A stretch of DNA of 64,000 bases from an uncultured Actinomycetota bacterium (lineage in GTDB: Bacteria; Actinomycetota; Actinomycetes; Actinomycetales; Microbacteriaceae). The stretch's first letter is position 1. Every line of letters begins with the position of its first letter. The notes beneath the pieces were generated by a model, which worked only from the letters and a program-made list of their open reading frames with translations, did no database searches and had not been told where the DNA came from. The position numbers were made by a program, and so were the translations under genes. Positions 1-64,000 of the stretch are shown here, piece after piece. The DNA lies in the NCBI GenBank assembly GCA_963754635.1, contig CAVWGM010000002.1:127345-191344 (forward strand), in the 5' to 3' direction.

Positions 1-501
1 AGCGGCTCGCCAGTCGGTGATCGCGTCGTCTTGTGCGCGATCCGAGACGGCCTTCAGCACGCGGATCGGCACCCCGAACCGCTCGGCGACCCAGATGTAC
101 GCGTAGGTCTCCATGTCGACCAGGACCGCGCCGAGCGGACGGATGACCCCGACGGCCTCCGAGTCGTCGACGAAGTGGTCGCCGGTGGCGATCGTCACTC
201 CGTCCTGCGCCGTCTCCATGCGCGGCGGCAGCGACACGTGCTGGCCGACGATGCCGTCGATGTCGGTCACATCGTGCTGGATCGCCGCGCCGATCTCGTA
301 GACGTCGGCGTCGAGCCGGGCGTCGATCGCGCCGGCTGTGCCGACCACGACGATCTCGTCGTACTCGGCGGCGTCGAGCGCACGTGTCAGGGCATAGGTG
401 GCCTGCAGCTTGCCGGGGCCGGTGACGAGGCGGTCGAACCCGGGGAGGTCGGCGGGAAAGGCGACGAGTTCGGCATCCAGGGCCGCGACGAGAAGCTTCA
501 C
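1..501 (-). CDS. MTA/SAH nucleosidase-family (nucleoside phosphorylase fold) protein; the 3' end runs off the window
   Basis: Not in the ORF track. GTG start at 499-501 on the complement strand, open to position 1. My translation reads VKLLVAALDAEL..VTGPGKLQATYAL..VVVGTAGAI..VDMETYAYIWVAERFGVPIRVLKAVSD, which matches the GxGK, VGxAG and ME motifs of this fold. Confidence 0.6.
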   Translation of the reverse strand, partial: MKLLVAALDAELVAFPADLPGFDRLVTGPGKLQATYALTRALDAAEYDEIVVVGTAGAIDARLDADVYEIGAAIQHDVTDIDGIVGQHVSLPPRMETAQDGVTIATGDHFVDDSEAVGVIRPLGAVLVDMETYAYIWVAERFGVPIRVLKAVSDRAQDDAITDWRAA

Positions 502-611
502 CGGTCCATTCTCGCCGGGTCGCCTGGGCGTTGCCCCGGTGAGGGGGCGTGCGTCAGCGAGCCGGGTCTGGGGCGGAGCCCCAGAAGACTCAGTGCTCGG
601 GATGCCGCGGC

Positions 612-2096
612 TCACCGCCCTCGCAGCGACATGGGTCCCAACACCGGGCGCCGCCGGTCACGGAGCCACCGGGCTGCGCCGGCGCGCCGCTCTTCGCGGG
701 TCGAGAAGCGATAGCGGTAGGACACGGCGCGCACCCACCGCGGCCGCTCGCCGGCGAACGGGTCCCCAGCCAGGAGGCGCAGGGTCGCGGCATCCGCTTC
801 CAGCAGTCGCACCAGGAACAGCGTGAACCAGTCCTCGAGCGAGCGGCCGAGCGGCAGGAACCACATCAGCCAGTCCAGCCGCAGGTGGTACGGCGCGAAC
901 TGCCCGGGGATCCGCCGCACATCGCCGGGCTTGCCCTTGAAGGCGTACTCGCGCCAGGTCGCGGCATCCGGATCTTCGTCCGTCGTGCCCTCGACGACGA
1001 TCTCGATGCGCTCCTTCGTCACCGTCCCGAACGCGCCGTAGGCGTTGGCCAGCTGCCATCGGTTGAAGCTCGCATTCATGAGCTGCCGCCGCGCGACGAG
1101 GTTGCGCACCGCCGGCCGGCTCAGCACGAGGTAGAGCACGCCGACCGCCGATGTCACCAGCAGCCAGGGGAGCGGCATCCCGTCGACGGTCCACGGCGGA
1201 TCCTGCAGCGGCGGCGCGACAGGAGAGCCGATTCCCGGCAACCCGATGGCTGAGAAGGCCAGCACGACGGTGGCCCAGTTGAGCCACGCGAAGTTGCCCG
1301 TCAGGATGAGCCAGAGCTGGGTCGCGATGACGATGCCCGCCGCGACGGCTCCGATGAGCGCCGGGACCGGCCCGGGCATCCACAGGCCCAGCAGCGGCGC
1401 GAACAGGAACCACGGCACGACGAGCTGCGCGAAATGGTTGCCGATGACCTCGCCCTTGTGGAACCACCGCGGCAGCAGGTGCGCCTGCCGGCTCAAAGGC
1501 CCTGGCATCGGCTGCGTCTCGTGGTGGTAGATGAGCGCCGTGAGATCGCGCCACTCCCTGCCGCCGCGGATCTTGATCATGCCGGCGCCGAACTCGAGTC
1601 GGAACACGAGCCACCACATCAGCACGATCACGACGGTGGGCGGCGGCTCGGCGGCCGATCCGAGGAACGCGGCGAGGAACGCCGCCTCGAGCAGCAGCAT
1701 CTCCCACCCGAAGCCGTAGAAGGTCTGGCCGATGCTGACGATCGACATATATCCGAGCCACAGGGCGAGGTAGCAGACCATCGGGGCCCACGGCGTGAAC
1801 AGCTGCGGGATGCCGCAGACCAGCGCCGCCGCGACGGCGATGCCCGCCCCGCAGAGGATGGCCAGGCGTCGGTCGGTGTACTCGACGAGACGGAAGAGCG
1901 TAGGGCGCAGGAGGCGGCCGCGCGGCGACGTGCGCGCCCACTGCAGCAGTTCGGGGGCAGGAAGCAGACCGTGCTCGCCGAGGAGCGGGCGGAACTGATT
2001 CAGCGTCGAGACGAAGGCGACGAGGTACAGCACGGCGATCCCGCGCTGGAGGACCTCGCGGGCGATCCCGAAGTCGACTGCCGCGAACCCGTCCAT
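612..2096 (-). CDS. Lipase maturation factor (LMF1)-family polytopic membrane protein
   Basis: ORF 612..2132, with multiple TM segments. The N-terminus DFGIAREVLQRGIAVLYLVAFVSTLNQFRPLLGEHGLLP is typical of bacterial LMF-family proteins. I prefer ATG 2096 (GACGAT box 6 nt upstream); GTG 2132 is the alternative. Confidence 0.7.
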   Translation of the reverse strand: MDGFAAVDFGIAREVLQRGIAVLYLVAFVSTLNQFRPLLGEHGLLPAPELLQWARTSPRGRLLRPTLFRLVEYTDRRLAILCGAGIAVAAALVCGIPQLFTPWAPMVCYLALWLGYMSIVSIGQTFYGFGWEMLLLEAAFLAAFLGSAAEPPPTVVIVLMWWLVFRLEFGAGMIKIRGGREWRDLTALIYHHETQPMPGPLSRQAHLLPRWFHKGEVIGNHFAQLVVPWFLFAPLLGLWMPGPVPALIGAVAAGIVIATQLWLILTGNFAWLNWATVVLAFSAIGLPGIGSPVAPPLQDPPWTVDGMPLPWLLVTSAVGVLYLVLSRPAVRNLVARRQLMNASFNRWQLANAYGAFGTVTKERIEIVVEGTTDEDPDAATWREYAFKGKPGDVRRIPGQFAPYHLRLDWLMWFLPLGRSLEDWFTLFLVRLLEADAATLRLLAGDPFAGERPRWVRAVSYRYRFSTREERRAGAARWLRDRRRPVLGPMSLRGR

Positions 2097-2220
2097 GCCC
2101 CCATCGTCACGACGAGATCGGGCGCCTGCCACGCACTTGCGGCGACACGGCCCGGGCGGTAGCGGACCGCCCCCTGCGGCCCATCTGTCGGGGCAGGCGC
2201 AGTCCGCGGCATCCGCTCGG

Positions 2221-4275
2221 CTACTCCTCGACGAGCTCGGGCAGCGCGGCCTTGAGCTCCGCGATCCACACGTGGGCGTTGCCGTCCGAGGGGGCGCGCC
2301 AGTCGCCGCGCGGCGACAGCGACCCCGCCGGTGAGACCTTGGGCCCGTTCGGGATGGCCGAGCGCTTGAACTGCGCGAACGCGAAGTAGCGCTGCAGGAA
2401 CACCTGCAGCCACTTCGCCACCGCGGCCAGGTCGTACGCGAAGCGGTCCTCGGCGGGGAAGCCGGGCGGCCAGGCGCCGGAGTCCTTGTCGCCCCAGGCC
2501 TGCCACGCCAGGTACGCGATCTTCGACGGCCGGAAGCCGAAGCGCAGCACGTGGTAGAGCGCGAAGTCGTGCAGCGCGTAGGGACCGATGCGGTCCTCGG
2601 TCGACTGCAGCCTGCCGTCCTGACCGGCCGGGACGAGCTCGGGCGAGATCTCGGTGTCGAGCACCGACTGGAGCACGGCGGCCTCGGCGTTGTCCACGCC
2701 CTCGCGGTGCGCGATCACCCAGCGGATGACGTGCTGGATCAGCGTCTTGGGCACGCCGGCGTTGACGGCGTAGTGGCTCATGTGATCGCCGACGCCGTAG
2801 GTCGCCCAGCCGAGGGCCAGCTCGGAGAGGTCGGACGTGCCGATCACCATGCCGCCGTGCTGGTTGGCCAGGCGGAAGAGGAAGTCGGTCCGGATGCCGG
2901 CCTGCACGTTCTCGAAGGTCACGTCGTAGACCGGCTCGCCGCCGGCGAACGGATGCTTGATGCCCTGCAGGATCTCCGTCGCCGCGGGACGGATGTCGAT
3001 GGTCTCGATCGAGGCGCCGACCGACTCGGCCAGCGCGATCGCGTTCGACTTGGTGTGGTCGCTCGTGGCGAACCCCGGCATCGTGTACGCCAGGATGTCG
3101 CTGCGCGGCCGCCCCATGCGGTCCATGGCGCGCGCGACGACCAGGAGCGCGTGGGTGGAGTCGAGCCCTCCGCTCACGCCGATCACCGGCTTGGGCCCGC
3201 CGATGGACTGCATCCGCTGGACGAGGCCCGAGACCTGGATGTTGAAGGCCTCGTAGCAGTCCTGAGCCAGACGCGCGGGGTCGTCGGGGACGAACGGGAA
3301 GCGGTCGAGCGCTCGCCGCAGGCCGACGTCCGTCGCGGGCGGGTCGAGCTCGAAGTGCACGACCCGGAACTGCGGGTCGTGCGTCCGGCGGTTGTCGTCG
3401 AAGGTTCCCTGCCGGAGGCGGTCCTGCCGCAGCCGGTCGAGATCGACGTCGGCGACCGAGCGTCGCGGGCCGTCGGGGAAGCGCTCGGTCTCGGCGAGCA
3501 GGTTGCCGCCCTCGTAGATCATGGTCTGGCCGTCCCACGACACGTCGTTCGTGGACTCGCCCATGCCCGCCGCCGCGTACGCGTAGGCCGCGAGGCAGCG
3601 CAGCGACTGCGACTTGCACAGGTCCTTGCGGTCCTCGGCCCGCGCGATCGTGATCGGGCTGCCGCTGAGGTTGAGCAGGACGGTGGCGCCGGCCAGCGCG
3701 GCGCCGGCCGACGGCGGGATGGGCACCCAGACGTCCTCGCACACCTCGGCGTGCACGACGAGGCCGGGCACGTCGATCGCCTCGAACAGCAGATCCGGTC
3801 CGAACGGCGCTTCGAGCTCGCCGACCCGGATGTACTCGCCGGCCTGGTCGTCGCCCGCCGCGTACCAGCGGCGCTCGTAGAACTCGCGATAGTTCGGCAG
3901 ATACGACTTGGGGGCGACGCCCAGCAGCTCACCGCGGTGGATCACGACCGCGCAGTTGTAGAGACGGTTGCGGTGGCGCAGCGGAGCGCCCACGACGAGC
4001 ATCGGGAAGAGATCGGCGGATGCCTCGACCAACCGTGCGATCGCGCCCTCGACGGCGTCGAGCACGGCATCCTGCATCACCAGATCCTCGAGCGAGTACC
4101 CGGTGAGGCACAGCTCGGGGAACACCGCGACCGCGACGGAGTCGGCGTCGCACTCGCGCGCCGTGGCGAGGACCGCGTCGGCGTTGGCCGCGGGGTCGGC
4201 GATCGTGAGCGGGATCGTGCACGCCGCCACGCGAGCGAACCCGTGCCGGTACGCGCTCTCGAAGGGAAGGCTCAT
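2221..4275 (-). CDS. nadE: Glutamine-dependent NAD+ synthetase
   Basis: N-terminal CN-hydrolase domain plus a C-terminal NAD synthase domain with the SGGxDS loop (VIGVSGGLDSTHAL). ATG at 4275 (MSLPFESAYRHGF). The upstream part of ORF 2221..4539 is low-complexity. Confidence 0.95.
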   Translation of the reverse strand: MSLPFESAYRHGFARVAACTIPLTIADPAANADAVLATARECDADSVAVAVFPELCLTGYSLEDLVMQDAVLDAVEGAIARLVEASADLFPMLVVGAPLRHRNRLYNCAVVIHRGELLGVAPKSYLPNYREFYERRWYAAGDDQAGEYIRVGELEAPFGPDLLFEAIDVPGLVVHAEVCEDVWVPIPPSAGAALAGATVLLNLSGSPITIARAEDRKDLCKSQSLRCLAAYAYAAAGMGESTNDVSWDGQTMIYEGGNLLAETERFPDGPRRSVADVDLDRLRQDRLRQGTFDDNRRTHDPQFRVVHFELDPPATDVGLRRALDRFPFVPDDPARLAQDCYEAFNIQVSGLVQRMQSIGGPKPVIGVSGGLDSTHALLVVARAMDRMGRPRSDILAYTMPGFATSDHTKSNAIALAESVGASIETIDIRPAATEILQGIKHPFAGGEPVYDVTFENVQAGIRTDFLFRLANQHGGMVIGTSDLSELALGWATYGVGDHMSHYAVNAGVPKTLIQHVIRWVIAHREGVDNAEAAVLQSVLDTEISPELVPAGQDGRLQSTEDRIGPYALHDFALYHVLRFGFRPSKIAYLAWQAWGDKDSGAWPPGFPAEDRFAYDLAAVAKWLQVFLQRYFAFAQFKRSAIPNGPKVSPAGSLSPRGDWRAPSDGNAHVWIAELKAALPELVEE

Positions 4276-4378
4276 GCCCCCAGTCTGGCAGGAGGCCTCC
4301 CGTCGCGGTGCGATTGCGCTTCCGCCGCGGCGGGCGCTGTCCGTGCCCGCGGCTAGGGTCGTGGGGAAAGGCGGTGGC

Positions 4379-7300
4379 ATGCGGTACATCCCGGGAGACG
4401 GCGGCGGCGAGGGCCGGGTCGTCTGGAGCGCGAGCGACCTCAAGGCGGCGGCCGAGTGCGAGTTCGCGTGGGTGCGTTCGATCGACGCGAAGCTGGGGCG
4501 CATCGCGGCGGTCGAAGAGCCCGAGGACGAGACGCTCAAGCGCGCGGGGCGACTGGGAACGGCGCACGAGCTGCGCGCGCTCGCCGACTACGTCGAGCGG
4601 TTCGGGAGCGGCGTCGTCGAGATCCCCGAGACACGCTCTTCGGATGCCGCGGCCCTCGCGGACGCGGTCGCGCTCACCAACGCGGCGCTCGCCTCGAGCG
4701 CCGACGTCGTCTATCAGGCGGCGTTCTCGACGAGTGACTTCGTCGGCTTCGCCGACTTCCTCGTGCGCGACGCCGACGGACGCTGGATCGTGCAGGACAC
4801 CAAGCTCGCGCGTCATGCGCGGGTGACGGCGCTCATGCAGCTGGCGGCATACGTCGATCAGCTCGACCGGCTCGGCGTGCCGCGCTCTGATCGCGTGGAA
4901 CTGCTGCTCGGCGACGGCTCCACGAGCGTGCATGAGGTGGACGACATCCTGCCGGTGTTCTCCCTCCGTCGCGAGCGCCTCGCGGCTCTCATCGCCGATC
5001 GGCGCCTCGACCTCGGGGTCGACGGCGCGCCCATCGCCTGGGGCGACCCGCGCGGCGACCTCGATGTCGTCGCGTGCGGACGCTGCGCGACGTGCGACAG
5101 CGAGGTCGTGGCCTCGCGCGATCTGCTGCTGGTCGCGGGCATGCGGCCGGTGCAGCGCGATCGCCTGCGCGCCGCCGGGCTCGGCACCATCGAAGAGCTG
5201 GCGGTCGCCCCGAGCGGACCGGCCGGTATGAACCCCGACACGTTCGGCATGCTGCGCACGCAGGCCCGGCTGCAGCTGCAGAGCCCGGCCGGTACTCCGC
5301 CGCTCGTGTCGGCGCCGTCGACGAACGGCAGCCTCCCGCCGGTGCCCACCTTCGAGGTCGTGGCCCCGACCGCACTGGGCGCCCTGCCCCGGCCCGATCA
5401 CGGCGACCTCTTCTTCGACTTCGAGGGCGACCCGCTGCACACCGAGGCGCAGCCGCCGGGGCACGAGGGCGAGCCGGTGCAGTGGGGCATCGACTACCTG
5501 TTCGGATGGGTGGACGACCGTGAGCAGTACACCGCGCTGTGGGCGCATTCCTTCGCGGACGAGAAGCGCGCACTCGAGACGTTCCTCGACATCGTGAATC
5601 TGCGCCGTCAGCAGCATCCGGGCATGCACATCTACCACTACGCCCCCTACGAGCCGACGCATCTGCTGGCGATGGCCGCCCGTCACGGCGTGCGCGAGAG
5701 GGACGTCGACCGGCTGCTGCGCGACGGCGTGTTCGTCGACCTCTACCCGATCGTGCGCCGCGCCCTGCGGGTGGGGTCGCGCTCGTACTCGATCAAGAAG
5801 CTCGAGCCGCTGTACATGGGCGACGAGGTGCGCACCAGCGACGTGCAGAAGGGCGACGACTCGATCGTGCGCTACGTCGAGGCCCGCGCGCTCGACGCCG
5901 ATGGCGACGGGGCCGCAGCCCGCGCGATCTTCGACGACCTGGCCGACTACAACCGCTACGACTGCGTGTCGACGCGGCGCCTCCGCGACTGGCTCGTCGA
6001 TCGTGCGCGCGCCGCTCAGCTGCTGCCGTCGCCGAACCCCGAACCCGACGAGCGCGCCTACGAGCCGTCGCCCCGGGCTCTGGCGCTCGAGCGGCTGGCC
6101 GGCGGGCACCCGGCCGACTCCGGTGAGTCGCAGGCGCTTCGGCTGGGCGCCGCGGCGATCGACTACTACCCCCGTGAGTCCAAGTCGTTCTGGGCGACGC
6201 ACTTCCTGCGCCTGCGCGAGCCCGTGCCGCTGTGGGAGGAGACGCGCGACGTCGCCGTGATCGATCCGACCCGCTCCCGCGTGGTCGAGGACTGGCACTT
6301 CCTCGAGAGCGGCCGCGGGGGTGAGCGCCGCACGATCGAGCTGCGAGGCGAACTGGCTCCCGGCACGCGCTTCGGCGTGGGCACCAACCCCTTCGTCCTC
6401 TACGAGCTGCCCGCGCCCTATCCCTCCGACGCTGCGCCGCGGTGGATCCACTCCGCGCGCTCGGTGACGGTGCTCGAGGTCCTCGACGACGGCGTCCTCG
6501 TCGAAGAGACTGCGGTCGACGGCGTGACGTGGTCGCCCTTCCCCCTCGCGATCACCCCGGCCGCGCCGCCGTCCGCCGGCAACCAGCAGTCCGCGATCGA
6601 CGCGTGGGCCGACGGGGTCATCGACGCGGCGCCGCACCTGCCGTCCGACCCGGCGACGGACATCCTCCGACGCCGCCCCCCGCGCACGATGGCCGGCAGC
6701 CTGCCCGCATCAGCCGGTGACGACGTCGAGGCCATCGTGCGCGCCGTCCAGGATCTCGACCGGAGCTATCTCGCGGTGCAAGGTCCTCCCGGCACGGGGA
6801 AGACCTACGTCGGGTCGCACGTGATCGCGCGGCTGGTGAAAGAGCGCGGCTTCAAGGTCGGCGTGGTGGCCCAGTCGCATGCCGTGGTCGAGAACATGCT
6901 CGAGCGCATCGTCGCGGCCGGCGTCGCGAAGGAGCTCGTGGGCAAGGCGCCCAAGACCGAGCGCGAGACGTACTGCTTCACCCCGCTCCGCAAGAACGGC
7001 GTCGCGGAGTTCGCCGCCCAGCACGCGGAGTCCGGATTCGTCTTCGGCGGCACCGCGTGGGACTTCAGCCACGAGGGCCGCATTCCGCGCGGCAGCCTCG
7101 ACCTGCTCGTCATCGATGAGGCCGGGCAGTTCTCGCTGGCCTCGACGATCGCGGTGTCGCTGGCCGCGCCGCGCCTGCTGCTGCTCGGCGACCCCCAGCA
7201 GCTTCCGCAGGTGAGCCAGGGCACCCACCCGGAACCCGTCGACACGTCGGCGCTGGGCTGGGTGATGGACGGCGCCGACGTCGTCCCGCCCGAGTACGGC

Positions 7301-7934
7301 TACTTCCTGGCGCGCACGTGGCGCATGCACCCGGCCGTCGCCGAGCCGGTGTCGAAGCTGTCCTACCGCGGCGAGCTCGCCGCGCACCCGTCGACGGCTC
7401 TGCGGGCACTCGAGGGGATCGAGGCCGGGGTGCGGCCGGTACCGCTTCGCCACCGGGGGAATGCGACGCAGTCGCGCGAAGAGGCGGCGGCCGTCGTCGA
7501 CATCGTGCGCGACGTCATCGGCGCGCGCGTGGTCCGACATCCGGGTCGAGGACGACGGCGTGACCACGCCCGTCGCACCGCGCCCATTGGAGCAGAGCGA
7601 CATCATCGTCGTGACGCCCTACAACGCGCAGCAGGTCGCGGTCGAGGAGGCGCTCGCCGCCGCCGGGTTCGCCGAGGTGCCGGTCGGGACGGTCGACAAG
7701 TTCCAGGGTCAAGAGGCAGCGGTCGCGATCGTGTCCCTGGCGGCGTCGTCCGGGCGCGATGCACCGAGAGGGCTGGAATTCCTGCTGCTGCGGAATCGGC
7801 TCAACGTCGCCATTTCGCGTGCCAAGCACACCGCGTACCTCGTGCACTCTCCTGCGCTGCTGGACGACCTGCCCCGGACGCCCGAGGGAGTCGCACGGCT
7901 GAGCGGATTCGCCCGCCTGGTCGGCCGGGTCTGA
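4379..7934 (+). pseudogene. RecB-like (PD-(D/E)XK, TM0106-type) nuclease fused to a DNA2/NAM7-like SF1 helicase; the reading frame is broken near 7520-7530
   Basis: N-terminal nuclease region with a Cys cluster (CGRCATC) and a YHYAPYEP segment. Helicase motifs GPPGTGKT, DEAGQ, GDPQQLPQV and WRMHP lie in the frame of ORF 3968..7945. Motifs V and VI (TPYNAQ, VDKFQGQE, NVAISRAK) lie in the frame of ORF 7461..7934. Confidence 0.8.
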
Positions 7935-7975
7935 GCCGCGCGTAGACTCGCGCACAGCGACCCCAGGAGGAATCC

Positions 7976-8296
7976 ATGGCCGACGAGGCGCCTCGGCAGT
8001 TCGAGATCGATCTGCCCCCCGAGCACATCAGCGGCAACTATGCCGACTTCGCGAACGTCTGGCATACGCCGACGGTGTTCGTGATGGACTTCCTCACGCT
8101 GGCGCAGCCGCCGCGCGATCAGGTCGATCCCGAGACGGGCGAGCATCACACCGTCGTACCGGCCCGGGTGGTCAGTCGCATCCGGATTCCCCCCGAGCAG
8201 GTGTTCGAGCTGGCCAAGGCGCTCACGCAGCAGCTCGAATTCTGGGAGCAGGAGACAGGGCGGCGCAACCCCCCGGGTCCCCTGCTCGAGACCTGA
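7976..8296 (+). CDS. DUF3467-like small protein
   Basis: 106 aa. The core YADFANVWHTPTVFVMDFL..ARVVSRIRIPPEQVFELAKAL is typical of DUF3467. AGGAGG sits 5 nt upstream of the ATG. Confidence 0.7.
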   Translation: MADEAPRQFEIDLPPEHISGNYADFANVWHTPTVFVMDFLTLAQPPRDQVDPETGEHHTVVPARVVSRIRIPPEQVFELAKALTQQLEFWEQETGRRNPPGPLLET

Positions 8297-8387
8297 CTGT
8301 CCGAGTAGACGCCGCGGACCGGCATGTCAACCCCGTACGTGGGGTTCACCCGCCCCCGTAGCCTGGCCAAGCGTCGGATAGACGCGG

Positions 8388-8423
8388 GTGCGGCATCCGT
8401 TCGGCGAGGGGCGGATGCCGCAC
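8388..8423. terminator. 12-13 bp GC-rich hairpin between convergent genes, built from an inverted pair of the GCGGCATCC word
   Basis: GTGCGGCATCCG (8388-8399), a 12-nt loop, then CGGATGCCGCAC (8412-8423). There is no clear U-tract. Confidence 0.5.
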
Positions 8424-8546
8424 CGTTCGCATCTGCGGCAGGTCTGGGCGCGCGCGGGTCACTTCGTCTGTGCGAGTTCGACCTCGACGGGTCCGGCAGC
8501 GTCGATTCCGCACAGATGAGCCCTGCGGCGCCGGGCGAGGGTCGCC

Positions 8547-9179
8547 TCAGACGGTGCCGTAGAGCCGATCGCCTGCGTCGCCGAGACCGGGGACGATGTA
8601 CCCCTTCTCGTTGAGCCGCTCGTCCATGGCGCCCAGCACCAGGGTGACGTCCCGGCCGTCGACCTGCTTCTCCAGCGCCGCGACACCCTCGGGGGCCCCG
8701 AGCAGGCAGATGGCGGTGACGTCCTGCGCGCCGCGGGCGAAGAGGAATTCGATCGCCGCGCCGAGCGAGCCGCCGGTGGCGAGCATCGGGTCGAGTACGA
8801 AGCACTGGCGGTCGCTGAGGTCGTCGGGCAGGCGCTCCGCGTACGTCGACGGCTCGAGCGTCTCTTCGTTGCGGACCATTCCCAGAAAGCCCACCTCGGC
8901 CGTGGGGACGAGCTTCACCATGCCCTCGAGCATGCCGAGCCCGGCGCGCAGGATGGGGACGACGAGCGGTCGCGGCTCGCTGATCTTGACACCGGTGGTC
9001 GTCGTGACCGGCGTCTCGATCTCGATCGGCGAGACCCGCACGTTGCGCGTCGCCTCGTAGGCCAGCAGAGTCACCAGCTCCTCGGTGAGCTGGCGGAACA
9101 CCGGCGACGAGGTGCGCTTGTCGCGCAGCACCGTGAGCTTGTGGGTGATGAGGGGATGATCGGCGACGTGCAGGCGCAT
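8547..9179 (-). CDS. upp: Uracil phosphoribosyltransferase
   Basis: [23 protein letters not shown].. plus a PRPP-binding loop ([11 protein letters not shown]). Confidence 0.95.
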
Positions 9180-9195
9180 ACGCCCAGGCTAGTGC

Positions 9196-9678
9196 GTGGG
9201 GTCGTACGCTCGTGCTGTGACCTTCGAGCCCGCTGACGTCGTCGCGATGGACCTCGCGCTCGCTCTGGCGGAGACGGCGGGCGAGGCGGGGGACGTTCCC
9301 GTCGGTGCAGTGGTGACGGATGCCTCGGGCACGGTGATCGGCCGGGGGCGCAACCTCCGCGAAGTCACCCACGACCCCACCGCCCACGCCGAGGTCGTCG
9401 CGCTGCGCGAGGCCGCGGCATCCCTCGCCTCGTGGAACCTCGAGGGCTGCACACTCGTGGTCACTCTCGAGCCCTGTGTCATGTGCGCCGGGGCGGTGCT
9501 GCAGTCGCGGGTTTCCCGCGTGGTCTTCGGCGCGTGGGACGACAAGGCCGGCGCGGCGGGATCCGTGTACGACGTGGTGCGCGATCGACGGCTGCCGTAC
9601 CGAGCCGAGGTCGTCGGCGGGCTGCGCGAGGCGGAGGCGTCCGCTCTGCTGCGGAGCTTCTTCGACGCGAGGCGCTGA
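9196..9678 (+). CDS. tadA: tRNA-specific adenosine deaminase
   Basis: CDA zinc motifs HAEVVAL and PCVMCAGA. The start is uncertain: GTG 9196 or ATG 9247. Confidence 0.9.
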   Translation: MGSYARAVTFEPADVVAMDLALALAETAGEAGDVPVGAVVTDASGTVIGRGRNLREVTHDPTAHAEVVALREAAASLASWNLEGCTLVVTLEPCVMCAGAVLQSRVSRVVFGAWDDKAGAAGSVYDVVRDRRLPYRAEVVGGLREAEASALLRSFFDARR

Positions 9679-9705
9679 AGCGCACCTCGCTGGTAGACGA
9701 GGTCG

Positions 9706-9741
9706 GGGGGTCTGCCCCCGGCTACGCGGGGGTCTGCCCCC
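9706..9741 (+). terminator. Two tandem copies of the small hairpin GGGGGTCTGCCCCC downstream of tadA
   Basis: Identical 14-mers at 9706-9719 and 9728-9741, each a G5/C5 stem with a TCTG loop. Confidence 0.35.
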
Positions 9742-9778
9742 TCCCTGCGGTGTCACAGCCGCCCCTAGCGTGACAGGC

Positions 9779-10498
9779 GTGACCCGCCTCATCGAACCTG
9801 CCCGCACCGCTCCCGTCGCCGCGCGACCGAACGGCATCCGTTCCCGGATCGGCTGGACCTTCGTGCTGCTGACCGCGCTGGCCATCGTCGCCTATGCCGC
9901 AGTGCCGTACTTCACGGCGTCGCTCGAGACCCTCGCCGAGGCCCCTGGTCTCGCCGCGGACTACGTCGGAAAACCGGCTTTCGTGCTGGCGGCCCTCTAC
10001 CTGCACATCGCCGGCGGCGCGACGGCGCTCGCATTGGGCGCCCTGCAGTTCTGGCGCGGCCTGCGGACCCGTGCTCCGCGCGTGCACCGCTGGATCGGAC
10101 GCATCTATCTGGTGGGCGTTGCCGTCGGCAGCCTCGGCGGACTGGTGATCGCTCCGACGAGCACCGCCGGCTTCGTCGGCTTCTTCGGATTCAGCACGCT
10201 CGCGGTGCTGTGGCTCGCCACGGGATGGCGCGCGTACCGCGCGATCCGACGGCGAGACGTCGCGAGCCACCAGGCGTGGATGATCCGGAACTACGCCCTC
10301 ACGTACTCGGCGGTGACGCTGCGGATCTGGCTGCCGCTGATGATCTTCGCCCCGCTCCTGGTCGGCCAGGCACCCGACTTCGACAACGCCTACGCCGCCG
10401 TGCCGTTCGTCGCCTGGCTTCCGAACCTCATCGTCGCGGAGTGGCTCATCCGTCGGCGGGGGCTGCCGTCGTACCGGCTGACGGCTGCACGGGCCTGA
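9779..10498 (+). CDS. DUF2306-like integral membrane protein
   Basis: Six predicted TM segments, with LYLHIAGGATALALGALQFW and HQAWMIRNYALTYSAVTLR. GTG 9779 is preceded by TAGCGT with a 7-nt spacer. Confidence 0.7.
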   Translation: MTRLIEPARTAPVAARPNGIRSRIGWTFVLLTALAIVAYAAVPYFTASLETLAEAPGLAADYVGKPAFVLAALYLHIAGGATALALGALQFWRGLRTRAPRVHRWIGRIYLVGVAVGSLGGLVIAPTSTAGFVGFFGFSTLAVLWLATGWRAYRAIRRRDVASHQAWMIRNYALTYSAVTLRIWLPLMIFAPLLVGQAPDFDNAYAAVPFVAWLPNLIVAEWLIRRRGLPSYRLTAARA

Positions 10499-10518
10499 AG
10501 GGTCCGCCGGCTCCGCGC

Positions 10519-11490
10519 TCAGTCGGTCGAGCGGATGACGAACTCCTCGGTGGCCGGCGCGGGATCGGCGCTCGGACGGTAGATGTCGGGTTCGAGGTAG
10601 ATCACCCGGGCGGTGGGTACCGCGGCGCGCATGCGCGTCTCGATTCGGTCGATGTCGGCGGCGACGGCGGCGAGCGACTTGTCTGACGTGTAGCCGATCT
10701 TCGCGGCGACCAGCAGCTCGTCGGGGCCGAGGTAGAGCGTCTTGACGTGGATCAGCTTGTCGACCTCGGGACCGGTCGTGATGGCATCGACGATCCGCGC
10801 GTGGTCGCCTTCCGTCGCGCCCTCCCCGACCAGCAGGCTCTTCGTCTCCAGCCCGAGAACGATCGCGATCAGGATGAGAAGCGTTCCGATCATCAGCGTG
10901 CCGATCGCGTCGAACACGGGGTTGCCCGTGATCACCGTCAGGCCGACGCCGATCAGCGCGAAGACCAAGCCGATGAGGGCGCCGATGTCCTCGAGCAGGA
11001 CGACTGGAAGCTCGGGCGCCTTGGCGTGACGGACGAACGACACCCACGACTGGCCCTTGGCCCGCACGTGATTGCTCTCCCTGACGGCGGTGCGCAGCGA
11101 GAAGGACTCGAGGACGATGGCGACCGAGAGCACCACGAGCGGCAGCCACCACCAGCGCTCGTCGAGGCCGTGGGGGTGCCGGAGCTTGTCGACGCCCTCG
11201 TAGATGGCGAAGAGCCCGCCGACGGAGAACAGGATGATCGACACGACGAAGGCGTAGACGTACCGCTCGCGCCCGTAGCCGAACGGGTGCTCGCGGTCTG
11301 CGGCGCGCTTGGCACGGCGGCCGCCCAGCAGGAGGAGCAGCTGGTTGCACGAGTCGGCGACCGAGTGGATCGCCTCGGCCAGCATCGATGCTGAGCCCGA
11401 CAGCGCCCAGGCGATGAACTTCGCCACCGCGATGCCCATGTTCGCCAGGAACGCCGCGATGATCGCCTTGCCGCCGCCGGAAGCACTCAT
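10519..11490 (-). CDS. Cation diffusion facilitator family transporter
   Basis: AEAIHSVADSCNQ (HxxxD) and REHPFGYGRERY motifs, six TM segments and a C-terminal cytoplasmic domain. Confidence 0.9.
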   Translation of the reverse strand: MSASGGGKAIIAAFLANMGIAVAKFIAWALSGSASMLAEAIHSVADSCNQLLLLLGGRRAKRAADREHPFGYGRERYVYAFVVSIILFSVGGLFAIYEGVDKLRHPHGLDERWWWLPLVVLSVAIVLESFSLRTAVRESNHVRAKGQSWVSFVRHAKAPELPVVLLEDIGALIGLVFALIGVGLTVITGNPVFDAIGTLMIGTLLILIAIVLGLETKSLLVGEGATEGDHARIVDAITTGPEVDKLIHVKTLYLGPDELLVAAKIGYTSDKSLAAVAADIDRIETRMRAAVPTARVIYLEPDIYRPSADPAPATEEFVIRSTD

Positions 11491-11539
11491 GGCATGAGTC
11501 TACGGATCCCGCGGGCCGCGGCATCCGGGTTGACGAGGC

Positions 11540-12652
11540 TCAGTTCTCCGACCTCAAGAAGATGGCCTCGGTCGTCGGCGCGGGATCCGCGGGCCGCCCG
11601 ACGTACCCGATCACGGTCAGCAGGGCATGGCGGAACTCGGCCGGACGCTCGAGGTGCGGGGTGTGCCCGACGTCCTCGAGGCTGCGCTCGGTCACCCGGC
11701 CTCCGGCGGCGGAGTACCGGGCGAGCACGTCGCGCATCTGCGTGACCATGGGCTGCGGCGGAGCGGTCTCCTCGCCGGGCCAGCCCGGCACGATCCCCAG
11801 CTTGCCCAGGTTGTTGACGTCGTACAGGGAGGCGTCGGAGATGATCGGGTCCAGCGCGCCGTGAACCCACAGCACCGGTGGCTTGTCGGCGATGTCGACG
11901 ATGCCCGACAGGTCGCAGTGCTTCGGAGCCATCGCGTTGAGCACGCCGATCGTTCCCGGGGCGAAGCCGGGCCAGCGTTCGGTCGGCGCACTGTCGCCGG
12001 GGTAGTTGCCCGTCGCCGTCGAGGTGGAGAGCATGGAGGCGACCCACACGTCCTCGTCCTCGCTCGTGAAGCCGGGGGCGACGTAGCTCGATCGGAACAC
12101 GTTTCGCGGCGACGTCGGAGCCTCGTCCGACGCGTCGTGATCGATGAGGCGCTGGACGAAGTCGGGGTTCGCCCGGCCGCCGCCGCATCCGGCGTCGTCG
12201 TCGGTGAGACGCGACCCGTCGCGACGCGTCGGTCCGGCCCCGAAGGGCGAGAGTGGCGACTCGAGCGTCAGGCTGAGCGCGCCGTGGTCGATCGCATACT
12301 GCATCACGACGCCGCCGCCCATCGACCACCCCACGAGGTGCGCGCGGGCGATGCCCAGGGCCGCCAGAGCGGCGTGGACGTCGTCGCTGAAGTCGCGAAG
12401 GCCGCGCGTCGCGTCGATGGGGGCGTGCTCGGTGCCGCCGTAGCCGCGCAGGTCGATCGCGATCACGCGCAGATCGGTGGGCAGGTCCTGCATCAGGTGC
12501 TGCCAGAACAGCGACGACGACACGTCCCCATGGACGAGGACGACCGTGCGGTCCGGAGGGGTTGCCGGGTCGTCGCCGATGCGCTCGAGGATGTTGACGT
12601 TCAGGCGGGACGTGTCGATGACCCGCGCCGTGATGCCGTCGAAGAGAGACAT
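11540..12652 (-). CDS. Alpha/beta hydrolase
   Basis: VVLVHGD..FW and a nucleophile elbow GWSMGG. Confidence 0.8.
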   Translation of the reverse strand: MSLFDGITARVIDTSRLNVNILERIGDDPATPPDRTVVLVHGDVSSSLFWQHLMQDLPTDLRVIAIDLRGYGGTEHAPIDATRGLRDFSDDVHAALAALGIARAHLVGWSMGGGVVMQYAIDHGALSLTLESPLSPFGAGPTRRDGSRLTDDDAGCGGGRANPDFVQRLIDHDASDEAPTSPRNVFRSSYVAPGFTSEDEDVWVASMLSTSTATGNYPGDSAPTERWPGFAPGTIGVLNAMAPKHCDLSGIVDIADKPPVLWVHGALDPIISDASLYDVNNLGKLGIVPGWPGEETAPPQPMVTQMRDVLARYSAAGGRVTERSLEDVGHTPHLERPAEFRHALLTVIGYVGRPADPAPTTEAIFLRSEN

Positions 12653-12773
12653 GCCCGACCTCCCCTGGTCCGCCTCCGGAGACGACCTCGCCGCCGGTGA
12701 TCCCGACTATAGCCGCGGGCGACCCCGGAGTGAACGGACCGCGGTCCGCGCGGTGGTGTCGCATGCGCGCTCG

Positions 12774-12779
12774 TAGGAT
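12774..12779 (+). promoter_or_regulatory. -10 box TAGGAT, 6 nt upstream of the proC ATG (leaderless-type promoter)
   Basis: TAGGAT, then tgcgcc, then ATG. No Shine-Dalgarno sequence is present. Confidence 0.5.
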
Positions 12780-12785
12780 TGCGCC

Positions 12786-13628
12786 ATGTCTGATGCCACA
12801 CCGCTGCCCCCCATCGCGATCCTCGGCGCCGGCTCGATGGGCGGCGCCATCCTCCACGGGCTCGTGGATTCGGGGCTCGCGGCCGGAGGCGTGACGGTCA
12901 CCAACCGCACCACGGCGAAGGCCGCCGAGCTGGCAGGGCTCCAGGGCGTGACGAGCGTCGCCCTCGAGGAGCAGCCGCAGGGCAATCAGGATGCCGCGGC
13001 CGCCGCCGACATCGTTCTCATCGGCGTGAAGCCGGCGATGGTCCCCGACCTGCTGCGCGAGATCGCACCGGTGCTGCGCCCCGGGACGATCGTGGTGAGC
13101 GTCGCGGCGGGCGTGACCATCGCGACATTCGAGGGCATCCTCGGCGACGACGTGGCGGTGCTTCGCTCGATGCCGAACACCCCGTCGCTCGTCGGCAAAG
13201 GCGTCACCGGGCTCGCCGCCGGCACCCGCGCCGGCGCTGCCCAGACGGCGGTCGTGCGAAGCCTGTTCGAGACGGTCGGGAAGGTCATCGAGGTTCCCGA
13301 GACGCAGATCGACCCGCTGTCGACGATCTCGGGGTCGGGTCCCGCGTACTTCTTCCTCCTGGTGGAGGAGTTCACCAAGGCCGCGCGCGCCCAGGGTTTC
13401 GGCGAGTCCGACGCGCGGCTCATGGCGGAGCAGACCTTCATCGGCGCCGCGGCGCTGCTCGCGGCATCCGGTGACGACCCGGCCGAGCTGCGGCGACGCG
13501 TGACCAGCCCCAAGGGCACCACCGAGCGCGCCGTCGCGGTGCTGCACGAGGCGCGTCTGGACGACGTGTTCGCGCGGGCAGCCTCCGCCGCGCTCGCGCG
13601 CGCGAAGGAACTCGCCGCCGGCGCTTAG
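12786..13628 (+). CDS. proC: Pyrroline-5-carboxylate reductase
   Basis: Rossmann motif ILGAGSMGGAI and the C-terminal SPKGTTERAV. Confidence 0.95.
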   Translation: MSDATPLPPIAILGAGSMGGAILHGLVDSGLAAGGVTVTNRTTAKAAELAGLQGVTSVALEEQPQGNQDAAAAADIVLIGVKPAMVPDLLREIAPVLRPGTIVVSVAAGVTIATFEGILGDDVAVLRSMPNTPSLVGKGVTGLAAGTRAGAAQTAVVRSLFETVGKVIEVPETQIDPLSTISGSGPAYFFLLVEEFTKAARAQGFGESDARLMAEQTFIGAAALLAASGDDPAELRRRVTSPKGTTERAVAVLHEARLDDVFARAASAALARAKELAAGA

Positions 13629-14296
13629 CGGTCGAGGGCCGCGAACCGCTCGATGTCGGAGTTCGTGCCCGACACGATGATGAGGTCGTGGTTCGTCACG
13701 ACGGTCGCGGCCTCCGCGTAGCGGAAGGGCTTCCCGGGGCTCTTCACGCCGACGACGGTCACGTTGTACTTCGACCGCACTCCGGACTCGTTCAGGCCCA
13801 CGCCGCGGATGAACTTCGGCGGGTACATCTTTGCGAGGACGAAGTCGTCGTCGAACCGGATGAAGTCCAGCATCCGGCCGCTCACCAGATGCGCCACGCG
13901 CTCACCGGCCTCGCGCTCGGGGTAGATCACGTGGTTGGCGCCGACGCGGGCCAGGATCTTGCCGTGCGACTGCGAGACCGCCTTCGCCCAGATCTGAGGG
14001 ACCTTCAGGTCGACGAGGTTGGCCGTGATGAGCACGGATGCCTCGATCGACGAGCCCACCGCCACGACGGCGACCTGGAAGTCCTGTGCGCCGATCTGCT
14101 TGAGGGAGTCGATGTTCTTCGCGTCGGCCTGGACCGTGTGGGTCACGCGCTCCGACCACTTCTGCACGAGCTCGAGGTTGTCGTCGATGGCGAGCACCTC
14201 GCGGTCGAGGCGATCGAGCTCGCCCGCGCACGCGGCGCCGAAGCGCCCGAGTCCGATGACCAGGACGGGAGCGTCGCTGCGGATCCGTTCAACCAA
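13625..14296 (-). CDS. trkA: TrkA/KtrA-type K+ transport NAD-binding regulatory subunit
   Basis: VIGLGRFGAACAGEL (GxGxxG) RCK N and C domains. It overlaps the TrkH-type gene by 8 nt. Confidence 0.9.
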   Translation of the reverse strand: MVERIRSDAPVLVIGLGRFGAACAGELDRLDREVLAIDDNLELVQKWSERVTHTVQADAKNIDSLKQIGAQDFQVAVVAVGSSIEASVLITANLVDLKVPQIWAKAVSQSHGKILARVGANHVIYPEREAGERVAHLVSGRMLDFIRFDDDFVLAKMYPPKFIRGVGLNESGVRSKYNVTVVGVKSPGKPFRYAEAATVVTNHDLIIVSGTNSDIERFAALDR

Positions 14297-15761
14297 CGAT
14301 CGGCCTTTCCACCGGCAGCGAGTAGAGCTGCGAACGGGATGTCGCGGCCACTGCCGCGGCGAGTGTCACTGTACCAATGCGCCCCATGAAGATCGTCACG
14401 GCCATGACATAGACGCCCGGGTCGCTCAGTTCTGCCGTGAGTCCGGTGGACAGACCGACCGTGGCGAAGCCCGAGATGACATCGAAGAGCACATCCGCGA
14501 CCGGCGCCTGACTGATCTGGGCGATCGTGATCGTCGACAGTGCCACGATGGTCGCACCCCAGGCCACGACCGACAGCGCGACGCGCTGGACATCGCTCGG
14601 GATGCGGCGGCCGAACGCCTCGACGGACTGGCGGCCCTTCGCCTCGGACCACACGGCCAGGGCGAGGACGGCCAGCGTCGTCACCTTGATGCCGCCGGCC
14701 GTCGACGCCGATCCGCCGCCGACGAACATGAGCATGGACCCGACGACGAGCGACGAGCCGTAGAGCTCGCCGACGTCGACGACGGCGAACCCGCCGGAGC
14801 GCGTCATGGCGGAGAGGAAGAACGCCTGGAAGGTGGTGTCCCACGCGTCCATCGACCCGAACGTCTTCGGGTTGTTGTACTCGAGGGCGAGGAACGCGGC
14901 TGCGCCGGCGACGAAGAGAAGCACCGTCGTGATGATGGTGAGCTTGGTGTGCAGTCCCCACTTGCGGAAGTGCCAGACGTGCTTCCACAGGGCGTAGATG
15001 ACGGGGAACCCGATGCTGCCGAGGAACACTCCGGCCATGAGCACCGTCAGGAGGAAGTAGTCGTCGGCGAACGGCGCGAGCCCGCCGGGGTTCGGGGTGA
15101 AGCCGGTGTTCGTGAAGGCCATCGCCGCGTAGAACGGCGCTTCCCACAGGGCCTCGAGCGGGCTGATGCCGGCGAAGATGAGCGACGGGTAGAGCGCGAC
15201 GGCGACGACCGCCTCGATCAGCAGAGTCGACAGGGCGACGGTGCGCAGCAGCGTGCCGACCTCGCCGAGGCGTACCGTCTGGCCCTCGTTGACCGGTCCG
15301 CCGTGCGAGCGGAGCGGGTTGGAGTCGCTTGCCGCGATGAGCTTGGCCCGCAGTCCGAGGCGCTTGGAGATGACAAGACCCAGGATCGACGCCAGCGTGA
15401 GGACGCCCATGCCGCCGATGTTGACGCCCAGGAAGATCACGACCTTGCCGAAGGGGGAGAAGGTCGTGGCGATGTCGACGGTGGTGAGGCCGGTGACGCA
15501 GATCGTCGAGACGGCGGTGAACACGGCGTCAGCCAGCGGCAGTCGCCGTCCGTTCGTCGAGGCCGCCGGGAGTGAGAGCAGCGCCGTGAACAGCAGGATC
15601 AGCATCACGAACACGAGGACCGCGAACCGCGCGGGCGAGGACGTGGTCAGATTGCGCATCCGGTCCCATGCGGCCTTCAGTGCCAAGGGCACGCGACGCA
15701 CGATCGACCCGGCCGGGTCAGTCGCCATTCCGTGCCCCTTTCGCTGTGAGACTCCCGTCAT
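14289..15761 (-). CDS. trkH: TrkH/KtrB-family K+ uptake membrane subunit
   Basis: Repeated M1-P-M2 units with selectivity-filter-like glycines (TNTGF, VGLSTG, STAGGIKV). Confidence 0.9.
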   Translation of the reverse strand: MTGVSQRKGHGMATDPAGSIVRRVPLALKAAWDRMRNLTTSSPARFAVLVFVMLILLFTALLSLPAASTNGRRLPLADAVFTAVSTICVTGLTTVDIATTFSPFGKVVIFLGVNIGGMGVLTLASILGLVISKRLGLRAKLIAASDSNPLRSHGGPVNEGQTVRLGEVGTLLRTVALSTLLIEAVVAVALYPSLIFAGISPLEALWEAPFYAAMAFTNTGFTPNPGGLAPFADDYFLLTVLMAGVFLGSIGFPVIYALWKHVWHFRKWGLHTKLTIITTVLLFVAGAAAFLALEYNNPKTFGSMDAWDTTFQAFFLSAMTRSGGFAVVDVGELYGSSLVVGSMLMFVGGGSASTAGGIKVTTLAVLALAVWSEAKGRQSVEAFGRRIPSDVQRVALSVVAWGATIVALSTITIAQISQAPVADVLFDVISGFATVGLSTGLTAELSDPGVYVMAVTIFMGRIGTVTLAAAVAATSRSQLYSLPVERPIVG

Positions 15762-15795
15762 GGTACTCCGCGGGGGTCCGGACTAATCTGAGCAC

Positions 15796-16200
15796 ATGGC
15801 GGACATCTTCGACGTGATCGCGGACGGCACGCGGCGCGACATCCTGCGACTTCTCCTCGAGCGCGCCACCGCCGGCGAACGGGGCACCAGCGTGTCGCAC
15901 ATCGTGCACGAACTCGGTGCGAGTCAGCCGACGGTGTCCAAGCACCTCAAGGTGCTGCGCGAAGCGCACCTCGTCTCGGTGCGCGAAGAGGGGCAGCATC
16001 GGTACTACAGCCTGTCGGCCGAGCCGCTCGACGAGGTGGACGACTGGCTGGTCCCGTTCCTCGGCGACGACGACGCTCCGCAGTACGCCGGCTCAGGGCT
16101 GACGGACTCGGCCGCGCACGCCGCCGACGTGGTGGGCCGTGCCGCGGCATCCGCCAAGCACGCCATCGAGAGCGCCTTCAAGAAGCTCCCCGGCCGCTGA
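15796..16200 (+). CDS. ArsR/SmtB-family transcriptional regulator
   Basis: Winged HTH: HIVHELGASQPTVSKHLKVLREAHLV. It is divergent from the trk operon, with only a 34-nt spacer. Confidence 0.85.
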   Translation: MADIFDVIADGTRRDILRLLLERATAGERGTSVSHIVHELGASQPTVSKHLKVLREAHLVSVREEGQHRYYSLSAEPLDEVDDWLVPFLGDDDAPQYAGSGLTDSAAHAADVVGRAAASAKHAIESAFKKLPGR

Positions 16201-16221
16201 TCCCCGGCCGCTGACCCACCC

Positions 16222-17028
16222 CTAGCGGCGCCCGGCCTTGCGGCGGAACAGCCATGCGCCCCAGGCGAACGACACCGCGAGGATCGCGACACACCAGCCG
16301 ACGCCCCACCATGCCTGCCCGGTCATGGGGGTCCCCATCAGCAGGGAGCGGATCGTCTCGATGATCGGCGTGACCGGCTGGTTGTCGGCGACCCACTGCA
16401 GCCACTCCGGCATGGTGTCCACGGGCACGAAGGCGCTCGAGAGGTACGGCAGGAACAGGATGACGAACCCGTAGGCGTTCGCCCCTTCCGGGCTTTTCGA
16501 GGCGAGGCCCAGGGCTGCGAACAGGTAGGTGATCGCAAGGATCCACAGGGCGATCATGCCCAGCGCGCCCAGCCAGCCGCCGAGATCGGCGGTGGGGCGG
16601 AAGCCGACCAGCAGCGCGACGCAGACGACGAGAGCCGTGGCGACGAGGTTGCGGGCGAGGCTGGCGATCACGTGCCCGGTGAGGACGGCGCTCGCCCGCA
16701 CCGGCATGGTGCGGAAGCGGTCGATGATGCCGGCCTTCATGTCGCTCGCGACATAGACCGCGGTGCTCGCGGCGCCGAAGCCGGCGCACAGCAGGATGAT
16801 GCCCGGCACGACGTAGTCGACGTAGCTGCCGGTGGGATCGATGGCGCCGCCGAACACCCACGTGAACATCAGCATGAGCATCACGGGGAGCATGATCGCC
16901 ATCAGCAGGGACTCGCCGTCGCGCAGCGAGTGGCGGAGGCTGCGCTCGACGAACACGCGCTCGGCGACGAGTCCCGAGATGCGCGGACGCAGCGACGGGG
17001 CATCGGGGGACAGGGTCAGGGTGGTCAT
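16222..17028 (-). CDS. ABC-2 type exporter permease
   Basis: Six-TM ABC-2 topology. It overlaps the upstream ATPase gene by 4 nt. Confidence 0.85.
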   Translation of the reverse strand: MTTLTLSPDAPSLRPRISGLVAERVFVERSLRHSLRDGESLLMAIMLPVMLMLMFTWVFGGAIDPTGSYVDYVVPGIILLCAGFGAASTAVYVASDMKAGIIDRFRTMPVRASAVLTGHVIASLARNLVATALVVCVALLVGFRPTADLGGWLGALGMIALWILAITYLFAALGLASKSPEGANAYGFVILFLPYLSSAFVPVDTMPEWLQWVADNQPVTPIIETIRSLLMGTPMTGQAWWGVGWCVAILAVSFAWGAWLFRRKAGRR

Positions 17029-17936
17029 GCTGTCTCCTTCAGGGATGCCGCGGCACCGGTGGCGGGCGAGGTGAGGGCGAGGAACACGTCGTCGAGGCTG
17101 GGGCGGCGGAGGCTCACGACGCCTTCGGCCCCCGACTCGTCCAGCACGTCCAGCGCACGGCGGAGGTCGGAGACGGTGCCGTCGGTCGGCACCTCTCGGA
17201 GCAGGTCGCCGTGCGCGTCGTGCAGCTCGACCGTGTCGCCGCCGACACGGGCCTTCAGCTGGGCGGCGGTGCCGGTTGCGACGACGCGGCCGCCGTCGAG
17301 CACCGCGATGCGGTCGGCCAGCTGGTCGGCCTCGTCGAGGTACTGGGTGGTGAGGAACACCGTGGTGCCCGCAGCGGCGAGCGATCGGATCACGTCCCAG
17401 AGCTCCCGGCGACTGCGGGTGTCGAGGCCCGTGGTCGGCTCGTCGAGGAAGAGCACCTCCGGCGTCACGACGAAGCTCAGCGCCAGGTCGAGCCGTCGCC
17501 GCATACCGCCGGAGTACGCGCCGACGCGCTTGGTCGCGGCATCCGCCAGATCGAAGCGATCCAGCAGCTCCGCCGCTCGACGCCTGGCGCCGCGGGCGGA
17601 GAGGCCCGAGAGGCGTCCGAGCATCACGACGTTCTCGGCGCCGGTGAGCACGTCGTCGACGGCGGCCGACTGGCCGGTGAGACTGATGCGCTGCTTCACC
17701 GCCGCCGGATCGCGGGCGACATCGATCCCGGCGACCATGGCCGTGCCCTCGTCCGGGCGGACGAGCGTGGTCAGCACGTTGATGGTGGTGGTCTTGCCCG
17801 CGCCGTTCGGCCCGAGCAGGGCGAAGACCTCGCCGCGCTGAACGGTCAGGTCGAGCCCGTCGAGCACGACCTGCTGACCGAAGGACTTCCGCACCCCCCG
17901 CACGTCGATCGCGGGCTGTGGAGTGGCTGGTGACAT
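17025..17936 (-). CDS. ABC transporter ATP-binding protein (DrrA-like)
   Basis: Walker A GPNGAGKTT, signature YSGGMRRRL, Walker B VLFLDEPTTGLD. ATG at 17936 (MSPATPQP..). Confidence 0.9.
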   Translation of the reverse strand: MSPATPQPAIDVRGVRKSFGQQVVLDGLDLTVQRGEVFALLGPNGAGKTTTINVLTTLVRPDEGTAMVAGIDVARDPAAVKQRISLTGQSAAVDDVLTGAENVVMLGRLSGLSARGARRRAAELLDRFDLADAATKRVGAYSGGMRRRLDLALSFVVTPEVLFLDEPTTGLDTRSRRELWDVIRSLAAAGTTVFLTTQYLDEADQLADRIAVLDGGRVVATGTAAQLKARVGGDTVELHDAHGDLLREVPTDGTVSDLRRALDVLDESGAEGVVSLRRPSLDDVFLALTSPATGAAASLKETA

Positions 17937-17986
17937 GGCGGCTTCCCGTCTCTGTGTAGTGAAGACACTGCGCGTGTATCGACGAA

Positions 17987-18027
17987 ACTGTTTATGACAG
18001 TAACACACTGTTTACTTCATACACAGT
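17987..18027. promoter_or_regulatory. Putative TetR operators in the AT-richer divergent promoter region
   Basis: ACTGT-N5-ACAGT at 17987-18001 and ACTGT-N11-ACAGT at 18007-18027. ACTGTTTA is repeated 20 bp apart. A TAGACT -10 box lies at 18030-18035. Confidence 0.45.
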
Positions 18028-18041
18028 CCTAGACTGGCGAC

Positions 18042-18968
18042 ATGACGGATGACGCTGAGATCGAGCTCCCCCGGGGGGTCGCCCTCGCCTGGGGCGTCGC
18101 CGCCGACCCGCAGCGCGGACCCAAGCGCGAGATGAGCGTGGAGCGGATCGTCGAGACGGCGGTCGAGATCGCCGACGCCGACGGCCTGAGCGCCGTGTCG
18201 ATGGCGGCCGTCGCCGCCCGGCTGGGCTTCACCCCGATGTCGCTCTACCGCTACGTCACGGCCAAGGACGACCTGATCCTGCTGATGCAGGAGGAGGCCA
18301 CCGGCCTTCCGCCCGCCGACATGCGCGAGGGGGAGTGGCGGTCGAGGCTCGAGAAGCTTTACCACGCGCAGGTGCAGCAGTATCTGCGGCATCCCTGGGT
18401 GCTCGACGTCCCCATCAGCGGCTCGCCGGCGACTCCCCACAGCGCGGCCTGGATGGATGCCGGACTCGCCGCGCTCGCCGGCACTCCGCTGTCGCACAAC
18501 GACCGCCTCGCAGTGATGCTGCTGGTGACTGGGCATGCCCGCTGGACCGGAATCGTCCTCGCGGGGTATGCGCGCACGGAGCGGACCACCGGCGAGAACG
18601 ACACCGACATCGCGCAGCGCGAGGACGCGCTCTACCGTCAGCTCATCACGGCCGACGAGTACCCGGAGCTGCGCGCCGCGATCGACGCGGGCGTGTTCCT
18701 CGACAACTCCGACCCGTTCTGGTTCGGCATCGCGCGAGGGCTCGACGGCGTGGCGACGTACATGGCGGCGGTTGCGGAAGGGCGGCCGGAGCCGGCCAGG
18801 CCGTGGCAGGCGGCCGAGGACGCGGAGATCGCCGCGGACAAGAAGTTCCGCGAGGCGCGCAAGGCAGTGCGTGACGCGGAGAAGGCTCTGCGCGACGCCC
18901 AGACGAGCGCACGCCAGGCCGCCCGCGACGCGCGCGAGCGGCTGTCGCGGGGGCGGGCGGCGGGATGA
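18042..18968 (+). CDS. TetR-family regulator with a long charged C-terminal tail
   Basis: HTH SMAAVAARLGFTPMSLYRYV. The last ~60 aa are a Lys/Arg/Ala-rich helical tail. It is divergent from the ABC-2 exporter. Confidence 0.85.
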   Translation: MTDDAEIELPRGVALAWGVAADPQRGPKREMSVERIVETAVEIADADGLSAVSMAAVAARLGFTPMSLYRYVTAKDDLILLMQEEATGLPPADMREGEWRSRLEKLYHAQVQQYLRHPWVLDVPISGSPATPHSAAWMDAGLAALAGTPLSHNDRLAVMLLVTGHARWTGIVLAGYARTERTTGENDTDIAQREDALYRQLITADEYPELRAAIDAGVFLDNSDPFWFGIARGLDGVATYMAAVAEGRPEPARPWQAAEDAEIAADKKFREARKAVRDAEKALRDAQTSARQAARDARERLSRGRAAG

Positions 18969-19064
18969 GAGGGCGACGCCTCATGGTTCTCACCAGTCAC
19001 AGCGGTTTACACGCGCCCCTCGGGCGCTCTACAGTGTGGACAGCACTCTGGGGAAAGGACTGAC

Positions 19065-19256
19065 ATGGCGGAGCTGCCCGACGTTCGCTTCCTCACCGTC
19101 GCCGAGGTCGCGGAGCTCATGCGCGTCTCGAAGATGACGGTCTACCGCCTCGTGCACTCCGGCGAGCTCCCTGCGGTGCGTTTCGGCCGCAGCTACCGGG
19201 TCCCCGAGTCCGCCGTCACAGCGGCCCTGCATCGGCCGATCGCCGACGTCGGCTAG
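19065..19256 (+). CDS. Small excisionase/MerR-like HTH DNA-binding protein (M. tuberculosis Rv0500A-like)
   Basis: LTVAEVAELMRVSKMTVYRLVHSGELPAVRFGRSYRV. Confidence 0.8.
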   Translation: MAELPDVRFLTVAEVAELMRVSKMTVYRLVHSGELPAVRFGRSYRVPESAVTAALHRPIADVG

Positions 19257-19336
19257 ACTGTCCCGAGGCATTTTCCGATCTGCCCGACCCGGGCGCGCAC
19301 GAGCTGCGCCCAGACCCCGACATTGTGAGGTTTTCC

Positions 19337-19435
19337 GTGGGTTCAGTCATCAAGAAGCGCCGCAAGCGCATGGCGAAGAAGAAGCACCGCAAGCTGCTTC
19401 GCAAGACGCGCCACCAGCGCCGCAACAAGAAGTAA
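19337..19435 (+). CDS. Ribosomal protein bS22 (actinobacterial 30S subunit protein, Rv0500B-like)
   Basis: Not in the ORF track. GTG 19337 to TAA 19435 encodes VGSVIKKRRKRMAKKKHRKLLRKTRHQRRNKK (32 aa). Confidence 0.85.
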   Translation: MGSVIKKRRKRMAKKKHRKLLRKTRHQRRNKK

Positions 19436-19452
19436 GCGGCACAACGACACCA

Positions 19453-19492
19453 AGCGTCCCCCGACCGGTCCTGACCTGTCGACGGGGGCGCT
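19453..19492 (+). terminator. Intrinsic terminator-like hairpin downstream of the bS22 gene
   Basis: AGCGTCCCCCG, a 19-nt loop, then CGGGGGCGCT, followed by TCGTGTGTG. Confidence 0.55.
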
Positions 19493-19525
19493 TCGTGTGT
19501 GCCGACTCCGACTCGAAAGGCCTCC

Positions 19526-19819
19526 ATGCAGACCATCACCGTCCACCAGCTCCGTGAGCGTGCCGGCACTCCGCTGATCGACGTGCGGGAGACAGGGGAG
19601 TTCGAGGCCGGGCGCGTGCCGGGTGCCGTGAACCTGCCCATGTCGACGATCGGCGAGCATCTCGACGAGCTGCCCGACGGCGCCTTCGACGTGATCTGCA
19701 AGGTCGGCGGACGCTCCGGGCGCGTCGTGGAGGCCCTCACCGCCCGCGGATACGACGCCACGAACGTCGACGGCGGCACGGACGAATGGATCGCGGCCGG
19801 CTACCCCCTCGAGGTCTGA
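19526..19819 (+). CDS. Rhodanese-like sulfurtransferase domain protein
   Basis: Active-site loop CKVGGRS. ATG 19526 with GAAAGG upstream. Confidence 0.85.
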   Translation: MQTITVHQLRERAGTPLIDVRETGEFEAGRVPGAVNLPMSTIGEHLDELPDGAFDVICKVGGRSGRVVEALTARGYDATNVDGGTDEWIAAGYPLEV

Positions 19820-19854
19820 GCCGCGGCATCCGTCCCCGCTTCTAGACTGAAGCG

Positions 19855-20118
19855 GTGACGACGACCCTCACCCTCATCGGCAAGCCGGACTGCCATCTGT
19901 GCGACGTCGCGCGCGAGGTCGTCGAGACGGTCGTGGCTGATCTGCCGGAGGATGCCGTCGAGGTCGAGGAGCTCTCGATCGCCGATGACCCCGCGCTGTA
20001 CGCCGCCTGGTGGGAGAAGATCCCGGTGGTGCTCATCGACGGGGCGCTGCACGGACACTGGCGCGTCTCACCCGACCGGTTGCGTGCCGCGCTCGCCGAG
20101 GCGATCCCGGCTGCCTGA
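19855..20118 (+). CDS. Glutaredoxin-like (DUF836-type) protein
   Basis: CxxC motif (KPDCHLC) and IPVVLIDG. Confidence 0.8.
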   Translation: MTTTLTLIGKPDCHLCDVAREVVETVVADLPEDAVEVEELSIADDPALYAAWWEKIPVVLIDGALHGHWRVSPDRLRAALAEAIPAA

Positions 20119-20127
20119 GAACCTGAC

Positions 20128-20304
20128 TCAGCGCTCGACGAGGTCGGCGCCGGGAGCGTTCGTGCGGACCGACTCGATCCCGCTCAGCGCCGACGACTTG
20201 GAGGCGTAGCTCTCGCTCGCTGCGATGACCTGGCCGTTGGACGCGAGCAGGTTGAAGCGCCACTGCCCGCCCTTGTCCGTGAACAGCTCGAACTTCCCTG
20301 CCAT
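20128..20304 (-). CDS. YegP-family (DUF1508) small protein
   Basis: Not in the ORF track. My translation is MAGKFELFTDKGGQWRFNLLASNGQVIAASESYASKSSALSGIESVRTNAPGADLVER. AAGGAG sits upstream. Confidence 0.8.
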   Translation of the reverse strand: MAGKFELFTDKGGQWRFNLLASNGQVIAASESYASKSSALSGIESVRTNAPGADLVER

Positions 20305-20445
20305 GGCACATCTCCTTCGTCGGTCGTCCGGGCGCTGATCGGATGCCGCGCCCGCGGCGTGTCACGCCGCGTTCACGGTATCGGCGCACAGGTCCGGGCG
20401 GAAGGGCCGCGTCGGGCGCGTGTCAGAGCCGCGCCGCGCGCGCGG

Positions 20446-21786
20446 TCACGGAGCGAGGCGCGTGGGGCCCCGGAAGAGGTAAGTGACCTCGCGGATCGAC
20501 GACTCGCCGAGCAGGAGCATGAGCACGCGGGCGAGGCCCATGCCGAACCCGCCGTGCGGCGGGGCGCCGTACCGGAAGAAGTCGAAGTAGAACTCGAGGT
20601 GCTCGGGCTCGAGGCCCTTCTCCCTGGCCTGCTCGATCAGCACGTCGACGCGGTGCTCGCGCTGCGCGCCGGTCGTGATCTCGACGCCCTTGAACAGCAG
20701 GTCGTAGCTCTTGGTGAGCCCGGTCTCCTCGTTGCGCATGTGGTAGAACGCACGGATCTCGGGGTGGTAGTCGGTGATGAAGACGAACTGGTGACCGTAC
20801 GTCTCCTCGACGTATGCCGAGATCTGGCGCTCGCCCTCGGGGTCGAGGTCGCCGTCGGTGCGGGGCACCTCGTAGCCGCGGCTCTTGACGATCTCGAGCG
20901 CCTCGGCCAGCGGGATGCGCGGGAACGGCACCGCCGGCACCTGAATCTCGAGGCCGAACAGCTCCTCGATCTCGGCGCCGTGCTTCTCCTTCACCGCACC
21001 GATCGCGGCGGCGAGGAGCTCCTCCTGCATCGTGGCGACGTCTTCGTGCGAGTCGATCCAGCTGATCTCGGCGTCGATCGAGGTGAACTCGGTCGCGTGG
21101 CGCGAGGTGAACGACGGATCGGCGCGGAACGCGGGGGCGATCTCGAAGATCTTGCCGAAGCCGGCGACCTGGGCCATCTGCTTGAAGAACTGCGGTGACT
21201 GCGCGAGGTACGCGGTCTGGTCGCCGAAGTACTCCAGTTCGAACAGCTCGGCATTGGATTCGGATGCCGTGGCCATGAGCTTCGGCGAGTGCACCTCGAT
21301 GTAGTCGCGCTCGATCCAGTACGAGCGCATCGCGTGCTCGAGCGTGGTCTGCACGCGGAAGATGAGGTTGTTGCGACGCTGACGCAGATCGAGGAAGCGC
21401 CAGTCCATGCGCTTGTCCGGGGCGCTGTCCGCCGCGATCGGGGTTTCGGGCAGGGCTGCCGCCGCGATCTCGAGGCCGGCGATCTTGATCTCGACGCCGC
21501 CGAGCTTGACGCGCTCGTCGTGCTTGAGCTGGCCGGTCACCGTCAGGAAGGTGCCGGTGGCGAGTGCCGAGATCGTGTCGGTGAGGGCGAGGGCCGCGGC
21601 ATCCTGTTCCGAGCCGTCCTCGGCCGGGCGGGTCGCCGGGTTGACCAGCTGCACCGCCCCGGTCTCGTCGCGAAGGATGACGAACTGCACCTTCTTCTGG
21701 TCTCGGACGGTTTCGACCCATCCCGACACGGAGACGGGTCCATCGACGAGACCCTTGAGCTGGTTGACCAGAACGCGTTCACTCAC
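20446..21786 (-). CDS. aspS: Aspartate--tRNA ligase, archaeal/compact type (possibly non-discriminating)
   Basis: N-terminal OB fold plus class II motifs (FRADPSFTSRH, GGFGMGLARV). GTG 21786 (VSERVLVNQLK). The upstream 150 aa of ORF 20446..22245 are low-complexity. Confidence 0.9.
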   Translation of the reverse strand: MSERVLVNQLKGLVDGPVSVSGWVETVRDQKKVQFVILRDETGAVQLVNPATRPAEDGSEQDAAALALTDTISALATGTFLTVTGQLKHDERVKLGGVEIKIAGLEIAAAALPETPIAADSAPDKRMDWRFLDLRQRRNNLIFRVQTTLEHAMRSYWIERDYIEVHSPKLMATASESNAELFELEYFGDQTAYLAQSPQFFKQMAQVAGFGKIFEIAPAFRADPSFTSRHATEFTSIDAEISWIDSHEDVATMQEELLAAAIGAVKEKHGAEIEELFGLEIQVPAVPFPRIPLAEALEIVKSRGYEVPRTDGDLDPEGERQISAYVEETYGHQFVFITDYHPEIRAFYHMRNEETGLTKSYDLLFKGVEITTGAQREHRVDVLIEQAREKGLEPEHLEFYFDFFRYGAPPHGGFGMGLARVLMLLLGESSIREVTYLFRGPTRLAP

Positions 21787-22072
21787 GAGCGACGAGTCTA
21801 CGCGGGCGATGCTGCGTTCCTTTTCGGCGGCCGCGTGCACGAACTCCCTACGAATGCGCAGGGACCGGGCGGCAGGTGGACGATTCCGGGGTTGTCGGAC
21901 CGAGGTACCGCTGATCTTGAGGAGTTCCTGCACGGCGCAGGCCGGGGCCGGGGCCGGCGCACCGGAGGATTCGGGGGTCAGCCCCCAGGAATCGTTCACC
22001 GCGGTTTCGTAGCGTGGAAGGGCCGTGCCCGGCCGGGCTGCGGCATCCCGATCACCGAGAGCGACGCCCCCG

Positions 22073-22777
22073 ATGACCGAAACCTCCCCCGACGGCTCCT
22101 GGCTGTCCGCACTGCTCGACTGGTCCGTCTCGCTGATGGACGTGGTCGGTCCGGCCGGCGCCGGCATCGCCATCGCCCTCGAGAACCTGTTCCCGCCGCT
22201 GCCGAGCGAGGTCGTGCTGCCGATGGCGGGCCTCGCGGCGAGCAACGGCTCGTTCAGCCTCTTCGAGGCACTCGCCTGGACGACGGCGGGCTCGATCGTC
22301 GGCGCCCTGCTGCTCTACGGACTCGGCGCCTGGCTCGGAGTCGACCGGCTGCGCCGCATCGCCGCGCGCGTGCCGCTGCTGCACCCCGAGGACATCGACC
22401 GCACCGTGGGGTGGTTCCACCGCCACGGCGGCAAGGCCGTGTTCTTCGGCCGGATGATCCCGATCTTCCGCAGCCTGATCTCGATCCCCGCCGGGGTCAC
22501 GCGCATGCCGCTGTGGCGTTTCGCGCTGCTCACCGCCGCCGGGAGCCTGGTCTGGAACACGGTGTTCGTGATGGCCGGGTATCTGCTGGGCGAGTCGTGG
22601 CATGTCGTGGAGCAGTACGTCGACGTGCTGCAGTACGTCGTGATCGGGGTCGCCGGTCTCGCGGTCGCCTGGTTCGTGTTCGCCCGCACGCGCTCCCTCG
22701 TCGCGGCATCGCGGCAGCGCAGCGACGAGCCGGCCGAGCAGCCGGAGCTCGAGCTGGACGGCTCGCGCGGTCGCTGA
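22073..22777 (+). CDS. DedA-family membrane protein
   Basis: ENLFPPLPSEVVLP and GRMIPIFRSLISIPAG motifs. GTG 22025 is an alternative start. Confidence 0.85.
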   Translation: MTETSPDGSWLSALLDWSVSLMDVVGPAGAGIAIALENLFPPLPSEVVLPMAGLAASNGSFSLFEALAWTTAGSIVGALLLYGLGAWLGVDRLRRIAARVPLLHPEDIDRTVGWFHRHGGKAVFFGRMIPIFRSLISIPAGVTRMPLWRFALLTAAGSLVWNTVFVMAGYLLGESWHVVEQYVDVLQYVVIGVAGLAVAWFVFARTRSLVAASRQRSDEPAEQPELELDGSRGR

Positions 22778-22819
22778 CGCTCAGCGGCCCCACAGAACCC
22801 GCCGACGTAGACTGGTCGG

Positions 22820-23449
22820 GTGCCCGCCGACCGCCTCCACCTCGTGCGCCATGGCGAGGTGCACAACCCGGGTCGCGTGCTGTACGGGCGCCTTCCCGGG
22901 TTCGGGCTGAGCGTCGACGGCCGCGCGATGACGCGGCAGGCCGCCGAGTACGTGAAGTCGCTCGATCGTCCGGTCACCTCGCTGATCTGCTCGCCGCTGC
23001 AGCGCACTCGCGAATCGGCGGAGCCGTTCACCGAGCTGTTCGGCCTCGAGCCGCAGATCGATGAGCGCGTCATCGAGCCGACCAACGTCTTCGAGGGTCG
23101 TCGCATGGCTCGTGCGCTCGTCAATCCGTGGAACTGGCGACACCTTCGCAAGCCGGCACTGCCCAGCTGGGGCGAGCCCTACGCGGATGTCGTAGGCCGC
23201 ATGAATGCCGCGATGACGCAGGCGTGGGAGGCCGCGGACTCCGGCGATGTCGTGATCGTGTCGCACCAGCTGCCGATCTGGATCACGCATCTCGCCGTCG
23301 CCGCCCTGCCGCTGCGCCACGATCCGCGCGAGCGCCGGTGCGCCCTGTCGAGCGTGACCAGCTTCGAGATGGTCGACAAGAAGTGGACCGAGATCGCCTA
23401 TGCCGAGCCGGCCTCGCTGTCGGGCTCGGTCGACGTGGGAGCAGTGTGA
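22820..23449 (+). CDS. Histidine phosphatase (phosphoglycerate mutase-like) family protein
   Basis: LVRHGE (RHG) motif. Confidence 0.85.
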   Translation: MPADRLHLVRHGEVHNPGRVLYGRLPGFGLSVDGRAMTRQAAEYVKSLDRPVTSLICSPLQRTRESAEPFTELFGLEPQIDERVIEPTNVFEGRRMARALVNPWNWRHLRKPALPSWGEPYADVVGRMNAAMTQAWEAADSGDVVIVSHQLPIWITHLAVAALPLRHDPRERRCALSSVTSFEMVDKKWTEIAYAEPASLSGSVDVGAV

Positions 23450-24123
23450 TGAGATCTTCGAGTCGGCCGCGGGGACGGGCCGCGGCTGGGCCCACGCGCC
23501 CCGAGGCTCGCCGCAGCGCGTCAGCGATGTGGCGACGGGGCGTGGGGACCGCTCTGCTCGTCGTCACGATGATCGGGGGACTCGCGGCCTGCGCGAACGA
23601 CCCGCTGGCCGAGCAGTACCGCGCCGGCGACAACAAGAACTTCATCGCCGCCAACGGCTTCGAGGCCGTCGAGATCCCCGCCGCGGAGCGTTCCGGCCCC
23701 GTCGAGTTCGAGGGCACGACCGAGGACGGCGATGAGGTCGCGAGCGCGGACCTCGCCGGCGATGTCGTGGTCGTGAACTTCTGGTACGCCGCCTGCGGGC
23801 CGTGCCGGGCCGAGGCGCCTGCCCTCGAGGAGGCGCACGCGTCGTTCGAGGGCGACGCGGTGACCTTCCTCGGGATCAACACCAGCGATGCCCCCGAGAC
23901 GGCGGCCGCGTTCGCCGAGAAGTACGGCGTCACGTACCCGAGCCTGATGGCCGCGCGCGACGGCGCGATCAAGCTGGCCTTCGCCGACAAGACGCCGATC
24001 AACGCCACTCCCACGACCCTCGTGCTCGACAAGGAGGGCCGGGTCGCCGCGCGGCTCATCGGCCAGCTCGAGGACGCCTCGATCCTCGAGACGCTGGTGC
24101 GCGAAGCGCTGGAGGAGTCGTGA
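23449..24123 (+). CDS. TlpA/ResA-like thiol-disulfide oxidoreductase lipoprotein
   Basis: Lipobox LAAC, thioredoxin motif WYAACGPC. ATGA overlap with the upstream stop codon. Confidence 0.85.
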   Translation: MRSSSRPRGRAAAGPTRPEARRSASAMWRRGVGTALLVVTMIGGLAACANDPLAEQYRAGDNKNFIAANGFEAVEIPAAERSGPVEFEGTTEDGDEVASADLAGDVVVVNFWYAACGPCRAEAPALEEAHASFEGDAVTFLGINTSDAPETAAAFAEKYGVTYPSLMAARDGAIKLAFADKTPINATPTTLVLDKEGRVAARLIGQLEDASILETLVREALEES

Positions 24124-24968
24124 GCCCAGCGGACCTCGTCGCTGACGGCTCGCTGTTCGTCGCGATCCCGATCGCGGTGCTCGCCGGGCTGCTGTCTTTC
24201 CTGTCGCCGTGCGTCCTGCCTCTCGTGCCGGGCTATCTCGGTTTCATCGGGGGAGCGGTCAGCGTCCGCCCCGGCGATCAGGCGCGCTCGGCGTCGAAGC
24301 GCGGGGTGGTTCCGGCCGATGAAGCCGCAGGGTCTGCCGAGACCGCCGTCTCGCCCGCCGCTTTCACCGGCACTGCTGTCGAGGCGCCGCCGCGCGGGCG
24401 CCTGCTGCTCGGGGTCCTCCTCTTCATCGCCGGGTTCACGCTCGTGTTCGTCAGCGTCGCAATGCTCGGCGGCACTCTCGGCCGATTCTTCATCGAGTAC
24501 GCCGATCTCATCACTCGGGTCCTCGGCGTCGTCATCATCGCCATGGGGCTCGTCTTCATCGGGGTCTTCGGCCTGGCTCAGCGCATCGCGCGCCCGCAGG
24601 TGCGGGGCAACCTCGGCCTCGTCGGCGCGCCGCTGCTCGGCATCGCGCTCGGCATCGGCTGGGCCCCGTGCATCGGCCCGACCCTCACCGTGATCCTCAC
24701 GATGGCCTTCGACTCCGGCTCAGCCGCCCGCGCCGCAGCACTGGGCGTCGCGTACTCACTGGGCCTCGGCATCCCGTTCATCCTGCTCGCCCTCGGCTTC
24801 GGCTGGGCGACGCGGTCCGTGGCCTTCGTCCGCCGCCACATCCGCATCGTCAACATCGTCGGCGGGGCGTTGCTCATCGTCGTCGGACTGCTCATGGTCA
24901 CCGGCATCTGGACCGAGATGATGGCACAGCTGCAGGGGGTGTTCTCCAGTGTCCCGCTCCCGCTCTGA
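24120..24968 (+). CDS. ccdA: Cytochrome c biogenesis thiol-reductant transporter CcdA
   Basis: Conserved Cys motifs SPCVLPLVPGYL and APCIGPTL. GTGA overlap with the upstream stop codon. Confidence 0.9.
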   Translation: MSPADLVADGSLFVAIPIAVLAGLLSFLSPCVLPLVPGYLGFIGGAVSVRPGDQARSASKRGVVPADEAAGSAETAVSPAAFTGTAVEAPPRGRLLLGVLLFIAGFTLVFVSVAMLGGTLGRFFIEYADLITRVLGVVIIAMGLVFIGVFGLAQRIARPQVRGNLGLVGAPLLGIALGIGWAPCIGPTLTVILTMAFDSGSAARAAALGVAYSLGLGIPFILLALGFGWATRSVAFVRRHIRIVNIVGGALLIVVGLLMVTGIWTEMMAQLQGVFSSVPLPL

Positions 24969-26647
24969 GGCCGGCTCGGCGGGCGATCCGCTGCGGCCCT
25001 CCGACCACGCCGACACCGAGGCCTCCGGCGACATCACGAACCCTGCGCTGGGCTTCGTCGGCTGGATGCGCTGGGCCTGGCGGCAGCTCACCTCGATGCG
25101 CACGGCCCTGGTGCTGCTGCTCCTCCTCGCGATCGCCGCAGTCCCCGGCTCGCTCGTGCCGCAGCGCAGCGCCGACCCCAACGGCGTCACGCAGTACTTC
25201 GCCGACAATCCCGACCTCGCCCCGGTCCTCGACGCCCTGAGCATGTTCGACGTGTACGCGTCGCCCTGGTTCTCGGCGATCTACATCCTGCTGTTCATCT
25301 CGCTCATCGGCTGCGTCATCCCGCGCACCGCCCACCACTGGAAGGCCCTCCGGGCTCGGCCGCCGCGCACGCCCGCGCGACTGGCGCGCCTGGACGTGCA
25401 CCGGTCCGAGACCGTCGAGCTCGATTCAGAATCGGATGCCGCGGCCGCGGCATCCGCTGCCATCGAGGCCGCGCAGCAGCAGCTGAAGAAGAGCGGGTAC
25501 CGGGTAGAGCGCTACGACAGCGGGTCCACGCTGTCGGTTTCGGCGGAGCGCGGCTACCTGCGCGAGACGGGAAACCTCGTCTTCCACGGCGCCCTCGTCG
25601 GCGTGCTGCTGGCGGTCGGCATCGGCGGGGGCTTCACCTACACCGGGCAGACGGTGATCATCGAGGGTCGCACCTTCGTCAACACGCTGCTCGACTACAC
25701 CTCGTTCAACCCGGGGCGCTTCGTCGACGGCGACACGCTCGCCCCCTATGCGCTGACCCTCGACCGCTTCGACGTGACCTACCAGCCGCTCGGCGCGCAG
25801 GGGCAGGGGCAGGCGGGGGATTTCGTCGCCAATCTCACCACCCAGCACTCCGGCGGCGAGCCGCAGTCCGGTGAGGTGCGCGTCAACCATCCCCTCGAGA
25901 TGGCGGGGGACCGCATCTACCTCATGGGCAACGGCTACGCTCCGACGCTCACGATCCGCGATCCCGAGGGCGAGATCGTCTTCTCCGAGTCGGTGCCCTT
26001 CCTGCCGCAGGACAACGACATGACTTCGCTCGGCGTCGTCAAGGTTCCCGACGGTCTCGACGATCAGCTGGGGCTCGTCGGCTTCTTCTATCCGACCCAG
26101 GCGCCGCTGCACACCGGGGCCTTCGCCTCGGCCTATCCGGCGCTCGTGAACCCCGTCGTGTCGCTGGACGTGTACGCGGGCGATCTCGGCATCGACGACG
26201 GCACGCCCCGCTCGGTGTACACGCTCGACCCGACCGGGATGGACAAGCTCTCGGGCCGGGGAACCGACGTCGAGTCGATCGAGCTCGCCCCCGGCGACGA
26301 CCGTGGAACTGCCGGGCGGCTACGGCTCGATCACCTTCGAGAACGAGGCGCCGGAGAGCGCCGAGGGCTACGAGGGCTCGGTGAAGAGGTACGTCTCGCT
26401 GTCGATCCATCGGGACGACGCGGCCGGCTGGGTGCTCGCCTTCGCCGTGCTCGCGACGGCCGGGCTGCTCGCGGCGCTGTTCGTGCCACGGCGCCGCCTG
26501 TGGGTGAAGATCACGCCCGGTGACGGCGCGCTGCGCGTGGAGTACGCCGGTCTGGCCCGCGGCGAGGATCCGACGCTCGACGCGGCCGTGTCCCAGCTCG
26601 CACAGCGCCACCTGGCCACCCTCCAGGCCTCCCGAACCCCGACGTAG
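24949..26647 (+). pseudogene. resB: Cytochrome c biogenesis protein ResB/Ccs1; the reading frame is broken near 26285-26302
   Basis: The N-terminal 450 aa are in the frame of ORF 24949..26523. The conserved C-terminus (VELPGGYGSITFE..final TM LAFAVLATAGLLAALFVPRRRLWV) is in the frame of ORF 26303..26647. Confidence 0.8.
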
Positions 26648-26657
26648 ACTGAGGATC

Positions 26658-27701
26658 ATGCCCGAAACGACTGGACTCTCGCTCGACGACGTCTCGGTCC
26701 TGCTGGTGTGGACGGCGATCGCCGTCTACGCGCTGGCCTTCATCGCGTACGCCGTGGACCTGGCACGTCGCGGCGCTGTGGCGGTCGACGCACAGGAGAT
26801 CCGCGAGCGGGAGCTCGTCGGTGCCGGCCGGGCGGGCATCATCGCGTCGCTGACGGCGCAGGAGACGAAGGCGGATGCCGCGCTCAACGCCCCGATCGGG
26901 CAGCGTCAGCGACTGGTCTGGGCGCGCATCGGCACCTCACTCACGGTCCTGGGGTTCCTCTTCCATCTCGCGGGCGACGTCACCCGCGGCATCGCGGCCG
27001 GACGCGTCCCCTGGTCGAACATGTACGAGTTCGCCCTCACCGGCACGCTGCTGATCGTCGCGGTCTACCTCGGCGTGCTGCTGCGCTACGACCTGCGCTT
27101 CCTGGGCACCTTCATCACCGGTCTGGTGGTGGTGCTCCTCGGCGGCGCGACGCTCGCTTTCTACGTCGAGATCGTGCCGCTGATGGATCCGCTGAAGTCG
27201 GTGTGGCTCGTCATCCACGTCTTCGTCGCCTCGCTCGCCACCGCGCTGTTCGCCCTCGCCTTCGGGCTGTCGGTGCTGCAGTTGATGCAGGCGCGGCGCG
27301 AGCACCGGATCGCCGCTGCAGCCGCTGCCGAGGCCGAAGCATCGGCTCCGCGTGGGACCGGACCGCGTTTCCTCGGCACACTGCCCGGCGCCGACGCGCT
27401 CGAGTCGCTGGCCTACCGGTTCGCGATCCTCGGGTTCATCTTCTGGACCTTCACCCTCATCGCCGGGTCCATCTGGGCCAATGACGCGTGGGGCCGGTAC
27501 TGGGGCTTCGACACCAAGGAGGTCTGGACCTTCGTGATCTGGGTGCTCTACGCCGGCTACATCCACGCCCGCGCGACGCGCGGCTGGCGCGGGTCGCGCT
27601 CTGCCTGGCTGTCGATCATCGGCTTCACCGCGGTCATGTTCAACTTCACGATCGTGAACATGTTCTTCAAGGGCCTCCACGCCTACTCCGGCCTCAGCTG
27701 A
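26658..27701 (+). CDS. ccsB: Cytochrome c-type biogenesis protein CcsB/ResC
   Basis: Trp-rich haem-handling motif WGRYWGFDTKEVW and multiple TM segments. Confidence 0.9.
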   Translation: MPETTGLSLDDVSVLLVWTAIAVYALAFIAYAVDLARRGAVAVDAQEIRERELVGAGRAGIIASLTAQETKADAALNAPIGQRQRLVWARIGTSLTVLGFLFHLAGDVTRGIAAGRVPWSNMYEFALTGTLLIVAVYLGVLLRYDLRFLGTFITGLVVVLLGGATLAFYVEIVPLMDPLKSVWLVIHVFVASLATALFALAFGLSVLQLMQARREHRIAAAAAAEAEASAPRGTGPRFLGTLPGADALESLAYRFAILGFIFWTFTLIAGSIWANDAWGRYWGFDTKEVWTFVIWVLYAGYIHARATRGWRGSRSAWLSIIGFTAVMFNFTIVNMFFKGLHAYSGLS

Positions 27702-27828
27702 CGCGCACACCGCGCTGTATGCCGGGTCCGGGATGCGACGGGCCGATAGGTGTGGACTCCACCTCCGGCACCGCTACTTCGCGGTCGGTCGCGCGCCCGC
27801 TCGCTGCGGCCGGGCGCGCCAGTTTCCT

Positions 27829-27860
27829 GCGACCGCTACGTCGCGCGACGTAGCGGTCGC
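27829..27860. terminator. Perfect 32-nt palindrome between convergent ccsB and the YhgE-like gene
   Basis: GCGACCGCTACGTCGC followed directly by GCGACGTAGCGGTCGC, flanked by CAGTTT/AAACTG. Confidence 0.5.
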
Positions 27861-27894
27861 CGCAAACTGCAGCGGTCGTGACGGGCGCGCCCGA

Positions 27895-29889
27895 TCAGGC
27901 CGCGGCGGGGGCGGCCATCAGCAGTGCGTGCGCCGAGGTGGTGCGGCGACGCGCGACGGCGAGCACAGTGGCTCCGAACGAGAGGACCGCCCAGACCGTC
28001 AGACCCGCGAGGGCCGCGCCGACTCCGGCGGACTCGGTGAGCGCGGCCACCATCCCGTTGTACGCGGGCGAGGTGGGCATGAGTCCTGCCAGGCTCGAGA
28101 GAACGCCCGGCACGGTCGAGACCACGCCCGCGGCGACGGCGAGCACGCCGATCAGCGCCGAGCCCCAGCGACCGGCGCCGCCGAAGACGGCGACCAGCGC
28201 CTGGTTCACCGCGGCGAACGCGATGCCCGCGACGACGCTGACGCCGGCGAACGCCCACCACTGACCCCACTCGTACGAGGCGGCCAGTTGCACGACACCT
28301 GCGACGAGGAGGCCCTGCGCGGCGCCGATGGCGGCGCCGGGCGCGAAGGAGCGCAGGGCGAGCAGCGCCGAGGGCTCCCGGGCGGTCAGTGCCCGGCGCG
28401 AGACCGCCTGCAGGGCGATGAAGGTGCCGAGGCCGCCGAACCACAGGGCCAGCATCGACAGCAGCGGAATCGCCGACGCGCCGAACAGTGACGTGCCGAC
28501 GCCGTCCGCGGCGACGGGGTTCGCGACCACGTCGGCGAGGCTCGAGGCCTCCGTGTCGCTGTACGACGGAAGAGCAGTGGATGCCTGATCCAGGCCGTCC
28601 GCGAGCGTCGAGGTGCCATCGGCGATGGCTGCGACGCCGTCGGCGAGCGACGACGCGCCCGTACCGGCCTCATCGAGCCCGCCGGCGAGCTGCGAGGCGC
28701 CCGACGAGAGCTGGCCGGCTCCGGCAGCGGACTGGTCGACGCCGTCCGCGAGCTGCGTGAGCCCGCCTCCGAGGGCTGCGACGTTGCCGGCGATCGTGCG
28801 GAACTGCGCCGCGAACTGAGCGGTGGCGGCGGAGTCGAACTGCGCGAGGCCGTCCCGCGTGGAGGTGGTGAGGAACACCGCCCCCGGGTTCTGAGCGGTG
28901 CCGTTGCCGTTCAGCGCGGCCGACGCGGTGGCGGTGGATACCGCGGCCGCATCGAGCTGTTCGCAGAAGGCCTCGGACTGAGTGCACGTATCCGCGAGGG
29001 TCCGGAGGCTGTCGGATGCCGCCTTCGCTTCCGTGGCTGCGGCGCTCGTCGCGGCTGCGGCGCCACCGGCGACCTGCGTGAGCTGATCCGGCACGAGCCC
29101 CGACGCCTCGAGGTCCGCGGCGCCCTGATTCACGCCGGCTGCCAGCTGCGAGGCGCCGGACGCGGCATCCCGTGTCCCGTTCGCGATCGTGCCGAGCCCG
29201 CTCTGCAGTGCACCGGCGCCGTCAGCCAGGCCGCCGGCGCCGCTCGAGAGCTGAGGGAACCCGTCGGCCAGCGCACGAGCGCCGTCACCGGCCTGCCCGG
29301 CTCCGTCGGCCAGATCATGAGCTCCGGAGGCGGCCTCGCCGAGCTGGTCGCCCAGCGTCGTGAAGCCGAGGAACACGTTCTCGAGGTACACCTGCGACAG
29401 CTGGTCGCCCATGAGGGATGCCGCGGCCGTGGTGACCTGCGCGGTGATGGCGTCGTCGACGATCAGGCTGTCGGGCGGGGTCTGCACCTCGATGGTGGCG
29501 CGTTCCGGCGTCTCTCCGGGTCGGGTCGAGGTCGCGGCGGCCGAGAAGTTCTCGGGGATCGTGATGACGGCGGTGTAGGTGCCGTCGGCAAGGCCTTCTG
29601 CGGCGTCGTCGGCGTTGGAGATGGTCCAGGTCAGGTTGCTCGGCTGCTCGTCCGATCCTTCGACGAGGCCGGCGGTCAGCTGGCGGCCCAGGGGCACGAG
29701 CTGGCCGTCGATGTCGACCGCCTCGTCCTCGTTCACGATCGCGGCCTGCAGGCCGTCGAGGCGCTCGACCGGGTTGTACAGCGCGGCGACGAGGATGCCG
29801 CCGATCACGACGGGAAGCAGCAGCACGCCGATCAGCGTCAGCCAGGTGACGGGCCGGCGCGAGCGCGCGCGTTCGATGTGGAGGGTCAT
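27895..29889 (-). CDS. YhgE/Pip domain-containing membrane protein
   Basis: An N-terminal TM segment, a long extracytoplasmic region with repeated LxxGxxxLxxG helical units, and a C-terminal cluster of five TM segments. Confidence 0.85.
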   Translation of the reverse strand: MTLHIERARSRRPVTWLTLIGVLLLPVVIGGILVAALYNPVERLDGLQAAIVNEDEAVDIDGQLVPLGRQLTAGLVEGSDEQPSNLTWTISNADDAAEGLADGTYTAVITIPENFSAAATSTRPGETPERATIEVQTPPDSLIVDDAITAQVTTAAASLMGDQLSQVYLENVFLGFTTLGDQLGEAASGAHDLADGAGQAGDGARALADGFPQLSSGAGGLADGAGALQSGLGTIANGTRDAASGASQLAAGVNQGAADLEASGLVPDQLTQVAGGAAAATSAAATEAKAASDSLRTLADTCTQSEAFCEQLDAAAVSTATASAALNGNGTAQNPGAVFLTTSTRDGLAQFDSAATAQFAAQFRTIAGNVAALGGGLTQLADGVDQSAAGAGQLSSGASQLAGGLDEAGTGASSLADGVAAIADGTSTLADGLDQASTALPSYSDTEASSLADVVANPVAADGVGTSLFGASAIPLLSMLALWFGGLGTFIALQAVSRRALTAREPSALLALRSFAPGAAIGAAQGLLVAGVVQLAASYEWGQWWAFAGVSVVAGIAFAAVNQALVAVFGGAGRWGSALIGVLAVAAGVVSTVPGVLSSLAGLMPTSPAYNGMVAALTESAGVGAALAGLTVWAVLSFGATVLAVARRRTTSAHALLMAAPAAA

Positions 29890-32732
29890 GCGTTCACCTC
29901 GGTGATCGGGGAGGAAGCGGAAGCGGAGCCGGTGCGCAGGATGAGCGAGGCCACGTCGGGGCGGTGCGCGTCGGCGAGGAGCGCGAGCGCCGGACCGTCG
30001 GCCTTCGCGGTGGCGACCAGCGTCAGGCGGGAGGATGCCGCGTCCGGCCGAGCACGGAGGGCGGCCTCGGCATCCCTCAGCAGCGCCGCGGCCTGGTCGC
30101 GCTCGGCCGCGTCGAAGGCGTCGAGTCCGTCGATCACGACGAGGCTCGCCCGCCCGCTGAGCGCCCGGCGGAGCTCGCCGACGCGGTCGTCCGATCCGGC
30201 CACCAGTGCCACCCCGACGTGCGCGCGCACCCAGGCCGCGCGCTCGGGCAGGAGGTGACCGGCGATGCGCACACGCCCGTCACTCGGGGCGAGTCGGCCC
30301 GCCACGAGCAGCGCGAACGCGCGGGCCGCCCGGGGGTCGCCCGTGACGATGAGCGTGCCGCCGTCCTCGACGCGGAAGGTGGCGTCCTCGACGAGCGACA
30401 CGTTTCCGGCGGTGCCGCCGTCGGCGCGCACCGCGACGCTGTCACCCACCACGACCGCGGTGGTGTCCGGCTCGGGCCAGTCGGCCAGGGCGAGCTCGCG
30501 CTCGACCGCCTCGCCTTCGATGTCGACCCGCGGAAGGACGCGCTCGAGCCAGCGCGGCATCCACCACGCCTTCTCGCCCAGCAGCGCCATGAGCGCCGGG
30601 ATCAGCGTCATGCGCACCAGGAAGGCGTCGATCGCGATGCCGACAGCCAGGCCGAGCGCGATCGGCTTGATCGACGCATCGCCCTCGGGCACGAACGCCG
30701 CGAACACGGCGAACATGATGAACGCGGCGGCCGTGACGACGCGCGCCGACGCGGTGAATCCCGACCGGATGGCGGCGACGGCGGTGGTGCGGTCGCTGAA
30801 GCCCTGCCGGCGCACCGCATGCACGTAGTCCTCCCGCATGCGGGAGACCAGGAACACCTGGTAGTCCATGGCGAGGCCGAAGAGCACGCCCATGAGCACG
30901 ATCGGCATGAAGCTGATCACCGGCCCCGTCCGGGCGACGTGCAGCAGGTCGGCGAACCAGCCCCAATCGAAGACCGCGGCGACCACGCCGAACGCCGCCG
31001 TCACCGACAGCAGGTAGCCGAGGGCCGCGGTCAGGGGCACGGCGATCGAGCGGAACACGATCATCAACAGGATGAACGACAGGCCGACCACGAAGATGCC
31101 GAACGGCAGGAGAGCCGCGCCGAGGCGGTCCGAGATGTCGATCGCGACGGCGGTGAAGCCGGTGACGGTGAGGTCGACGCCGTATTCGTCGGCCAGCTCG
31201 GGCGCCAGTTCGCGCAGTTCGCGCACGAGGTCCGCCGTGGCGGGGTCATCGGGCGCGGTCGTCGGGATCACCTGGATGATGCCGGTGTCGGCCGTCTCGT
31301 TCGGGGTCGCGAGGGCGACCTCCTTGACGCCGGGAACGTCTTCGACCTCGGCCGCCAGGTCTTCCATCAGGCCGAGCGGATCGTTGGAGGTGACGATGGT
31401 GCCCGTCATGATGAGCGGACCGTTGAAGCCGGGGCCGAAGTGCTCGGCGGCGAGGTCGTAGCTGACGCGCGCCTGCGACGACTCCGGCTGCACCCCGGCG
31501 TTGGGCAGGGCCAATGCGAGGCTCGACGCGGGGATCGCGAGGATGCCGAGCCCCAGCACGACGGCGATGGTCGTGACCACCGGATGCTTCGTCACCATGC
31601 CCACCCAGCGGGCTGCGAAGCCGCGCGGGACCTTCGGCGCGGTCTCGGTGGTTTCCGCAGTCGCGGCGCGGCGAGCCGAGCGTGAAGGGGCGCGGCGGGG
31701 ACGCGGCATCCGTCCCACCACGCGCCCCTTGACGAAGCCGAGCATCGCGGGAGTCAGGGTGACGGCGACGGCGACGGCGATCGCGACGGCGACCGACGCG
31801 GCGATTCCCATCGTCGTGAGGAAGGGGATGTTCGCGAAGCCGAGACCGATCAGCGCGATCAGCACGGTCACGCCGGCGAAGACGACGGCCGAGCCGGCGG
31901 TGCCGTTGGCGCGGGCGATGGACTCTTCGGGGTCCATGCCGCCGCGGACTTGATCCTGATGTCGCGCGACGATGAACAGCGCGTAGTCGATGCCGACGGC
32001 GAGGCCCAGCATGAGCGCGAGCAGGGGAGTGGTCGACGAGATCGAGGCGACGGCGGTCGAGAGCAGGATGAGCGCCATCGACAGGGCGACGCCCACGAGC
32101 GCGGTGGCCAGCGGAAGCCCGGCGACGAGGAACGAGCGGAACGTCACCATCAGCACGAGCAGGGCGATGATGATGCCGATGCCCTCGGTGATGGTGATGC
32201 CGGGGACCGACATCGAGAAGAGATCGCCGCCGAGCGCGACTTGGGCGCCGTCCGGGAGTGCGGCTTCGAGCTCGTCCGCCACGGCGGTGAGCTCGGCCTT
32301 GGACTCGGGCGAGACGTCGGTGGCCTGGCCGTCGAACTGCAGGCGCACGATCGCGGCGTTCTCGTCGTCGTTCACCAGGCCCGAGACCATGTCGTCGAAC
32401 GGATCGGTGACGCCCAGCACGCCGTCGATGTCGCCGAGGTCGGCGACAGCATCCCCGATCGCGCCGGCGTAGGGCTCCTCTGCGACGGATTCGCCCTCGC
32501 CGGCGACGATCACGATCTGCGCGCTCGTACCGCTCACCTGAGGGAACGTGCGGTTCAGCTGCTCGAGGCCGGCCTGAGCCTCGGTGCCGGGGATCGTGAA
32601 GGAGTTGTCGGTGCCCTGGTTGAGCGCCAGCGCGCCGCCGCCGGCGATGCCGAGCAGGAGGAGCCACGAGACGAGAACGCGCCACGGGTGACGGTAGGAC
32701 CAGCGGCCGAGGGCGTACAGCAGGGTGGACAC
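29886..32732 (-). CDS. MMPL-family (RND-superfamily) transporter with a ~225-aa C-terminal degenerate ABC-ATPase-like domain
   Basis: Two MMPL halves (12 TM segments). The C-terminus reads GGTLIVTGDPRAARAFALLVAGRL..LSGRASLVVIDGLDAFD. GTG 32732 with GGAGG upstream. It overlaps the YhgE-like gene by 4 nt. Confidence 0.9.
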   Translation of the reverse strand: MSTLLYALGRWSYRHPWRVLVSWLLLLGIAGGGALALNQGTDNSFTIPGTEAQAGLEQLNRTFPQVSGTSAQIVIVAGEGESVAEEPYAGAIGDAVADLGDIDGVLGVTDPFDDMVSGLVNDDENAAIVRLQFDGQATDVSPESKAELTAVADELEAALPDGAQVALGGDLFSMSVPGITITEGIGIIIALLVLMVTFRSFLVAGLPLATALVGVALSMALILLSTAVASISSTTPLLALMLGLAVGIDYALFIVARHQDQVRGGMDPEESIARANGTAGSAVVFAGVTVLIALIGLGFANIPFLTTMGIAASVAVAIAVAVAVTLTPAMLGFVKGRVVGRMPRPRRAPSRSARRAATAETTETAPKVPRGFAARWVGMVTKHPVVTTIAVVLGLGILAIPASSLALALPNAGVQPESSQARVSYDLAAEHFGPGFNGPLIMTGTIVTSNDPLGLMEDLAAEVEDVPGVKEVALATPNETADTGIIQVIPTTAPDDPATADLVRELRELAPELADEYGVDLTVTGFTAVAIDISDRLGAALLPFGIFVVGLSFILLMIVFRSIAVPLTAALGYLLSVTAAFGVVAAVFDWGWFADLLHVARTGPVISFMPIVLMGVLFGLAMDYQVFLVSRMREDYVHAVRRQGFSDRTTAVAAIRSGFTASARVVTAAAFIMFAVFAAFVPEGDASIKPIALGLAVGIAIDAFLVRMTLIPALMALLGEKAWWMPRWLERVLPRVDIEGEAVERELALADWPEPDTTAVVVGDSVAVRADGGTAGNVSLVEDATFRVEDGGTLIVTGDPRAARAFALLVAGRLAPSDGRVRIAGHLLPERAAWVRAHVGVALVAGSDDRVGELRRALSGRASLVVIDGLDAFDAAERDQAAALLRDAEAALRARPDAASSRLTLVATAKADGPALALLADAHRPDVASLILRTGSASASSPITEVNA

Positions 32733-32764
32733 AGCGCCTCCGCGGGGACGGGATCAGGGAAAGT

Positions 32765-32798
32765 CGATACAGCGCTGTATCGGATACATGAGTGTATC
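32765..32798. promoter_or_regulatory. Putative TetR operator array: four alternating GATACA/TGTATC half-sites
   Basis: cGATACAgcgcTGTATCgGATACAtgagTGTATC. Positions 32765-32782 form a perfect 18-bp palindrome. Confidence 0.6.
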
Positions 32799-32860
32799 GT
32801 AAGGCGGGTCCTGCTCCCCAACCTGGGGACTGCGTGTGAAGATGGCCGAAAGGAGGACGG

Positions 32861-33505
32861 ATGACCGACGCCGTCGCCGTGACCTCGCGTCGCCGCGAAG
32901 CCACGCGCCAGAAACTGCTGGATGCCGCCGCCCAGGTCTTCGCCGAGGTGGGGCTGGATGCGGCATCCGTCGAAGCCATCTGCGACCGCGCCGGATTCAC
33001 CCGAGGTGCGTTCTACTCGAACTTCGAGACGAAGGACGAGCTCTTCCTCGAGCTCGCGGGACGAGTCGCGCGCGAGCGCGTCGCGGCGGTCCGCGGACGG
33101 GTCGGCGAGCTCGAGAAGCTGGGCTCGTTCGACAACGCCCCGGCCGACGCGTTCGAGATCATCCAGCAGGTGCTCGACATCTCTGCCGACGACCGGCTCG
33201 GGGTCCTGCTGATGAGCGAGATCCGCATCCACGCGTTGCGCAACCCGGGCCTTGCTCAGGCGTACCTGGCGCAGGACGACGAGATGCGCAGCAGCGTCGC
33301 GCAGATCATCGAGGACATCGGCCGCGCCAACGTGCTCCGGTTCCGCCTGCCCGCAGATCAGGCCGCGCGCCTCATGCTCACGGTGTGGGAGGGCGCCTCC
33401 GTGCGCTCGGTGATGGCGGGCGTGGGCTACGAGGAGATGTGCCGCCGCACCAACGAGGAGCTCGCCCGCGTCGCACAGCTGCTCATCGAGCCGCCGGCGC
33501 GCTGA
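32861..33505 (+). CDS. TetR-family transcriptional regulator
   Basis: HTH SVEAICDRAGFTRGAFYSNFETKDELF. It is divergent from the MMPL gene. AAGGAGG sits upstream. Confidence 0.85.
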   Translation: MTDAVAVTSRRREATRQKLLDAAAQVFAEVGLDAASVEAICDRAGFTRGAFYSNFETKDELFLELAGRVARERVAAVRGRVGELEKLGSFDNAPADAFEIIQQVLDISADDRLGVLLMSEIRIHALRNPGLAQAYLAQDDEMRSSVAQIIEDIGRANVLRFRLPADQAARLMLTVWEGASVRSVMAGVGYEEMCRRTNEELARVAQLLIEPPAR

Positions 33506-34490
33506 GCAGGGCGTGGCAGCGGCCGAGCCGCTCGAGCCACCAGTCGCGGCGCTCGCCGGATGCCGCGTGGGCGTCGAGCAGCGCGAGGTCGGCGCTCACC
33601 CGGCCGACCGGCAGCACTCCGTCGCGCGGCACGAGCGGCTCGGAGACCACGTCGTGCGCGAGGAGCGCCGCCGTGCCGAGCCCGCAGTCGTACTCGAGGT
33701 TCGGCAGTGCCCCCGCGAGCGCCAGGCCCATCGCAAGCCCGATCGAGGTGTCGAGCGCGCTCGAGACGATCGTCGGCAGGCCCGCCTCGGCCACGATGGC
33801 CAGCGCCCTGCTCACGCCGCCGAGCGGCTGTGCCTTGATCACGAGCAGGTCGGCGGCGCCGGCCCGCGCGACCGCGATCGGATCACTCGCCTTGCGTACG
33901 CTCTCGTCGGCCGCGATCGGGATGCCCATGTACTTCACGCGCCGGCGCAGCTCGGCCAGCTCCTCGACGCTCGCGCACGGCTGCTCGGCGTACTCGAGGT
34001 CGTACTCGGCCAGCGCGTGGATGGCGTGCTCGGCCTCGTCGACATTCCACGCGCCGTTCGCGTCGATGCGGATGCGCCCCTCAGGCCCCATGGCTTGCCG
34101 GACGGCGGCGACGCGTGCGATGTCGTCGGCGAGCCGCTGGCCGGCCTCGGCGACCTTGACCTTCGCGGTGCGGCACCCGTCGAAGCGGGCCAAGACCTCG
34201 GGAACGGATGCCGCGTCCACCGCCGGCACGGTCGCGTTCACGGCGATCGCGGCGCGAAGGGCGGTGGGCTGCGGCATCCATCCGTAGTCGATCGCCGCGG
34301 CCAGCCACGTCGCCGCCTCATCGTCGGCGTATTCCGGGAACGGCGAGAACTCGGTCCATCCCTCCGGGCCCTCGAACACCATGGCCTCGCGGACGTCGAC
34401 GCCTCGGAACCGGGTGACCAGCGGAAGGCTCACCACGCGGGCGGTCGCGAGGATGTCGTCGAGGGAGGGGACGTGCGCAGCGGTGGTCAC
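33483..34490 (-). CDS. menC: o-Succinylbenzoate synthase
   Basis: Enolase-superfamily motifs KVKVAE, IRIDANGAW and EYAEQPC. I prefer GTG 34490 (CATGAT box 6 nt upstream). The ORF-track start 34559 would overlap the upstream gene. Confidence 0.85.
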   Translation of the reverse strand: MTTAAHVPSLDDILATARVVSLPLVTRFRGVDVREAMVFEGPEGWTEFSPFPEYADDEAATWLAAAIDYGWMPQPTALRAAIAVNATVPAVDAASVPEVLARFDGCRTAKVKVAEAGQRLADDIARVAAVRQAMGPEGRIRIDANGAWNVDEAEHAIHALAEYDLEYAEQPCASVEELAELRRRVKYMGIPIAADESVRKASDPIAVARAGAADLLVIKAQPLGGVSRALAIVAEAGLPTIVSSALDTSIGLAMGLALAGALPNLEYDCGLGTAALLAHDVVSEPLVPRDGVLPVGRVSADLALLDAHAASGERRDWWLERLGRCHALLSAPAAR

Positions 34491-34542
34491 GGGTCCATCA
34501 TGCACGCGCAGCCCGTTCGCGAGCTCGCGGATCGCCTGCGGG

Positions 34543-36204
34543 TCAGCCGAGACGCCCATCGCCCGGCCGCGCGACCCGGAACCAGCGCCAGCCGTAGGCC
34601 GGCAGGTCCAGCTCGAATCGGCCGTTCGGCGGCAGTGCGTTGCGCTCCGGCCCGAAGAGGTCGGTGAGTTCGGCGCCCTCCGGCTCGTCGGCGATCGTCA
34701 GCGTCACCCGGGCGGGCTCGTCGGCGAAGTTGTGCACGGCGATCATCCGCCCCACGTCCGCACGCACCGAGTGAGCCAGCACGGCGGGCTCGTCATGCTC
34801 GAGCACCTCCAGCTCGCCCCAGCCGATCTCGGGAGAGATCCGGTAGCGCTCGGCGAGCTTGCGGATGAACCGCAGCAGCGACCCGTCGTCGTTCAGCTGC
34901 TGCGAGGCGTTGACGTGCTCGGGCGCGAAGCCGCCCTCCGGCGGGCGCGAGGCCAGCCGTGACGGCGCCGCGTGCGAGAAGCCGCCGTTGCGCGTATCCG
35001 ACCACTGCATCGGGGTGCGGACGGAGGTCCGGCCGAGGATCTCGGGGTTCTCGCCCATGCCGATCTCCTCGCCGTAGAAGAGCACCGGTACGCCGGGAAG
35101 CGAGAACAGCAGGCTGTAGACCATCCGGATCCGGCGTGGATCGCCGCCGAGCATCGTCGGCAGGCGCCGCGTGATGCCACGGCCGTACACGCGCTGACGC
35201 TCGTCGGGGGCGAAGGCCTCGAACACCTCCTCGCGCTCGGCGTCGCTGAGCTTGTCGAGGGTGAGCTCGTCGTGATTGCGCACGAAGTTCGCCCACTGCG
35301 CCTCGGGCGCGATCGCCGGCCGGGCGCGCAGAGCCTTGGTGAGCGGCTTCGGATCCGACCGCGCGAGCGAGAGGTAGAGCGCCTGCATTCCGACGAAGTC
35401 GAACTGCAGGGTCAGCTCCTCTCCCTGGTTCCCGCCGAAGTAGTCGAGCTGCTCGCGATAGGGCAGATTCACCTCGCCCAGCAGCACCGCCTCGGGCGAC
35501 CGCCGCTGGAGGAACCGGCGGAGGTCGCGCAGATACTCGTGCGGGTCGGTGATCTCAACACCCGCCGGCGCCTCGATGAGGAACGGCACCGCGTCCACCC
35601 GGAATCCCGAGATCCCCAGCTGCAGCCAGAATCCGATCGCCTTGGCGATCTCGTCCCGGACCGCCGGATTGGCGATGTTCAGGTCGGGCTGATGGCGGTA
35701 GAACGTGTGCAGGTAGTACTGGCCGCTCTTCTCGTCGAGTTCCCAGAGCGTCGACTCCTCGCCGGGAAAGACCTCGTTCACGTTGTTCGCCGGCGGCTCG
35801 TCGCGCCACACGTAGTAGTCGCGGTACCGCGAATTGCGCGAACGCTTCGCCGCGACGAACCACGGGTGCGTGTCGGCGGTGTGGTTCACGACCAGATCGA
35901 CGATCACGCGGATGCCGCGATCCCGCGCCGTCCGGATCACCTCGACGAGGTCGCCGTGAGTGCCCAGGCGCGGGTCGACGCCGTAGAAGTCGGTGACGTC
36001 ATAGCCGTCGTCGCGGTCGGCCGTGGGGTAGAAGGGCATCAGCCACAGGCACGTGATCCCGAGGTCGGCGAGATAGTCGATGCGCTTCGCGAGACCGGCG
36101 AAGTCGCCGATGCCGTCGCCGTCGGCGTCGAGGTACGTCTCGACGTCGAGGCAGTAGACGACACTCGTCTTCCACCACAGGTCGCTGGTGTCGGTGATCT
36201 TCAC
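34543..36204 (-). CDS. GH13 alpha-amylase-family protein (trehalose-synthase-like)
   Basis: GH13 regions DLVVNHTA, GFRVDAVPF and VRNHDE. GTG 36204 with GGAGGA upstream. Confidence 0.85.
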   Translation of the reverse strand: MKITDTSDLWWKTSVVYCLDVETYLDADGDGIGDFAGLAKRIDYLADLGITCLWLMPFYPTADRDDGYDVTDFYGVDPRLGTHGDLVEVIRTARDRGIRVIVDLVVNHTADTHPWFVAAKRSRNSRYRDYYVWRDEPPANNVNEVFPGEESTLWELDEKSGQYYLHTFYRHQPDLNIANPAVRDEIAKAIGFWLQLGISGFRVDAVPFLIEAPAGVEITDPHEYLRDLRRFLQRRSPEAVLLGEVNLPYREQLDYFGGNQGEELTLQFDFVGMQALYLSLARSDPKPLTKALRARPAIAPEAQWANFVRNHDELTLDKLSDAEREEVFEAFAPDERQRVYGRGITRRLPTMLGGDPRRIRMVYSLLFSLPGVPVLFYGEEIGMGENPEILGRTSVRTPMQWSDTRNGGFSHAAPSRLASRPPEGGFAPEHVNASQQLNDDGSLLRFIRKLAERYRISPEIGWGELEVLEHDEPAVLAHSVRADVGRMIAVHNFADEPARVTLTIADEPEGAELTDLFGPERNALPPNGRFELDLPAYGWRWFRVARPGDGRLG

Positions 36205-37166
36205 AGGGTCCTCCGCAGGGCCGGGAGCAGGTCGGATTCGGCGCGATCGAGGTACTCGTCCTGGTTCTTGCCGACGTGGTGCAGGTACACGCGGTCGAAG
36301 CCGATCGCGACCAGCTCGGCGATGCGCTCGGCCAGGGCCGCGGCATCCGCATCGATCAGCACCGCCTTGCGCAGCTCGCCTTCGTCGGGGTCGGCGACGG
36401 CGGCATCGAAATCCTCGGGCTGGTCGAAGTCCCAGGCCTGAGGAGGGCCGATGAGCCCGTTGGGCCATTGGTCCTTCGCGAGGGCGAGGGCCGCGGCATC
36501 CGTCTCCGCCAGTGACAGGTGCACCTGCAGGACGCACGGTCCCTCGCCGCCGTTCGAGCGATACGCCTCGACGACGCGGCGGAGCGCCGCAGGCTCCTGG
36601 GCGACGGTGGCGAGGCCGTCCACGCGGCCGGCGAGCCAGCCGGCGGTCTCGGCGCTCACAGCCGCGCCGAGCAGCGGCGGGGGAGCGGCGGGTCGCGACC
36701 AGACGCGAGCCTTGTGCACCCGCACCAGTCCGTCGTGCTCGACCTGGTCGCCGGCAAGGAGGCGCCGGATCACGTCGAGCGACTCGTCGAGGCGCTGGTT
36801 GCGGTCATGCTTGGGCGGCCAGGGGTCGCCGGTCACGTGCTCGTTCATGTTCTCACCGCTGCCGAGCACCGCCCAGAACCGGCCGGGGAACATCTCCTCG
36901 AGGGTGGCGATCGCCTGTGCGGTCACGACGGGGTGATAGCGCTGGCCGGGAGCGGTGACCACGCCGATCGAGAACGATGTCGAGGCCAGCGCTGCGCCGA
37001 GCCATGACCAGGCGTAGCCCGACTCGCCCTGGCGCACGCCCCAGGGCTCGAGGTGGTCCGAGCACATCGCGCCGTCGAACCCGGCTCGTTCGGCTCGTGC
37101 GACGGCATGGAGGAGCGCGCTGGGGGGCAGCTGCTCGTGGGAAGCATGGAATCCGACGAAGGGCAT
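36201..37166 (-). CDS. LLM-class (luciferase-like) flavin-dependent oxidoreductase
   Basis: MPFVGFHASHEQLPP.. TIM-barrel LLM pattern. It overlaps the GH13 start by 4 nt. Confidence 0.8.
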   Translation of the reverse strand: MPFVGFHASHEQLPPSALLHAVARAERAGFDGAMCSDHLEPWGVRQGESGYAWSWLGAALASTSFSIGVVTAPGQRYHPVVTAQAIATLEEMFPGRFWAVLGSGENMNEHVTGDPWPPKHDRNQRLDESLDVIRRLLAGDQVEHDGLVRVHKARVWSRPAAPPPLLGAAVSAETAGWLAGRVDGLATVAQEPAALRRVVEAYRSNGGEGPCVLQVHLSLAETDAAALALAKDQWPNGLIGPPQAWDFDQPEDFDAAVADPDEGELRKAVLIDADAAALAERIAELVAIGFDRVYLHHVGKNQDEYLDRAESDLLPALRRTL

Positions 37167-37301
37167 TCCCCGATTCTTCGGCCGGCGTCTGATGCGTTCA
37201 ACCCTCTTGCGAGCTCGCTGACGCGGTCTGACACCATCAAGGTGTCGACAATGACAATGCGTGGTTGACGATAATGTGTGACGCACAGTACAGTGTGAGA
37301 C

Positions 37302-37637
37302 ATGAGCGAATCCGAGGTCCTCGACACGCACCTGCAGGAACTGCGGCGCGGCACCATCGTGCTCGCCTGCCTGCGCCTGCTCGAGCATCCGGGTTACGGC
37401 TACGGCCTGCTCGAACAGCTGGGCGCGCACGGCTTCCCCACCGACGCGAACACGCTGTACCCGCTCCTCCGGCGCCTCGAGAAGCAGGGCCACCTCACGA
37501 GCGAGTGGAACACCGACGAGGCGCGGCCTCGCAAGTTCTACCGCACCAGCCCGGCCGGCACGCGCCTCGCCGCCGCACTCACCGACGACTTCCGCGCCAT
37601 CGCCACTGCGATCGACGCCCTTCCCCAGGAGGACTGA
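37302..37637 (+). CDS. PadR-family transcriptional regulator
   Basis: GYGYGLLEQL..LYPLLRRLEKQGHLTSEW. Confidence 0.9.
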   Translation: MSESEVLDTHLQELRRGTIVLACLRLLEHPGYGYGLLEQLGAHGFPTDANTLYPLLRRLEKQGHLTSEWNTDEARPRKFYRTSPAGTRLAAALTDDFRAIATAIDALPQED

Positions 37638-37638
37638 C

Positions 37639-38614
37639 ATGACCACCGCCGCTGCCACCACCCTCACCGACCGCTACGTCTCCGCGGCCGATGCGCACCG
37701 TGCCCGAGGCGCAGCGCGATGACCTCGCCACCGAGCTGCGCGCCTCGATCGACGATCAGATCGAGGCGCGCATCGCCGACGGCGAGCCAGCGGCGGATGC
37801 CGAGCGGGCCGTGCTCACCGAGCTCGGCGACCCCGACAAGCTCGCCGCGGACTACACCGATCGACCGCTCCACCTCATCGGACCCGCCTACTTTCTCGAC
37901 TGGTGGCGCCTGCTCAAGCTGCTGCTGTGGATCGTGCTGCCCTCGGCGGCCTTCGGCGTCTCGCTGGCGCAGGTGTTGGCCGGCGAGGGCAGCATCGGCG
38001 TCATCATCGGAACGGTGATCCCGGTGCTGATCTCGGCCACCGTGCACCTGGGCTTCTGGACGGTGCTGGTGTTCGCGATCGTCGAGCGCACCGCGAAAGG
38101 CGAGGGCAGGACGCCGCTCACCCCGTGGAGCGTCGACCAGCTTCCCGAGCCTCGGCCGAAGGGCGTCGGCTTCGGCGACATGGTCGCCTCACTGGTGTTC
38201 CTCGCGATCGCCGCCGGCGCGATCCTGTGGGACCTCTTCGTCGGATTCGTGCCGACGCAGCCCGGCCTGTCGTTCCTGAACCCCGATCTGTGGCCGGTGG
38301 CCATCTTCGTGCTCTTCGGCCTCATGGCGCTCGAGGCGGCGCTCGCGATCGCGGTGTACGCGATCCACCGCTGGACCATCGGGCTCGCGATCGTGAACGG
38401 ACTGCTCAACCTCGCGATCGCCGTGCCGGCGGTCTGGCTGCTGACGCAGGGCGAGCTGATCAACCCGGAGTACTTCCCGACGATCATCGGCGGCGACGGC
38501 GGCGCCGAGGTGCAGTCGATCGTGGCGGCGATCGTTGGCCTCGTCATCGTCGGCATCGCCGTGTGGGACACCGTCGACGCGTCGATCAAGGCAGTGCGCT
38601 CCCGTCAGGGCTGA
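37639..38614 (+). pseudogene. PadR-associated membrane protein (permease-prefix-domain type); apparent frame break near 37688-37691
   Basis: ATG 37639 gives MTTAAATTLTDRYVSAA and then stops at 37719. The family continuation MRTVPEAQRDDLATELRASIDDQ.. is in the frame of ORF 37691..38614. Confidence 0.6.
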
Positions 38615-38620
38615 CCCCAG

Positions 38621-38685
38621 CAGGAGAACATGCCCACAACAGGACGGTTCCTCGTCAGTACTCCTGTTGTGGGCGTGTTCTCCTG
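38621..38685. repeat. Long imperfect inverted repeat with a 24-bp stem (one G-U pair) and a 17-nt loop
   Basis: CAGGAGAACATGCCCACAACAGGA (38621-38644) pairs with TCCTGTTGTGGGCGTGTTCTCCTG (38662-38685). Confidence 0.8.
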
Positions 38686-38736
38686 TCCTGTGACCGCCGG
38701 CCCAGGCGCTGAGCCGGGACACATAGGCTGAATCCC

Positions 38737-39531
38737 ATGCTTCTGGACACCCCCGTGCGCCTCGGCGTTCAGCTGCAGCCGCAGCACGCGCCTTACCCCG
38801 CCTTCCGCGACGCCGTCCGGCGGCTCGAGGACATGGGCGTGGACATCCTCTTCAACTGGGACCACTTCTTCCCGCTGTCCGGTGACCGCGACGGCATGCA
38901 CTTCGAGTCGTGGACGATGCTCGCGGCGTGGGCCGAGCAGACCGAGCGCGTCGAGTTCGGATCGCTCGTCAACTGCAACAGTTACCGCAACCCCGACCTG
39001 CAGGCCGACATGGCCCGCACGATCGACCACATCTCGGCGAAGGGCGGCACCGGCCGTTTCATCTTCGCTACGGGGTCGGGCTGGTTCGCGCGGGACTACG
39101 AGGAGTACGGCTACGAGTTCGGCACGGCCGGCTCACGCCTGGACGACCTCGCCACGGGCATGGCCCGCATCGAAGAGCGGTGGGAGAAGCTCAACCCGGC
39201 ACCGACGCGCCGCATCCCCGTCATGATCGGCGGCAAGGGCGAGCAGAAGACGCTCCGCCTGGTGGCCCGTCATGCCGACATCTGGCACAGCTTCGTGCGG
39301 CCCGACGAGCTCGCCCACAAGATCGGCGTCATCGAGCGGTGGGCCGAGAAGGAGGAGCGCGACACCTCCGGCCTCGTCATCTCGAACGAACTGCACCAGC
39401 GCGGCGAGACCTTCGCCGACGAGCTGTACGACGCCGGCGTGCGGCTGTTCACGCTCGGCTTCGAAGGGCCCGACTGGGACTACGACCTGGTGCGGTCCTG
39501 GCTGCGCTGGCGCGACTCGAAGAACGCCTGA
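38737..39531 (+). CDS. LLM-class oxidoreductase (F420-dependent-like subfamily)
   Basis: LGVQLQPQHA..FNWDHFFP..SLVNCNSYRNPDL pattern. Confidence 0.8.
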   Translation: MLLDTPVRLGVQLQPQHAPYPAFRDAVRRLEDMGVDILFNWDHFFPLSGDRDGMHFESWTMLAAWAEQTERVEFGSLVNCNSYRNPDLQADMARTIDHISAKGGTGRFIFATGSGWFARDYEEYGYEFGTAGSRLDDLATGMARIEERWEKLNPAPTRRIPVMIGGKGEQKTLRLVARHADIWHSFVRPDELAHKIGVIERWAEKEERDTSGLVISNELHQRGETFADELYDAGVRLFTLGFEGPDWDYDLVRSWLRWRDSKNA

Positions 39532-39574
39532 CACACGGCGTCGCGGCATCCGCCCGCTCGGTAGAATCGCGCTG

Positions 39575-42500
39575 GTGACCGGTCAGATCCTCGAGCCCCG
39601 GTTCGCCCTCGACATCGACGGCGTTCCCCGCCCCGCCCGCGCTCAGGCGCTGCTCGATGCCGTGCGGTCGAACGTCGTGATCGCCGACGGCGCGATGGGC
39701 ACCATGCTGCAGCGCTACGACCTGTCGATCGACGGGGACTTCCAGGGTCTCGAAGGCTGCAATGAGATCCTCAACGTCTCGCGCCCCGACGTGGTGGCCG
39801 CCATCCACGACGCGTACCTCGAGGTCGGCATCGACGCGGTCGAGACGAACACCTTCGGAGCGAACTGGTCCAACCTCGGCGACTACGGCATCGAGGACCG
39901 CATCGCCGAACTCGCCGAGGCCGGTGCGCGGATCGCTCGTGAGCGTGTAGAGGCGGCCGAGGCCGTCGACGGCCGCGTGCGGTGGGTGCTCGGATCGATG
40001 GGCCCCGGCACGAAGCTGCCGAGCCTCGGGCACACCACGTACGACAACCTCAAGCAGACCTTCGCGCTGCAGGCGCACGGGCTCATCGACGGCGGTGCAG
40101 ACGCCTTCCTGGTCGAGACGTCGCAGGACCTGCTGCAGACCAAGGCCGCGATCAACGGGTGCAAGCAGGCGATCGTGGAGCGCGGCATCCGTCTCCCGAT
40201 CTTCGTCGAGGTCACCGTCGAGACGACCGGCACGATGCTCATGGGCAGCGAGATCGGCGCCGCGCTCACCACGCTCGAGCCGCTGGGCGTGGACGCCATC
40301 GGGCTGAACTGCGCCACCGGGCCCGCCGAGATGAGCGAGCACCTGCGACACCTCTCGCGCCACAGCGCCGTGCCGATCGCGTGCATGCCGAACGCCGGTC
40401 TGCCGGTGCTCGGCGCGAACGGCGCCCACTATCCGCTCGGGCCCGCCGAGCTGGCGACCGCGCACGAGCAGTTCGTGCGCGAGTTCGGCCTGGGCCTTGT
40501 CGGCGGATGCTGCGGCACCACGCCCGAGCACCTGGCAGCAGTCGTCGAGCGCCTGCGCGCGGCCGCGCCCGTGCCGCCGCGGACGCCGATCAGCGAGCCG
40601 GGCGTCGCCAGCCTGTACCAGCACGTGCCGTTCGATCAGGATGCCTCGTACCTCGCCATCGGCGAGCGGACCAACGCGAACGGCTCCAAGGCCTTCCGCG
40701 AGGCCATGCTCGAGGGCCGGTGGGACGACTGCGTCGAGATCGCGCGCAACCAGATCCGCGTCGGCGCCCACCTGCTCGACGTGTGCGTGGACTACGTCGG
40801 TCGTGACGGGGTCGCCGATATCCGCGAGATCGTGTCGCGGTTCGCGAGCGCCTCGACGCTGCCGCTCGTGGTCGACTCCACCGAGCCCGCGGTCATCCAG
40901 GCCGGACTCGAGCTCATCGGCGGGCGGCCGGTCGTCAACTCGGTCAACTACGAGGACGGCGAGGACAGCACGAGCCGCTTCGGCCGCATCATGCCGCTCG
41001 TCAAGGAGCACGGCGCCGCCGTCATCGCCCTCACGATCGACGAGCAGGGCCAGGCCCGCACCGCCGAAGACAAGATGCGCATCGCCTCGCGCCTCGTCGA
41101 CACCCTGGTCGGCGAATGGGGGATGAAGGTGTCCGACATCATCGTCGACACCCTGACCTTCCCGATCGCCACGGGCCAGGAGGAGACCCGGCGCGACGCG
41201 ATCGAGACCATCGAGGCGATCCGCCGGCTGAACGCGAAGTACCCCGGCATCCACACCACCCTCGGCGTCTCGAACGTGTCGTTCGGGCTCAACCCCGCCG
41301 CGCGCAGCGTGCTGAACTCGGTGTTCCTTCACGAGGCCGCCGAGGCAGGTCTCGACTCGGGCATCATCGACGCGGCGAAGATCGTGCCGCTGGCATCGGT
41401 GCCCGAGGAGCAGCGGAAGGTCGCACTGGACCTGGTCTGGGACCGCCGCGAATACGACGCCGACGGCAACATCACGTACGACCCCCTCGCGCGCATGCTC
41501 GACGTGTTCGCCGGCGTCGACACCGCCGCGCTGCGCGACCAGCGTGCCGCCGAACTCGCCGCGCTGCCGGTCGGCGCACGCTTGGAGCGCCGGATCATCG
41601 ACGGAGAGGGCAAGGGCCTCGAGGCCGACCTCGACCTCGCCCGCGCCGACGGCATCACGCCGCTGCAGATCATCAACGACCACCTGCTCGAGGGCATGAA
41701 GATCGTCGGCGAGCGCTTCGGCTCCGGCGAGATGCAGCTGCCCTTCGTGCTGCAGTCGGCCGAGGTGATGAAGACGGCCGTCGCTCTGCTCGAACCGCAC
41801 ATGGAGAAGGCGGATGCCTCGGGCAAGGGCCGCATCGTGCTCGCGACGGTCCGCGGCGACGTGCACGACATCGGCAAGAACCTCGTCGACATCATCCTCA
41901 CGAACAACGGCTACGACGTCATCAACCTCGGCATCAAGCAGCCGATCGCCGACATCATCGCCGCAGCCGAGGAGCACGACGCCGATGTGATCGGCATGTC
42001 GGGCCTGCTCGTGAAGTCGACAGTCGTGATGAAGGAGAACCTGCTCGAGCTGCAGTCTCGCGACCTGGCGAAGAAGTGGCCGGTCATCCTCGGCGGCGCG
42101 GCGCTCACCCGCGCCTACGTGGAGGACGATCTCGCGAGCATCTTCGACGGCGAGGTCCGCTACGCCCGCGACGCGTTCGAGGGGCTGACCCTCATGGAGC
42201 CGCTCGTGAAGATCGCGCGTGGCGCCGACCCGGCGTCGGTGGGGCTGCCGGCGCTGAAGAAGCGGCGTCACGCGGTCGGATCGAAGCTCACCCTGACGGA
42301 GCCCGAAGCCATGCCGGCGCGGTCGGATGTGGTATCCGGCAATCCGGTCCCCGCGCCGCCGTTCTGGGGCACGCGCATCGTCCGCGGCATCGCGCTCGCC
42401 GACTACGCCGCGTTCCTCGACGAGCGCGCGACGTTCATGGGGCAGTGGGGGCTCAAGCCCGGCCGCGGCGAGGACGGCCTGTCGTACGAGCAGCTCGTCG

Positions 42501-43207
42501 ACCTCGAGGGCCGCCCGCGGCTGCGGTACTGGCTCGACCGGATCCTGGGCGAGGGCATGCTCGACGCCTCCGTCGCCTACGGCTACTTCCCGGTGGTCTC
42601 CGAGGGCGATGACGTCGTGGTGCTGCACCACGGCGACGACCGCGCCGGGGTGCTCGGTCCGGCGGGGCTGCTCGCGCCCGACGGAGGCTCGGGCGGAGCG
42701 GTCGGGGCGGATCGTCTGCGCTTCCACTTCCCTCGTCAGCGTCGCGACCGCCACCTGTGCCTCGCCGACTTCGTCCGCTCGCGCGAGTCGGGTCAGGTCG
42801 ACGTCATGCCCGTCCAGCTCGTCACAGCCGGCGCGCACATCGACACCGTCACCGCGAAGCTGTTCGCCGAGGACCGGTACCGCGACTATTACGAGCTCAA
42901 CGGGCTCGTGATGCAGCTGACCGAGGCGCTCGCGGAGTTCTGGCACGCCCGTATCCGGTCCGAGCTCGGCTTCGCCGCTGAGGATCCGGCCGACACCGCG
43001 GGCCTGTTCAAGCTCGAGTACCGGGGCGCCCGGTTCTCGCTCGGCTACCCGGCGTGTCCCGAGATGGAGGACCGCCGCAAGGTGGTCGAGCTGCTGAGGC
43101 CCGAGCGCATGGGCGTCGAGCTGAGCGAGGAGCTGCAGCTGCATCCCGAGCAGTCCACGGACGCGTTCGTCTTCCACCACCCGGAGGCCAAGTACTTCTC
43201 GGTCTGA
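39575..43207 (+). CDS. metH: Cobalamin-dependent methionine synthase
   Basis: All domains are present: Hcy-binding, pterin-binding, B12-binding DxHxxG (GDVHDIGKN) and the AdoMet reactivation domain. GTG 39575. Confidence 0.95.
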   Translation: MTGQILEPRFALDIDGVPRPARAQALLDAVRSNVVIADGAMGTMLQRYDLSIDGDFQGLEGCNEILNVSRPDVVAAIHDAYLEVGIDAVETNTFGANWSNLGDYGIEDRIAELAEAGARIARERVEAAEAVDGRVRWVLGSMGPGTKLPSLGHTTYDNLKQTFALQAHGLIDGGADAFLVETSQDLLQTKAAINGCKQAIVERGIRLPIFVEVTVETTGTMLMGSEIGAALTTLEPLGVDAIGLNCATGPAEMSEHLRHLSRHSAVPIACMPNAGLPVLGANGAHYPLGPAELATAHEQFVREFGLGLVGGCCGTTPEHLAAVVERLRAAAPVPPRTPISEPGVASLYQHVPFDQDASYLAIGERTNANGSKAFREAMLEGRWDDCVEIARNQIRVGAHLLDVCVDYVGRDGVADIREIVSRFASASTLPLVVDSTEPAVIQAGLELIGGRPVVNSVNYEDGEDSTSRFGRIMPLVKEHGAAVIALTIDEQGQARTAEDKMRIASRLVDTLVGEWGMKVSDIIVDTLTFPIATGQEETRRDAIETIEAIRRLNAKYPGIHTTLGVSNVSFGLNPAARSVLNSVFLHEAAEAGLDSGIIDAAKIVPLASVPEEQRKVALDLVWDRREYDADGNITYDPLARMLDVFAGVDTAALRDQRAAELAALPVGARLERRIIDGEGKGLEADLDLARADGITPLQIINDHLLEGMKIVGERFGSGEMQLPFVLQSAEVMKTAVALLEPHMEKADASGKGRIVLATVRGDVHDIGKNLVDIILTNNGYDVINLGIKQPIADIIAAAEEHDADVIGMSGLLVKSTVVMKENLLELQSRDLAKKWPVILGGAALTRAYVEDDLASIFDGEVRYARDAFEGLTLMEPLVKIARGADPASVGLPALKKRRHAVGSKLTLTEPEAMPARSDVVSGNPVPAPPFWGTRIVRGIALADYAAFLDERATFMGQWGLKPGRGEDGLSYEQLVDLEGRPRLRYWLDRILGEGMLDASVAYGYFPVVSEGDDVVVLHHGDDRAGVLGPAGLLAPDGGSGGAVGADRLRFHFPRQRRDRHLCLADFVRSRESGQVDVMPVQLVTAGAHIDTVTAKLFAEDRYRDYYELNGLVMQLTEALAEFWHARIRSELGFAAEDPADTAGLFKLEYRGARFSLGYPACPEMEDRRKVVELLRPERMGVELSEELQLHPEQSTDAFVFHHPEAKYFSV

Positions 43208-43240
43208 GTCGGTCGAGGATGCGCCGAGGGTGCGCGAATG

Positions 43241-46084
43241 TCAGCGCCGCGGGACGACGGGCTTGGCGCGCCGCAGGGCGATGAGGATCGCGCGTCCGAC
43301 GACCACGACGCCGACCACGGTCACGATCGCGCGCAAGGTGTCCCAGGTGAGGATCGAGGTGAGCAGCGAGTAGAGCACGAAGCTCGCGACGTTCTCGCCG
43401 ATCGGGGCTCCTGGCTGGTACGAGATGCCGGTGCCGCCGCCGACCGCGAACGGCCAGAACCACAGGTTCATGATGAGCCCGAACAGGTATGACGCGACGA
43501 CCCCGTAGGCGCTGAGCATCACGACCTCGCCGATACCGGTCACCCGCCGGGGCAACAGGCCCGCACCCGCACCGACCCACGCGCAGGCGAACATCTGGAA
43601 CGGTGTCCACGGCCCGATCCCGCCCGTGACCACGGACGACAGCAGGATCGTCGAGAGTCCGAGCAGCAGGCCGAATCGCGCGCCGAGCGCGCGTCCGGCG
43701 AGGATCAGCAGGATGAACACCGCCTCCATCCCGCCGACGCCCGTTCCGACGATCCGGATCGCTGCTCCGATCGCGGCGAGCGTGCCGAGGAGCGCGAGGG
43801 TGTGGGCGCTGCGGACGCTCCGGTCGAGCGCCCCGAAGATCACCAGCGCGGCGAGCGGCACGAGCGCGAAGGCAGCGACGGGCACACTCGCCTGCGCCTG
43901 CGACGGCACCGCGTAGGCCACGAGCGGCCAGCTGAACGCAGCGAGGGCCACTAGATTCGCGGCGGCGACGGCCGCCAGACGGAGGGTCGGATGTGGTTCC
44001 CGGATGCCGCGCACCGGCGCCGAGGGCCCGATCGCGGTCGCCGCGTCCGCCGCGTCCGCCGGGTCCGGACTCGAGGGTCGGGTGCGAGTGGCCGGCTCCG
44101 CACCGGCGCCGGTGAGGGCGACGACCTGGCGGGGAGCGGTCAGGCCGACAGCGGCGGACGAACCGGAGGCGGCCGAGGCCCGAAGCAGAGCACGTGGCGC
44201 CCCGACCCGGCCGTCGGCGATGGGCAGCACGGCGTCGGCAACGGCGTCGGCGAAGTCGGAGTCGTGCGTGGCGACGAGCACGGCCGCCCCCGAGGAGGCG
44301 ATATCGGCGAGGGCTGCCGCCACGAGGGCGCGGGCCGCGGCATCCAGTCCTCTCGTCGGCTCGTCCACGAGCAGAACCCGTGGTGCGGCAGAGAGCTGGA
44401 GGGCGATCGCGAGGCAGCGCCGCTGGCCGGCGGAGAGATCGAGCGGATGCCGCCCGCCGAGGCGGCGGCCGGCCTCGGGCGGCTCGCCCACGAGCTCGGC
44501 CCACCGGTTCAGCGTCGCGCCGCGGGACATGCCGGCACGGCGATCCGCGCGCGCACACTCGGCCGCGACGGTGTCGCAGACGAACAGGTCGTCGGACGCA
44601 TCGGGCACGAGCCGGATGCCGGAGGCACCTCGGCCCCGGGGTGGCCCATCGCCGTCGAGCGTCGCGACCGCGGGATCGGTCGCGAGGGCGACCAGCAGGC
44701 TCGACTTGCCCGCGCCGTTCGGGCCGACGAGCGCGACGACGTCGCCGGCGTCGAGAGCGAGGCTCGCGTCGTTCACGACGAGCTGTCCCTCGCGGCGCAC
44801 GTCGAGGCGCTCCGTGCGGAGGACGGCCCGCGCGCCGGGACGTGCCGCGGAGGAGGGTCGCGGCGTCTCCGGCAGCCGCGCCGGCGCCGCGCGCACATGG
44901 CTCTCCAGCGCAACCCTCGCATCGGCCACCCCGTCGAGCTCGGTCGCCCGGTGCTCGGCGACGACGACGCAGACGCCCCCGTCCCGGGCCAGTGCTCCGA
45001 GCAGCGTCACGATGCGCTCGCGGTTGGACGCGTCGAGATCGGCGAGGGGTTCGTCCACGAGGAGGAGGATCGGATGCTCGACGATGGCGGCAGCGATCGC
45101 GACGAGGACGGCCTCGCCGGCCGACAGGTCCGCCACGCCACGCGGGACGAGGTCGGTGATGCCGATGCGCTCGGCCACCTCCGCCACGCGGACGGCGACG
45201 ATCGCGGGCGCGACGCCGCGCAGCTCGAGGGCGAGCCCGATCTCGTCGCGAACGGTCTCGGTGGCGAATCCCTCGCGGGGATTCTGCAGCACGACGCCCA
45301 CGCGCTGGGCGGTGTCGCGCGGCGGGACGACCAGGCGATCGTGGCCGACCACGCGCAGCATGCCCGTCACGCTGCCGCCGTCCACGTGAGTGTGGAGCCC
45401 GGCGAGCGCGCGCAGGAGCGTCGTCTTGCCGGCCCCGGTCGCTCCGGTGACGACGGTGAGCGTGCCCGGGCGCAGAGCCAGATCAGGCACCCCGATGGCC
45501 GAGCTCGAGTCCGCACCGTGACGCAGCACGAGTCCTTCTGTCTCGACCGGGGCCAGGCAGTCGCCCGAGACGGGATGACCAGCGAGGCCTCGCAGCTCGA
45601 GGGCCGCGGCCAGGGCGGTGGCGCGCGCCAGCGTACGGGCGAGCACCGGTGCCAGCAGGCGGACGCCGGCGCGCTCGCCGCGCAGGCGCTGCGCGAACCG
45701 CACCGCACGCACGGCCTCGGCGAGCGCCGGCAGGGTCGCCCACGCCACCGCCAGCGTGCGGGCGACGCCGCGCAGCGGTCCGCGCCGCGCACCTCGGGCG
45801 AAGAGGCGAGGAACATCCACCGCGGCGTTCAGCGCGCCGAACGCGAGGATCGTCAGGGCGATCGGAAGGGCGCTGGCCGCGGCATCCCACAGTCCTCCGG
45901 TCGTGACCGGCCCGAACATGACCACGTGCGCGAACGGCGGCGGCAGCCGGTACGCGGGCAGGTCGAGCAGGACGCGGCCCGAGCCGTCGGCACCGTGGAA
46001 CAGCACTCGGTACACGACCCGGACCACCACGAAGCCGGCGGCGAGAGCTGCCGCGGCACGCAGTGGTCCGGGTCGCAGGGTCAT
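43241..46084 (-). CDS. Fully fused ECF-type transporter: short EcfT-like module, two ABC ATPase domains and a C-terminal S-component-like membrane domain
   Basis: EcfT-like coupling motifs AQRLRGERAG and ALELRGLAG. Walker A GATGAGKTT and GPNGAGKSS, signatures LSAGEAV and LSAGQRR, Walker B LLLVDEP and VLLVDEP. The C-terminus has six TM segments with GGIGPWTPFQMF. Confidence 0.75.
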   Translation of the reverse strand: MTLRPGPLRAAAALAAGFVVVRVVYRVLFHGADGSGRVLLDLPAYRLPPPFAHVVMFGPVTTGGLWDAAASALPIALTILAFGALNAAVDVPRLFARGARRGPLRGVARTLAVAWATLPALAEAVRAVRFAQRLRGERAGVRLLAPVLARTLARATALAAALELRGLAGHPVSGDCLAPVETEGLVLRHGADSSSAIGVPDLALRPGTLTVVTGATGAGKTTLLRALAGLHTHVDGGSVTGMLRVVGHDRLVVPPRDTAQRVGVVLQNPREGFATETVRDEIGLALELRGVAPAIVAVRVAEVAERIGITDLVPRGVADLSAGEAVLVAIAAAIVEHPILLLVDEPLADLDASNRERIVTLLGALARDGGVCVVVAEHRATELDGVADARVALESHVRAAPARLPETPRPSSAARPGARAVLRTERLDVRREGQLVVNDASLALDAGDVVALVGPNGAGKSSLLVALATDPAVATLDGDGPPRGRGASGIRLVPDASDDLFVCDTVAAECARADRRAGMSRGATLNRWAELVGEPPEAGRRLGGRHPLDLSAGQRRCLAIALQLSAAPRVLLVDEPTRGLDAAARALVAAALADIASSGAAVLVATHDSDFADAVADAVLPIADGRVGAPRALLRASAASGSSAAVGLTAPRQVVALTGAGAEPATRTRPSSPDPADAADAATAIGPSAPVRGIREPHPTLRLAAVAAANLVALAAFSWPLVAYAVPSQAQASVPVAAFALVPLAALVIFGALDRSVRSAHTLALLGTLAAIGAAIRIVGTGVGGMEAVFILLILAGRALGARFGLLLGLSTILLSSVVTGGIGPWTPFQMFACAWVGAGAGLLPRRVTGIGEVVMLSAYGVVASYLFGLIMNLWFWPFAVGGGTGISYQPGAPIGENVASFVLYSLLTSILTWDTLRAIVTVVGVVVVGRAILIALRRAKPVVPRR

Positions 46085-46087
46085 GGG

Positions 46088-46633
46088 CTATGTGGTCGGC
46101 GCGGCAGGCTCGCCGTTGAGGGTGAACAGCAGGGCGACGGAATCGCCCGGCTCCACCTGCAGGGTCGACAGGCCTTCCTGGGCGTAGTCCCACTCTCCGT
46201 CGGCGGGCTTCACCCAAACCGCCCAGTAGGCGTGGGCGGCCGGCATCGACTCGCAGGTCTCGCTGTACTCGGTGCCGTCGGCGGCGGTGAGGTCCGTGTC
46301 GGCGGACGGTACGCCGTTCACGCGGCACACGACCTGGTCGCCGTACTCGACGGTGCCCTCGGTGCTCACATCGGTCTCGGCGAACGCGTCCGCGGCGCCG
46401 ATGGCCTCCTCGGTCTCCACGCACTCCTCCAGCGACACGTCGTCGTCGCCCTCCAGTGCGCTGGCGTCCACGACGATCGTGACGCCCGCGCACTCGCCGG
46501 CGGGTGCCGAGGCGGAGGACGAGGGCTCCGTCGTCGTGGGGGCGGTCTCGGTGGCGGGTGAGGAACAGGCGGCAAGGGTGAGCAGCAGGGCGGCGGCCGC
46601 AGCCACGCTCAGGGTGCGAAGATTCGAGGTCAC
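46088..46633 (-). CDS. Secreted lipoprotein, DUF4430-like (transcobalamin-beta-like) C-terminal pattern
   Basis: Signal peptide plus lipobox LAAC and a Ser/Thr/Pro linker. The C-terminus is YWAVWVKPADGEWDYAQEGLSTLQVEPGDSVALLF. The stop codon lies 3 nt from the ECF gene start. Confidence 0.6.
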   Translation of the reverse strand: MTSNLRTLSVAAAAALLLTLAACSSPATETAPTTTEPSSSASAPAGECAGVTIVVDASALEGDDDVSLEECVETEEAIGAADAFAETDVSTEGTVEYGDQVVCRVNGVPSADTDLTAADGTEYSETCESMPAAHAYWAVWVKPADGEWDYAQEGLSTLQVEPGDSVALLFTLNGEPAAPTT

Positions 46634-46724
46634 CGAACCAGGCTACGGCCCTGGACGCCGGGGCAACGGCCCTGTGACGCTGTACGGCGCGACGGCTGAC
46701 GCGCCGCGGTCGTAGGCTGGCCCG

Positions 46725-47624
46725 GTGACCGTTTCCGAGCTGTTCGACGACGACGAGTGGATGCCGGCCCCCCACGCCGCCGACTTCACCGACATCACCT
46801 CCCACGTCTCGAAGGACGGCCGGATCGCGCGCATCGCGTTCGATCGCCCCGAGGTGCGCAACGCGTTCCGCCCCCACACCGTCGACGAGCTCTACCGCGC
46901 TCTCGACTCCGCGCGTCAGGACCCGCGCATCGGCGTCGTGCTGCTGACCGGCAACGGGCCCAGCGCCAAGGACGGCGGCTGGGCGTTCTGCTCGGGCGGC
47001 GACCAGCGCATCCGCGGACGCGACGGCTACAAGTACTCCGACACCGACGAGGTCACCGACACCGCGCGAGGCGGACGACTGCACATCCTCGAGGTGCAGC
47101 GCCTCATCCGGTTCATGCCGAAGGTCGTGATCGCCGTGATCCCGGGCTGGGCGGCGGGCGGCGGTCACTCGCTGCACGTGGTGTGCGACCTGTCGATCGC
47201 GAGCGCCGAGCACGGCCGGTTCAAGCAGACCGACGCCGACGTGGGCTCGTTCGACGCCGGCTACGGCTCGGCCTACTTCGCACGTCAGATCGGACAGAAG
47301 TTCGCCCGCGAGGTGTTCTTCCTCGCCGAGGAGTACTCGGCGCAGCGCGCCTACGAGATGGGCGCCGTCAACCGGGTCGTCCCGCACGCCGAGCTCGAGC
47401 GCGAAGCGGTGACCATGGCGCGCACGATCCTCACCAAGTCGCCGACCGCCGTGCGCATGCTCAAGTTCGCCTTCAACGCCGTCGACGACGGCATGGTCGG
47501 TCAGCAGGTCTTCGCCGGCGAGGCCACCCGGCTCGCCTACGGCACCGACGAGGCGGTCGAGGGACGCGATGCCTTCCTCGACAAGCGCGACCCGGACTGG
47601 TCTCCGTACCCGTGGCACTACTGA
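46725..47624 (+). CDS. menB: 1,4-Dihydroxy-2-naphthoyl-CoA synthase
   Basis: Crotonase fold with FCSGGDQ and PGWAAGGGH. Confidence 0.95.
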   Translation: MTVSELFDDDEWMPAPHAADFTDITSHVSKDGRIARIAFDRPEVRNAFRPHTVDELYRALDSARQDPRIGVVLLTGNGPSAKDGGWAFCSGGDQRIRGRDGYKYSDTDEVTDTARGGRLHILEVQRLIRFMPKVVIAVIPGWAAGGGHSLHVVCDLSIASAEHGRFKQTDADVGSFDAGYGSAYFARQIGQKFAREVFFLAEEYSAQRAYEMGAVNRVVPHAELEREAVTMARTILTKSPTAVRMLKFAFNAVDDGMVGQQVFAGEATRLAYGTDEAVEGRDAFLDKRDPDWSPYPWHY

Positions 47625-47645
47625 CTCGCATGCGGATGCGCTGAC

Positions 47646-48791
47646 ATGCGGCTCGAACCCGTCCTCGGCGACGATCCCGCAGACATCTTCCGGGCGCTGC
47701 GCGCCGCGATCGACGGCGACGGGCCCGCGCTCGGACTGGGCATGGTGGGGGAGTTCCCTGCCGAGGTGCGCCCGGGGACGGCCGTCGTGGTGACCACCTC
47801 CGGCTCGACCGGTGTGCCGAAGAGCGTCATCCTCAGCCGTGACGCCCTCACCGCGAGCGCGCTCGCCACCGCCGACCGCATCGGCGACGGCGCGTGGCTG
47901 CTCGCGCTGCCGGTGAGCTATGTCGCCGGCCTCCAGGTGCTGGTGCGCTCGCTCGTCGGAGGACGCGAGCCGCGAGTCCTCGCCGGCGCGTTCTCGCCGC
48001 AGGCCTTCGCCGACGCGGCCCTCGCCATGCGGGGGGCCGGTCGCGCCCCGACCTACACGTCCCTCGTCCCCGCGCAGCTGGCGAGACTGCTCGACGCCGC
48101 AGACCACGACACGGCGGTGCGCACGGCGGTGCGCTCGTTCGAGACGATCCTCGTGGGCGGCCAGGCGCTGCCTCCGGCCCTGCTCGACCGCGCGGGCGAC
48201 GCCGGGGCCCGGGTGGTGCGGACCTACGGCTCGACCGAGACCGCAGGCGGCTGCGTCTACGACGGGATTGCGCTGCGAGGGGTGTCGGTGCGCATCGAGC
48301 ATGGCGAGGTCCAGGTGGCCGGTCCGGTCCTGGCCGAGGGCTACCTGGGGGATCGAGAGCTGACGGATGCCGCGTTCCACCGCGACCGCGCCGGCACGCG
48401 CTGGTATCGCACCGGCGACGCCGGCCTTCTCGAGGACGGCGTGCTGCGCATCCACGGCCGGCTCGACAACGTCATCGTCTCGGGAGGCGTGAACATCTCC
48501 CTGGATCGCGTGGAGCGGATCGTGCGCACCGTGCCGGGGCTGTCGGATGCCGTCGTCGTCGGGGTTCCGGACGAGCGCTGGGGCGAGGCATCCGTGGTCG
48601 TCGTACCCCGGGGCGAGGTGCTGCGACGGAGCGAGTCGGTGCAGCTGGACGAGGCGCGCGCCGCCGTGAAGGACGCGATCGGCCCGCACGCGCGCCCGTC
48701 GCGGCTGATCATCGTGGACGAGCTCGCGACGCTGCCGTCGGGCAAGCCCGACCGCGAGACGATCCGCCGGTCCGTCGCCGCCCTGCACTGA
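47646..48791 (+). CDS. menE: o-Succinylbenzoate--CoA ligase
   Basis: AMP-binding motif TSGSTGVPK, YGSTET and a C-terminal GKPDR. Confidence 0.85.
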   Translation: MRLEPVLGDDPADIFRALRAAIDGDGPALGLGMVGEFPAEVRPGTAVVVTTSGSTGVPKSVILSRDALTASALATADRIGDGAWLLALPVSYVAGLQVLVRSLVGGREPRVLAGAFSPQAFADAALAMRGAGRAPTYTSLVPAQLARLLDAADHDTAVRTAVRSFETILVGGQALPPALLDRAGDAGARVVRTYGSTETAGGCVYDGIALRGVSVRIEHGEVQVAGPVLAEGYLGDRELTDAAFHRDRAGTRWYRTGDAGLLEDGVLRIHGRLDNVIVSGGVNISLDRVERIVRTVPGLSDAVVVGVPDERWGEASVVVVPRGEVLRRSESVQLDEARAAVKDAIGPHARPSRLIIVDELATLPSGKPDRETIRRSVAALH

Positions 48792-48849
48792 GGATCAGAC
48801 GCGCCTGTCGTCGCTCGAACCCCGAGCCGAAGCCCTAGGATGGCGACTC

Positions 48850-49839
48850 GTGGCAGGAACTCCGAGCAAGAAGCGCAAGCACCCCGGTCCGAAGAAGCAG
48901 CCGGCGCGGGGCAACCCCCAGAAGGCGCACCAGTCCGGCGATCCCCGTGTGATCGCGCCGGCGACCACGGCCGACTGGATCGCTGCGGCACGCCTGCGCA
49001 CGCTGCCCCTCGCGATCACTCCGATCCTGATCGGAACGGGTGCCGCGATGCTCGTGACCGACGAGCTGCACTGGGTCATCGCGCTGTTCTGCCTCATCGT
49101 CTCGGTGTCGCTGCAGATCGGCGTGAACTACGCCAACGACTACAGCGACGGCATCCGCGGCACCGACGACCATCGCGTGGGCCCGACCCGGCTCACCGCC
49201 TCGCGCAAGGTGAAGCCGCGCGCGGTGCTGACGGTCGCACTGCTGTTCTTCGCGATCTCCGCTGTCGCGGGCCTGGCGATCACCATCCGCACGCAGCAGT
49301 GGTGGTTCCTCGCGGTCGGCGCGGTGTGCATCCTCGCCGCCTGGTTCTACACCGGCGGCAAGCGGCCCTACGGGTACTACGGACTCGGCGAGGTCTTCGT
49401 CTTCGTGTTCTTCGGCCTCGTCGCCACGCTCGGCACCACCTGGGTGCAGGCATTCGCGCTCCCGCAGGAGGCGTGGTTCGGCGCGGTCGCCGCCGGCCTC
49501 CTCGCGTGCGCCGTGCTGCTGGCGAACAACCTGCGCGACATCGACCAGGACCGCGCGTCGGGCAAGCGCACCCTCACGGTGCTCATCGGCCGCACCGCCA
49601 CGCGGTGGCTGTTCACCATCTTCGTGCTGCTGGCGTTCGCGATCGCGGCCTTCCTCGCGCTGGTGTACCCGATCGCGTGGCTGACGCTGCTCGTACTGCT
49701 CGCGGCACTGCCGGCGATCCTCATCGTGTGGACCTATCGCGACCCGCGCGAGCTCGTCGTCGCCCTCGGCCTCACGTCGCTCACGTCGGTCGCCTACGGT
49801 GCGATCCTCGCGTGGGCGTTCGTCGGCGCTCCCCTTTGA
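48850..49839 (+). CDS. menA: 1,4-Dihydroxy-2-naphthoate polyprenyltransferase
   Basis: UbiA-family motif NDYSDGIRGTDD and multiple TM segments. Confidence 0.9.
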   Translation: MAGTPSKKRKHPGPKKQPARGNPQKAHQSGDPRVIAPATTADWIAAARLRTLPLAITPILIGTGAAMLVTDELHWVIALFCLIVSVSLQIGVNYANDYSDGIRGTDDHRVGPTRLTASRKVKPRAVLTVALLFFAISAVAGLAITIRTQQWWFLAVGAVCILAAWFYTGGKRPYGYYGLGEVFVFVFFGLVATLGTTWVQAFALPQEAWFGAVAAGLLACAVLLANNLRDIDQDRASGKRTLTVLIGRTATRWLFTIFVLLAFAIAAFLALVYPIAWLTLLVLLAALPAILIVWTYRDPRELVVALGLTSLTSVAYGAILAWAFVGAPL

Positions 49840-49920
49840 TGGGACTCCGCCCCACACCCCCGGCTTGCTGACGCGCGCCGTTCCGAGTTCGGCAGAAGCG
49901 GATGCCGCGGCCGGCGCGGC

Positions 49921-50205
49921 TCAGTCGGAAGGGCTCCGGCGGACGGCGTCGGTCGCCGCGTCCTCGGCATCCTCGTCGCTGATCGTCGTCCGCGCCTGAG
50001 CGCGACGCTCGGCGAGCCCGGACGTGAGATCGTCCAGCGGCCGGCGCAGGAACAGCATCGACAGGCTCAGGCCGATGAGGGCCGCGAAGATCGCCGCGAG
50101 CCAGTAGTACTCCCGCATGATCGGCAGCAGCATCAGCAGGCCGAACGGCACCAGGAAGGCGAGGAGCCGCAGCACCGAGTACACGAGGGCGGAGCGGGCT
50201 TTCAC
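49921..50205 (-). CDS. DUF4229-like small membrane protein
   Basis: Two TM segments: YSVLRLLAFLVPFGLLMLL and YWLAAIFAALIGLSLSMLFL. GTG start. Confidence 0.7.
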   Translation of the reverse strand: MKARSALVYSVLRLLAFLVPFGLLMLLPIMREYYWLAAIFAALIGLSLSMLFLRRPLDDLTSGLAERRAQARTTISDEDAEDAATDAVRRSPSD

Positions 50206-50312
50206 CCATCCATCGTAAGCGAGCGCCCGGTGCCGGGTGCCCCCGGGGCGGCACCGGCGACGGTTCGGTCACGAGACGGCCGGCGCGTCGCCGCGCCGCC
50301 TAGGATGGGGGC

Positions 50313-50786
50313 ATGCCTCGGGTGCTGCTGATACTGGCCCTGGTGGCGACCGCGTTCTGGGTCTTCACCATCGTCGACTGCGCGGTGCAGCCGCCCAGCC
50401 GGCACCGCGGCGTCAGCAAGCCGGTCTGGCTGCTCATCGTCATTCTGCTGCCGGTCCTCGGCGGTCTGCTCTGGCTCATCGTCGGCCGCGTCCGTCGCTC
50501 GACCGCAGCCGCCCGTCGCGCCCCCGACGACGATCCCGAGTTCCTCGGCCGCATCGGCGCCATCTCCGACCAGGACGAGCGCATCCGCCGCCTCGAGGAG
50601 GAGCTCGCCCAGCTCGACGCCGAAGATGACGATCCGCGGTGGATCGAGCCCGGAGCCTCGGCTCCCGGTGCCGCCACGGCCGGATCGCCGGACGCCCCCG
50701 CCGACCCGCCGACGCGCCCGGCCGACCCGCCGGCCAGGCCCGTCGACGGCGACGATGAGCGCGGCCAGCGCGGGGCCGTCAGCTGA
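50313..50786 (+). CDS. PLD-nuclease-N-terminal (PLDc_N) domain membrane protein
   Basis: FWVFTIVDCA..KPVWLLIVILLPVLGGLLWLIVGR. Confidence 0.75.
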   Translation: MPRVLLILALVATAFWVFTIVDCAVQPPSRHRGVSKPVWLLIVILLPVLGGLLWLIVGRVRRSTAAARRAPDDDPEFLGRIGAISDQDERIRRLEEELAQLDAEDDDPRWIEPGASAPGAATAGSPDAPADPPTRPADPPARPVDGDDERGQRGAVS

Positions 50787-50788
50787 CG

Positions 50789-52600
50789 GTGGCCGCTGAA
50801 CCCCGCGGACTCGCCTCCGCCGCGACCGACGCCGCCGCCGCGCTCCTCGGTCGACTCGTCGAACTCGGTGTGAGGCACGTCGTTCTGAGCCCCGGATCCC
50901 GTTCCCAGGCTCTCGCTCTCGTCGCGGCCGAGTTCGAGCGCCGCGCGGCGATCAGCCTGCACGTGCGCATCGACGAGCGTGTCGCGGGCTTCACCGCCCT
51001 CGGCATCGGCCGCGAGACCCGCACCCCCGCCGTGGTGCTGTGCACCTCGGGCACCGCCGTCGCCGGGCTGCTCCCGGCCGCGCTCGAGGCGCATCACGCC
51101 GGTGTGCCGCTGCTGCTGCTCACCGGCGACCGGCCGCCCGAGCTTCGAGGGGTCGGCGCGAACCAGACCACCCGGCAGCCGGGGATGTTCGCGCCGAGCG
51201 TCCGGTTCGAGGCGGACCTGCCCGTCCCCGAGAGCATCGACGACACGGGCGACGACGAGCAGAGCGTCATGCTGAGAGCCGTCGCCGACGAGGCCTACGC
51301 CGCGGCGCTCGGCGCGGGGCTCCGTTCGCCGGGTCCGGTGCACCTGAATCTTCCCTGCCGAGAGCCGCTCGCCGGAGACCTGCCGGAGTGGTTCGGGGTC
51401 CCGACCGCCGAGCTCGGCTCCGCCGGGGGTGAGCACCCCGATGGCCCGCCTGTCGAGGCGCCCGTCGAGGACGAGGCGTCCGGCGCTCTCTACCAGGGCG
51501 GCGGCGGCATCGGCGAGTCCGATCTGCCGGACGCCCCCGAGGACCTGCCGTTCCTGCTCGCACGCGGCCCTCGCACGCTGGTCGTCGCAGGGGCCGACGC
51601 CGGGCCCGATGCCGAGGACCTCGCGCACGCCGGGGGATGGCCGCTCGTGGCCGAGGTCGTCAGCGGCGCGCGGTTCGGACGAAACCTCGTGCACGGCTAC
51701 CGCGCCCTGCTGCGCGATCCCGGCCTCGGCGGCCGTGTCGAGCGGGTCGTCGTGCTCGGGCATCCGACACTGAGCCGAGAGGTCGCGGCCCTGCTGTCCG
51801 ACCCCGAGATCGAGGTCTTCGCCCTGCGCGGGCCCGGTGAGCCCCTCAACCTCAACGGCGCGACGACCGCCGTCGACACGGTGGGGGTCGCTGTCGGCGA
51901 TGCCGACCGCGCGTGGCTCGGAGCCTGGCTGCAGGCCTCGCGTGCGGCATCCGTCGATCTGTCGCCTCCCGCGCCCGACCCCGAGGGTCTCACGTCGGCA
52001 GTGCCCGAGGAGCGCCTCGGGGCGATCGCCGCTGAACTGAGCGTCGTGCGCGCGCCGCTGGATCGCGCTTCGCTCGTCGACGCCGTCTGGCGAGCCACCT
52101 GGCCGCACGACCGGCTGGTGTTCGGATCGTCTCGGCTGGTGCGCGTCGCCGACGATGTGCTCGGCGGCAAGAAGGTGCCCGTGCACGCCAATCGCGGACT
52201 GGCGGGGATCGACGGCACCGTGGCCACTGCGACCGGGATCGCGCTCGCGAGTCAGGCGGATGGGCGGCCCGGAGTCACCCGTGTGCTGCTGGGCGATCTC
52301 GCGCTGCTGCATGACGTGGGGGCGATGCTCCTGCCACCCGCGGAGGACGAGCCGCGCCTGCAGGTGATCGTCGGGAACGACGGCGGCGGCACGATCTTCG
52401 ACGGGCTCGAGGTGGCGGGCGTCGCGGGCGAGGATGCGATGGACCGCGTGCTGTACACGCCGCATGCGGTGCGGCTGGAACAGCTCGCGGTGGCGTACGG
52501 GTGGGAGTATCGCCGCTGCACGACACGCTCTGCGCTCGATCAGACGCTGACGTCGCCGGCGGGCGGGCGGCAGCTCATCGAGGTGCCGCTGGAGCGGTAG
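50789..52600 (+). CDS. menD: SEPHCHC synthase (2-succinyl-5-enolpyruvyl-6-hydroxy-3-cyclohexene-1-carboxylate synthase)
   Basis: ThDP enzyme: SPGSRSQALA, CTSGTAVAGL and GDLALLHD. Confidence 0.9.
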   Translation: MAAEPRGLASAATDAAAALLGRLVELGVRHVVLSPGSRSQALALVAAEFERRAAISLHVRIDERVAGFTALGIGRETRTPAVVLCTSGTAVAGLLPAALEAHHAGVPLLLLTGDRPPELRGVGANQTTRQPGMFAPSVRFEADLPVPESIDDTGDDEQSVMLRAVADEAYAAALGAGLRSPGPVHLNLPCREPLAGDLPEWFGVPTAELGSAGGEHPDGPPVEAPVEDEASGALYQGGGGIGESDLPDAPEDLPFLLARGPRTLVVAGADAGPDAEDLAHAGGWPLVAEVVSGARFGRNLVHGYRALLRDPGLGGRVERVVVLGHPTLSREVAALLSDPEIEVFALRGPGEPLNLNGATTAVDTVGVAVGDADRAWLGAWLQASRAASVDLSPPAPDPEGLTSAVPEERLGAIAAELSVVRAPLDRASLVDAVWRATWPHDRLVFGSSRLVRVADDVLGGKKVPVHANRGLAGIDGTVATATGIALASQADGRPGVTRVLLGDLALLHDVGAMLLPPAEDEPRLQVIVGNDGGGTIFDGLEVAGVAGEDAMDRVLYTPHAVRLEQLAVAYGWEYRRCTTRSALDQTLTSPAGGRQLIEVPLER

Positions 52601-52647
52601 CCGGAATTCTTCTCGCCCCGCACGCACGGGGTCGGCATGATGGGCAC

Positions 52648-53511
52648 ATGACTGCGATCAGCCAGAAGCACTGGACCGGCGATGTGGGCGAGCTGCTGCG
52701 CGTGGGTGAGGGCTTCGTGCTCGCCGACGTCGACCCCCGGTCCACCCCGGGCTACGTGAAGGACAAGGTGCACGCGGCCGAGGATCTGATCTCAGGCGCA
52801 GAGCAGCTCGACGAGTACCAGGAGCGCCTGTACGCGCAGAGTCGCGTCGACGCGACGGACGCGTCCGTGCTGCTCGTGCTGCAGGCGATGGATTCGGCGG
52901 GCAAGGGCGGCATTCTCCGGCACGTCGTCGGTTCTGTCGATCCGCAGGGGGTGCAGATCACGGCGTTCAAGAAGCCCACGCCCGAGGAGCTCGAGCACGA
53001 CTTCCTGTGGCGGATCGCCCAGCGCGTTCCCGTGCCCGGCATCATCGGGGTCTTCGACCGGTCCCACTACGAGGACGTGCTGATCGGCCGGGTGCGCGAG
53101 CTGGCTCCACCCGAAGAGATCGAGCGCCGTTACGGTGCGATCAACGACTTCGAGAAGCAGCTGGCGGATGCCGGGACCCGCGTGGTCAAAGTGATGCTGC
53201 ACATCTCGACCGACGAGCAGAAGGCCCGCCTGACCGAGCGCCTCGACCGGCCTGAGAAGCACTGGAAGTACAACCCCGGCGACGTCGACGAGCGCGAGCT
53301 GTGGCCGAAGTACATGGACGCCTACCAGCAGGTCTTCGCCCGCACCTCGACCGAGCACGCGCCGTGGCACGTGGTTCCCGCGGACCGCAAGTGGTACGCG
53401 CGCATCGCGGTGCAGAACCTGCTGCTCGAGGCGCTCGAGGGTATCGACCCGCACTGGCCGGTCGCCACCTTCGACGTCGAGGCCGAGAAGAAGCGCCTCG
53501 CGGCGACGTGA
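52648..53511 (+). CDS. ppk2: Polyphosphate kinase 2 family protein
   Basis: QAMDSAGKGG Walker-A-like motif, FDRSHYEDV and the lid region. Confidence 0.9.
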   Translation: MTAISQKHWTGDVGELLRVGEGFVLADVDPRSTPGYVKDKVHAAEDLISGAEQLDEYQERLYAQSRVDATDASVLLVLQAMDSAGKGGILRHVVGSVDPQGVQITAFKKPTPEELEHDFLWRIAQRVPVPGIIGVFDRSHYEDVLIGRVRELAPPEEIERRYGAINDFEKQLADAGTRVVKVMLHISTDEQKARLTERLDRPEKHWKYNPGDVDERELWPKYMDAYQQVFARTSTEHAPWHVVPADRKWYARIAVQNLLLEALEGIDPHWPVATFDVEAEKKRLAAT

Positions 53512-53515
53512 GGTC

Positions 53516-54274
53516 TCACGCGATCCCGCGGGCGCTCCAGGCCGTCGCAGACACAGTGAACGGCGCCGGGAGGAGCAGCTCGAGACAGCGCGCCCTGACC
53601 TGCTCACGATCGGCTTCGCTGAGCGCGGCGAGCTGCTTTCCGGCGGGCGACACCCCCAGAGTGTAGGGCTCCCACCAGTCCTCGAAGGTCGCATGGTCGA
53701 CGTCGACCGACAGCTCTGCCTCGGCCACGCCCGAGCAGCCGGCGTCTTCGAGAAGCGCACCGAGGTCGCCCGCGCGAGCCCCGACCCGGTCGGTCTCGTC
53801 GTCGGCGTCGGGCACGACCGATCGAAGGGCGCGGAAGAACGTGCTCTGCGGCGCCCGGCCGCCCGCGAAGTCCCACACGCAGACGGCGACGACGGCGCCC
53901 GGTCGCGCGACGCGCACCATCTCTCGGGCGCCGGCCGCGGCATCCGTCATGAAATGGACCACGAGCTCGGCGAGCACGGCGTCGAACGCGTGGTCCTCGA
54001 AAGGCAGCGCTTCGGCCTTCCCGTGGCGGATGTCGGCCCATGGGAAGCGGGCACGCGCGGCGGCGACGAAGCTGTCGGACGGATCCACGCCGGCGACCTC
54101 GTCGGGGCCGAGCCTCTCGCTGAGCACCGCCGTCAGCGCGCCGGGACCGCACCCCACGTCGAGTGCGCGGCCCGACGCGGTGACACCGGCGAAGTCCGCG
54201 AACACGGTGGCGAGGGGTGCCGAGTACCGGCCCATGAACCGGTCGTACGCCTCGGCGGCGACGTCGAACGACAT
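53516..54274 (-). CDS. Class I SAM-dependent methyltransferase
   Basis: Motif I: ALDVGCGPG. Confidence 0.85.
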   Translation of the reverse strand: MSFDVAAEAYDRFMGRYSAPLATVFADFAGVTASGRALDVGCGPGALTAVLSERLGPDEVAGVDPSDSFVAAARARFPWADIRHGKAEALPFEDHAFDAVLAELVVHFMTDAAAGAREMVRVARPGAVVAVCVWDFAGGRAPQSTFFRALRSVVPDADDETDRVGARAGDLGALLEDAGCSGVAEAELSVDVDHATFEDWWEPYTLGVSPAGKQLAALSEADREQVRARCLELLLPAPFTVSATAWSARGIA

Positions 54275-54383
54275 GCGGGCAGTCTAGGCGGGTCGAGTTC
54301 GCACGACGAGACCGCTGTCAGCGTCGAAATTCGGCGCGGCTTGCCGTCGCGAGCCGCGTAGCGGTCCGGCCTAGGCTGAACCG

Positions 54384-56102
54384 GTGCGCGCCCCCGATCC
54401 TGTCCACGCCGTCGCCGACCTCTACGTTCGCGAGCTCGCCGATCACGAGCCCGACGCGGCGCAGGCGATCGGCCTCGGCGACGGACCGCCGCTGACCGAT
54501 CTCGGCCCGGAGTGGCTGCAGCGCAAGTACGAGCTGCAGGGCGAGACCCTGGAGGCGCTGGACGCGGCCGGCCCCGGGGACGCCGTGCTCCGCCTCGCTC
54601 TGCGGGAGCGGCTCGAGCGGGAGAGATTGCTGTTCGACACCGGATTCACCCCACGCCTCGTGGCGGGGCTCGCGACGCCGGTGCACCTGGTGCGGTACGC
54701 AGTGGAGGGCTTGACGGTCACCCCGGATGCCGCGGGCGAGGCGCTGCTGCGCCGGCTCGAAGCCGCGCCCGCCGCGGTGCGCCAGTACATCGAGTCGCTG
54801 CGCTGGGCGCGTGATCACACGTCCCGCTTCACAGCCGGGGGCGTGGCGCCCGTGCGCCAGCTCGACACCCTCGCCGCCCAGGTCGAGGCCTGGATCGCGG
54901 GGGACTGGTTCGGCTCGGTCCCCGTGTCGCCCGACGCGGATCCCGCGGCGGGCGAGCGGGTCCGCGCTGCGGGCTCCGAGACCGCGTCAGCGCTCGGCGA
55001 GCTCGTTCGCGTACTCCGGGAGGAGCTTCCGCCGTTCGCCTCGCAGGACGGCGTCGGCGGGGACGCGTACACCGACATCGCCGCGACCATGCTCGGCGCC
55101 CGCATCGATGTCGCAGAAACGTACGCCTACGGGTGGGACGAGCTGGAGCGCCTCGTGGCCGAGGCTCGCGTTCTGGCGAGCGGGCTCGGCGGATCGGGGG
55201 ACGACCCGGTGCGTGCGGCGGCATCCGCTCTCGACCTGGACCCGCGGTACCGGCTCGAGGGAGTCGACGCGATCCGGACGTGGCTCACCGAACGCGTGGG
55301 GGCGAGCATCGAGGCGATCGACCCGGCGTTCGATCTGCCGCCCTCGGTGCACGACGTCGAGTGTCTCGTGTCGGAGTCCTCGGCCGGAGTGGTCTATTAC
55401 TCGCCCGGCGCACCGGACGGTTCCACTCCGGGCCGCGTGGTCTGGACCATTCCCAGCGGCGTGCCGGTGGCCGCGACGTGGCAGGAGGTGACGAGCGTCC
55501 ACCACGAGGGCGTGCCGGGACATCACCTGCAGTTCGTGCTCACCGCGTCGTACCCCGACCTGCACCCGTGGCAGCGGCACCTGTGCCACATTCACGGGTA
55601 TGCGGAGGGCTGGGCGCACTACGGCGAGCAGCTCGCCGAGGAGCTCGGGCTCGTCCGCGATGACGCCGAGCGGCTCGGTTTCGTGCTCGGGCAGATCTGG
55701 CGTGCCGTGCGCATCGTCGCCGACATCGGCCTGCACACCGGCGCGCCGGTGCCCGAGAACTCGCTCGTGCCGGCCGGTGACTGGACACCTGAGCTGGCGC
55801 GGCGGATGCTGGTCGACTTCGCGATGGTCGAGCCGTCGCTTGCGGGGTTCGAGGTCGACCGCTATCTGGGATGGCCCGGTCAAGCGCTGGCCTTCAAGGT
55901 CGGGGCCCGGCTGTGGAACGAGGCGCGGGAGGAGCGGCGCGCGCAGCTCGGCGCAGCGTTCTCGCTGCGCGAGTTCCACCGGGATGCGCTGGCGCTCGGA
56001 CCGATGGGCCTCGACCCGCTGCGCGAGCTGCTCGCACTGCCGCCGGTTCACCCGGATGAGCACACTCAGGGTGGCAGCGCCGGACCCCATGAGGTTCGAT
56101 AG
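54384..56102 (+). CDS. DUF885-family protein
   Basis: HEGVPGHHLQ motif typical of DUF885. Confidence 0.8.
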   Translation: MRAPDPVHAVADLYVRELADHEPDAAQAIGLGDGPPLTDLGPEWLQRKYELQGETLEALDAAGPGDAVLRLALRERLERERLLFDTGFTPRLVAGLATPVHLVRYAVEGLTVTPDAAGEALLRRLEAAPAAVRQYIESLRWARDHTSRFTAGGVAPVRQLDTLAAQVEAWIAGDWFGSVPVSPDADPAAGERVRAAGSETASALGELVRVLREELPPFASQDGVGGDAYTDIAATMLGARIDVAETYAYGWDELERLVAEARVLASGLGGSGDDPVRAAASALDLDPRYRLEGVDAIRTWLTERVGASIEAIDPAFDLPPSVHDVECLVSESSAGVVYYSPGAPDGSTPGRVVWTIPSGVPVAATWQEVTSVHHEGVPGHHLQFVLTASYPDLHPWQRHLCHIHGYAEGWAHYGEQLAEELGLVRDDAERLGFVLGQIWRAVRIVADIGLHTGAPVPENSLVPAGDWTPELARRMLVDFAMVEPSLAGFEVDRYLGWPGQALAFKVGARLWNEAREERRAQLGAAFSLREFHRDALALGPMGLDPLRELLALPPVHPDEHTQGGSAGPHEVR

Positions 56103-56113
56103 ATCGGCAGAAT

Positions 56114-56139
56114 CGCATGTGAACTCAGGTTCACATGCG
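56114..56139 (+). terminator. 11-bp hairpin immediately after the DUF885 stop codon
   Basis: CGCATGTGAAC, loop tcag, then GTTCACATGCG. Confidence 0.45.
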
Positions 56140-56192
56140 CGCTGGTCGCCGGACGGGCAGGCCCTGCGCCCGCATCGTGACGTCTGCGGGCG

Positions 56193-56392
56193 TGTGAACA
56201 AGAACGCACATGGGCGCCGGGGTTGTTCGCGCGGGAATGTGAGCACGAAGGCACGTGGGCGCCGAGGTTGATTGGCGCGGAATGTGAGCACGAAGGCACG
56301 TGGGCGCCGAGGCTGATTGGCGCGGAATGTGAGCAGGAAGGCACATGGGCGCCGGGGTTGTTCGCGCGGGAATGTGAGCACGAAGGCACATG
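56193..56392. repeat. 45-bp tandem direct repeat, 4.4 copies, two sequence variants in the order A-B-B-A-partial
   Basis: Units start at 56193, 56238, 56283, 56328 and 56373. Consensus: TGTGAGCACGAAGGCACRTGGGCGCCGRGGYTGWTYGSCGCGGGAA. Confidence 0.9.
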
Positions 56393-56512
56393 CAGATTCG
56401 AGCGAGTGCCGGCCTGAAAGCGCACCGCGCGCGAGCGATGCGAACCGGAGACGATGCTCGCACCCGAATCGCACTGCGACCGGGCGCGCTCAACGGGCGC
56501 CGAGCCTGTCGA

Positions 56513-57763
56513 CTAGGCCCGCGTCCGGCCGCGATCGTCGCGCACGACCACGCCGCCCCGCATCACGAAGTCGATCTCACGCAGGGCGCCGATCCCGGCG
56601 GTGGGGTCTCCCGGCATCGCGATCAGATCCGCGGCGAGGCCGGGCCGCAGCGTGCCGTAGACCGCCTCGTCCCCGAGCCAGCGCGCCGGTGCCGCCGTGG
56701 CGGCCTGCACGACGTCCGCCGCAGCGAGACCGCCGGCCTCCATGTGCTCGAGCTCGCGCACGATGGCCGACGTGCCCTCGAAATCCCAGTACGGCGGCAT
56801 GTCGCTGCCCAGGAGCACTTCCACGCCTGCCTCGAGGGCGTGCCGGTACGACTCCCGATGCCGTGCTGCCGCCCCGAGCGACCGTTCCTGCATCCAGGGC
56901 GGCACGCCGAGATCGTCGAAGAACGCCTGGGCGCTGGTGACCACGAGCGTCGGGACGAGTGCGCACGAGCGCTCCGCCATCAGACGAGCGACTTCCGGCG
57001 TCAGCTCATAGCCGTGCTCGACGCAGTCCAGGCCGAGCTCGACTGCTTCGGCGATGATGGCGGCTGGTCCCGCGTGGGCCGTGACCTTGCGTCCCCAGGC
57101 ATGCGCGGTAGAGATCGCCGCTGCCATCTCGGCCCGGCTGAGCTGGGCCGTCGCGATCTGCTCGTGCTCTCCGGCGATCCCGCCCGAGATCATGAGCTTG
57201 ATGAGATCGGCGCCCAACGCGATCTGACCGCGCACCCCGCGGGCGAACTCATCAGCACCGTCGCACTCGATCGTGTCTTCGGTGTCGTGACCGTGTCCGC
57301 CGGTGCAGCACAGCGCGCGCCCTGCTGTCCGAATGCGCGGACCCGCGGTCCAGCCGGCCTCGATCGCGCGACGCAGTGCGAAGTCCGCACCGGCCTTCTC
57401 GGCCACGCAGCGCACGGTCGTCACACCGGCCAGCAAGGTCCGTCGCGCGGCATCGGCCATGTAGAGCGCGAGGTCATGAGGTCCGAGAGCGCTCACCGCG
57501 TCTCCGCCCGGCCCGGGAAGCGAGAGCGAGAAGTGATTGTGCATGTTGACCAGCCCCGGCATGACGAAAGCGCCGCCGAGGTCGAAGGTCGTGGGCGTCG
57601 CGCGCACGGATGCCGCAGCCACCACGTCCCTGATCGTGCCGTCCTCGATGACCAACGCCAGACCATCGCGGGGTTCGGGTCGGTGACCGTCGACCAGCTG
57701 CAGGTTCGTCAGGGTGAGGCTGTCGTGCACGGGCAGGCGGATCGGCGCCTTCGGATCGCTCAC
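56513..57763 (-). CDS. Amidohydrolase-family metallo-hydrolase
   Basis: HxH motif (LVNMHNHF), later His and Asp ligands, and a TIM barrel. GTG 57763 overlaps the menF stop codon (GTGA). Confidence 0.85.
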   Translation of the reverse strand: MSDPKAPIRLPVHDSLTLTNLQLVDGHRPEPRDGLALVIEDGTIRDVVAAASVRATPTTFDLGGAFVMPGLVNMHNHFSLSLPGPGGDAVSALGPHDLALYMADAARRTLLAGVTTVRCVAEKAGADFALRRAIEAGWTAGPRIRTAGRALCCTGGHGHDTEDTIECDGADEFARGVRGQIALGADLIKLMISGGIAGEHEQIATAQLSRAEMAAAISTAHAWGRKVTAHAGPAAIIAEAVELGLDCVEHGYELTPEVARLMAERSCALVPTLVVTSAQAFFDDLGVPPWMQERSLGAAARHRESYRHALEAGVEVLLGSDMPPYWDFEGTSAIVRELEHMEAGGLAAADVVQAATAAPARWLGDEAVYGTLRPGLAADLIAMPGDPTAGIGALREIDFVMRGGVVVRDDRGRTRA

Positions 57764-59052
57764 GCCAGGGCGTCCACGATCGGGCGGAACTTGACGCGGG
57801 TTTCGAGCAGCTCGGTCTCGGGGTCGCTGCCGGCCACGATCCCGGCGCCGGCGTGGGCGACCACCGGGATGGTCCCCGGCGCGGGCGGGGCTCCTCCCGG
57901 AACCTCGCCGATCTGGGCGCACCGCAGCGCGATCGCCCACTCGCCGTCGCCGGCGGCATCGACCCACCCGACGGGTCCGGCATAGCGCCGGCGGTCGAAA
58001 GGCTCGATCCTCCGGATGACCTCGATCGCGGCATCCGTCGGGGTACCTGCCACAGCGGCGGTGGGGTGCAGCGCCGCGACCAGGTCGAGCGCAGAGGCAT
58101 GGTCGGCGATCTCGCCGGCGACGTCGGTGGCGAGATGCCACAGGTTCGGAAGCTCGAGCGCGAACGGCTCGTCGTCGGCGTTCAGCGTGCTGGTGTGCGG
58201 GGCGAGGGAGTCGAGCACGCTGCGCACGGCGTACTGGTGCTCGTCGAGGTCCTTTCCGCTGTGCGCCAGGCGGAAGGATGCCGCGGCGTCGTCGTCCGAG
58301 TCGGCTCCGCGGGGGAACGTGCCTGCCAGCACGCGGGCGGTCACGTCGCCGCCGGACACCGTGACGAGCGTCTCGGGGCTCGCGCCGATGAGCCCGTCCA
58401 CCGCGAAGGTCCAGGTGTCGAGGTAATCGCGCGAGAGAGCCCGCACGAGGCGCCGCAGATCGGCGCCGGCGGGCACCGTGCCCACGAGATCGCGCGCGAG
58501 GACGACCTTGCCCACTTCGCCGGCAGCGATCGCGTCGAGCCCGGCGCGCACCGCCGCCTGATACCCCTCGGGATCGAGGTCGCCCGGGCCGAGCGTGGCC
58601 GACCAGTAGGGTCCGTAGGGGACAGGCTCGACGGACGGATCGGCGCGATCTGTGTCGACCGTGCGGATGCGGGTGATCCACGCCCGGCCGTCGCGCCGGC
58701 CGACGATGGCCTGCGGCACCATCAGACGGCTCGAAGCCTGTGACCGGGGATCGAACACGAGCGCACCGAATCCCACCAGGCCGGTGCCGTGCAGCCCGAC
58801 CGGATCATCGATCTCCGCCGCGGCGGCCAGCGCTCGCCACACGTCGGCAGCCGACTCGGCGGGCGTACCGGAACCGCCGCCCGTTCCGCCGGACTGGTAC
58901 TCGGCGACAACGCCTCCCACTCCCACGATGCCCTCGCCCCGGCGCAGCCACGCGAGCGGTGACCGCGCATCGCTGAACGCGAGGATGTCTTCGACGGGAT
59001 CGATCTCTCGCGTCTGCACCATCAGGCGGGGCGGGCGGCGCGGGAGGGTCAC
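57760..59052 (-). CDS. menF: Isochorismate synthase
   Basis: Chorismate-binding domain: HPTAAVAGTP and GWVDAAGDGEWAIALR. Confidence 0.9.
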   Translation of the reverse strand: MTLPRRPPRLMVQTREIDPVEDILAFSDARSPLAWLRRGEGIVGVGGVVAEYQSGGTGGGSGTPAESAADVWRALAAAAEIDDPVGLHGTGLVGFGALVFDPRSQASSRLMVPQAIVGRRDGRAWITRIRTVDTDRADPSVEPVPYGPYWSATLGPGDLDPEGYQAAVRAGLDAIAAGEVGKVVLARDLVGTVPAGADLRRLVRALSRDYLDTWTFAVDGLIGASPETLVTVSGGDVTARVLAGTFPRGADSDDDAAASFRLAHSGKDLDEHQYAVRSVLDSLAPHTSTLNADDEPFALELPNLWHLATDVAGEIADHASALDLVAALHPTAAVAGTPTDAAIEVIRRIEPFDRRRYAGPVGWVDAAGDGEWAIALRCAQIGEVPGGAPPAPGTIPVVAHAGAGIVAGSDPETELLETRVKFRPIVDALA

Positions 59053-59058
59053 CCCTCA

Positions 59059-59068
59059 AGCCTAGACT
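59059..59068. promoter_or_regulatory. Overlapping divergent -10 boxes (TAGGCT for menF on the minus strand, TAGACT for the DUF402 gene on the plus strand)
   Basis: AGCCTAGACT. Each hexamer lies 6 nt from its GTG start codon (59052 and 59075). Confidence 0.5.
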
Positions 59069-59074
59069 CGCGGG

Positions 59075-59641
59075 GTGACCGACAACGCCGTCTCCGCACG
59101 CCCCGAACCGGGCACCCGCTTGATGTTCCGCTGGCGCAAATGGGACGGCGGGCCTCATTGGGTGCACGAGTGCGTGTACCTCGGCAGCGACGCGTGGGGC
59201 GACTGGTTCGGCCAGCTCCCCGGGTGGGACAGCTCGCGCCCCGGGCGCACGTTCGAGCCGCAGCATCCGAACGTCACCCTCGTCCCGCCGAGCGGCGACT
59301 ACGCGTTCACTCGCAACGCGGCGCCGCACCGCACCCGCACATACATCGACATCGCGTGGGATCTGCGCTGGCAGGACGGCGAGCCCACCGGCATCGACAT
59401 GGACCTCGATGTCGTCGACCACGCCGAGCGGGGGATCTACATCGACGACCGCGATGAGTGGGACGAGCACCGCGTCGCGTACGCGTACCCGGCCGATGTC
59501 GTAGACCGCCTCGACACGCTCGCCACCGACCTCGCGCAGCGCGTCACCGCCGGTGAGGTTCCCTTCGACGAAGGCACCGCCGCGGGCTGGCTCGCGCGGC
59601 TCGAACAGCTCGGCACGGCCGGCGCCCCGCCCTCGGCCTAG
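59075..59641 (+). CDS. DUF402 domain-containing protein
   Basis: YIDIAWDL..GIDMDLDVV pattern of DUF402. Confidence 0.75.
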   Translation: MTDNAVSARPEPGTRLMFRWRKWDGGPHWVHECVYLGSDAWGDWFGQLPGWDSSRPGRTFEPQHPNVTLVPPSGDYAFTRNAAPHRTRTYIDIAWDLRWQDGEPTGIDMDLDVVDHAERGIYIDDRDEWDEHRVAYAYPADVVDRLDTLATDLAQRVTAGEVPFDEGTAAGWLARLEQLGTAGAPPSA

Positions 59642-59650
59642 ACTCGACGG

Positions 59651-60403
59651 GTGGCAGCCCACCCCCCAGAGCACGAGCCGAACCGCGCGGATCTGCGTAA
59701 GGACCCCGCACGCGTGAGCGGGATGTTCGACCAGGTGGCGCCCGCCTACGACCGCACGAACACCGTGCTGAGCATGGGCAACGACCGCTTCTGGCGTGCC
59801 GCCACGACGCGCGCAGTCGCGCCGCGCCCAGGTGAGCGCATCCTCGACCTGGCCGCCGGGACCGGCGCCTCGAGTGTCGCGCTCTCCCGCAGTGGCGCGA
59901 CCGTGGTCGCCGCCGATTTCTCGCCCGGCATGATCGCCGAAGGCGAGCGCCGCTACGGCCGCTCGGCGCCGGGTGGCGGCATCCGGAATCTGTCCTTCAT
60001 CGAGGCCGACGCGACCGATCTGCCGTTCGAGGACGGCGAGTTCGACGCCGTCACGATGTCGTTCGGTCTCCGCAACGTCAACGAGCCCAAGAAGGCGCTC
60101 GGCGAGCTGCTGCGCGTGACGCGGCCCGGCGGACGGCTGGTCGTCTGCGAGTTCTCCCACCCGCCTTCGCGTACGTTCAACGGGCTCTACCGCTTCTACA
60201 ACGACCGCGTCCTGCCCGTGGTGGCCAAGACCATGAGCTCCAACGCCGACGCCTACGACTACCTGAACGAGTCGATCCGCGACTGGCCGGATCAGCGCGA
60301 GCTGTCGGCCTGGATCCGCCGGGCGGGGTGGACGGATGTCGCGTACCGCAACCTGTCGATGGGCATCGTCGCTCTGCACCGAGCCGTCAAGCCCGGCCGG
60401 TAG
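59651..60403 (+). CDS. menG: Demethylmenaquinone methyltransferase
   Basis: UbiE/MenG family: YDRTNTVLSMG and LDLAAGTG. Confidence 0.9.
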   Translation: MAAHPPEHEPNRADLRKDPARVSGMFDQVAPAYDRTNTVLSMGNDRFWRAATTRAVAPRPGERILDLAAGTGASSVALSRSGATVVAADFSPGMIAEGERRYGRSAPGGGIRNLSFIEADATDLPFEDGEFDAVTMSFGLRNVNEPKKALGELLRVTRPGGRLVVCEFSHPPSRTFNGLYRFYNDRVLPVVAKTMSSNADAYDYLNESIRDWPDQRELSAWIRRAGWTDVAYRNLSMGIVALHRAVKPGR

Positions 60404-60412
60404 GCTGGCGTG

Positions 60413-61468
60413 GTGACTCCCTCAGCGCCGGGCTCGCGCATTGCGGGCAAGCTGGGCCTCTCCGACCGCGTCTTCGCCGGACCGAGGGCTCGCAAGCTGC
60501 TTTCCGCCGTCGAGGCGGGCCTCGCTCGTGTCGACACCGCTCTCGAGAACGAGCTGCGTGTCACGGATTCGCTCGCCGACGCCACCAGCCGCTACCTGTA
60601 CGAAGCCGGCGGCAAGCGCGTGCGGCCCATGCTCGCGCTGCTCACCGCGCAGCTCGGCGACGGGGCGACCGACCGCGTCATCGACGGGGCCACCGCCCTC
60701 GAGATGACCCACCTCGGCTCGCTCTACCACGACGATGTGATGGATGCCGCCGACAAGCGCCGCGGCGTCCCCAGTGCGCACGCCATCTGGGGCAACAACG
60801 TCGCGATCCTCACCGGCGATCTGCTGTTCTCGCGCGCGAGCCAGATCATGGCGCGTCACGGCGAGGGCGCGATCCGCCTCCAGGCCGACACCTTCGAGCG
60901 CCTCGTGCTCGGGCAGATGCACGAGACCGTCGGGCCGAAGGAGGGAGAGGATCGCGTCGCGTTCTACCTCCAGGTGCTCTCCGACAAGACCGGGTCGCTC
61001 ATCGCCGCCGCCGCTCAGGCCGGCGTGGTCTTCTCCGACGGCCCCGAGGAGTACGAGGCCCCGCTGGTCGCCTTCGGGGAGAAGGCCGGCGTCGCCTTCC
61101 AGCTGCTCGACGACGTCATCGACCTCTCTGCCGATCCCGGCGAGACGGGCAAGGTGCCCGGCACCGACCTGCGCGCCGGCGTGCCGACCATGCCGTACCT
61201 CGTGCTGGGGCAGCGCGACGACGCGTCCTCACAGGACCTGCGCGACCGCATCGACGAGGGTGTCGCGCGCATCGCCGACGGCGCCGACCCGGCGATCCTC
61301 GATGACGCGCTCGCCGAGCTCCGCGAGCACGAGGCCACGCAGTCCACCCTCGACCTCGCTCACGCCTGGTCGCGGGAAGCCGTCGACGCTCTCGAACCTC
61401 TCCCCGACGGCGCGGTGCGCGAGGCGCTCACCCGCTTCGCCCAGGCCGTCGCCGACCGCTCGAGCTGA
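60413..61468 (+). CDS. Polyprenyl diphosphate synthase (menaquinone side chain)
   Basis: DDxxD motifs LYHDDVMD and QLLDDVID. There are tandem GTG codons at 60410 and 60413. Confidence 0.9.
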   Translation: MTPSAPGSRIAGKLGLSDRVFAGPRARKLLSAVEAGLARVDTALENELRVTDSLADATSRYLYEAGGKRVRPMLALLTAQLGDGATDRVIDGATALEMTHLGSLYHDDVMDAADKRRGVPSAHAIWGNNVAILTGDLLFSRASQIMARHGEGAIRLQADTFERLVLGQMHETVGPKEGEDRVAFYLQVLSDKTGSLIAAAAQAGVVFSDGPEEYEAPLVAFGEKAGVAFQLLDDVIDLSADPGETGKVPGTDLRAGVPTMPYLVLGQRDDASSQDLRDRIDEGVARIADGADPAILDDALAELREHEATQSTLDLAHAWSREAVDALEPLPDGAVREALTRFAQAVADRSS

Positions 61469-61488
61469 GGCTCGCCGAAAGGACCACC

Positions 61489-62862
61489 ATGACCAAGCTC
61501 CGACTGGCGATCGTGGGGGCGGGCCCCGCGGGCATCTACGCCGCGGACATCCTGCTCAAGGCCGAGCGCAAGTTCGACGTCTCGATCGATCTGTTCGAGC
61601 AGCTGCCGGCGCCGTACGGGCTGGTCCGATACGGCGTCGCTCCCGATCACCCGCGCATCAAGGGCATCATCACGGCGCTGCGCGAGGTGCTCGATCGCGG
61701 CGACATCCGCCTGTTCGGCAATGTGCGCTTCGGCGAGGACATCACCCTCGACGATCTCAAGCACCACTACAACGCGGTGATCTTCGCCACGGGAGCGATC
61801 CGCGACACCGGCCTCGACATCCCCGGAATCGATGCCGCCGGCTCATACGGTGCCGCCGACTTCGTGAGCTGGTTCGACGGGCACCCCGACGTCCCGCGCG
61901 AGTGGCCTCTCGACGCCGAGTCCGTCGCCGTGATCGGCAACGGCAACGTGGCCCTCGACGTCGCGCGCATGCTCGCCAAGCACGCTGAGGACCTGCTGCC
62001 GACGGAGATCCCCGCCAACGTCCACGCCGGACTCGTGGCCAGCACCGTCACCGACGTCCACGTCTTCGGTCGCCGCGGACCCGCCCAGGTGAAGTTCACC
62101 CCCCTCGAGCTGCGCGAGCTCGGCGAGCTGCGCGATGTCGACATGGTCGTCTACGACGAGGACTTCGACTACGACGAGGCCTCCCGGGCCGCGATCGCCA
62201 GCAACAAGCAGGTGCTCGTGATCGATCGCGTGCTGCAGTCGTGGCGGCAGCGCCCGAGCGTGAACAACGCCGGGGGAGCGGCATCCCGTCGTCTTCATCT
62301 GCACTTCTATGCGAAGCCCCTGGAGATCGTGACGGATGCCGAGGGCCGCGTCGCGGCATTCCGTTACGAGCGCACGCGCCCAGACGGCGAGGGCGGCGTC
62401 GTCGGCACCGGCGAGATCCGTGAGGTCGCCATCCAGGCGCTCTACCGTGCCGTCGGATACTTCGGCTCGCCGCTGCCCGGCGTGCCGTTCGACGAGCGTC
62501 ACGGCGTGATCCCCAACCACGAGGGCCAGGCGCTCCACGAGGAGTCCAACGAGCGCGTCTCCGGTGTGTACGCGACGGGCTGGATCAAGCGCGGCCCGGT
62601 GGGGCTCATCGGCCACACGAAGTCGGACGCGATGGAGACCGTGCGTCACATCATCAACGACCAGGGCTCGTGGTGGCAGCCGGTCGATCCGTCCGAGGCG
62701 GCGATCCCCGCACTGCTCGCCGAGCGCGGCGTGCGCTGGACCGACCTGACCGGCTGGCACCGGCTGGACCAGCACGAGGTCGGCCTCGGCGCGCCGCACG
62801 GACGTGCGCGCGTGAAGGTCGTGGCGCGCGACGAGATGGTCGCGATCTCGCGCGGCGAGTAG
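61489..62862 (+). CDS. fprA: FprA/adrenodoxin-reductase-like ferredoxin--NADP+ reductase
   Basis: GAGPAG FAD motif and IGNGNVALD NADP motif. Confidence 0.85.
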   Translation: MTKLRLAIVGAGPAGIYAADILLKAERKFDVSIDLFEQLPAPYGLVRYGVAPDHPRIKGIITALREVLDRGDIRLFGNVRFGEDITLDDLKHHYNAVIFATGAIRDTGLDIPGIDAAGSYGAADFVSWFDGHPDVPREWPLDAESVAVIGNGNVALDVARMLAKHAEDLLPTEIPANVHAGLVASTVTDVHVFGRRGPAQVKFTPLELRELGELRDVDMVVYDEDFDYDEASRAAIASNKQVLVIDRVLQSWRQRPSVNNAGGAASRRLHLHFYAKPLEIVTDAEGRVAAFRYERTRPDGEGGVVGTGEIREVAIQALYRAVGYFGSPLPGVPFDERHGVIPNHEGQALHEESNERVSGVYATGWIKRGPVGLIGHTKSDAMETVRHIINDQGSWWQPVDPSEAAIPALLAERGVRWTDLTGWHRLDQHEVGLGAPHGRARVKVVARDEMVAISRGE

Positions 62863-62880
62863 GGCGATCCCGGCGGGCGC

Positions 62881-63990
62881 TCACGGCCGGGACGCGGCAT
62901 CCAATGTCATGCGGTTCTTGCCGGCGTTCTTGGAGTCGTACATCGCGCCGTCCGCTCGTATGAGGAGGCCTTCGCCGGTCGGCTTCGGATCGATCTCGGG
63001 GCGGTAGAGGGCGACGCCGACACTCACCGATGCCGCGATGACGCCGGCGCTGACCGCGATGGGGCCCTGGGTCATGGTGAGGATCCGTTCGGCGATGGCG
63101 GTCGCCGCCGCAGCGTCGGCGTCGGCGCAGATCGCGACGAACTCGTCCCCTCCGATGCGACCGACGACGTCGCCGGCGCGCACGCCGTTGCGCAGGCGCG
63201 TCGCGAGCTCGACCAGGACGGCGTCTCCGGTGGCGTGCCCGAACTGATCGTTGACGGACTTGAACCCGTCCACGTCGAGGAACAGCACGGCGAGGGGGCG
63301 TCCGGTGACGGCGGCGCGAGCTATCGCCTCATCGAGGCTCTGCTCGAGCAGCTGCCGGTTGGCCACGCCGGTGAGCTGGTCGTGGAGGGCGAGATACGCC
63401 AGCCGCCGCTGCAGCCGAACGCGGACGAGGGTCTGCGACGCCTGGCGTCCGAGCGCTCGCTGCAGGTCGAAGAACTGGTCGTCGAACTCGGTGCGCCGCC
63501 CGAAGAAGCAGACCAGGATGCCCAGGCGCCGATCCTCGTCGAGCAGCGGAGTGACGCTGAGAGACGCGAGTCTCACCCGGCGCATGGCGGCGGCGAGCTC
63601 GGGGAACTCCTCTCGAGCGCTGGTCTCCTCGACGACCGTCACGCGCGGCGTGTAGCGCAAGGCGAGCACGGGCGGCACCTGCCCCTCGAGAGGGTTGGTG
63701 CCGGCGACGGAGGCGAGCTCGCCGTCGTCGCCGATCAGCATCACCAGAGTGTGCTTGGCCGTGAACGCGTCGCGCGCGACCTGGGCGAACGAGGAGGCGA
63801 CGTCCTCGTCGCTCGCGCTGACGCCGAACGTCGAGGAGATGTCCTGCAGGATCCGGACCCGCGCCTCGGAGCTCTCCGCGGCGCGTCGCGCGTGCAGCAG
63901 CTCTGTCTCGTACTGAAGGCGCTCCCGGGCGTTGAAGAGCGCGGTCCGGATCATCTTCGTCTCACGATCGAGCGACGAGTTCACGAGCAT
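62881..63990 (-). CDS. GAF-GGDEF diguanylate cyclase; the 5' end may lie beyond the window
   Basis: Active-site RIGGDEF. The frame stays open upstream of ATG 63990 to the window edge. Confidence 0.85.
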   Translation of the reverse strand: MLVNSSLDRETKMIRTALFNARERLQYETELLHARRAAESSEARVRILQDISSTFGVSASDEDVASSFAQVARDAFTAKHTLVMLIGDDGELASVAGTNPLEGQVPPVLALRYTPRVTVVEETSAREEFPELAAAMRRVRLASLSVTPLLDEDRRLGILVCFFGRRTEFDDQFFDLQRALGRQASQTLVRVRLQRRLAYLALHDQLTGVANRQLLEQSLDEAIARAAVTGRPLAVLFLDVDGFKSVNDQFGHATGDAVLVELATRLRNGVRAGDVVGRIGGDEFVAICADADAAAATAIAERILTMTQGPIAVSAGVIAASVSVGVALYRPEIDPKPTGEGLLIRADGAMYDSKNAGKNRMTLDAASRP

Positions 63991-64000
63991 GGGCAGCTTC

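Follow-up and report, generated by a model that had tools for sequence, protein, structure and literature searches.

The 64-kb stretch of Microbacteriaceae DNA analysed here (the window) raises the question of why one nine-letter word, GCGGCATCC, recurs so often in it. An exact search recovered 58 copies, 33 on the plus strand and 25 on the minus strand, making it the commonest 9-mer of the window; the next unrelated 9-mer had 35 copies. Dinucleotide-preserving shuffles of the window gave a mean of 2.57 copies (sd 1.56, maximum 7), an enrichment of about 22-fold, in agreement with the excess of more than 20-fold over composition that the original prediction had put forward. All of its 33 plus-strand coordinates were correct and its minus-strand list was mostly so, with two starts off by one (1809 and 57607, true 1808 and 57608) and two copies overlooked (29014 and 29793). 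It had estimated about 20 variants matching 8 of 9 letters, far fewer than the 78 single-mismatch variants that we counted. Each variant has only 0-9 copies against 58 of the exact word; the consensus is sharp, with the exact word far above every single-mismatch neighbour.

Copies in the window and a rejected artefact reading

The exact matches and the two inverted pairs are listed below; sense and antisense are relative to the host gene and codons are as read in that gene.

600..608, minus, sense in minus-strand gene, CGC GGC ATC CCG (RGIP)
787..795, plus, antisense in minus-strand gene, GAT GCC GCG (DAA)
961..969, plus, antisense, GAT GCC GCG (DAA)
1172..1180, plus, antisense, ATG CCG C (MP)
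1808..1816, minus, sense, GGC ATC C (GI)
2206..2214, plus, intergenic, directly 3' of NAD synthetase gene
4642..4650, minus, antisense, GAT GCC GCG (DAA)
8388..8423, inverted word pair, stem of about 16 bp, -40 kcal/mol as RNA, no U tract; between convergent DUF3467 gene and upp
8390..8398, plus, intergenic, left hairpin arm, convergent genes
8413..8421, minus, intergenic, right arm of 8388..8423 hairpin
9415..9423, plus, sense, GCG GCA TCC (AAS)
11518..11526, plus, intergenic, tandem genes
12989..12997, minus, antisense, GAT GCC GCG (DAA)
13461..13469, plus, sense, GCG GCA TCC (AAS); GCGGCGTCC at same site in 90% relative L081
16144..16152, plus, sense, GCG GCA TCC (AAS)
17043..17051, minus, sense, GGC ATC C (GI)
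17536..17544, plus, antisense, GAT GCC GCG (DAA)
18386..18394, plus, sense, CGG CAT CC (RHP)
19823..19831, plus, intergenic, 4 nt past a stop codon
20341..20349, minus, intergenic, convergent genes, 3' of lysS
21596..21604, plus, antisense in lysS, GAT GCC GCG (DAA)
22040..22048, plus, antisense, GAT GCC GCA (DAA)
25433..25456, perfect palindrome CGGATGCCGCGGCCGCGGCATCCG made of two words, in coding sequence, reads SDAAAAASA
25434..25442, minus, antisense in ResB-like gene, GAT GCC GCG (DAA)
25447..25455, plus, sense in ResB-like gene, GCG GCA TCC (AAS)
26873..26881, minus, antisense, GAT GCC GCG (DAA)
29014..29022, minus, sense, GCG GCA TCC (AAS)
29162..29170, plus, antisense, GAT GCC GCG (DAA)
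29416..29424, minus, sense, GCG GCA TCC (AAS)
29793..29801, minus, sense, GGC ATC C (GI)
30033..30041, minus, sense in MMPL gene, GCG GCA TCC (AAS)
30554..30562, plus, antisense, ATG CCG C (MP)
31703..31711, plus, antisense, ATG CCG C (MP)
32920..32928, minus, antisense, GAT GCC GCC (DAA); inverted partner at 32960, 40 bp off, same gene
32960..32968, plus, sense, GCG GCA TCC (AAS); inverted partner of 32920
33558..33566, minus, sense, GCG GCA TCC (AAS)
34206..34214, minus, sense, GCG GCA TCC (AAS)
34271..34279, plus, antisense, ATG CCG C (MP)
35910..35918, minus, sense, GGC ATC C (GI)
36340..36348, plus, antisense, GAT GCC GCG (DAA)
36493..36501, plus, antisense, GAT GCC GCG (DAA)
39543..39551, plus, coding by the frame model; probably intergenic, since it lies about 25 nt upstream of the metH start
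40182..40190, plus, sense in metH, CGC GGC ATC CGT (RGIR)
44002..44010, minus, sense, GGC ATC C (GI)
44337..44345, plus, antisense, GAT GCC GCG (DAA)
44445..44453, minus, sense, CGG CAT CC (RHP)
45879..45887, plus, antisense, GAT GCC GCG (DAA)
48365..48373, minus, antisense, GAT GCC GCG (DAA)
49900..49908, minus, intergenic, convergent genes
51944..51952, plus, sense, GCG GCA TCC (AAS)
53937..53945, plus, antisense, GAT GCC GCG (DAA)
54725..54733, minus, antisense, GAT GCC GCG (DAA)
55218..55226, plus, sense, GCG GCA TCC (AAS)
57608..57616, minus, sense, GCG GCA TCC (AAS)
58028..58036, plus, antisense, GAT GCC GCG (DAA)
58276..58284, minus, sense, GCG GCA TCC (AAS)
59976..59984, plus, sense, GGC ATC C (GI)
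60742..60750, minus, antisense, GAT GCC GCC (DAA)
62278..62286, plus, sense, GCG GCA TCC (AAS)
62894..62902, plus, intergenic, convergent genes

The extended consensus is GGnC-GCGGCATCC-G, with GGCATCC as its core. The preferences for G at -4 and -3, C at -1 and G at +1 were seen in intergenic copies too, and similarity between copies ends at -4 and +1, with no longer repeat unit around the word. Such an excess could be an artefact of composition or codon usage, of a proteome rich in Ala, or of a hidden family of repeats. The proteome is indeed Ala-rich, codon usage forces GGC ATC for Gly-Ile, and at least one copy, that of metH at 40182, is held by protein constraint, since many relatives, outgroups included, conserve it. 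However, a shuffle keeping protein and codon usage yielded 15.8 +/- 2.3 copies, and the excess also stayed under the codon- and dinucleotide-aware null that had been named beforehand as the refuting test: when protein, codon usage and strand-symmetrised dinucleotide counts were kept, 50 coding copies were observed against 8.45 +/- 2.46 expected. The word moreover uses rare codons, is enriched in intergenic DNA, is missing from equally GC-rich and Ala-rich outgroups, and its copies are dissimilar outside -4 to +1. With the null models, the rare codons and the outgroup densities all against it, we rejected the artefact reading, to which we give a negligible chance.

Codon choice and a possible mutational origin

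Both main reading frames of the word require codons that are scarce in this DNA, as had been claimed: GAT (19% of Asp codons) in Asp-Ala-Ala (DAA) and GCA (5.9% of Ala codons) in Ala-Ala-Ser (AAS). In the window GAT GCC GCG was found at 18 of the 46 DAA sites, against 1.8 expected, and GCG GCA TCC at 15 of the 29 AAS sites, against 0.16 expected. Synonymous choice goes to the word through rare codons, and the word is a DNA-level feature. The proteome bears its imprint, the tripeptides encoded in all six frames being 1.5-4.7 times more frequent than composition predicts and not inflated in the outgroups. In comparisons with relatives at 77-80%, the A:T pair of the word at third codon positions was kept in 45% of cases, against 17% for other A/T third positions. 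Synonymous choice, tripeptides, null models and retention together strongly support the proposal that the excess reflects a force acting on the DNA rather than on protein.

Such a force might be mutational. A family-wide cytosine methyltransferase could make GGACGCC / GGCGTCC hypermutable from C to T, or a sequence-specific mismatch-repair activity could convert near-cognate sites to the word; in either version GGATGCC / GGCATCC would accumulate as a functionless by-product. One and the same change, the CpG transition GCGGC[G]TCC to GCGGC[A]TCC, separates the word from its preferred-codon version in the two main frames, and the parent is depleted: GAC GCC GCG was seen once against 7.4 expected, GCGGCGTCC has 2 copies in the window against 7.3 expected, with phages and outgroups at expectation, and GGCGTCC, at a ratio of 0.44 to the outgroups, ranks with the most depleted 7-mers. 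Min1-like viral contigs, many of them possibly prophages, have an intermediate word density (0.106 per kb), as slow amelioration of resident DNA predicts. Nevertheless, the supply of parents is too small, since the sum of parent and word is 0.97 per kb in the word-rich genomes but 0.17-0.20 per kb in the outgroups, and, among 7-mers, a parent deficit of 0.57 per kb accounts for only about one third of an excess of 1.59 per kb in the word. Of the AAS sites, 15 carry exact GCG GCA TCC, whereas word and parent together were expected at about 1.3 of them, and a single-site hotspot leaves unexplained the information at positions 1-4 and in the flanks -4, -3, -1 and +1. Known short-patch-repair effects shift 4-5-mers less than about two-fold, not a 9-mer more than 20-fold, which counts against this origin. 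A methylation or short-patch-repair bias had been suggested as an alternative; in its simple form, starting from one parent word, it fails quantitatively, and we consider the methylation and repair versions, taken jointly, unlikely.

Distribution, orientation and placement

The comparison with related Microbacteriaceae proposed in the original prediction revealed that the word is family-wide among the high-GC members, as a conserved core, GGCATCC, with lineage-specific flanks ("dialects"): GCGGCATCC in Microbacterium, GGCATCCGTC in Leifsonia, GCATCCGCT in Cryobacterium Y50 and GGCATCCGC in Agromyces mediolanus, each 17-50 times over shuffles. GCGGCATCC reached 0.89 per kb over 254 kb of nine word-rich genomes. 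Its enrichment was absent from the Arthrobacter (0.09 per kb), Cellulosimicrobium (0.034 per kb for the group) and low-GC Microbacteriaceae sampled. The 127 kb of three Microbacterium phages had 2 copies where 3.5 were expected, which is chance level. The density was equal in syntenic and non-aligned chromosomal DNA and therefore, phages excepted, there is no core-versus-accessory contrast. The word is thus a double-stranded, orientation-independent signature of high-GC Microbacteriaceae chromosomes. We found no published description of it in Microbacteriaceae, in line with the earlier statement that no function had been described, and we know of no uptake signal or function of this kind in these bacteria.

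No replication-strand bias was detected in nine loci of 23-64 kb each: plus and minus counts were 33:25, 14:7, 8:12, 10:7, 13:8, 6:12, 10:11, 10:15 and 13:12 (chi-square 9.0 on 9 df), about 50:50 when pooled and 2:1 at the most extreme. Transcription-strand bias was likewise absent (98 sense and 94 antisense copies). These counts bear on a Chi-like or nuclease-attenuating self marker, which a helicase-nuclease (AdnAB, RecBCD or a defence nuclease) would read on DNA ends, switching from degradation to recombination; it would thereby spare the chromosome and degrade phage DNA that lacks the word. Chi (e.g. GCTGGTGG of E. coli) likewise marks self DNA through over-representation in the chromosome, with a species-specific sequence, and the strong over-representation in the chromosome with phages at chance, the need for both orientations to protect two-ended breaks, and the family-level specificity with lineage variants would all suit such a marker. 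However, known Chi are co-oriented with replication at about 3:1 and specify 5-8 nt, whereas our word lacks skew and specifies 9-13; nor does Chi predict 3' intergenic location or inverted pairs. For actinobacterial AdnAB or RecBCD a Chi is not known. The Chi-like alternative, already raised in the original prediction, is disfavoured by the lack of skew in all nine loci, and we regard it as improbable. The same counts set the word apart from KOPS, SRS and other architecture-imparting skewed octamers, over-represented short chromosomal words too, which have a strong leading-strand polarity.

Spacing was Poisson-like and the distribution along the chromosome uniform. Genes hold 85% of the copies and intergenic DNA 15%, at a 2.4-fold higher density; convergent spacers hold 18 of the intergenic copies, tandem spacers 12 and divergent spacers 3, which places most of them next to a gene 3' end. 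Inverted orientation is the rule among close pairs (10 of 11), which form hairpins. The two inverted pairs noticed at the outset (8388-8423 and 25433-25456) were confirmed, each with a strong hairpin fold. They had been described as embedded in terminators, but only the first, a candidate bidirectional terminator, has a terminator-like position, the second lying inside the ResB-like gene.

The word might instead form an array of weakly selected sites at which a protein of the chromosome, with a role in architecture, segregation, repair or silencing, binds double-stranded DNA. Its uniform, Poisson-spaced and orientation-independent distribution, its retention above matched neutral sites and its family-wide core are compatible with this, yet copy numbers fall more steeply between the exact word and its single-mismatch neighbours than a typical weight matrix would have it, and an array gives no reason for inverted pairing or for the avoidance of divergent (promoter) spacers. 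Known nucleoid and segregation proteins are either degenerate in their binding or limited to tens of specific sites; none is known to have about one site per kb with at least 9 fully specified bases. The nearest analogue would be cyanobacterial HIP1 (GCGATCGC), whose role is debated and which is likewise hyper-abundant, at about 1 per kb lineage-wide, and evolutionarily conserved. HIP1, however, is palindromic and known to be targeted by two methyltransferases, while our word is asymmetric, and HIP1 itself showed no enrichment in the window, where 14 copies were expected and 19 found. Published work on HIP1 presents its function as only now emerging and links it to transformation efficiency. 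Altogether, we judge a binding array a doubtful explanation.

A possible uptake or self-recognition word

Our best guess, which we hold tentatively, is that the word may be an uptake or self-recognition word kept by recombination drive, since its statistics match those of the uptake sequences DUS and USS. A protein of a DNA-uptake or recombination route, the presumed reader of the word, would prefer DNA carrying it, and these bacteria would be naturally competent. Fragments with the word would be taken up and recombined more often, and alleles gaining it would spread by molecular drive, possibly aided by selection for a preference for self DNA. The word would build up where its coding cost is low, at synonymous sites even through rare codons and at tolerant amino-acid positions, and also in low-cost 3' intergenic DNA, where inverted pairs could serve as terminator hairpins. 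The positive evidence is all statistical, and most of it would equally fit any strong sequence-specific fixation bias. We know of no sequence-specific DNA uptake in any Gram-positive bacterium, nor of natural competence established for Microbacteriaceae. Close pairs stand at the Poisson level (11 seen, 11.7 expected), which, like the equal density in syntenic and non-aligned DNA, goes against the uptake reading. In a Hi-C study a Microbacterium population was reported to acquire a free, non-conjugative plasmid, which counts indirectly in favour of the uptake reading; this plasmid was foreign, however, which argues against a strict word dependence of uptake.

The resemblance to DUS and USS noted in the original prediction was borne out for each statistical feature that could be tested, the uptake function itself being inferred. 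Densities are of the same order (1,892 DUS copies in N. meningitidis and 1,471 USS copies in H. influenzae). Like DUS (AT-GCCGTCTGAA and its dialects), the word is short, non-palindromic, present about once per kb on both strands and sharp in consensus, has lineage-specific dialects on a conserved core and inverted pairs at gene 3' ends, is scarce in phages (at chance level here) and shapes the encoded tripeptides. It differs in sequence and phylum, its host being a Gram-positive actinobacterium lacking an outer membrane; a ComP-type receptor is not known for the word, whose likeness is statistical. Its intergenic share is only 15% against about 65% for N. meningitidis DUS (34.5% in ORFs), and, unlike DUS, its close pairs are not in excess. 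With USS (AAGTGCGGT core) it shares a 9-bp core with weaker flanks, although AT-rich flanking segments are missing and its host is only presumed to be competent. The main frames of our word require rare GAT and GCA, whereas in USS the frames with preferred codons are favoured, a difference that also goes against the uptake reading. Both lie mostly in genes (65% in H. influenzae, 85% here), use all frames and roughly double the encoded tripeptides, Findlay and Redfield having found a roughly two-fold tripeptide inflation from uptake sequences.

Abundance of the word and null models

Exact matches to the 9-mer GCGGCATCC (the word) number 58 in the 64-kb window (33 plus-strand, 25 minus-strand), which makes it the most frequent 9-mer there; the next unrelated one has 35 copies. 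Dinucleotide-preserving shuffles contained 2.57 +/- 1.56 copies (maximum 7), which confirms the original prediction that the word is enriched more than 20-fold; the coordinates listed there were essentially right, except that two minus-strand starts were off by one and the copies at 29014 and 29793 had been missed. The 27 single-mismatch variants occurred 0-9 times apiece, 78 times in total, and this scarcity persists despite a GC content of 71%, at which changes from A/T to G/C should push the expected frequency up. In the aligned 30-nt flanks of the 58 copies there were weak preferences for G at -4 (46/58), G at -3 (40/58), C at -1 (40/58) and G at +1 (36/58), and no signal outside -4 to +1, where information was at background. 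As the flank preferences stop at these positions, the unit measures about 13 nt, GGnC-GCGGCATCC-G, and no longer repeat contains it. A REP/MITE-type or other longer repeat was also rejected on the grounds that 85% of copies are coding, in five or six frames.

The gene content of the window is that of an ordinary chromosome (GC3 about 0.9), with metH, lysS, upp, tadA, proC and genes for NAD synthetase, ResB/CcsB cytochrome c biogenesis, an MMPL transporter and ABC transporters. Reading frames were assigned by a GC-periodicity Viterbi model, in which three stretches of 340-550 nt (18964-19517, 20111-20453 and 56064-56534) were without a clear coding frame; these had no Rfam or tRNA match. There were no matches to Rfam families or tRNAs anywhere in the window, and an association of the word with structured RNAs or tRNAs was rejected.

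When synonymous codons were shuffled with proteins and codon usage kept (500 trials), 15.8 +/- 2.3 copies were obtained, with a maximum of 22. A stricter swap null, which also kept the strand-symmetrised dinucleotide counts exactly (60 trials), yielded 8.45 +/- 2.46 copies in coding DNA (at most 15), against 50 observed, so that the excess did not vanish under the dinucleotide- and codon-aware null that the original prediction had singled out as decisive. Both codon nulls are conservative, since codon usage and protein sequences already include the word's own contribution. A codon or dinucleotide artefact is thus ruled out by three nulls, each stricter than the last.

The scarcity of the codons GCA and GAT, claimed from the sequence, was borne out, as they represent 5.9% of Ala and 19% of Asp codons, respectively. 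Asp-Ala-Ala was encoded as GAT GCC GCG at 18 of 46 sites (1.8 expected), and its preferred-codon version, GAC GCC GCG, occurred once against 7.4 expected; Ala-Ala-Ser was encoded as GCG GCA TCC at 15 of 29 sites (0.16 expected). The 50 coding copies, 26 sense and 24 antisense, were spread over five frames, in agreement with the several frames noted originally. The enrichment belongs to the DNA duplex, not to proteins or mRNAs.

Coding copies of the word in the window, by the amino acids of the frame
DAA: 20
AAS: 15
GI: 9
MP: 4
RHP: 2

The use of GAT also varied with the next codon, from 24-43% before GCC and codons starting with C to 3-13% before GGC, ATC, GAG, GAC and GCG; the word explains only part of this dependence.

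Distribution among relatives, dialects and conservation

Relatives were compared through MetH-anchored loci of 80 species. In Agromyces terreus and in many species of Microbacterium the word outranked all other 9-mers, and no hyper-abundant word was found in the MetH-anchored loci of the low-GC Microbacteriaceae Aquiluna, Rhodoluna and Aurantimicrobium.

Density of the word in compared loci
Nine word-rich loci, including the window: 254 kb, 226 copies, 0.89 per kb
Cellulosimicrobium/Oerskovia/Promicromonospora group, of equal GC: 235 kb, 8 copies, 0.034 per kb
Arthrobacter/Pseudarthrobacter: 217 kb, 20 copies, 0.092 per kb

The Arthrobacter copies are probably due largely to one protein-constrained metH site, CGC GGC ATC CG, since the Arthrobacter loci carry copies on the + strand only; in that case the counts overstate the background outside the family. 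In the window the metH copy at 40182-40190 has this same sequence (Arg-Gly-Ile-Arg), and the site, at about position 10590 of the MetH-anchored loci, is common to many relatives.

When variants were compared with the outgroups, changes at positions 1-4 of the word were still enriched and those at positions 5-8 were at outgroup level, while the 7-mer GGCATCC occurred at 1.86 per kb in word-rich loci against 0.27 per kb in outgroups; the core is therefore GGCATCC(G). A maximal-order Markov decomposition was uninformative on the core sub-word, because the excess spreads multiplicatively across nested sub-words, and it was the outgroup comparison that succeeded. Around GGCATCC there are genus-level dialect variants, each 17-50 times above shuffles.

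Dialects around the core
Microbacterium: GC-GGCATCC, counts as for the word
Leifsonia, also Cryobacterium cheniae: GGCATCC-GTC, 10 observed, 0.19 expected
Cryobacterium sp. Y50: GCATCC-GCT, 19 observed, 0.51 expected
Agromyces mediolanus: GGCATCC-GC, 18 observed, 1.07 expected

The closest public relatives, taken from contigs that encode exactly the upp protein of the window, were GCA_049578705.1 (locus L082), 97.9% identical over 11.5 kb, and GCA_001427145.1 (locus L081, LMGL01000001.1), 90% identical over 19 kb.

At orthologous sites of word-rich genomes with 75-80% identity the word was exactly kept in 46 of 121 cases (38%), against about 16% of arbitrary 9-mers (hand-pooled values), and in the 90% relative in 12 of 17 cases, against 42% of arbitrary 9-mers. 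The best-matched control sets the A:T pair of the word at third codon positions against other A/T third positions. Word copies also turn over, as species differ patchily in presence or absence at a given site.

Retention of A/T third codon positions
77-80% relatives: word's A:T pair 45% (33/73), other A/T third positions 16.9%
90% relative: word's A:T pair 75% (6/8), other A/T third positions 32%

In each of its six frames the word encodes tripeptides that were above composition expectation in the word-rich set and not in outgroups, and the control tripeptides EAA, AAT, AAD and SAA showed no excess over composition. Findlay and Redfield reported that the DNA uptake sequences of Pasteurellaceae (USS) and Neisseriaceae (DUS) approximately double the tripeptides that they encode.

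Observed/expected ratio of word-encoded tripeptides
DAA: word-rich 1.73, outgroups 1.04
AAS: word-rich 1.46, outgroups 0.98
RHP: word-rich 4.6, outgroups 1.4
GCR: word-rich 4.7, outgroups 1.95
GIP: word-rich 1.46, outgroups 0.38
MPR: word-rich 2.2, outgroups 0.21

Strand, genomic location and phage DNA

A plasmid collection yielded no complete Microbacteriaceae replicon on which to compare replichores, and strand skew was judged from the per-locus counts, which in the nine word-rich loci were 33:25, 14:7, 8:12, 10:7, 13:8, 6:12, 10:11, 10:15 and 13:12 (+/-), none past 2:1, with a hand-computed chi-square against 1:1 of 9.0 on 9 df; sense and antisense copies of the pooled loci numbered 98 and 94. 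A Chi-like recombination signal, one of the alternatives proposed originally, should be co-oriented with the leading strand, and a KOPS or other skewed architecture-imparting sequence should have a strong strand polarity, reversed at the origin and at dif; both roles are disfavoured because no skew was found, and with regard to KOPS the word is slightly C-rich rather than G-rich. The proposal of an array of sites for a nucleoid or architecture protein is likewise disfavoured, in this case by a consensus that is too sharp and too long.

Spacing was Poisson-like (coefficient of variation 0.99; 11 gaps of 60 bp or less, with 11.7 expected), which rules out even or clustered placement. Density was equal, at 0.70-1.18 per kb, in DNA aligning to many relatives and in DNA aligning to none, and a core-versus-accessory contrast within chromosomes was accordingly dropped. 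Non-coding DNA, 6.9% of the total, holds 34 of the 226 copies (15%), a density 2.4 times that of coding DNA; by type of spacer there were 18 copies in 6.0 kb of convergent, 12 in 5.2 kb of tandem and 3 in 5.3 kb of divergent DNA. The flank preferences of these 34 copies were as in the full set of the window.

Ten of 11 close pairs were inverted and form strong hairpins, and one close pair is shared at an orthologous site by two genomes, so that about 9 of 10 are independent. The claim of inverted pairs embedded in terminators fits the pair at 8388-8423, a candidate terminator with convergent genes on either side and a folding energy of -40 kcal/mol (z = -4.3), but does not apply in general, as several close pairs are within coding DNA; nor were close pairs in excess. 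The inverted words at 32920-32968, 40 bp apart, are in the 5' part of one gene (32861-33505) and are conserved orthologously at 5910-5958 of a Microbacterium locus (L004).

The Microbacterium phages Min1 (temperate), Skylord and Franklin22 (lytic), 127 kb in all, contained the word twice, where a first-order Markov model predicts 3.5 copies, and their GGCATCC:GGCGTCC ratio was 0.54, against 4.2 in chromosomes of the host type, which served for comparison in place of the chromosomes of the phages' own hosts. Density was intermediate, at 0.106 per kb, in 30 Min1-like contigs of IMG/VR whose GC is above 0.64, although some may include host flanks; to judge from the identifiers, many of these contigs may be prophages in genomes of isolates. 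Some Min1-related contigs (L091, L092, L093, L095 and L117) had 4 copies in 11-21 kb and GGCATCC:GGCGTCC ratios of up to 12:1; such copy-rich contigs could be ameliorated prophages or include host flanks.

Origin of the word and a possible role as an uptake sequence

An attractive mutational explanation is that a single-site methylation and deamination hotspot turns the parent word GCGGCGTCC, the G-for-A version one CpG transition away, into GCGGCATCC. Exactly this transition separates both main frames from preferred coding, and the parent is depleted in the window (2 copies against 7.3 expected). The supply, however, is 5-10 times too small, as word plus parent together reach 0.97 per kb, whereas the outgroups have 0.17-0.20 per kb, and the AAS frame alone has 15 copies where about 1.3 are expected for word plus parent. 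We thus rejected a deamination "graveyard" of the parent as the source of the word, and with it the methylation or short-patch-repair bias of the original prediction in its one-parent form. The related 7-mers GGCGTCC/GGACGCC occurred at 0.44 of the outgroup frequency, and GACGTC and CGACGTC (AatII site) at about half of it; the copy at 13461, set against locus L081, is an example of the G-for-A difference.

To explain the data, a sequence-specific fixation bias is needed that covers all 9 or more positions of the duplex, in either orientation, and that can drive rare codons and some amino-acid substitutions to fixation; it has to act on resident chromosomal DNA but not to have acted on phage DNA. 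We rate the word as a hyper-abundant genomic signature word of the type of DUS, USS and the cyanobacterial HIP1. A HIP1-type palindrome as such was rejected, as the word is asymmetric and GCGATCGC was not enriched (19 copies, 14 expected).

The resemblance to DUS and USS noted in the original prediction extends through the statistical features. Like these sequences, GCGGCATCC is a short asymmetric word found about once per kb, far above chance, in nearly equal orientations and free of replication- or transcription-strand bias; its exact consensus is far commoner than any single-mismatch variant; it occupies all reading frames, with encoded tripeptides inflated 1.46- to 4.7-fold; and it is enriched at intergenic 3' ends and forms inverted hairpin pairs, with the reservations on close pairs already made. 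It also has lineage-specific variants around the conserved core GGCATCC, a pattern named "dialects" for DUS. Uptake sequences should further be scarce in phages and newly acquired DNA and build up with time of residence, and here the observations were mixed, with chance level in the three phages, intermediate density in the Min1-like contigs and no difference between syntenic and non-aligned chromosomal DNA. As the other features match, we tentatively favor, as the best of the explanations considered, a word of the DUS/USS type: biased uptake followed by homologous recombination would have led to its accumulation, as in DUS and USS. Competence, biased uptake and a receptor would be the essential steps, all of which we infer. 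By the same token the high-GC Microbacteriaceae (Microbacterium, Agromyces, Leifsonia, Cryobacterium and relatives) might, at less than even chances, carry a family-wide, dialect-bearing uptake or self-recognition sequence. If so, it would be the first case of an uptake signal with sequence specificity beyond the Gram-negative Neisseriaceae and Pasteurellaceae, and would imply a new word-specific DNA receptor in a Gram-positive competence or recombination pathway. Natural transformation would then also have to be common in bacteria that are not considered competent.

To our knowledge, hyper-abundant signature words this strong are known only from three lineages (DUS, USS and HIP1), and we know of none in this phylum or cell-envelope type. 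Each of the three has been informative on the discrimination of self from foreign DNA and on the part of recombination in shaping genomes. Were Gram-positive actinobacteria of soil and plants to add a fourth, sequence-biased uptake would become testable beyond two proteobacterial families, and a sequence-specific DNA reader yet to be discovered would be predicted. The word would also be a simple marker by which to tell the chromosomal DNA of Microbacteriaceae from that of phages or other foreign sources, for instance in metagenome binning and prophage calling, and the genetic tractability of Microbacterium and Clavibacter-type bacteria could improve if including it in constructs raises transformation efficiency. 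Even if its origin were mutational, a 9-mer in more than 20-fold excess that alters amino-acid usage would be an unusual case of neutral or selfish reshaping of a proteome.

In a full-text collection with few subscription-journal papers we found no account of the word or of its core, nothing on uptake, Chi or over-represented motifs of Microbacteriaceae and no relevant methylome, and an earlier description may exist. A single outside hint points to DNA uptake, the gain of a free non-conjugative plasmid by a Microbacterium population, as reported from Hi-C. There are no competence genes within the window. It does contain, at 4274-7945 on the + strand, a 1,223-aa ORF predicted from its sequence to combine a PD-(D/E)XK nuclease, an RNase H-like domain and a superfamily-1 helicase (AAA_11/AAA_30), which in relatives is kept beside a DUF3467 gene and upp.
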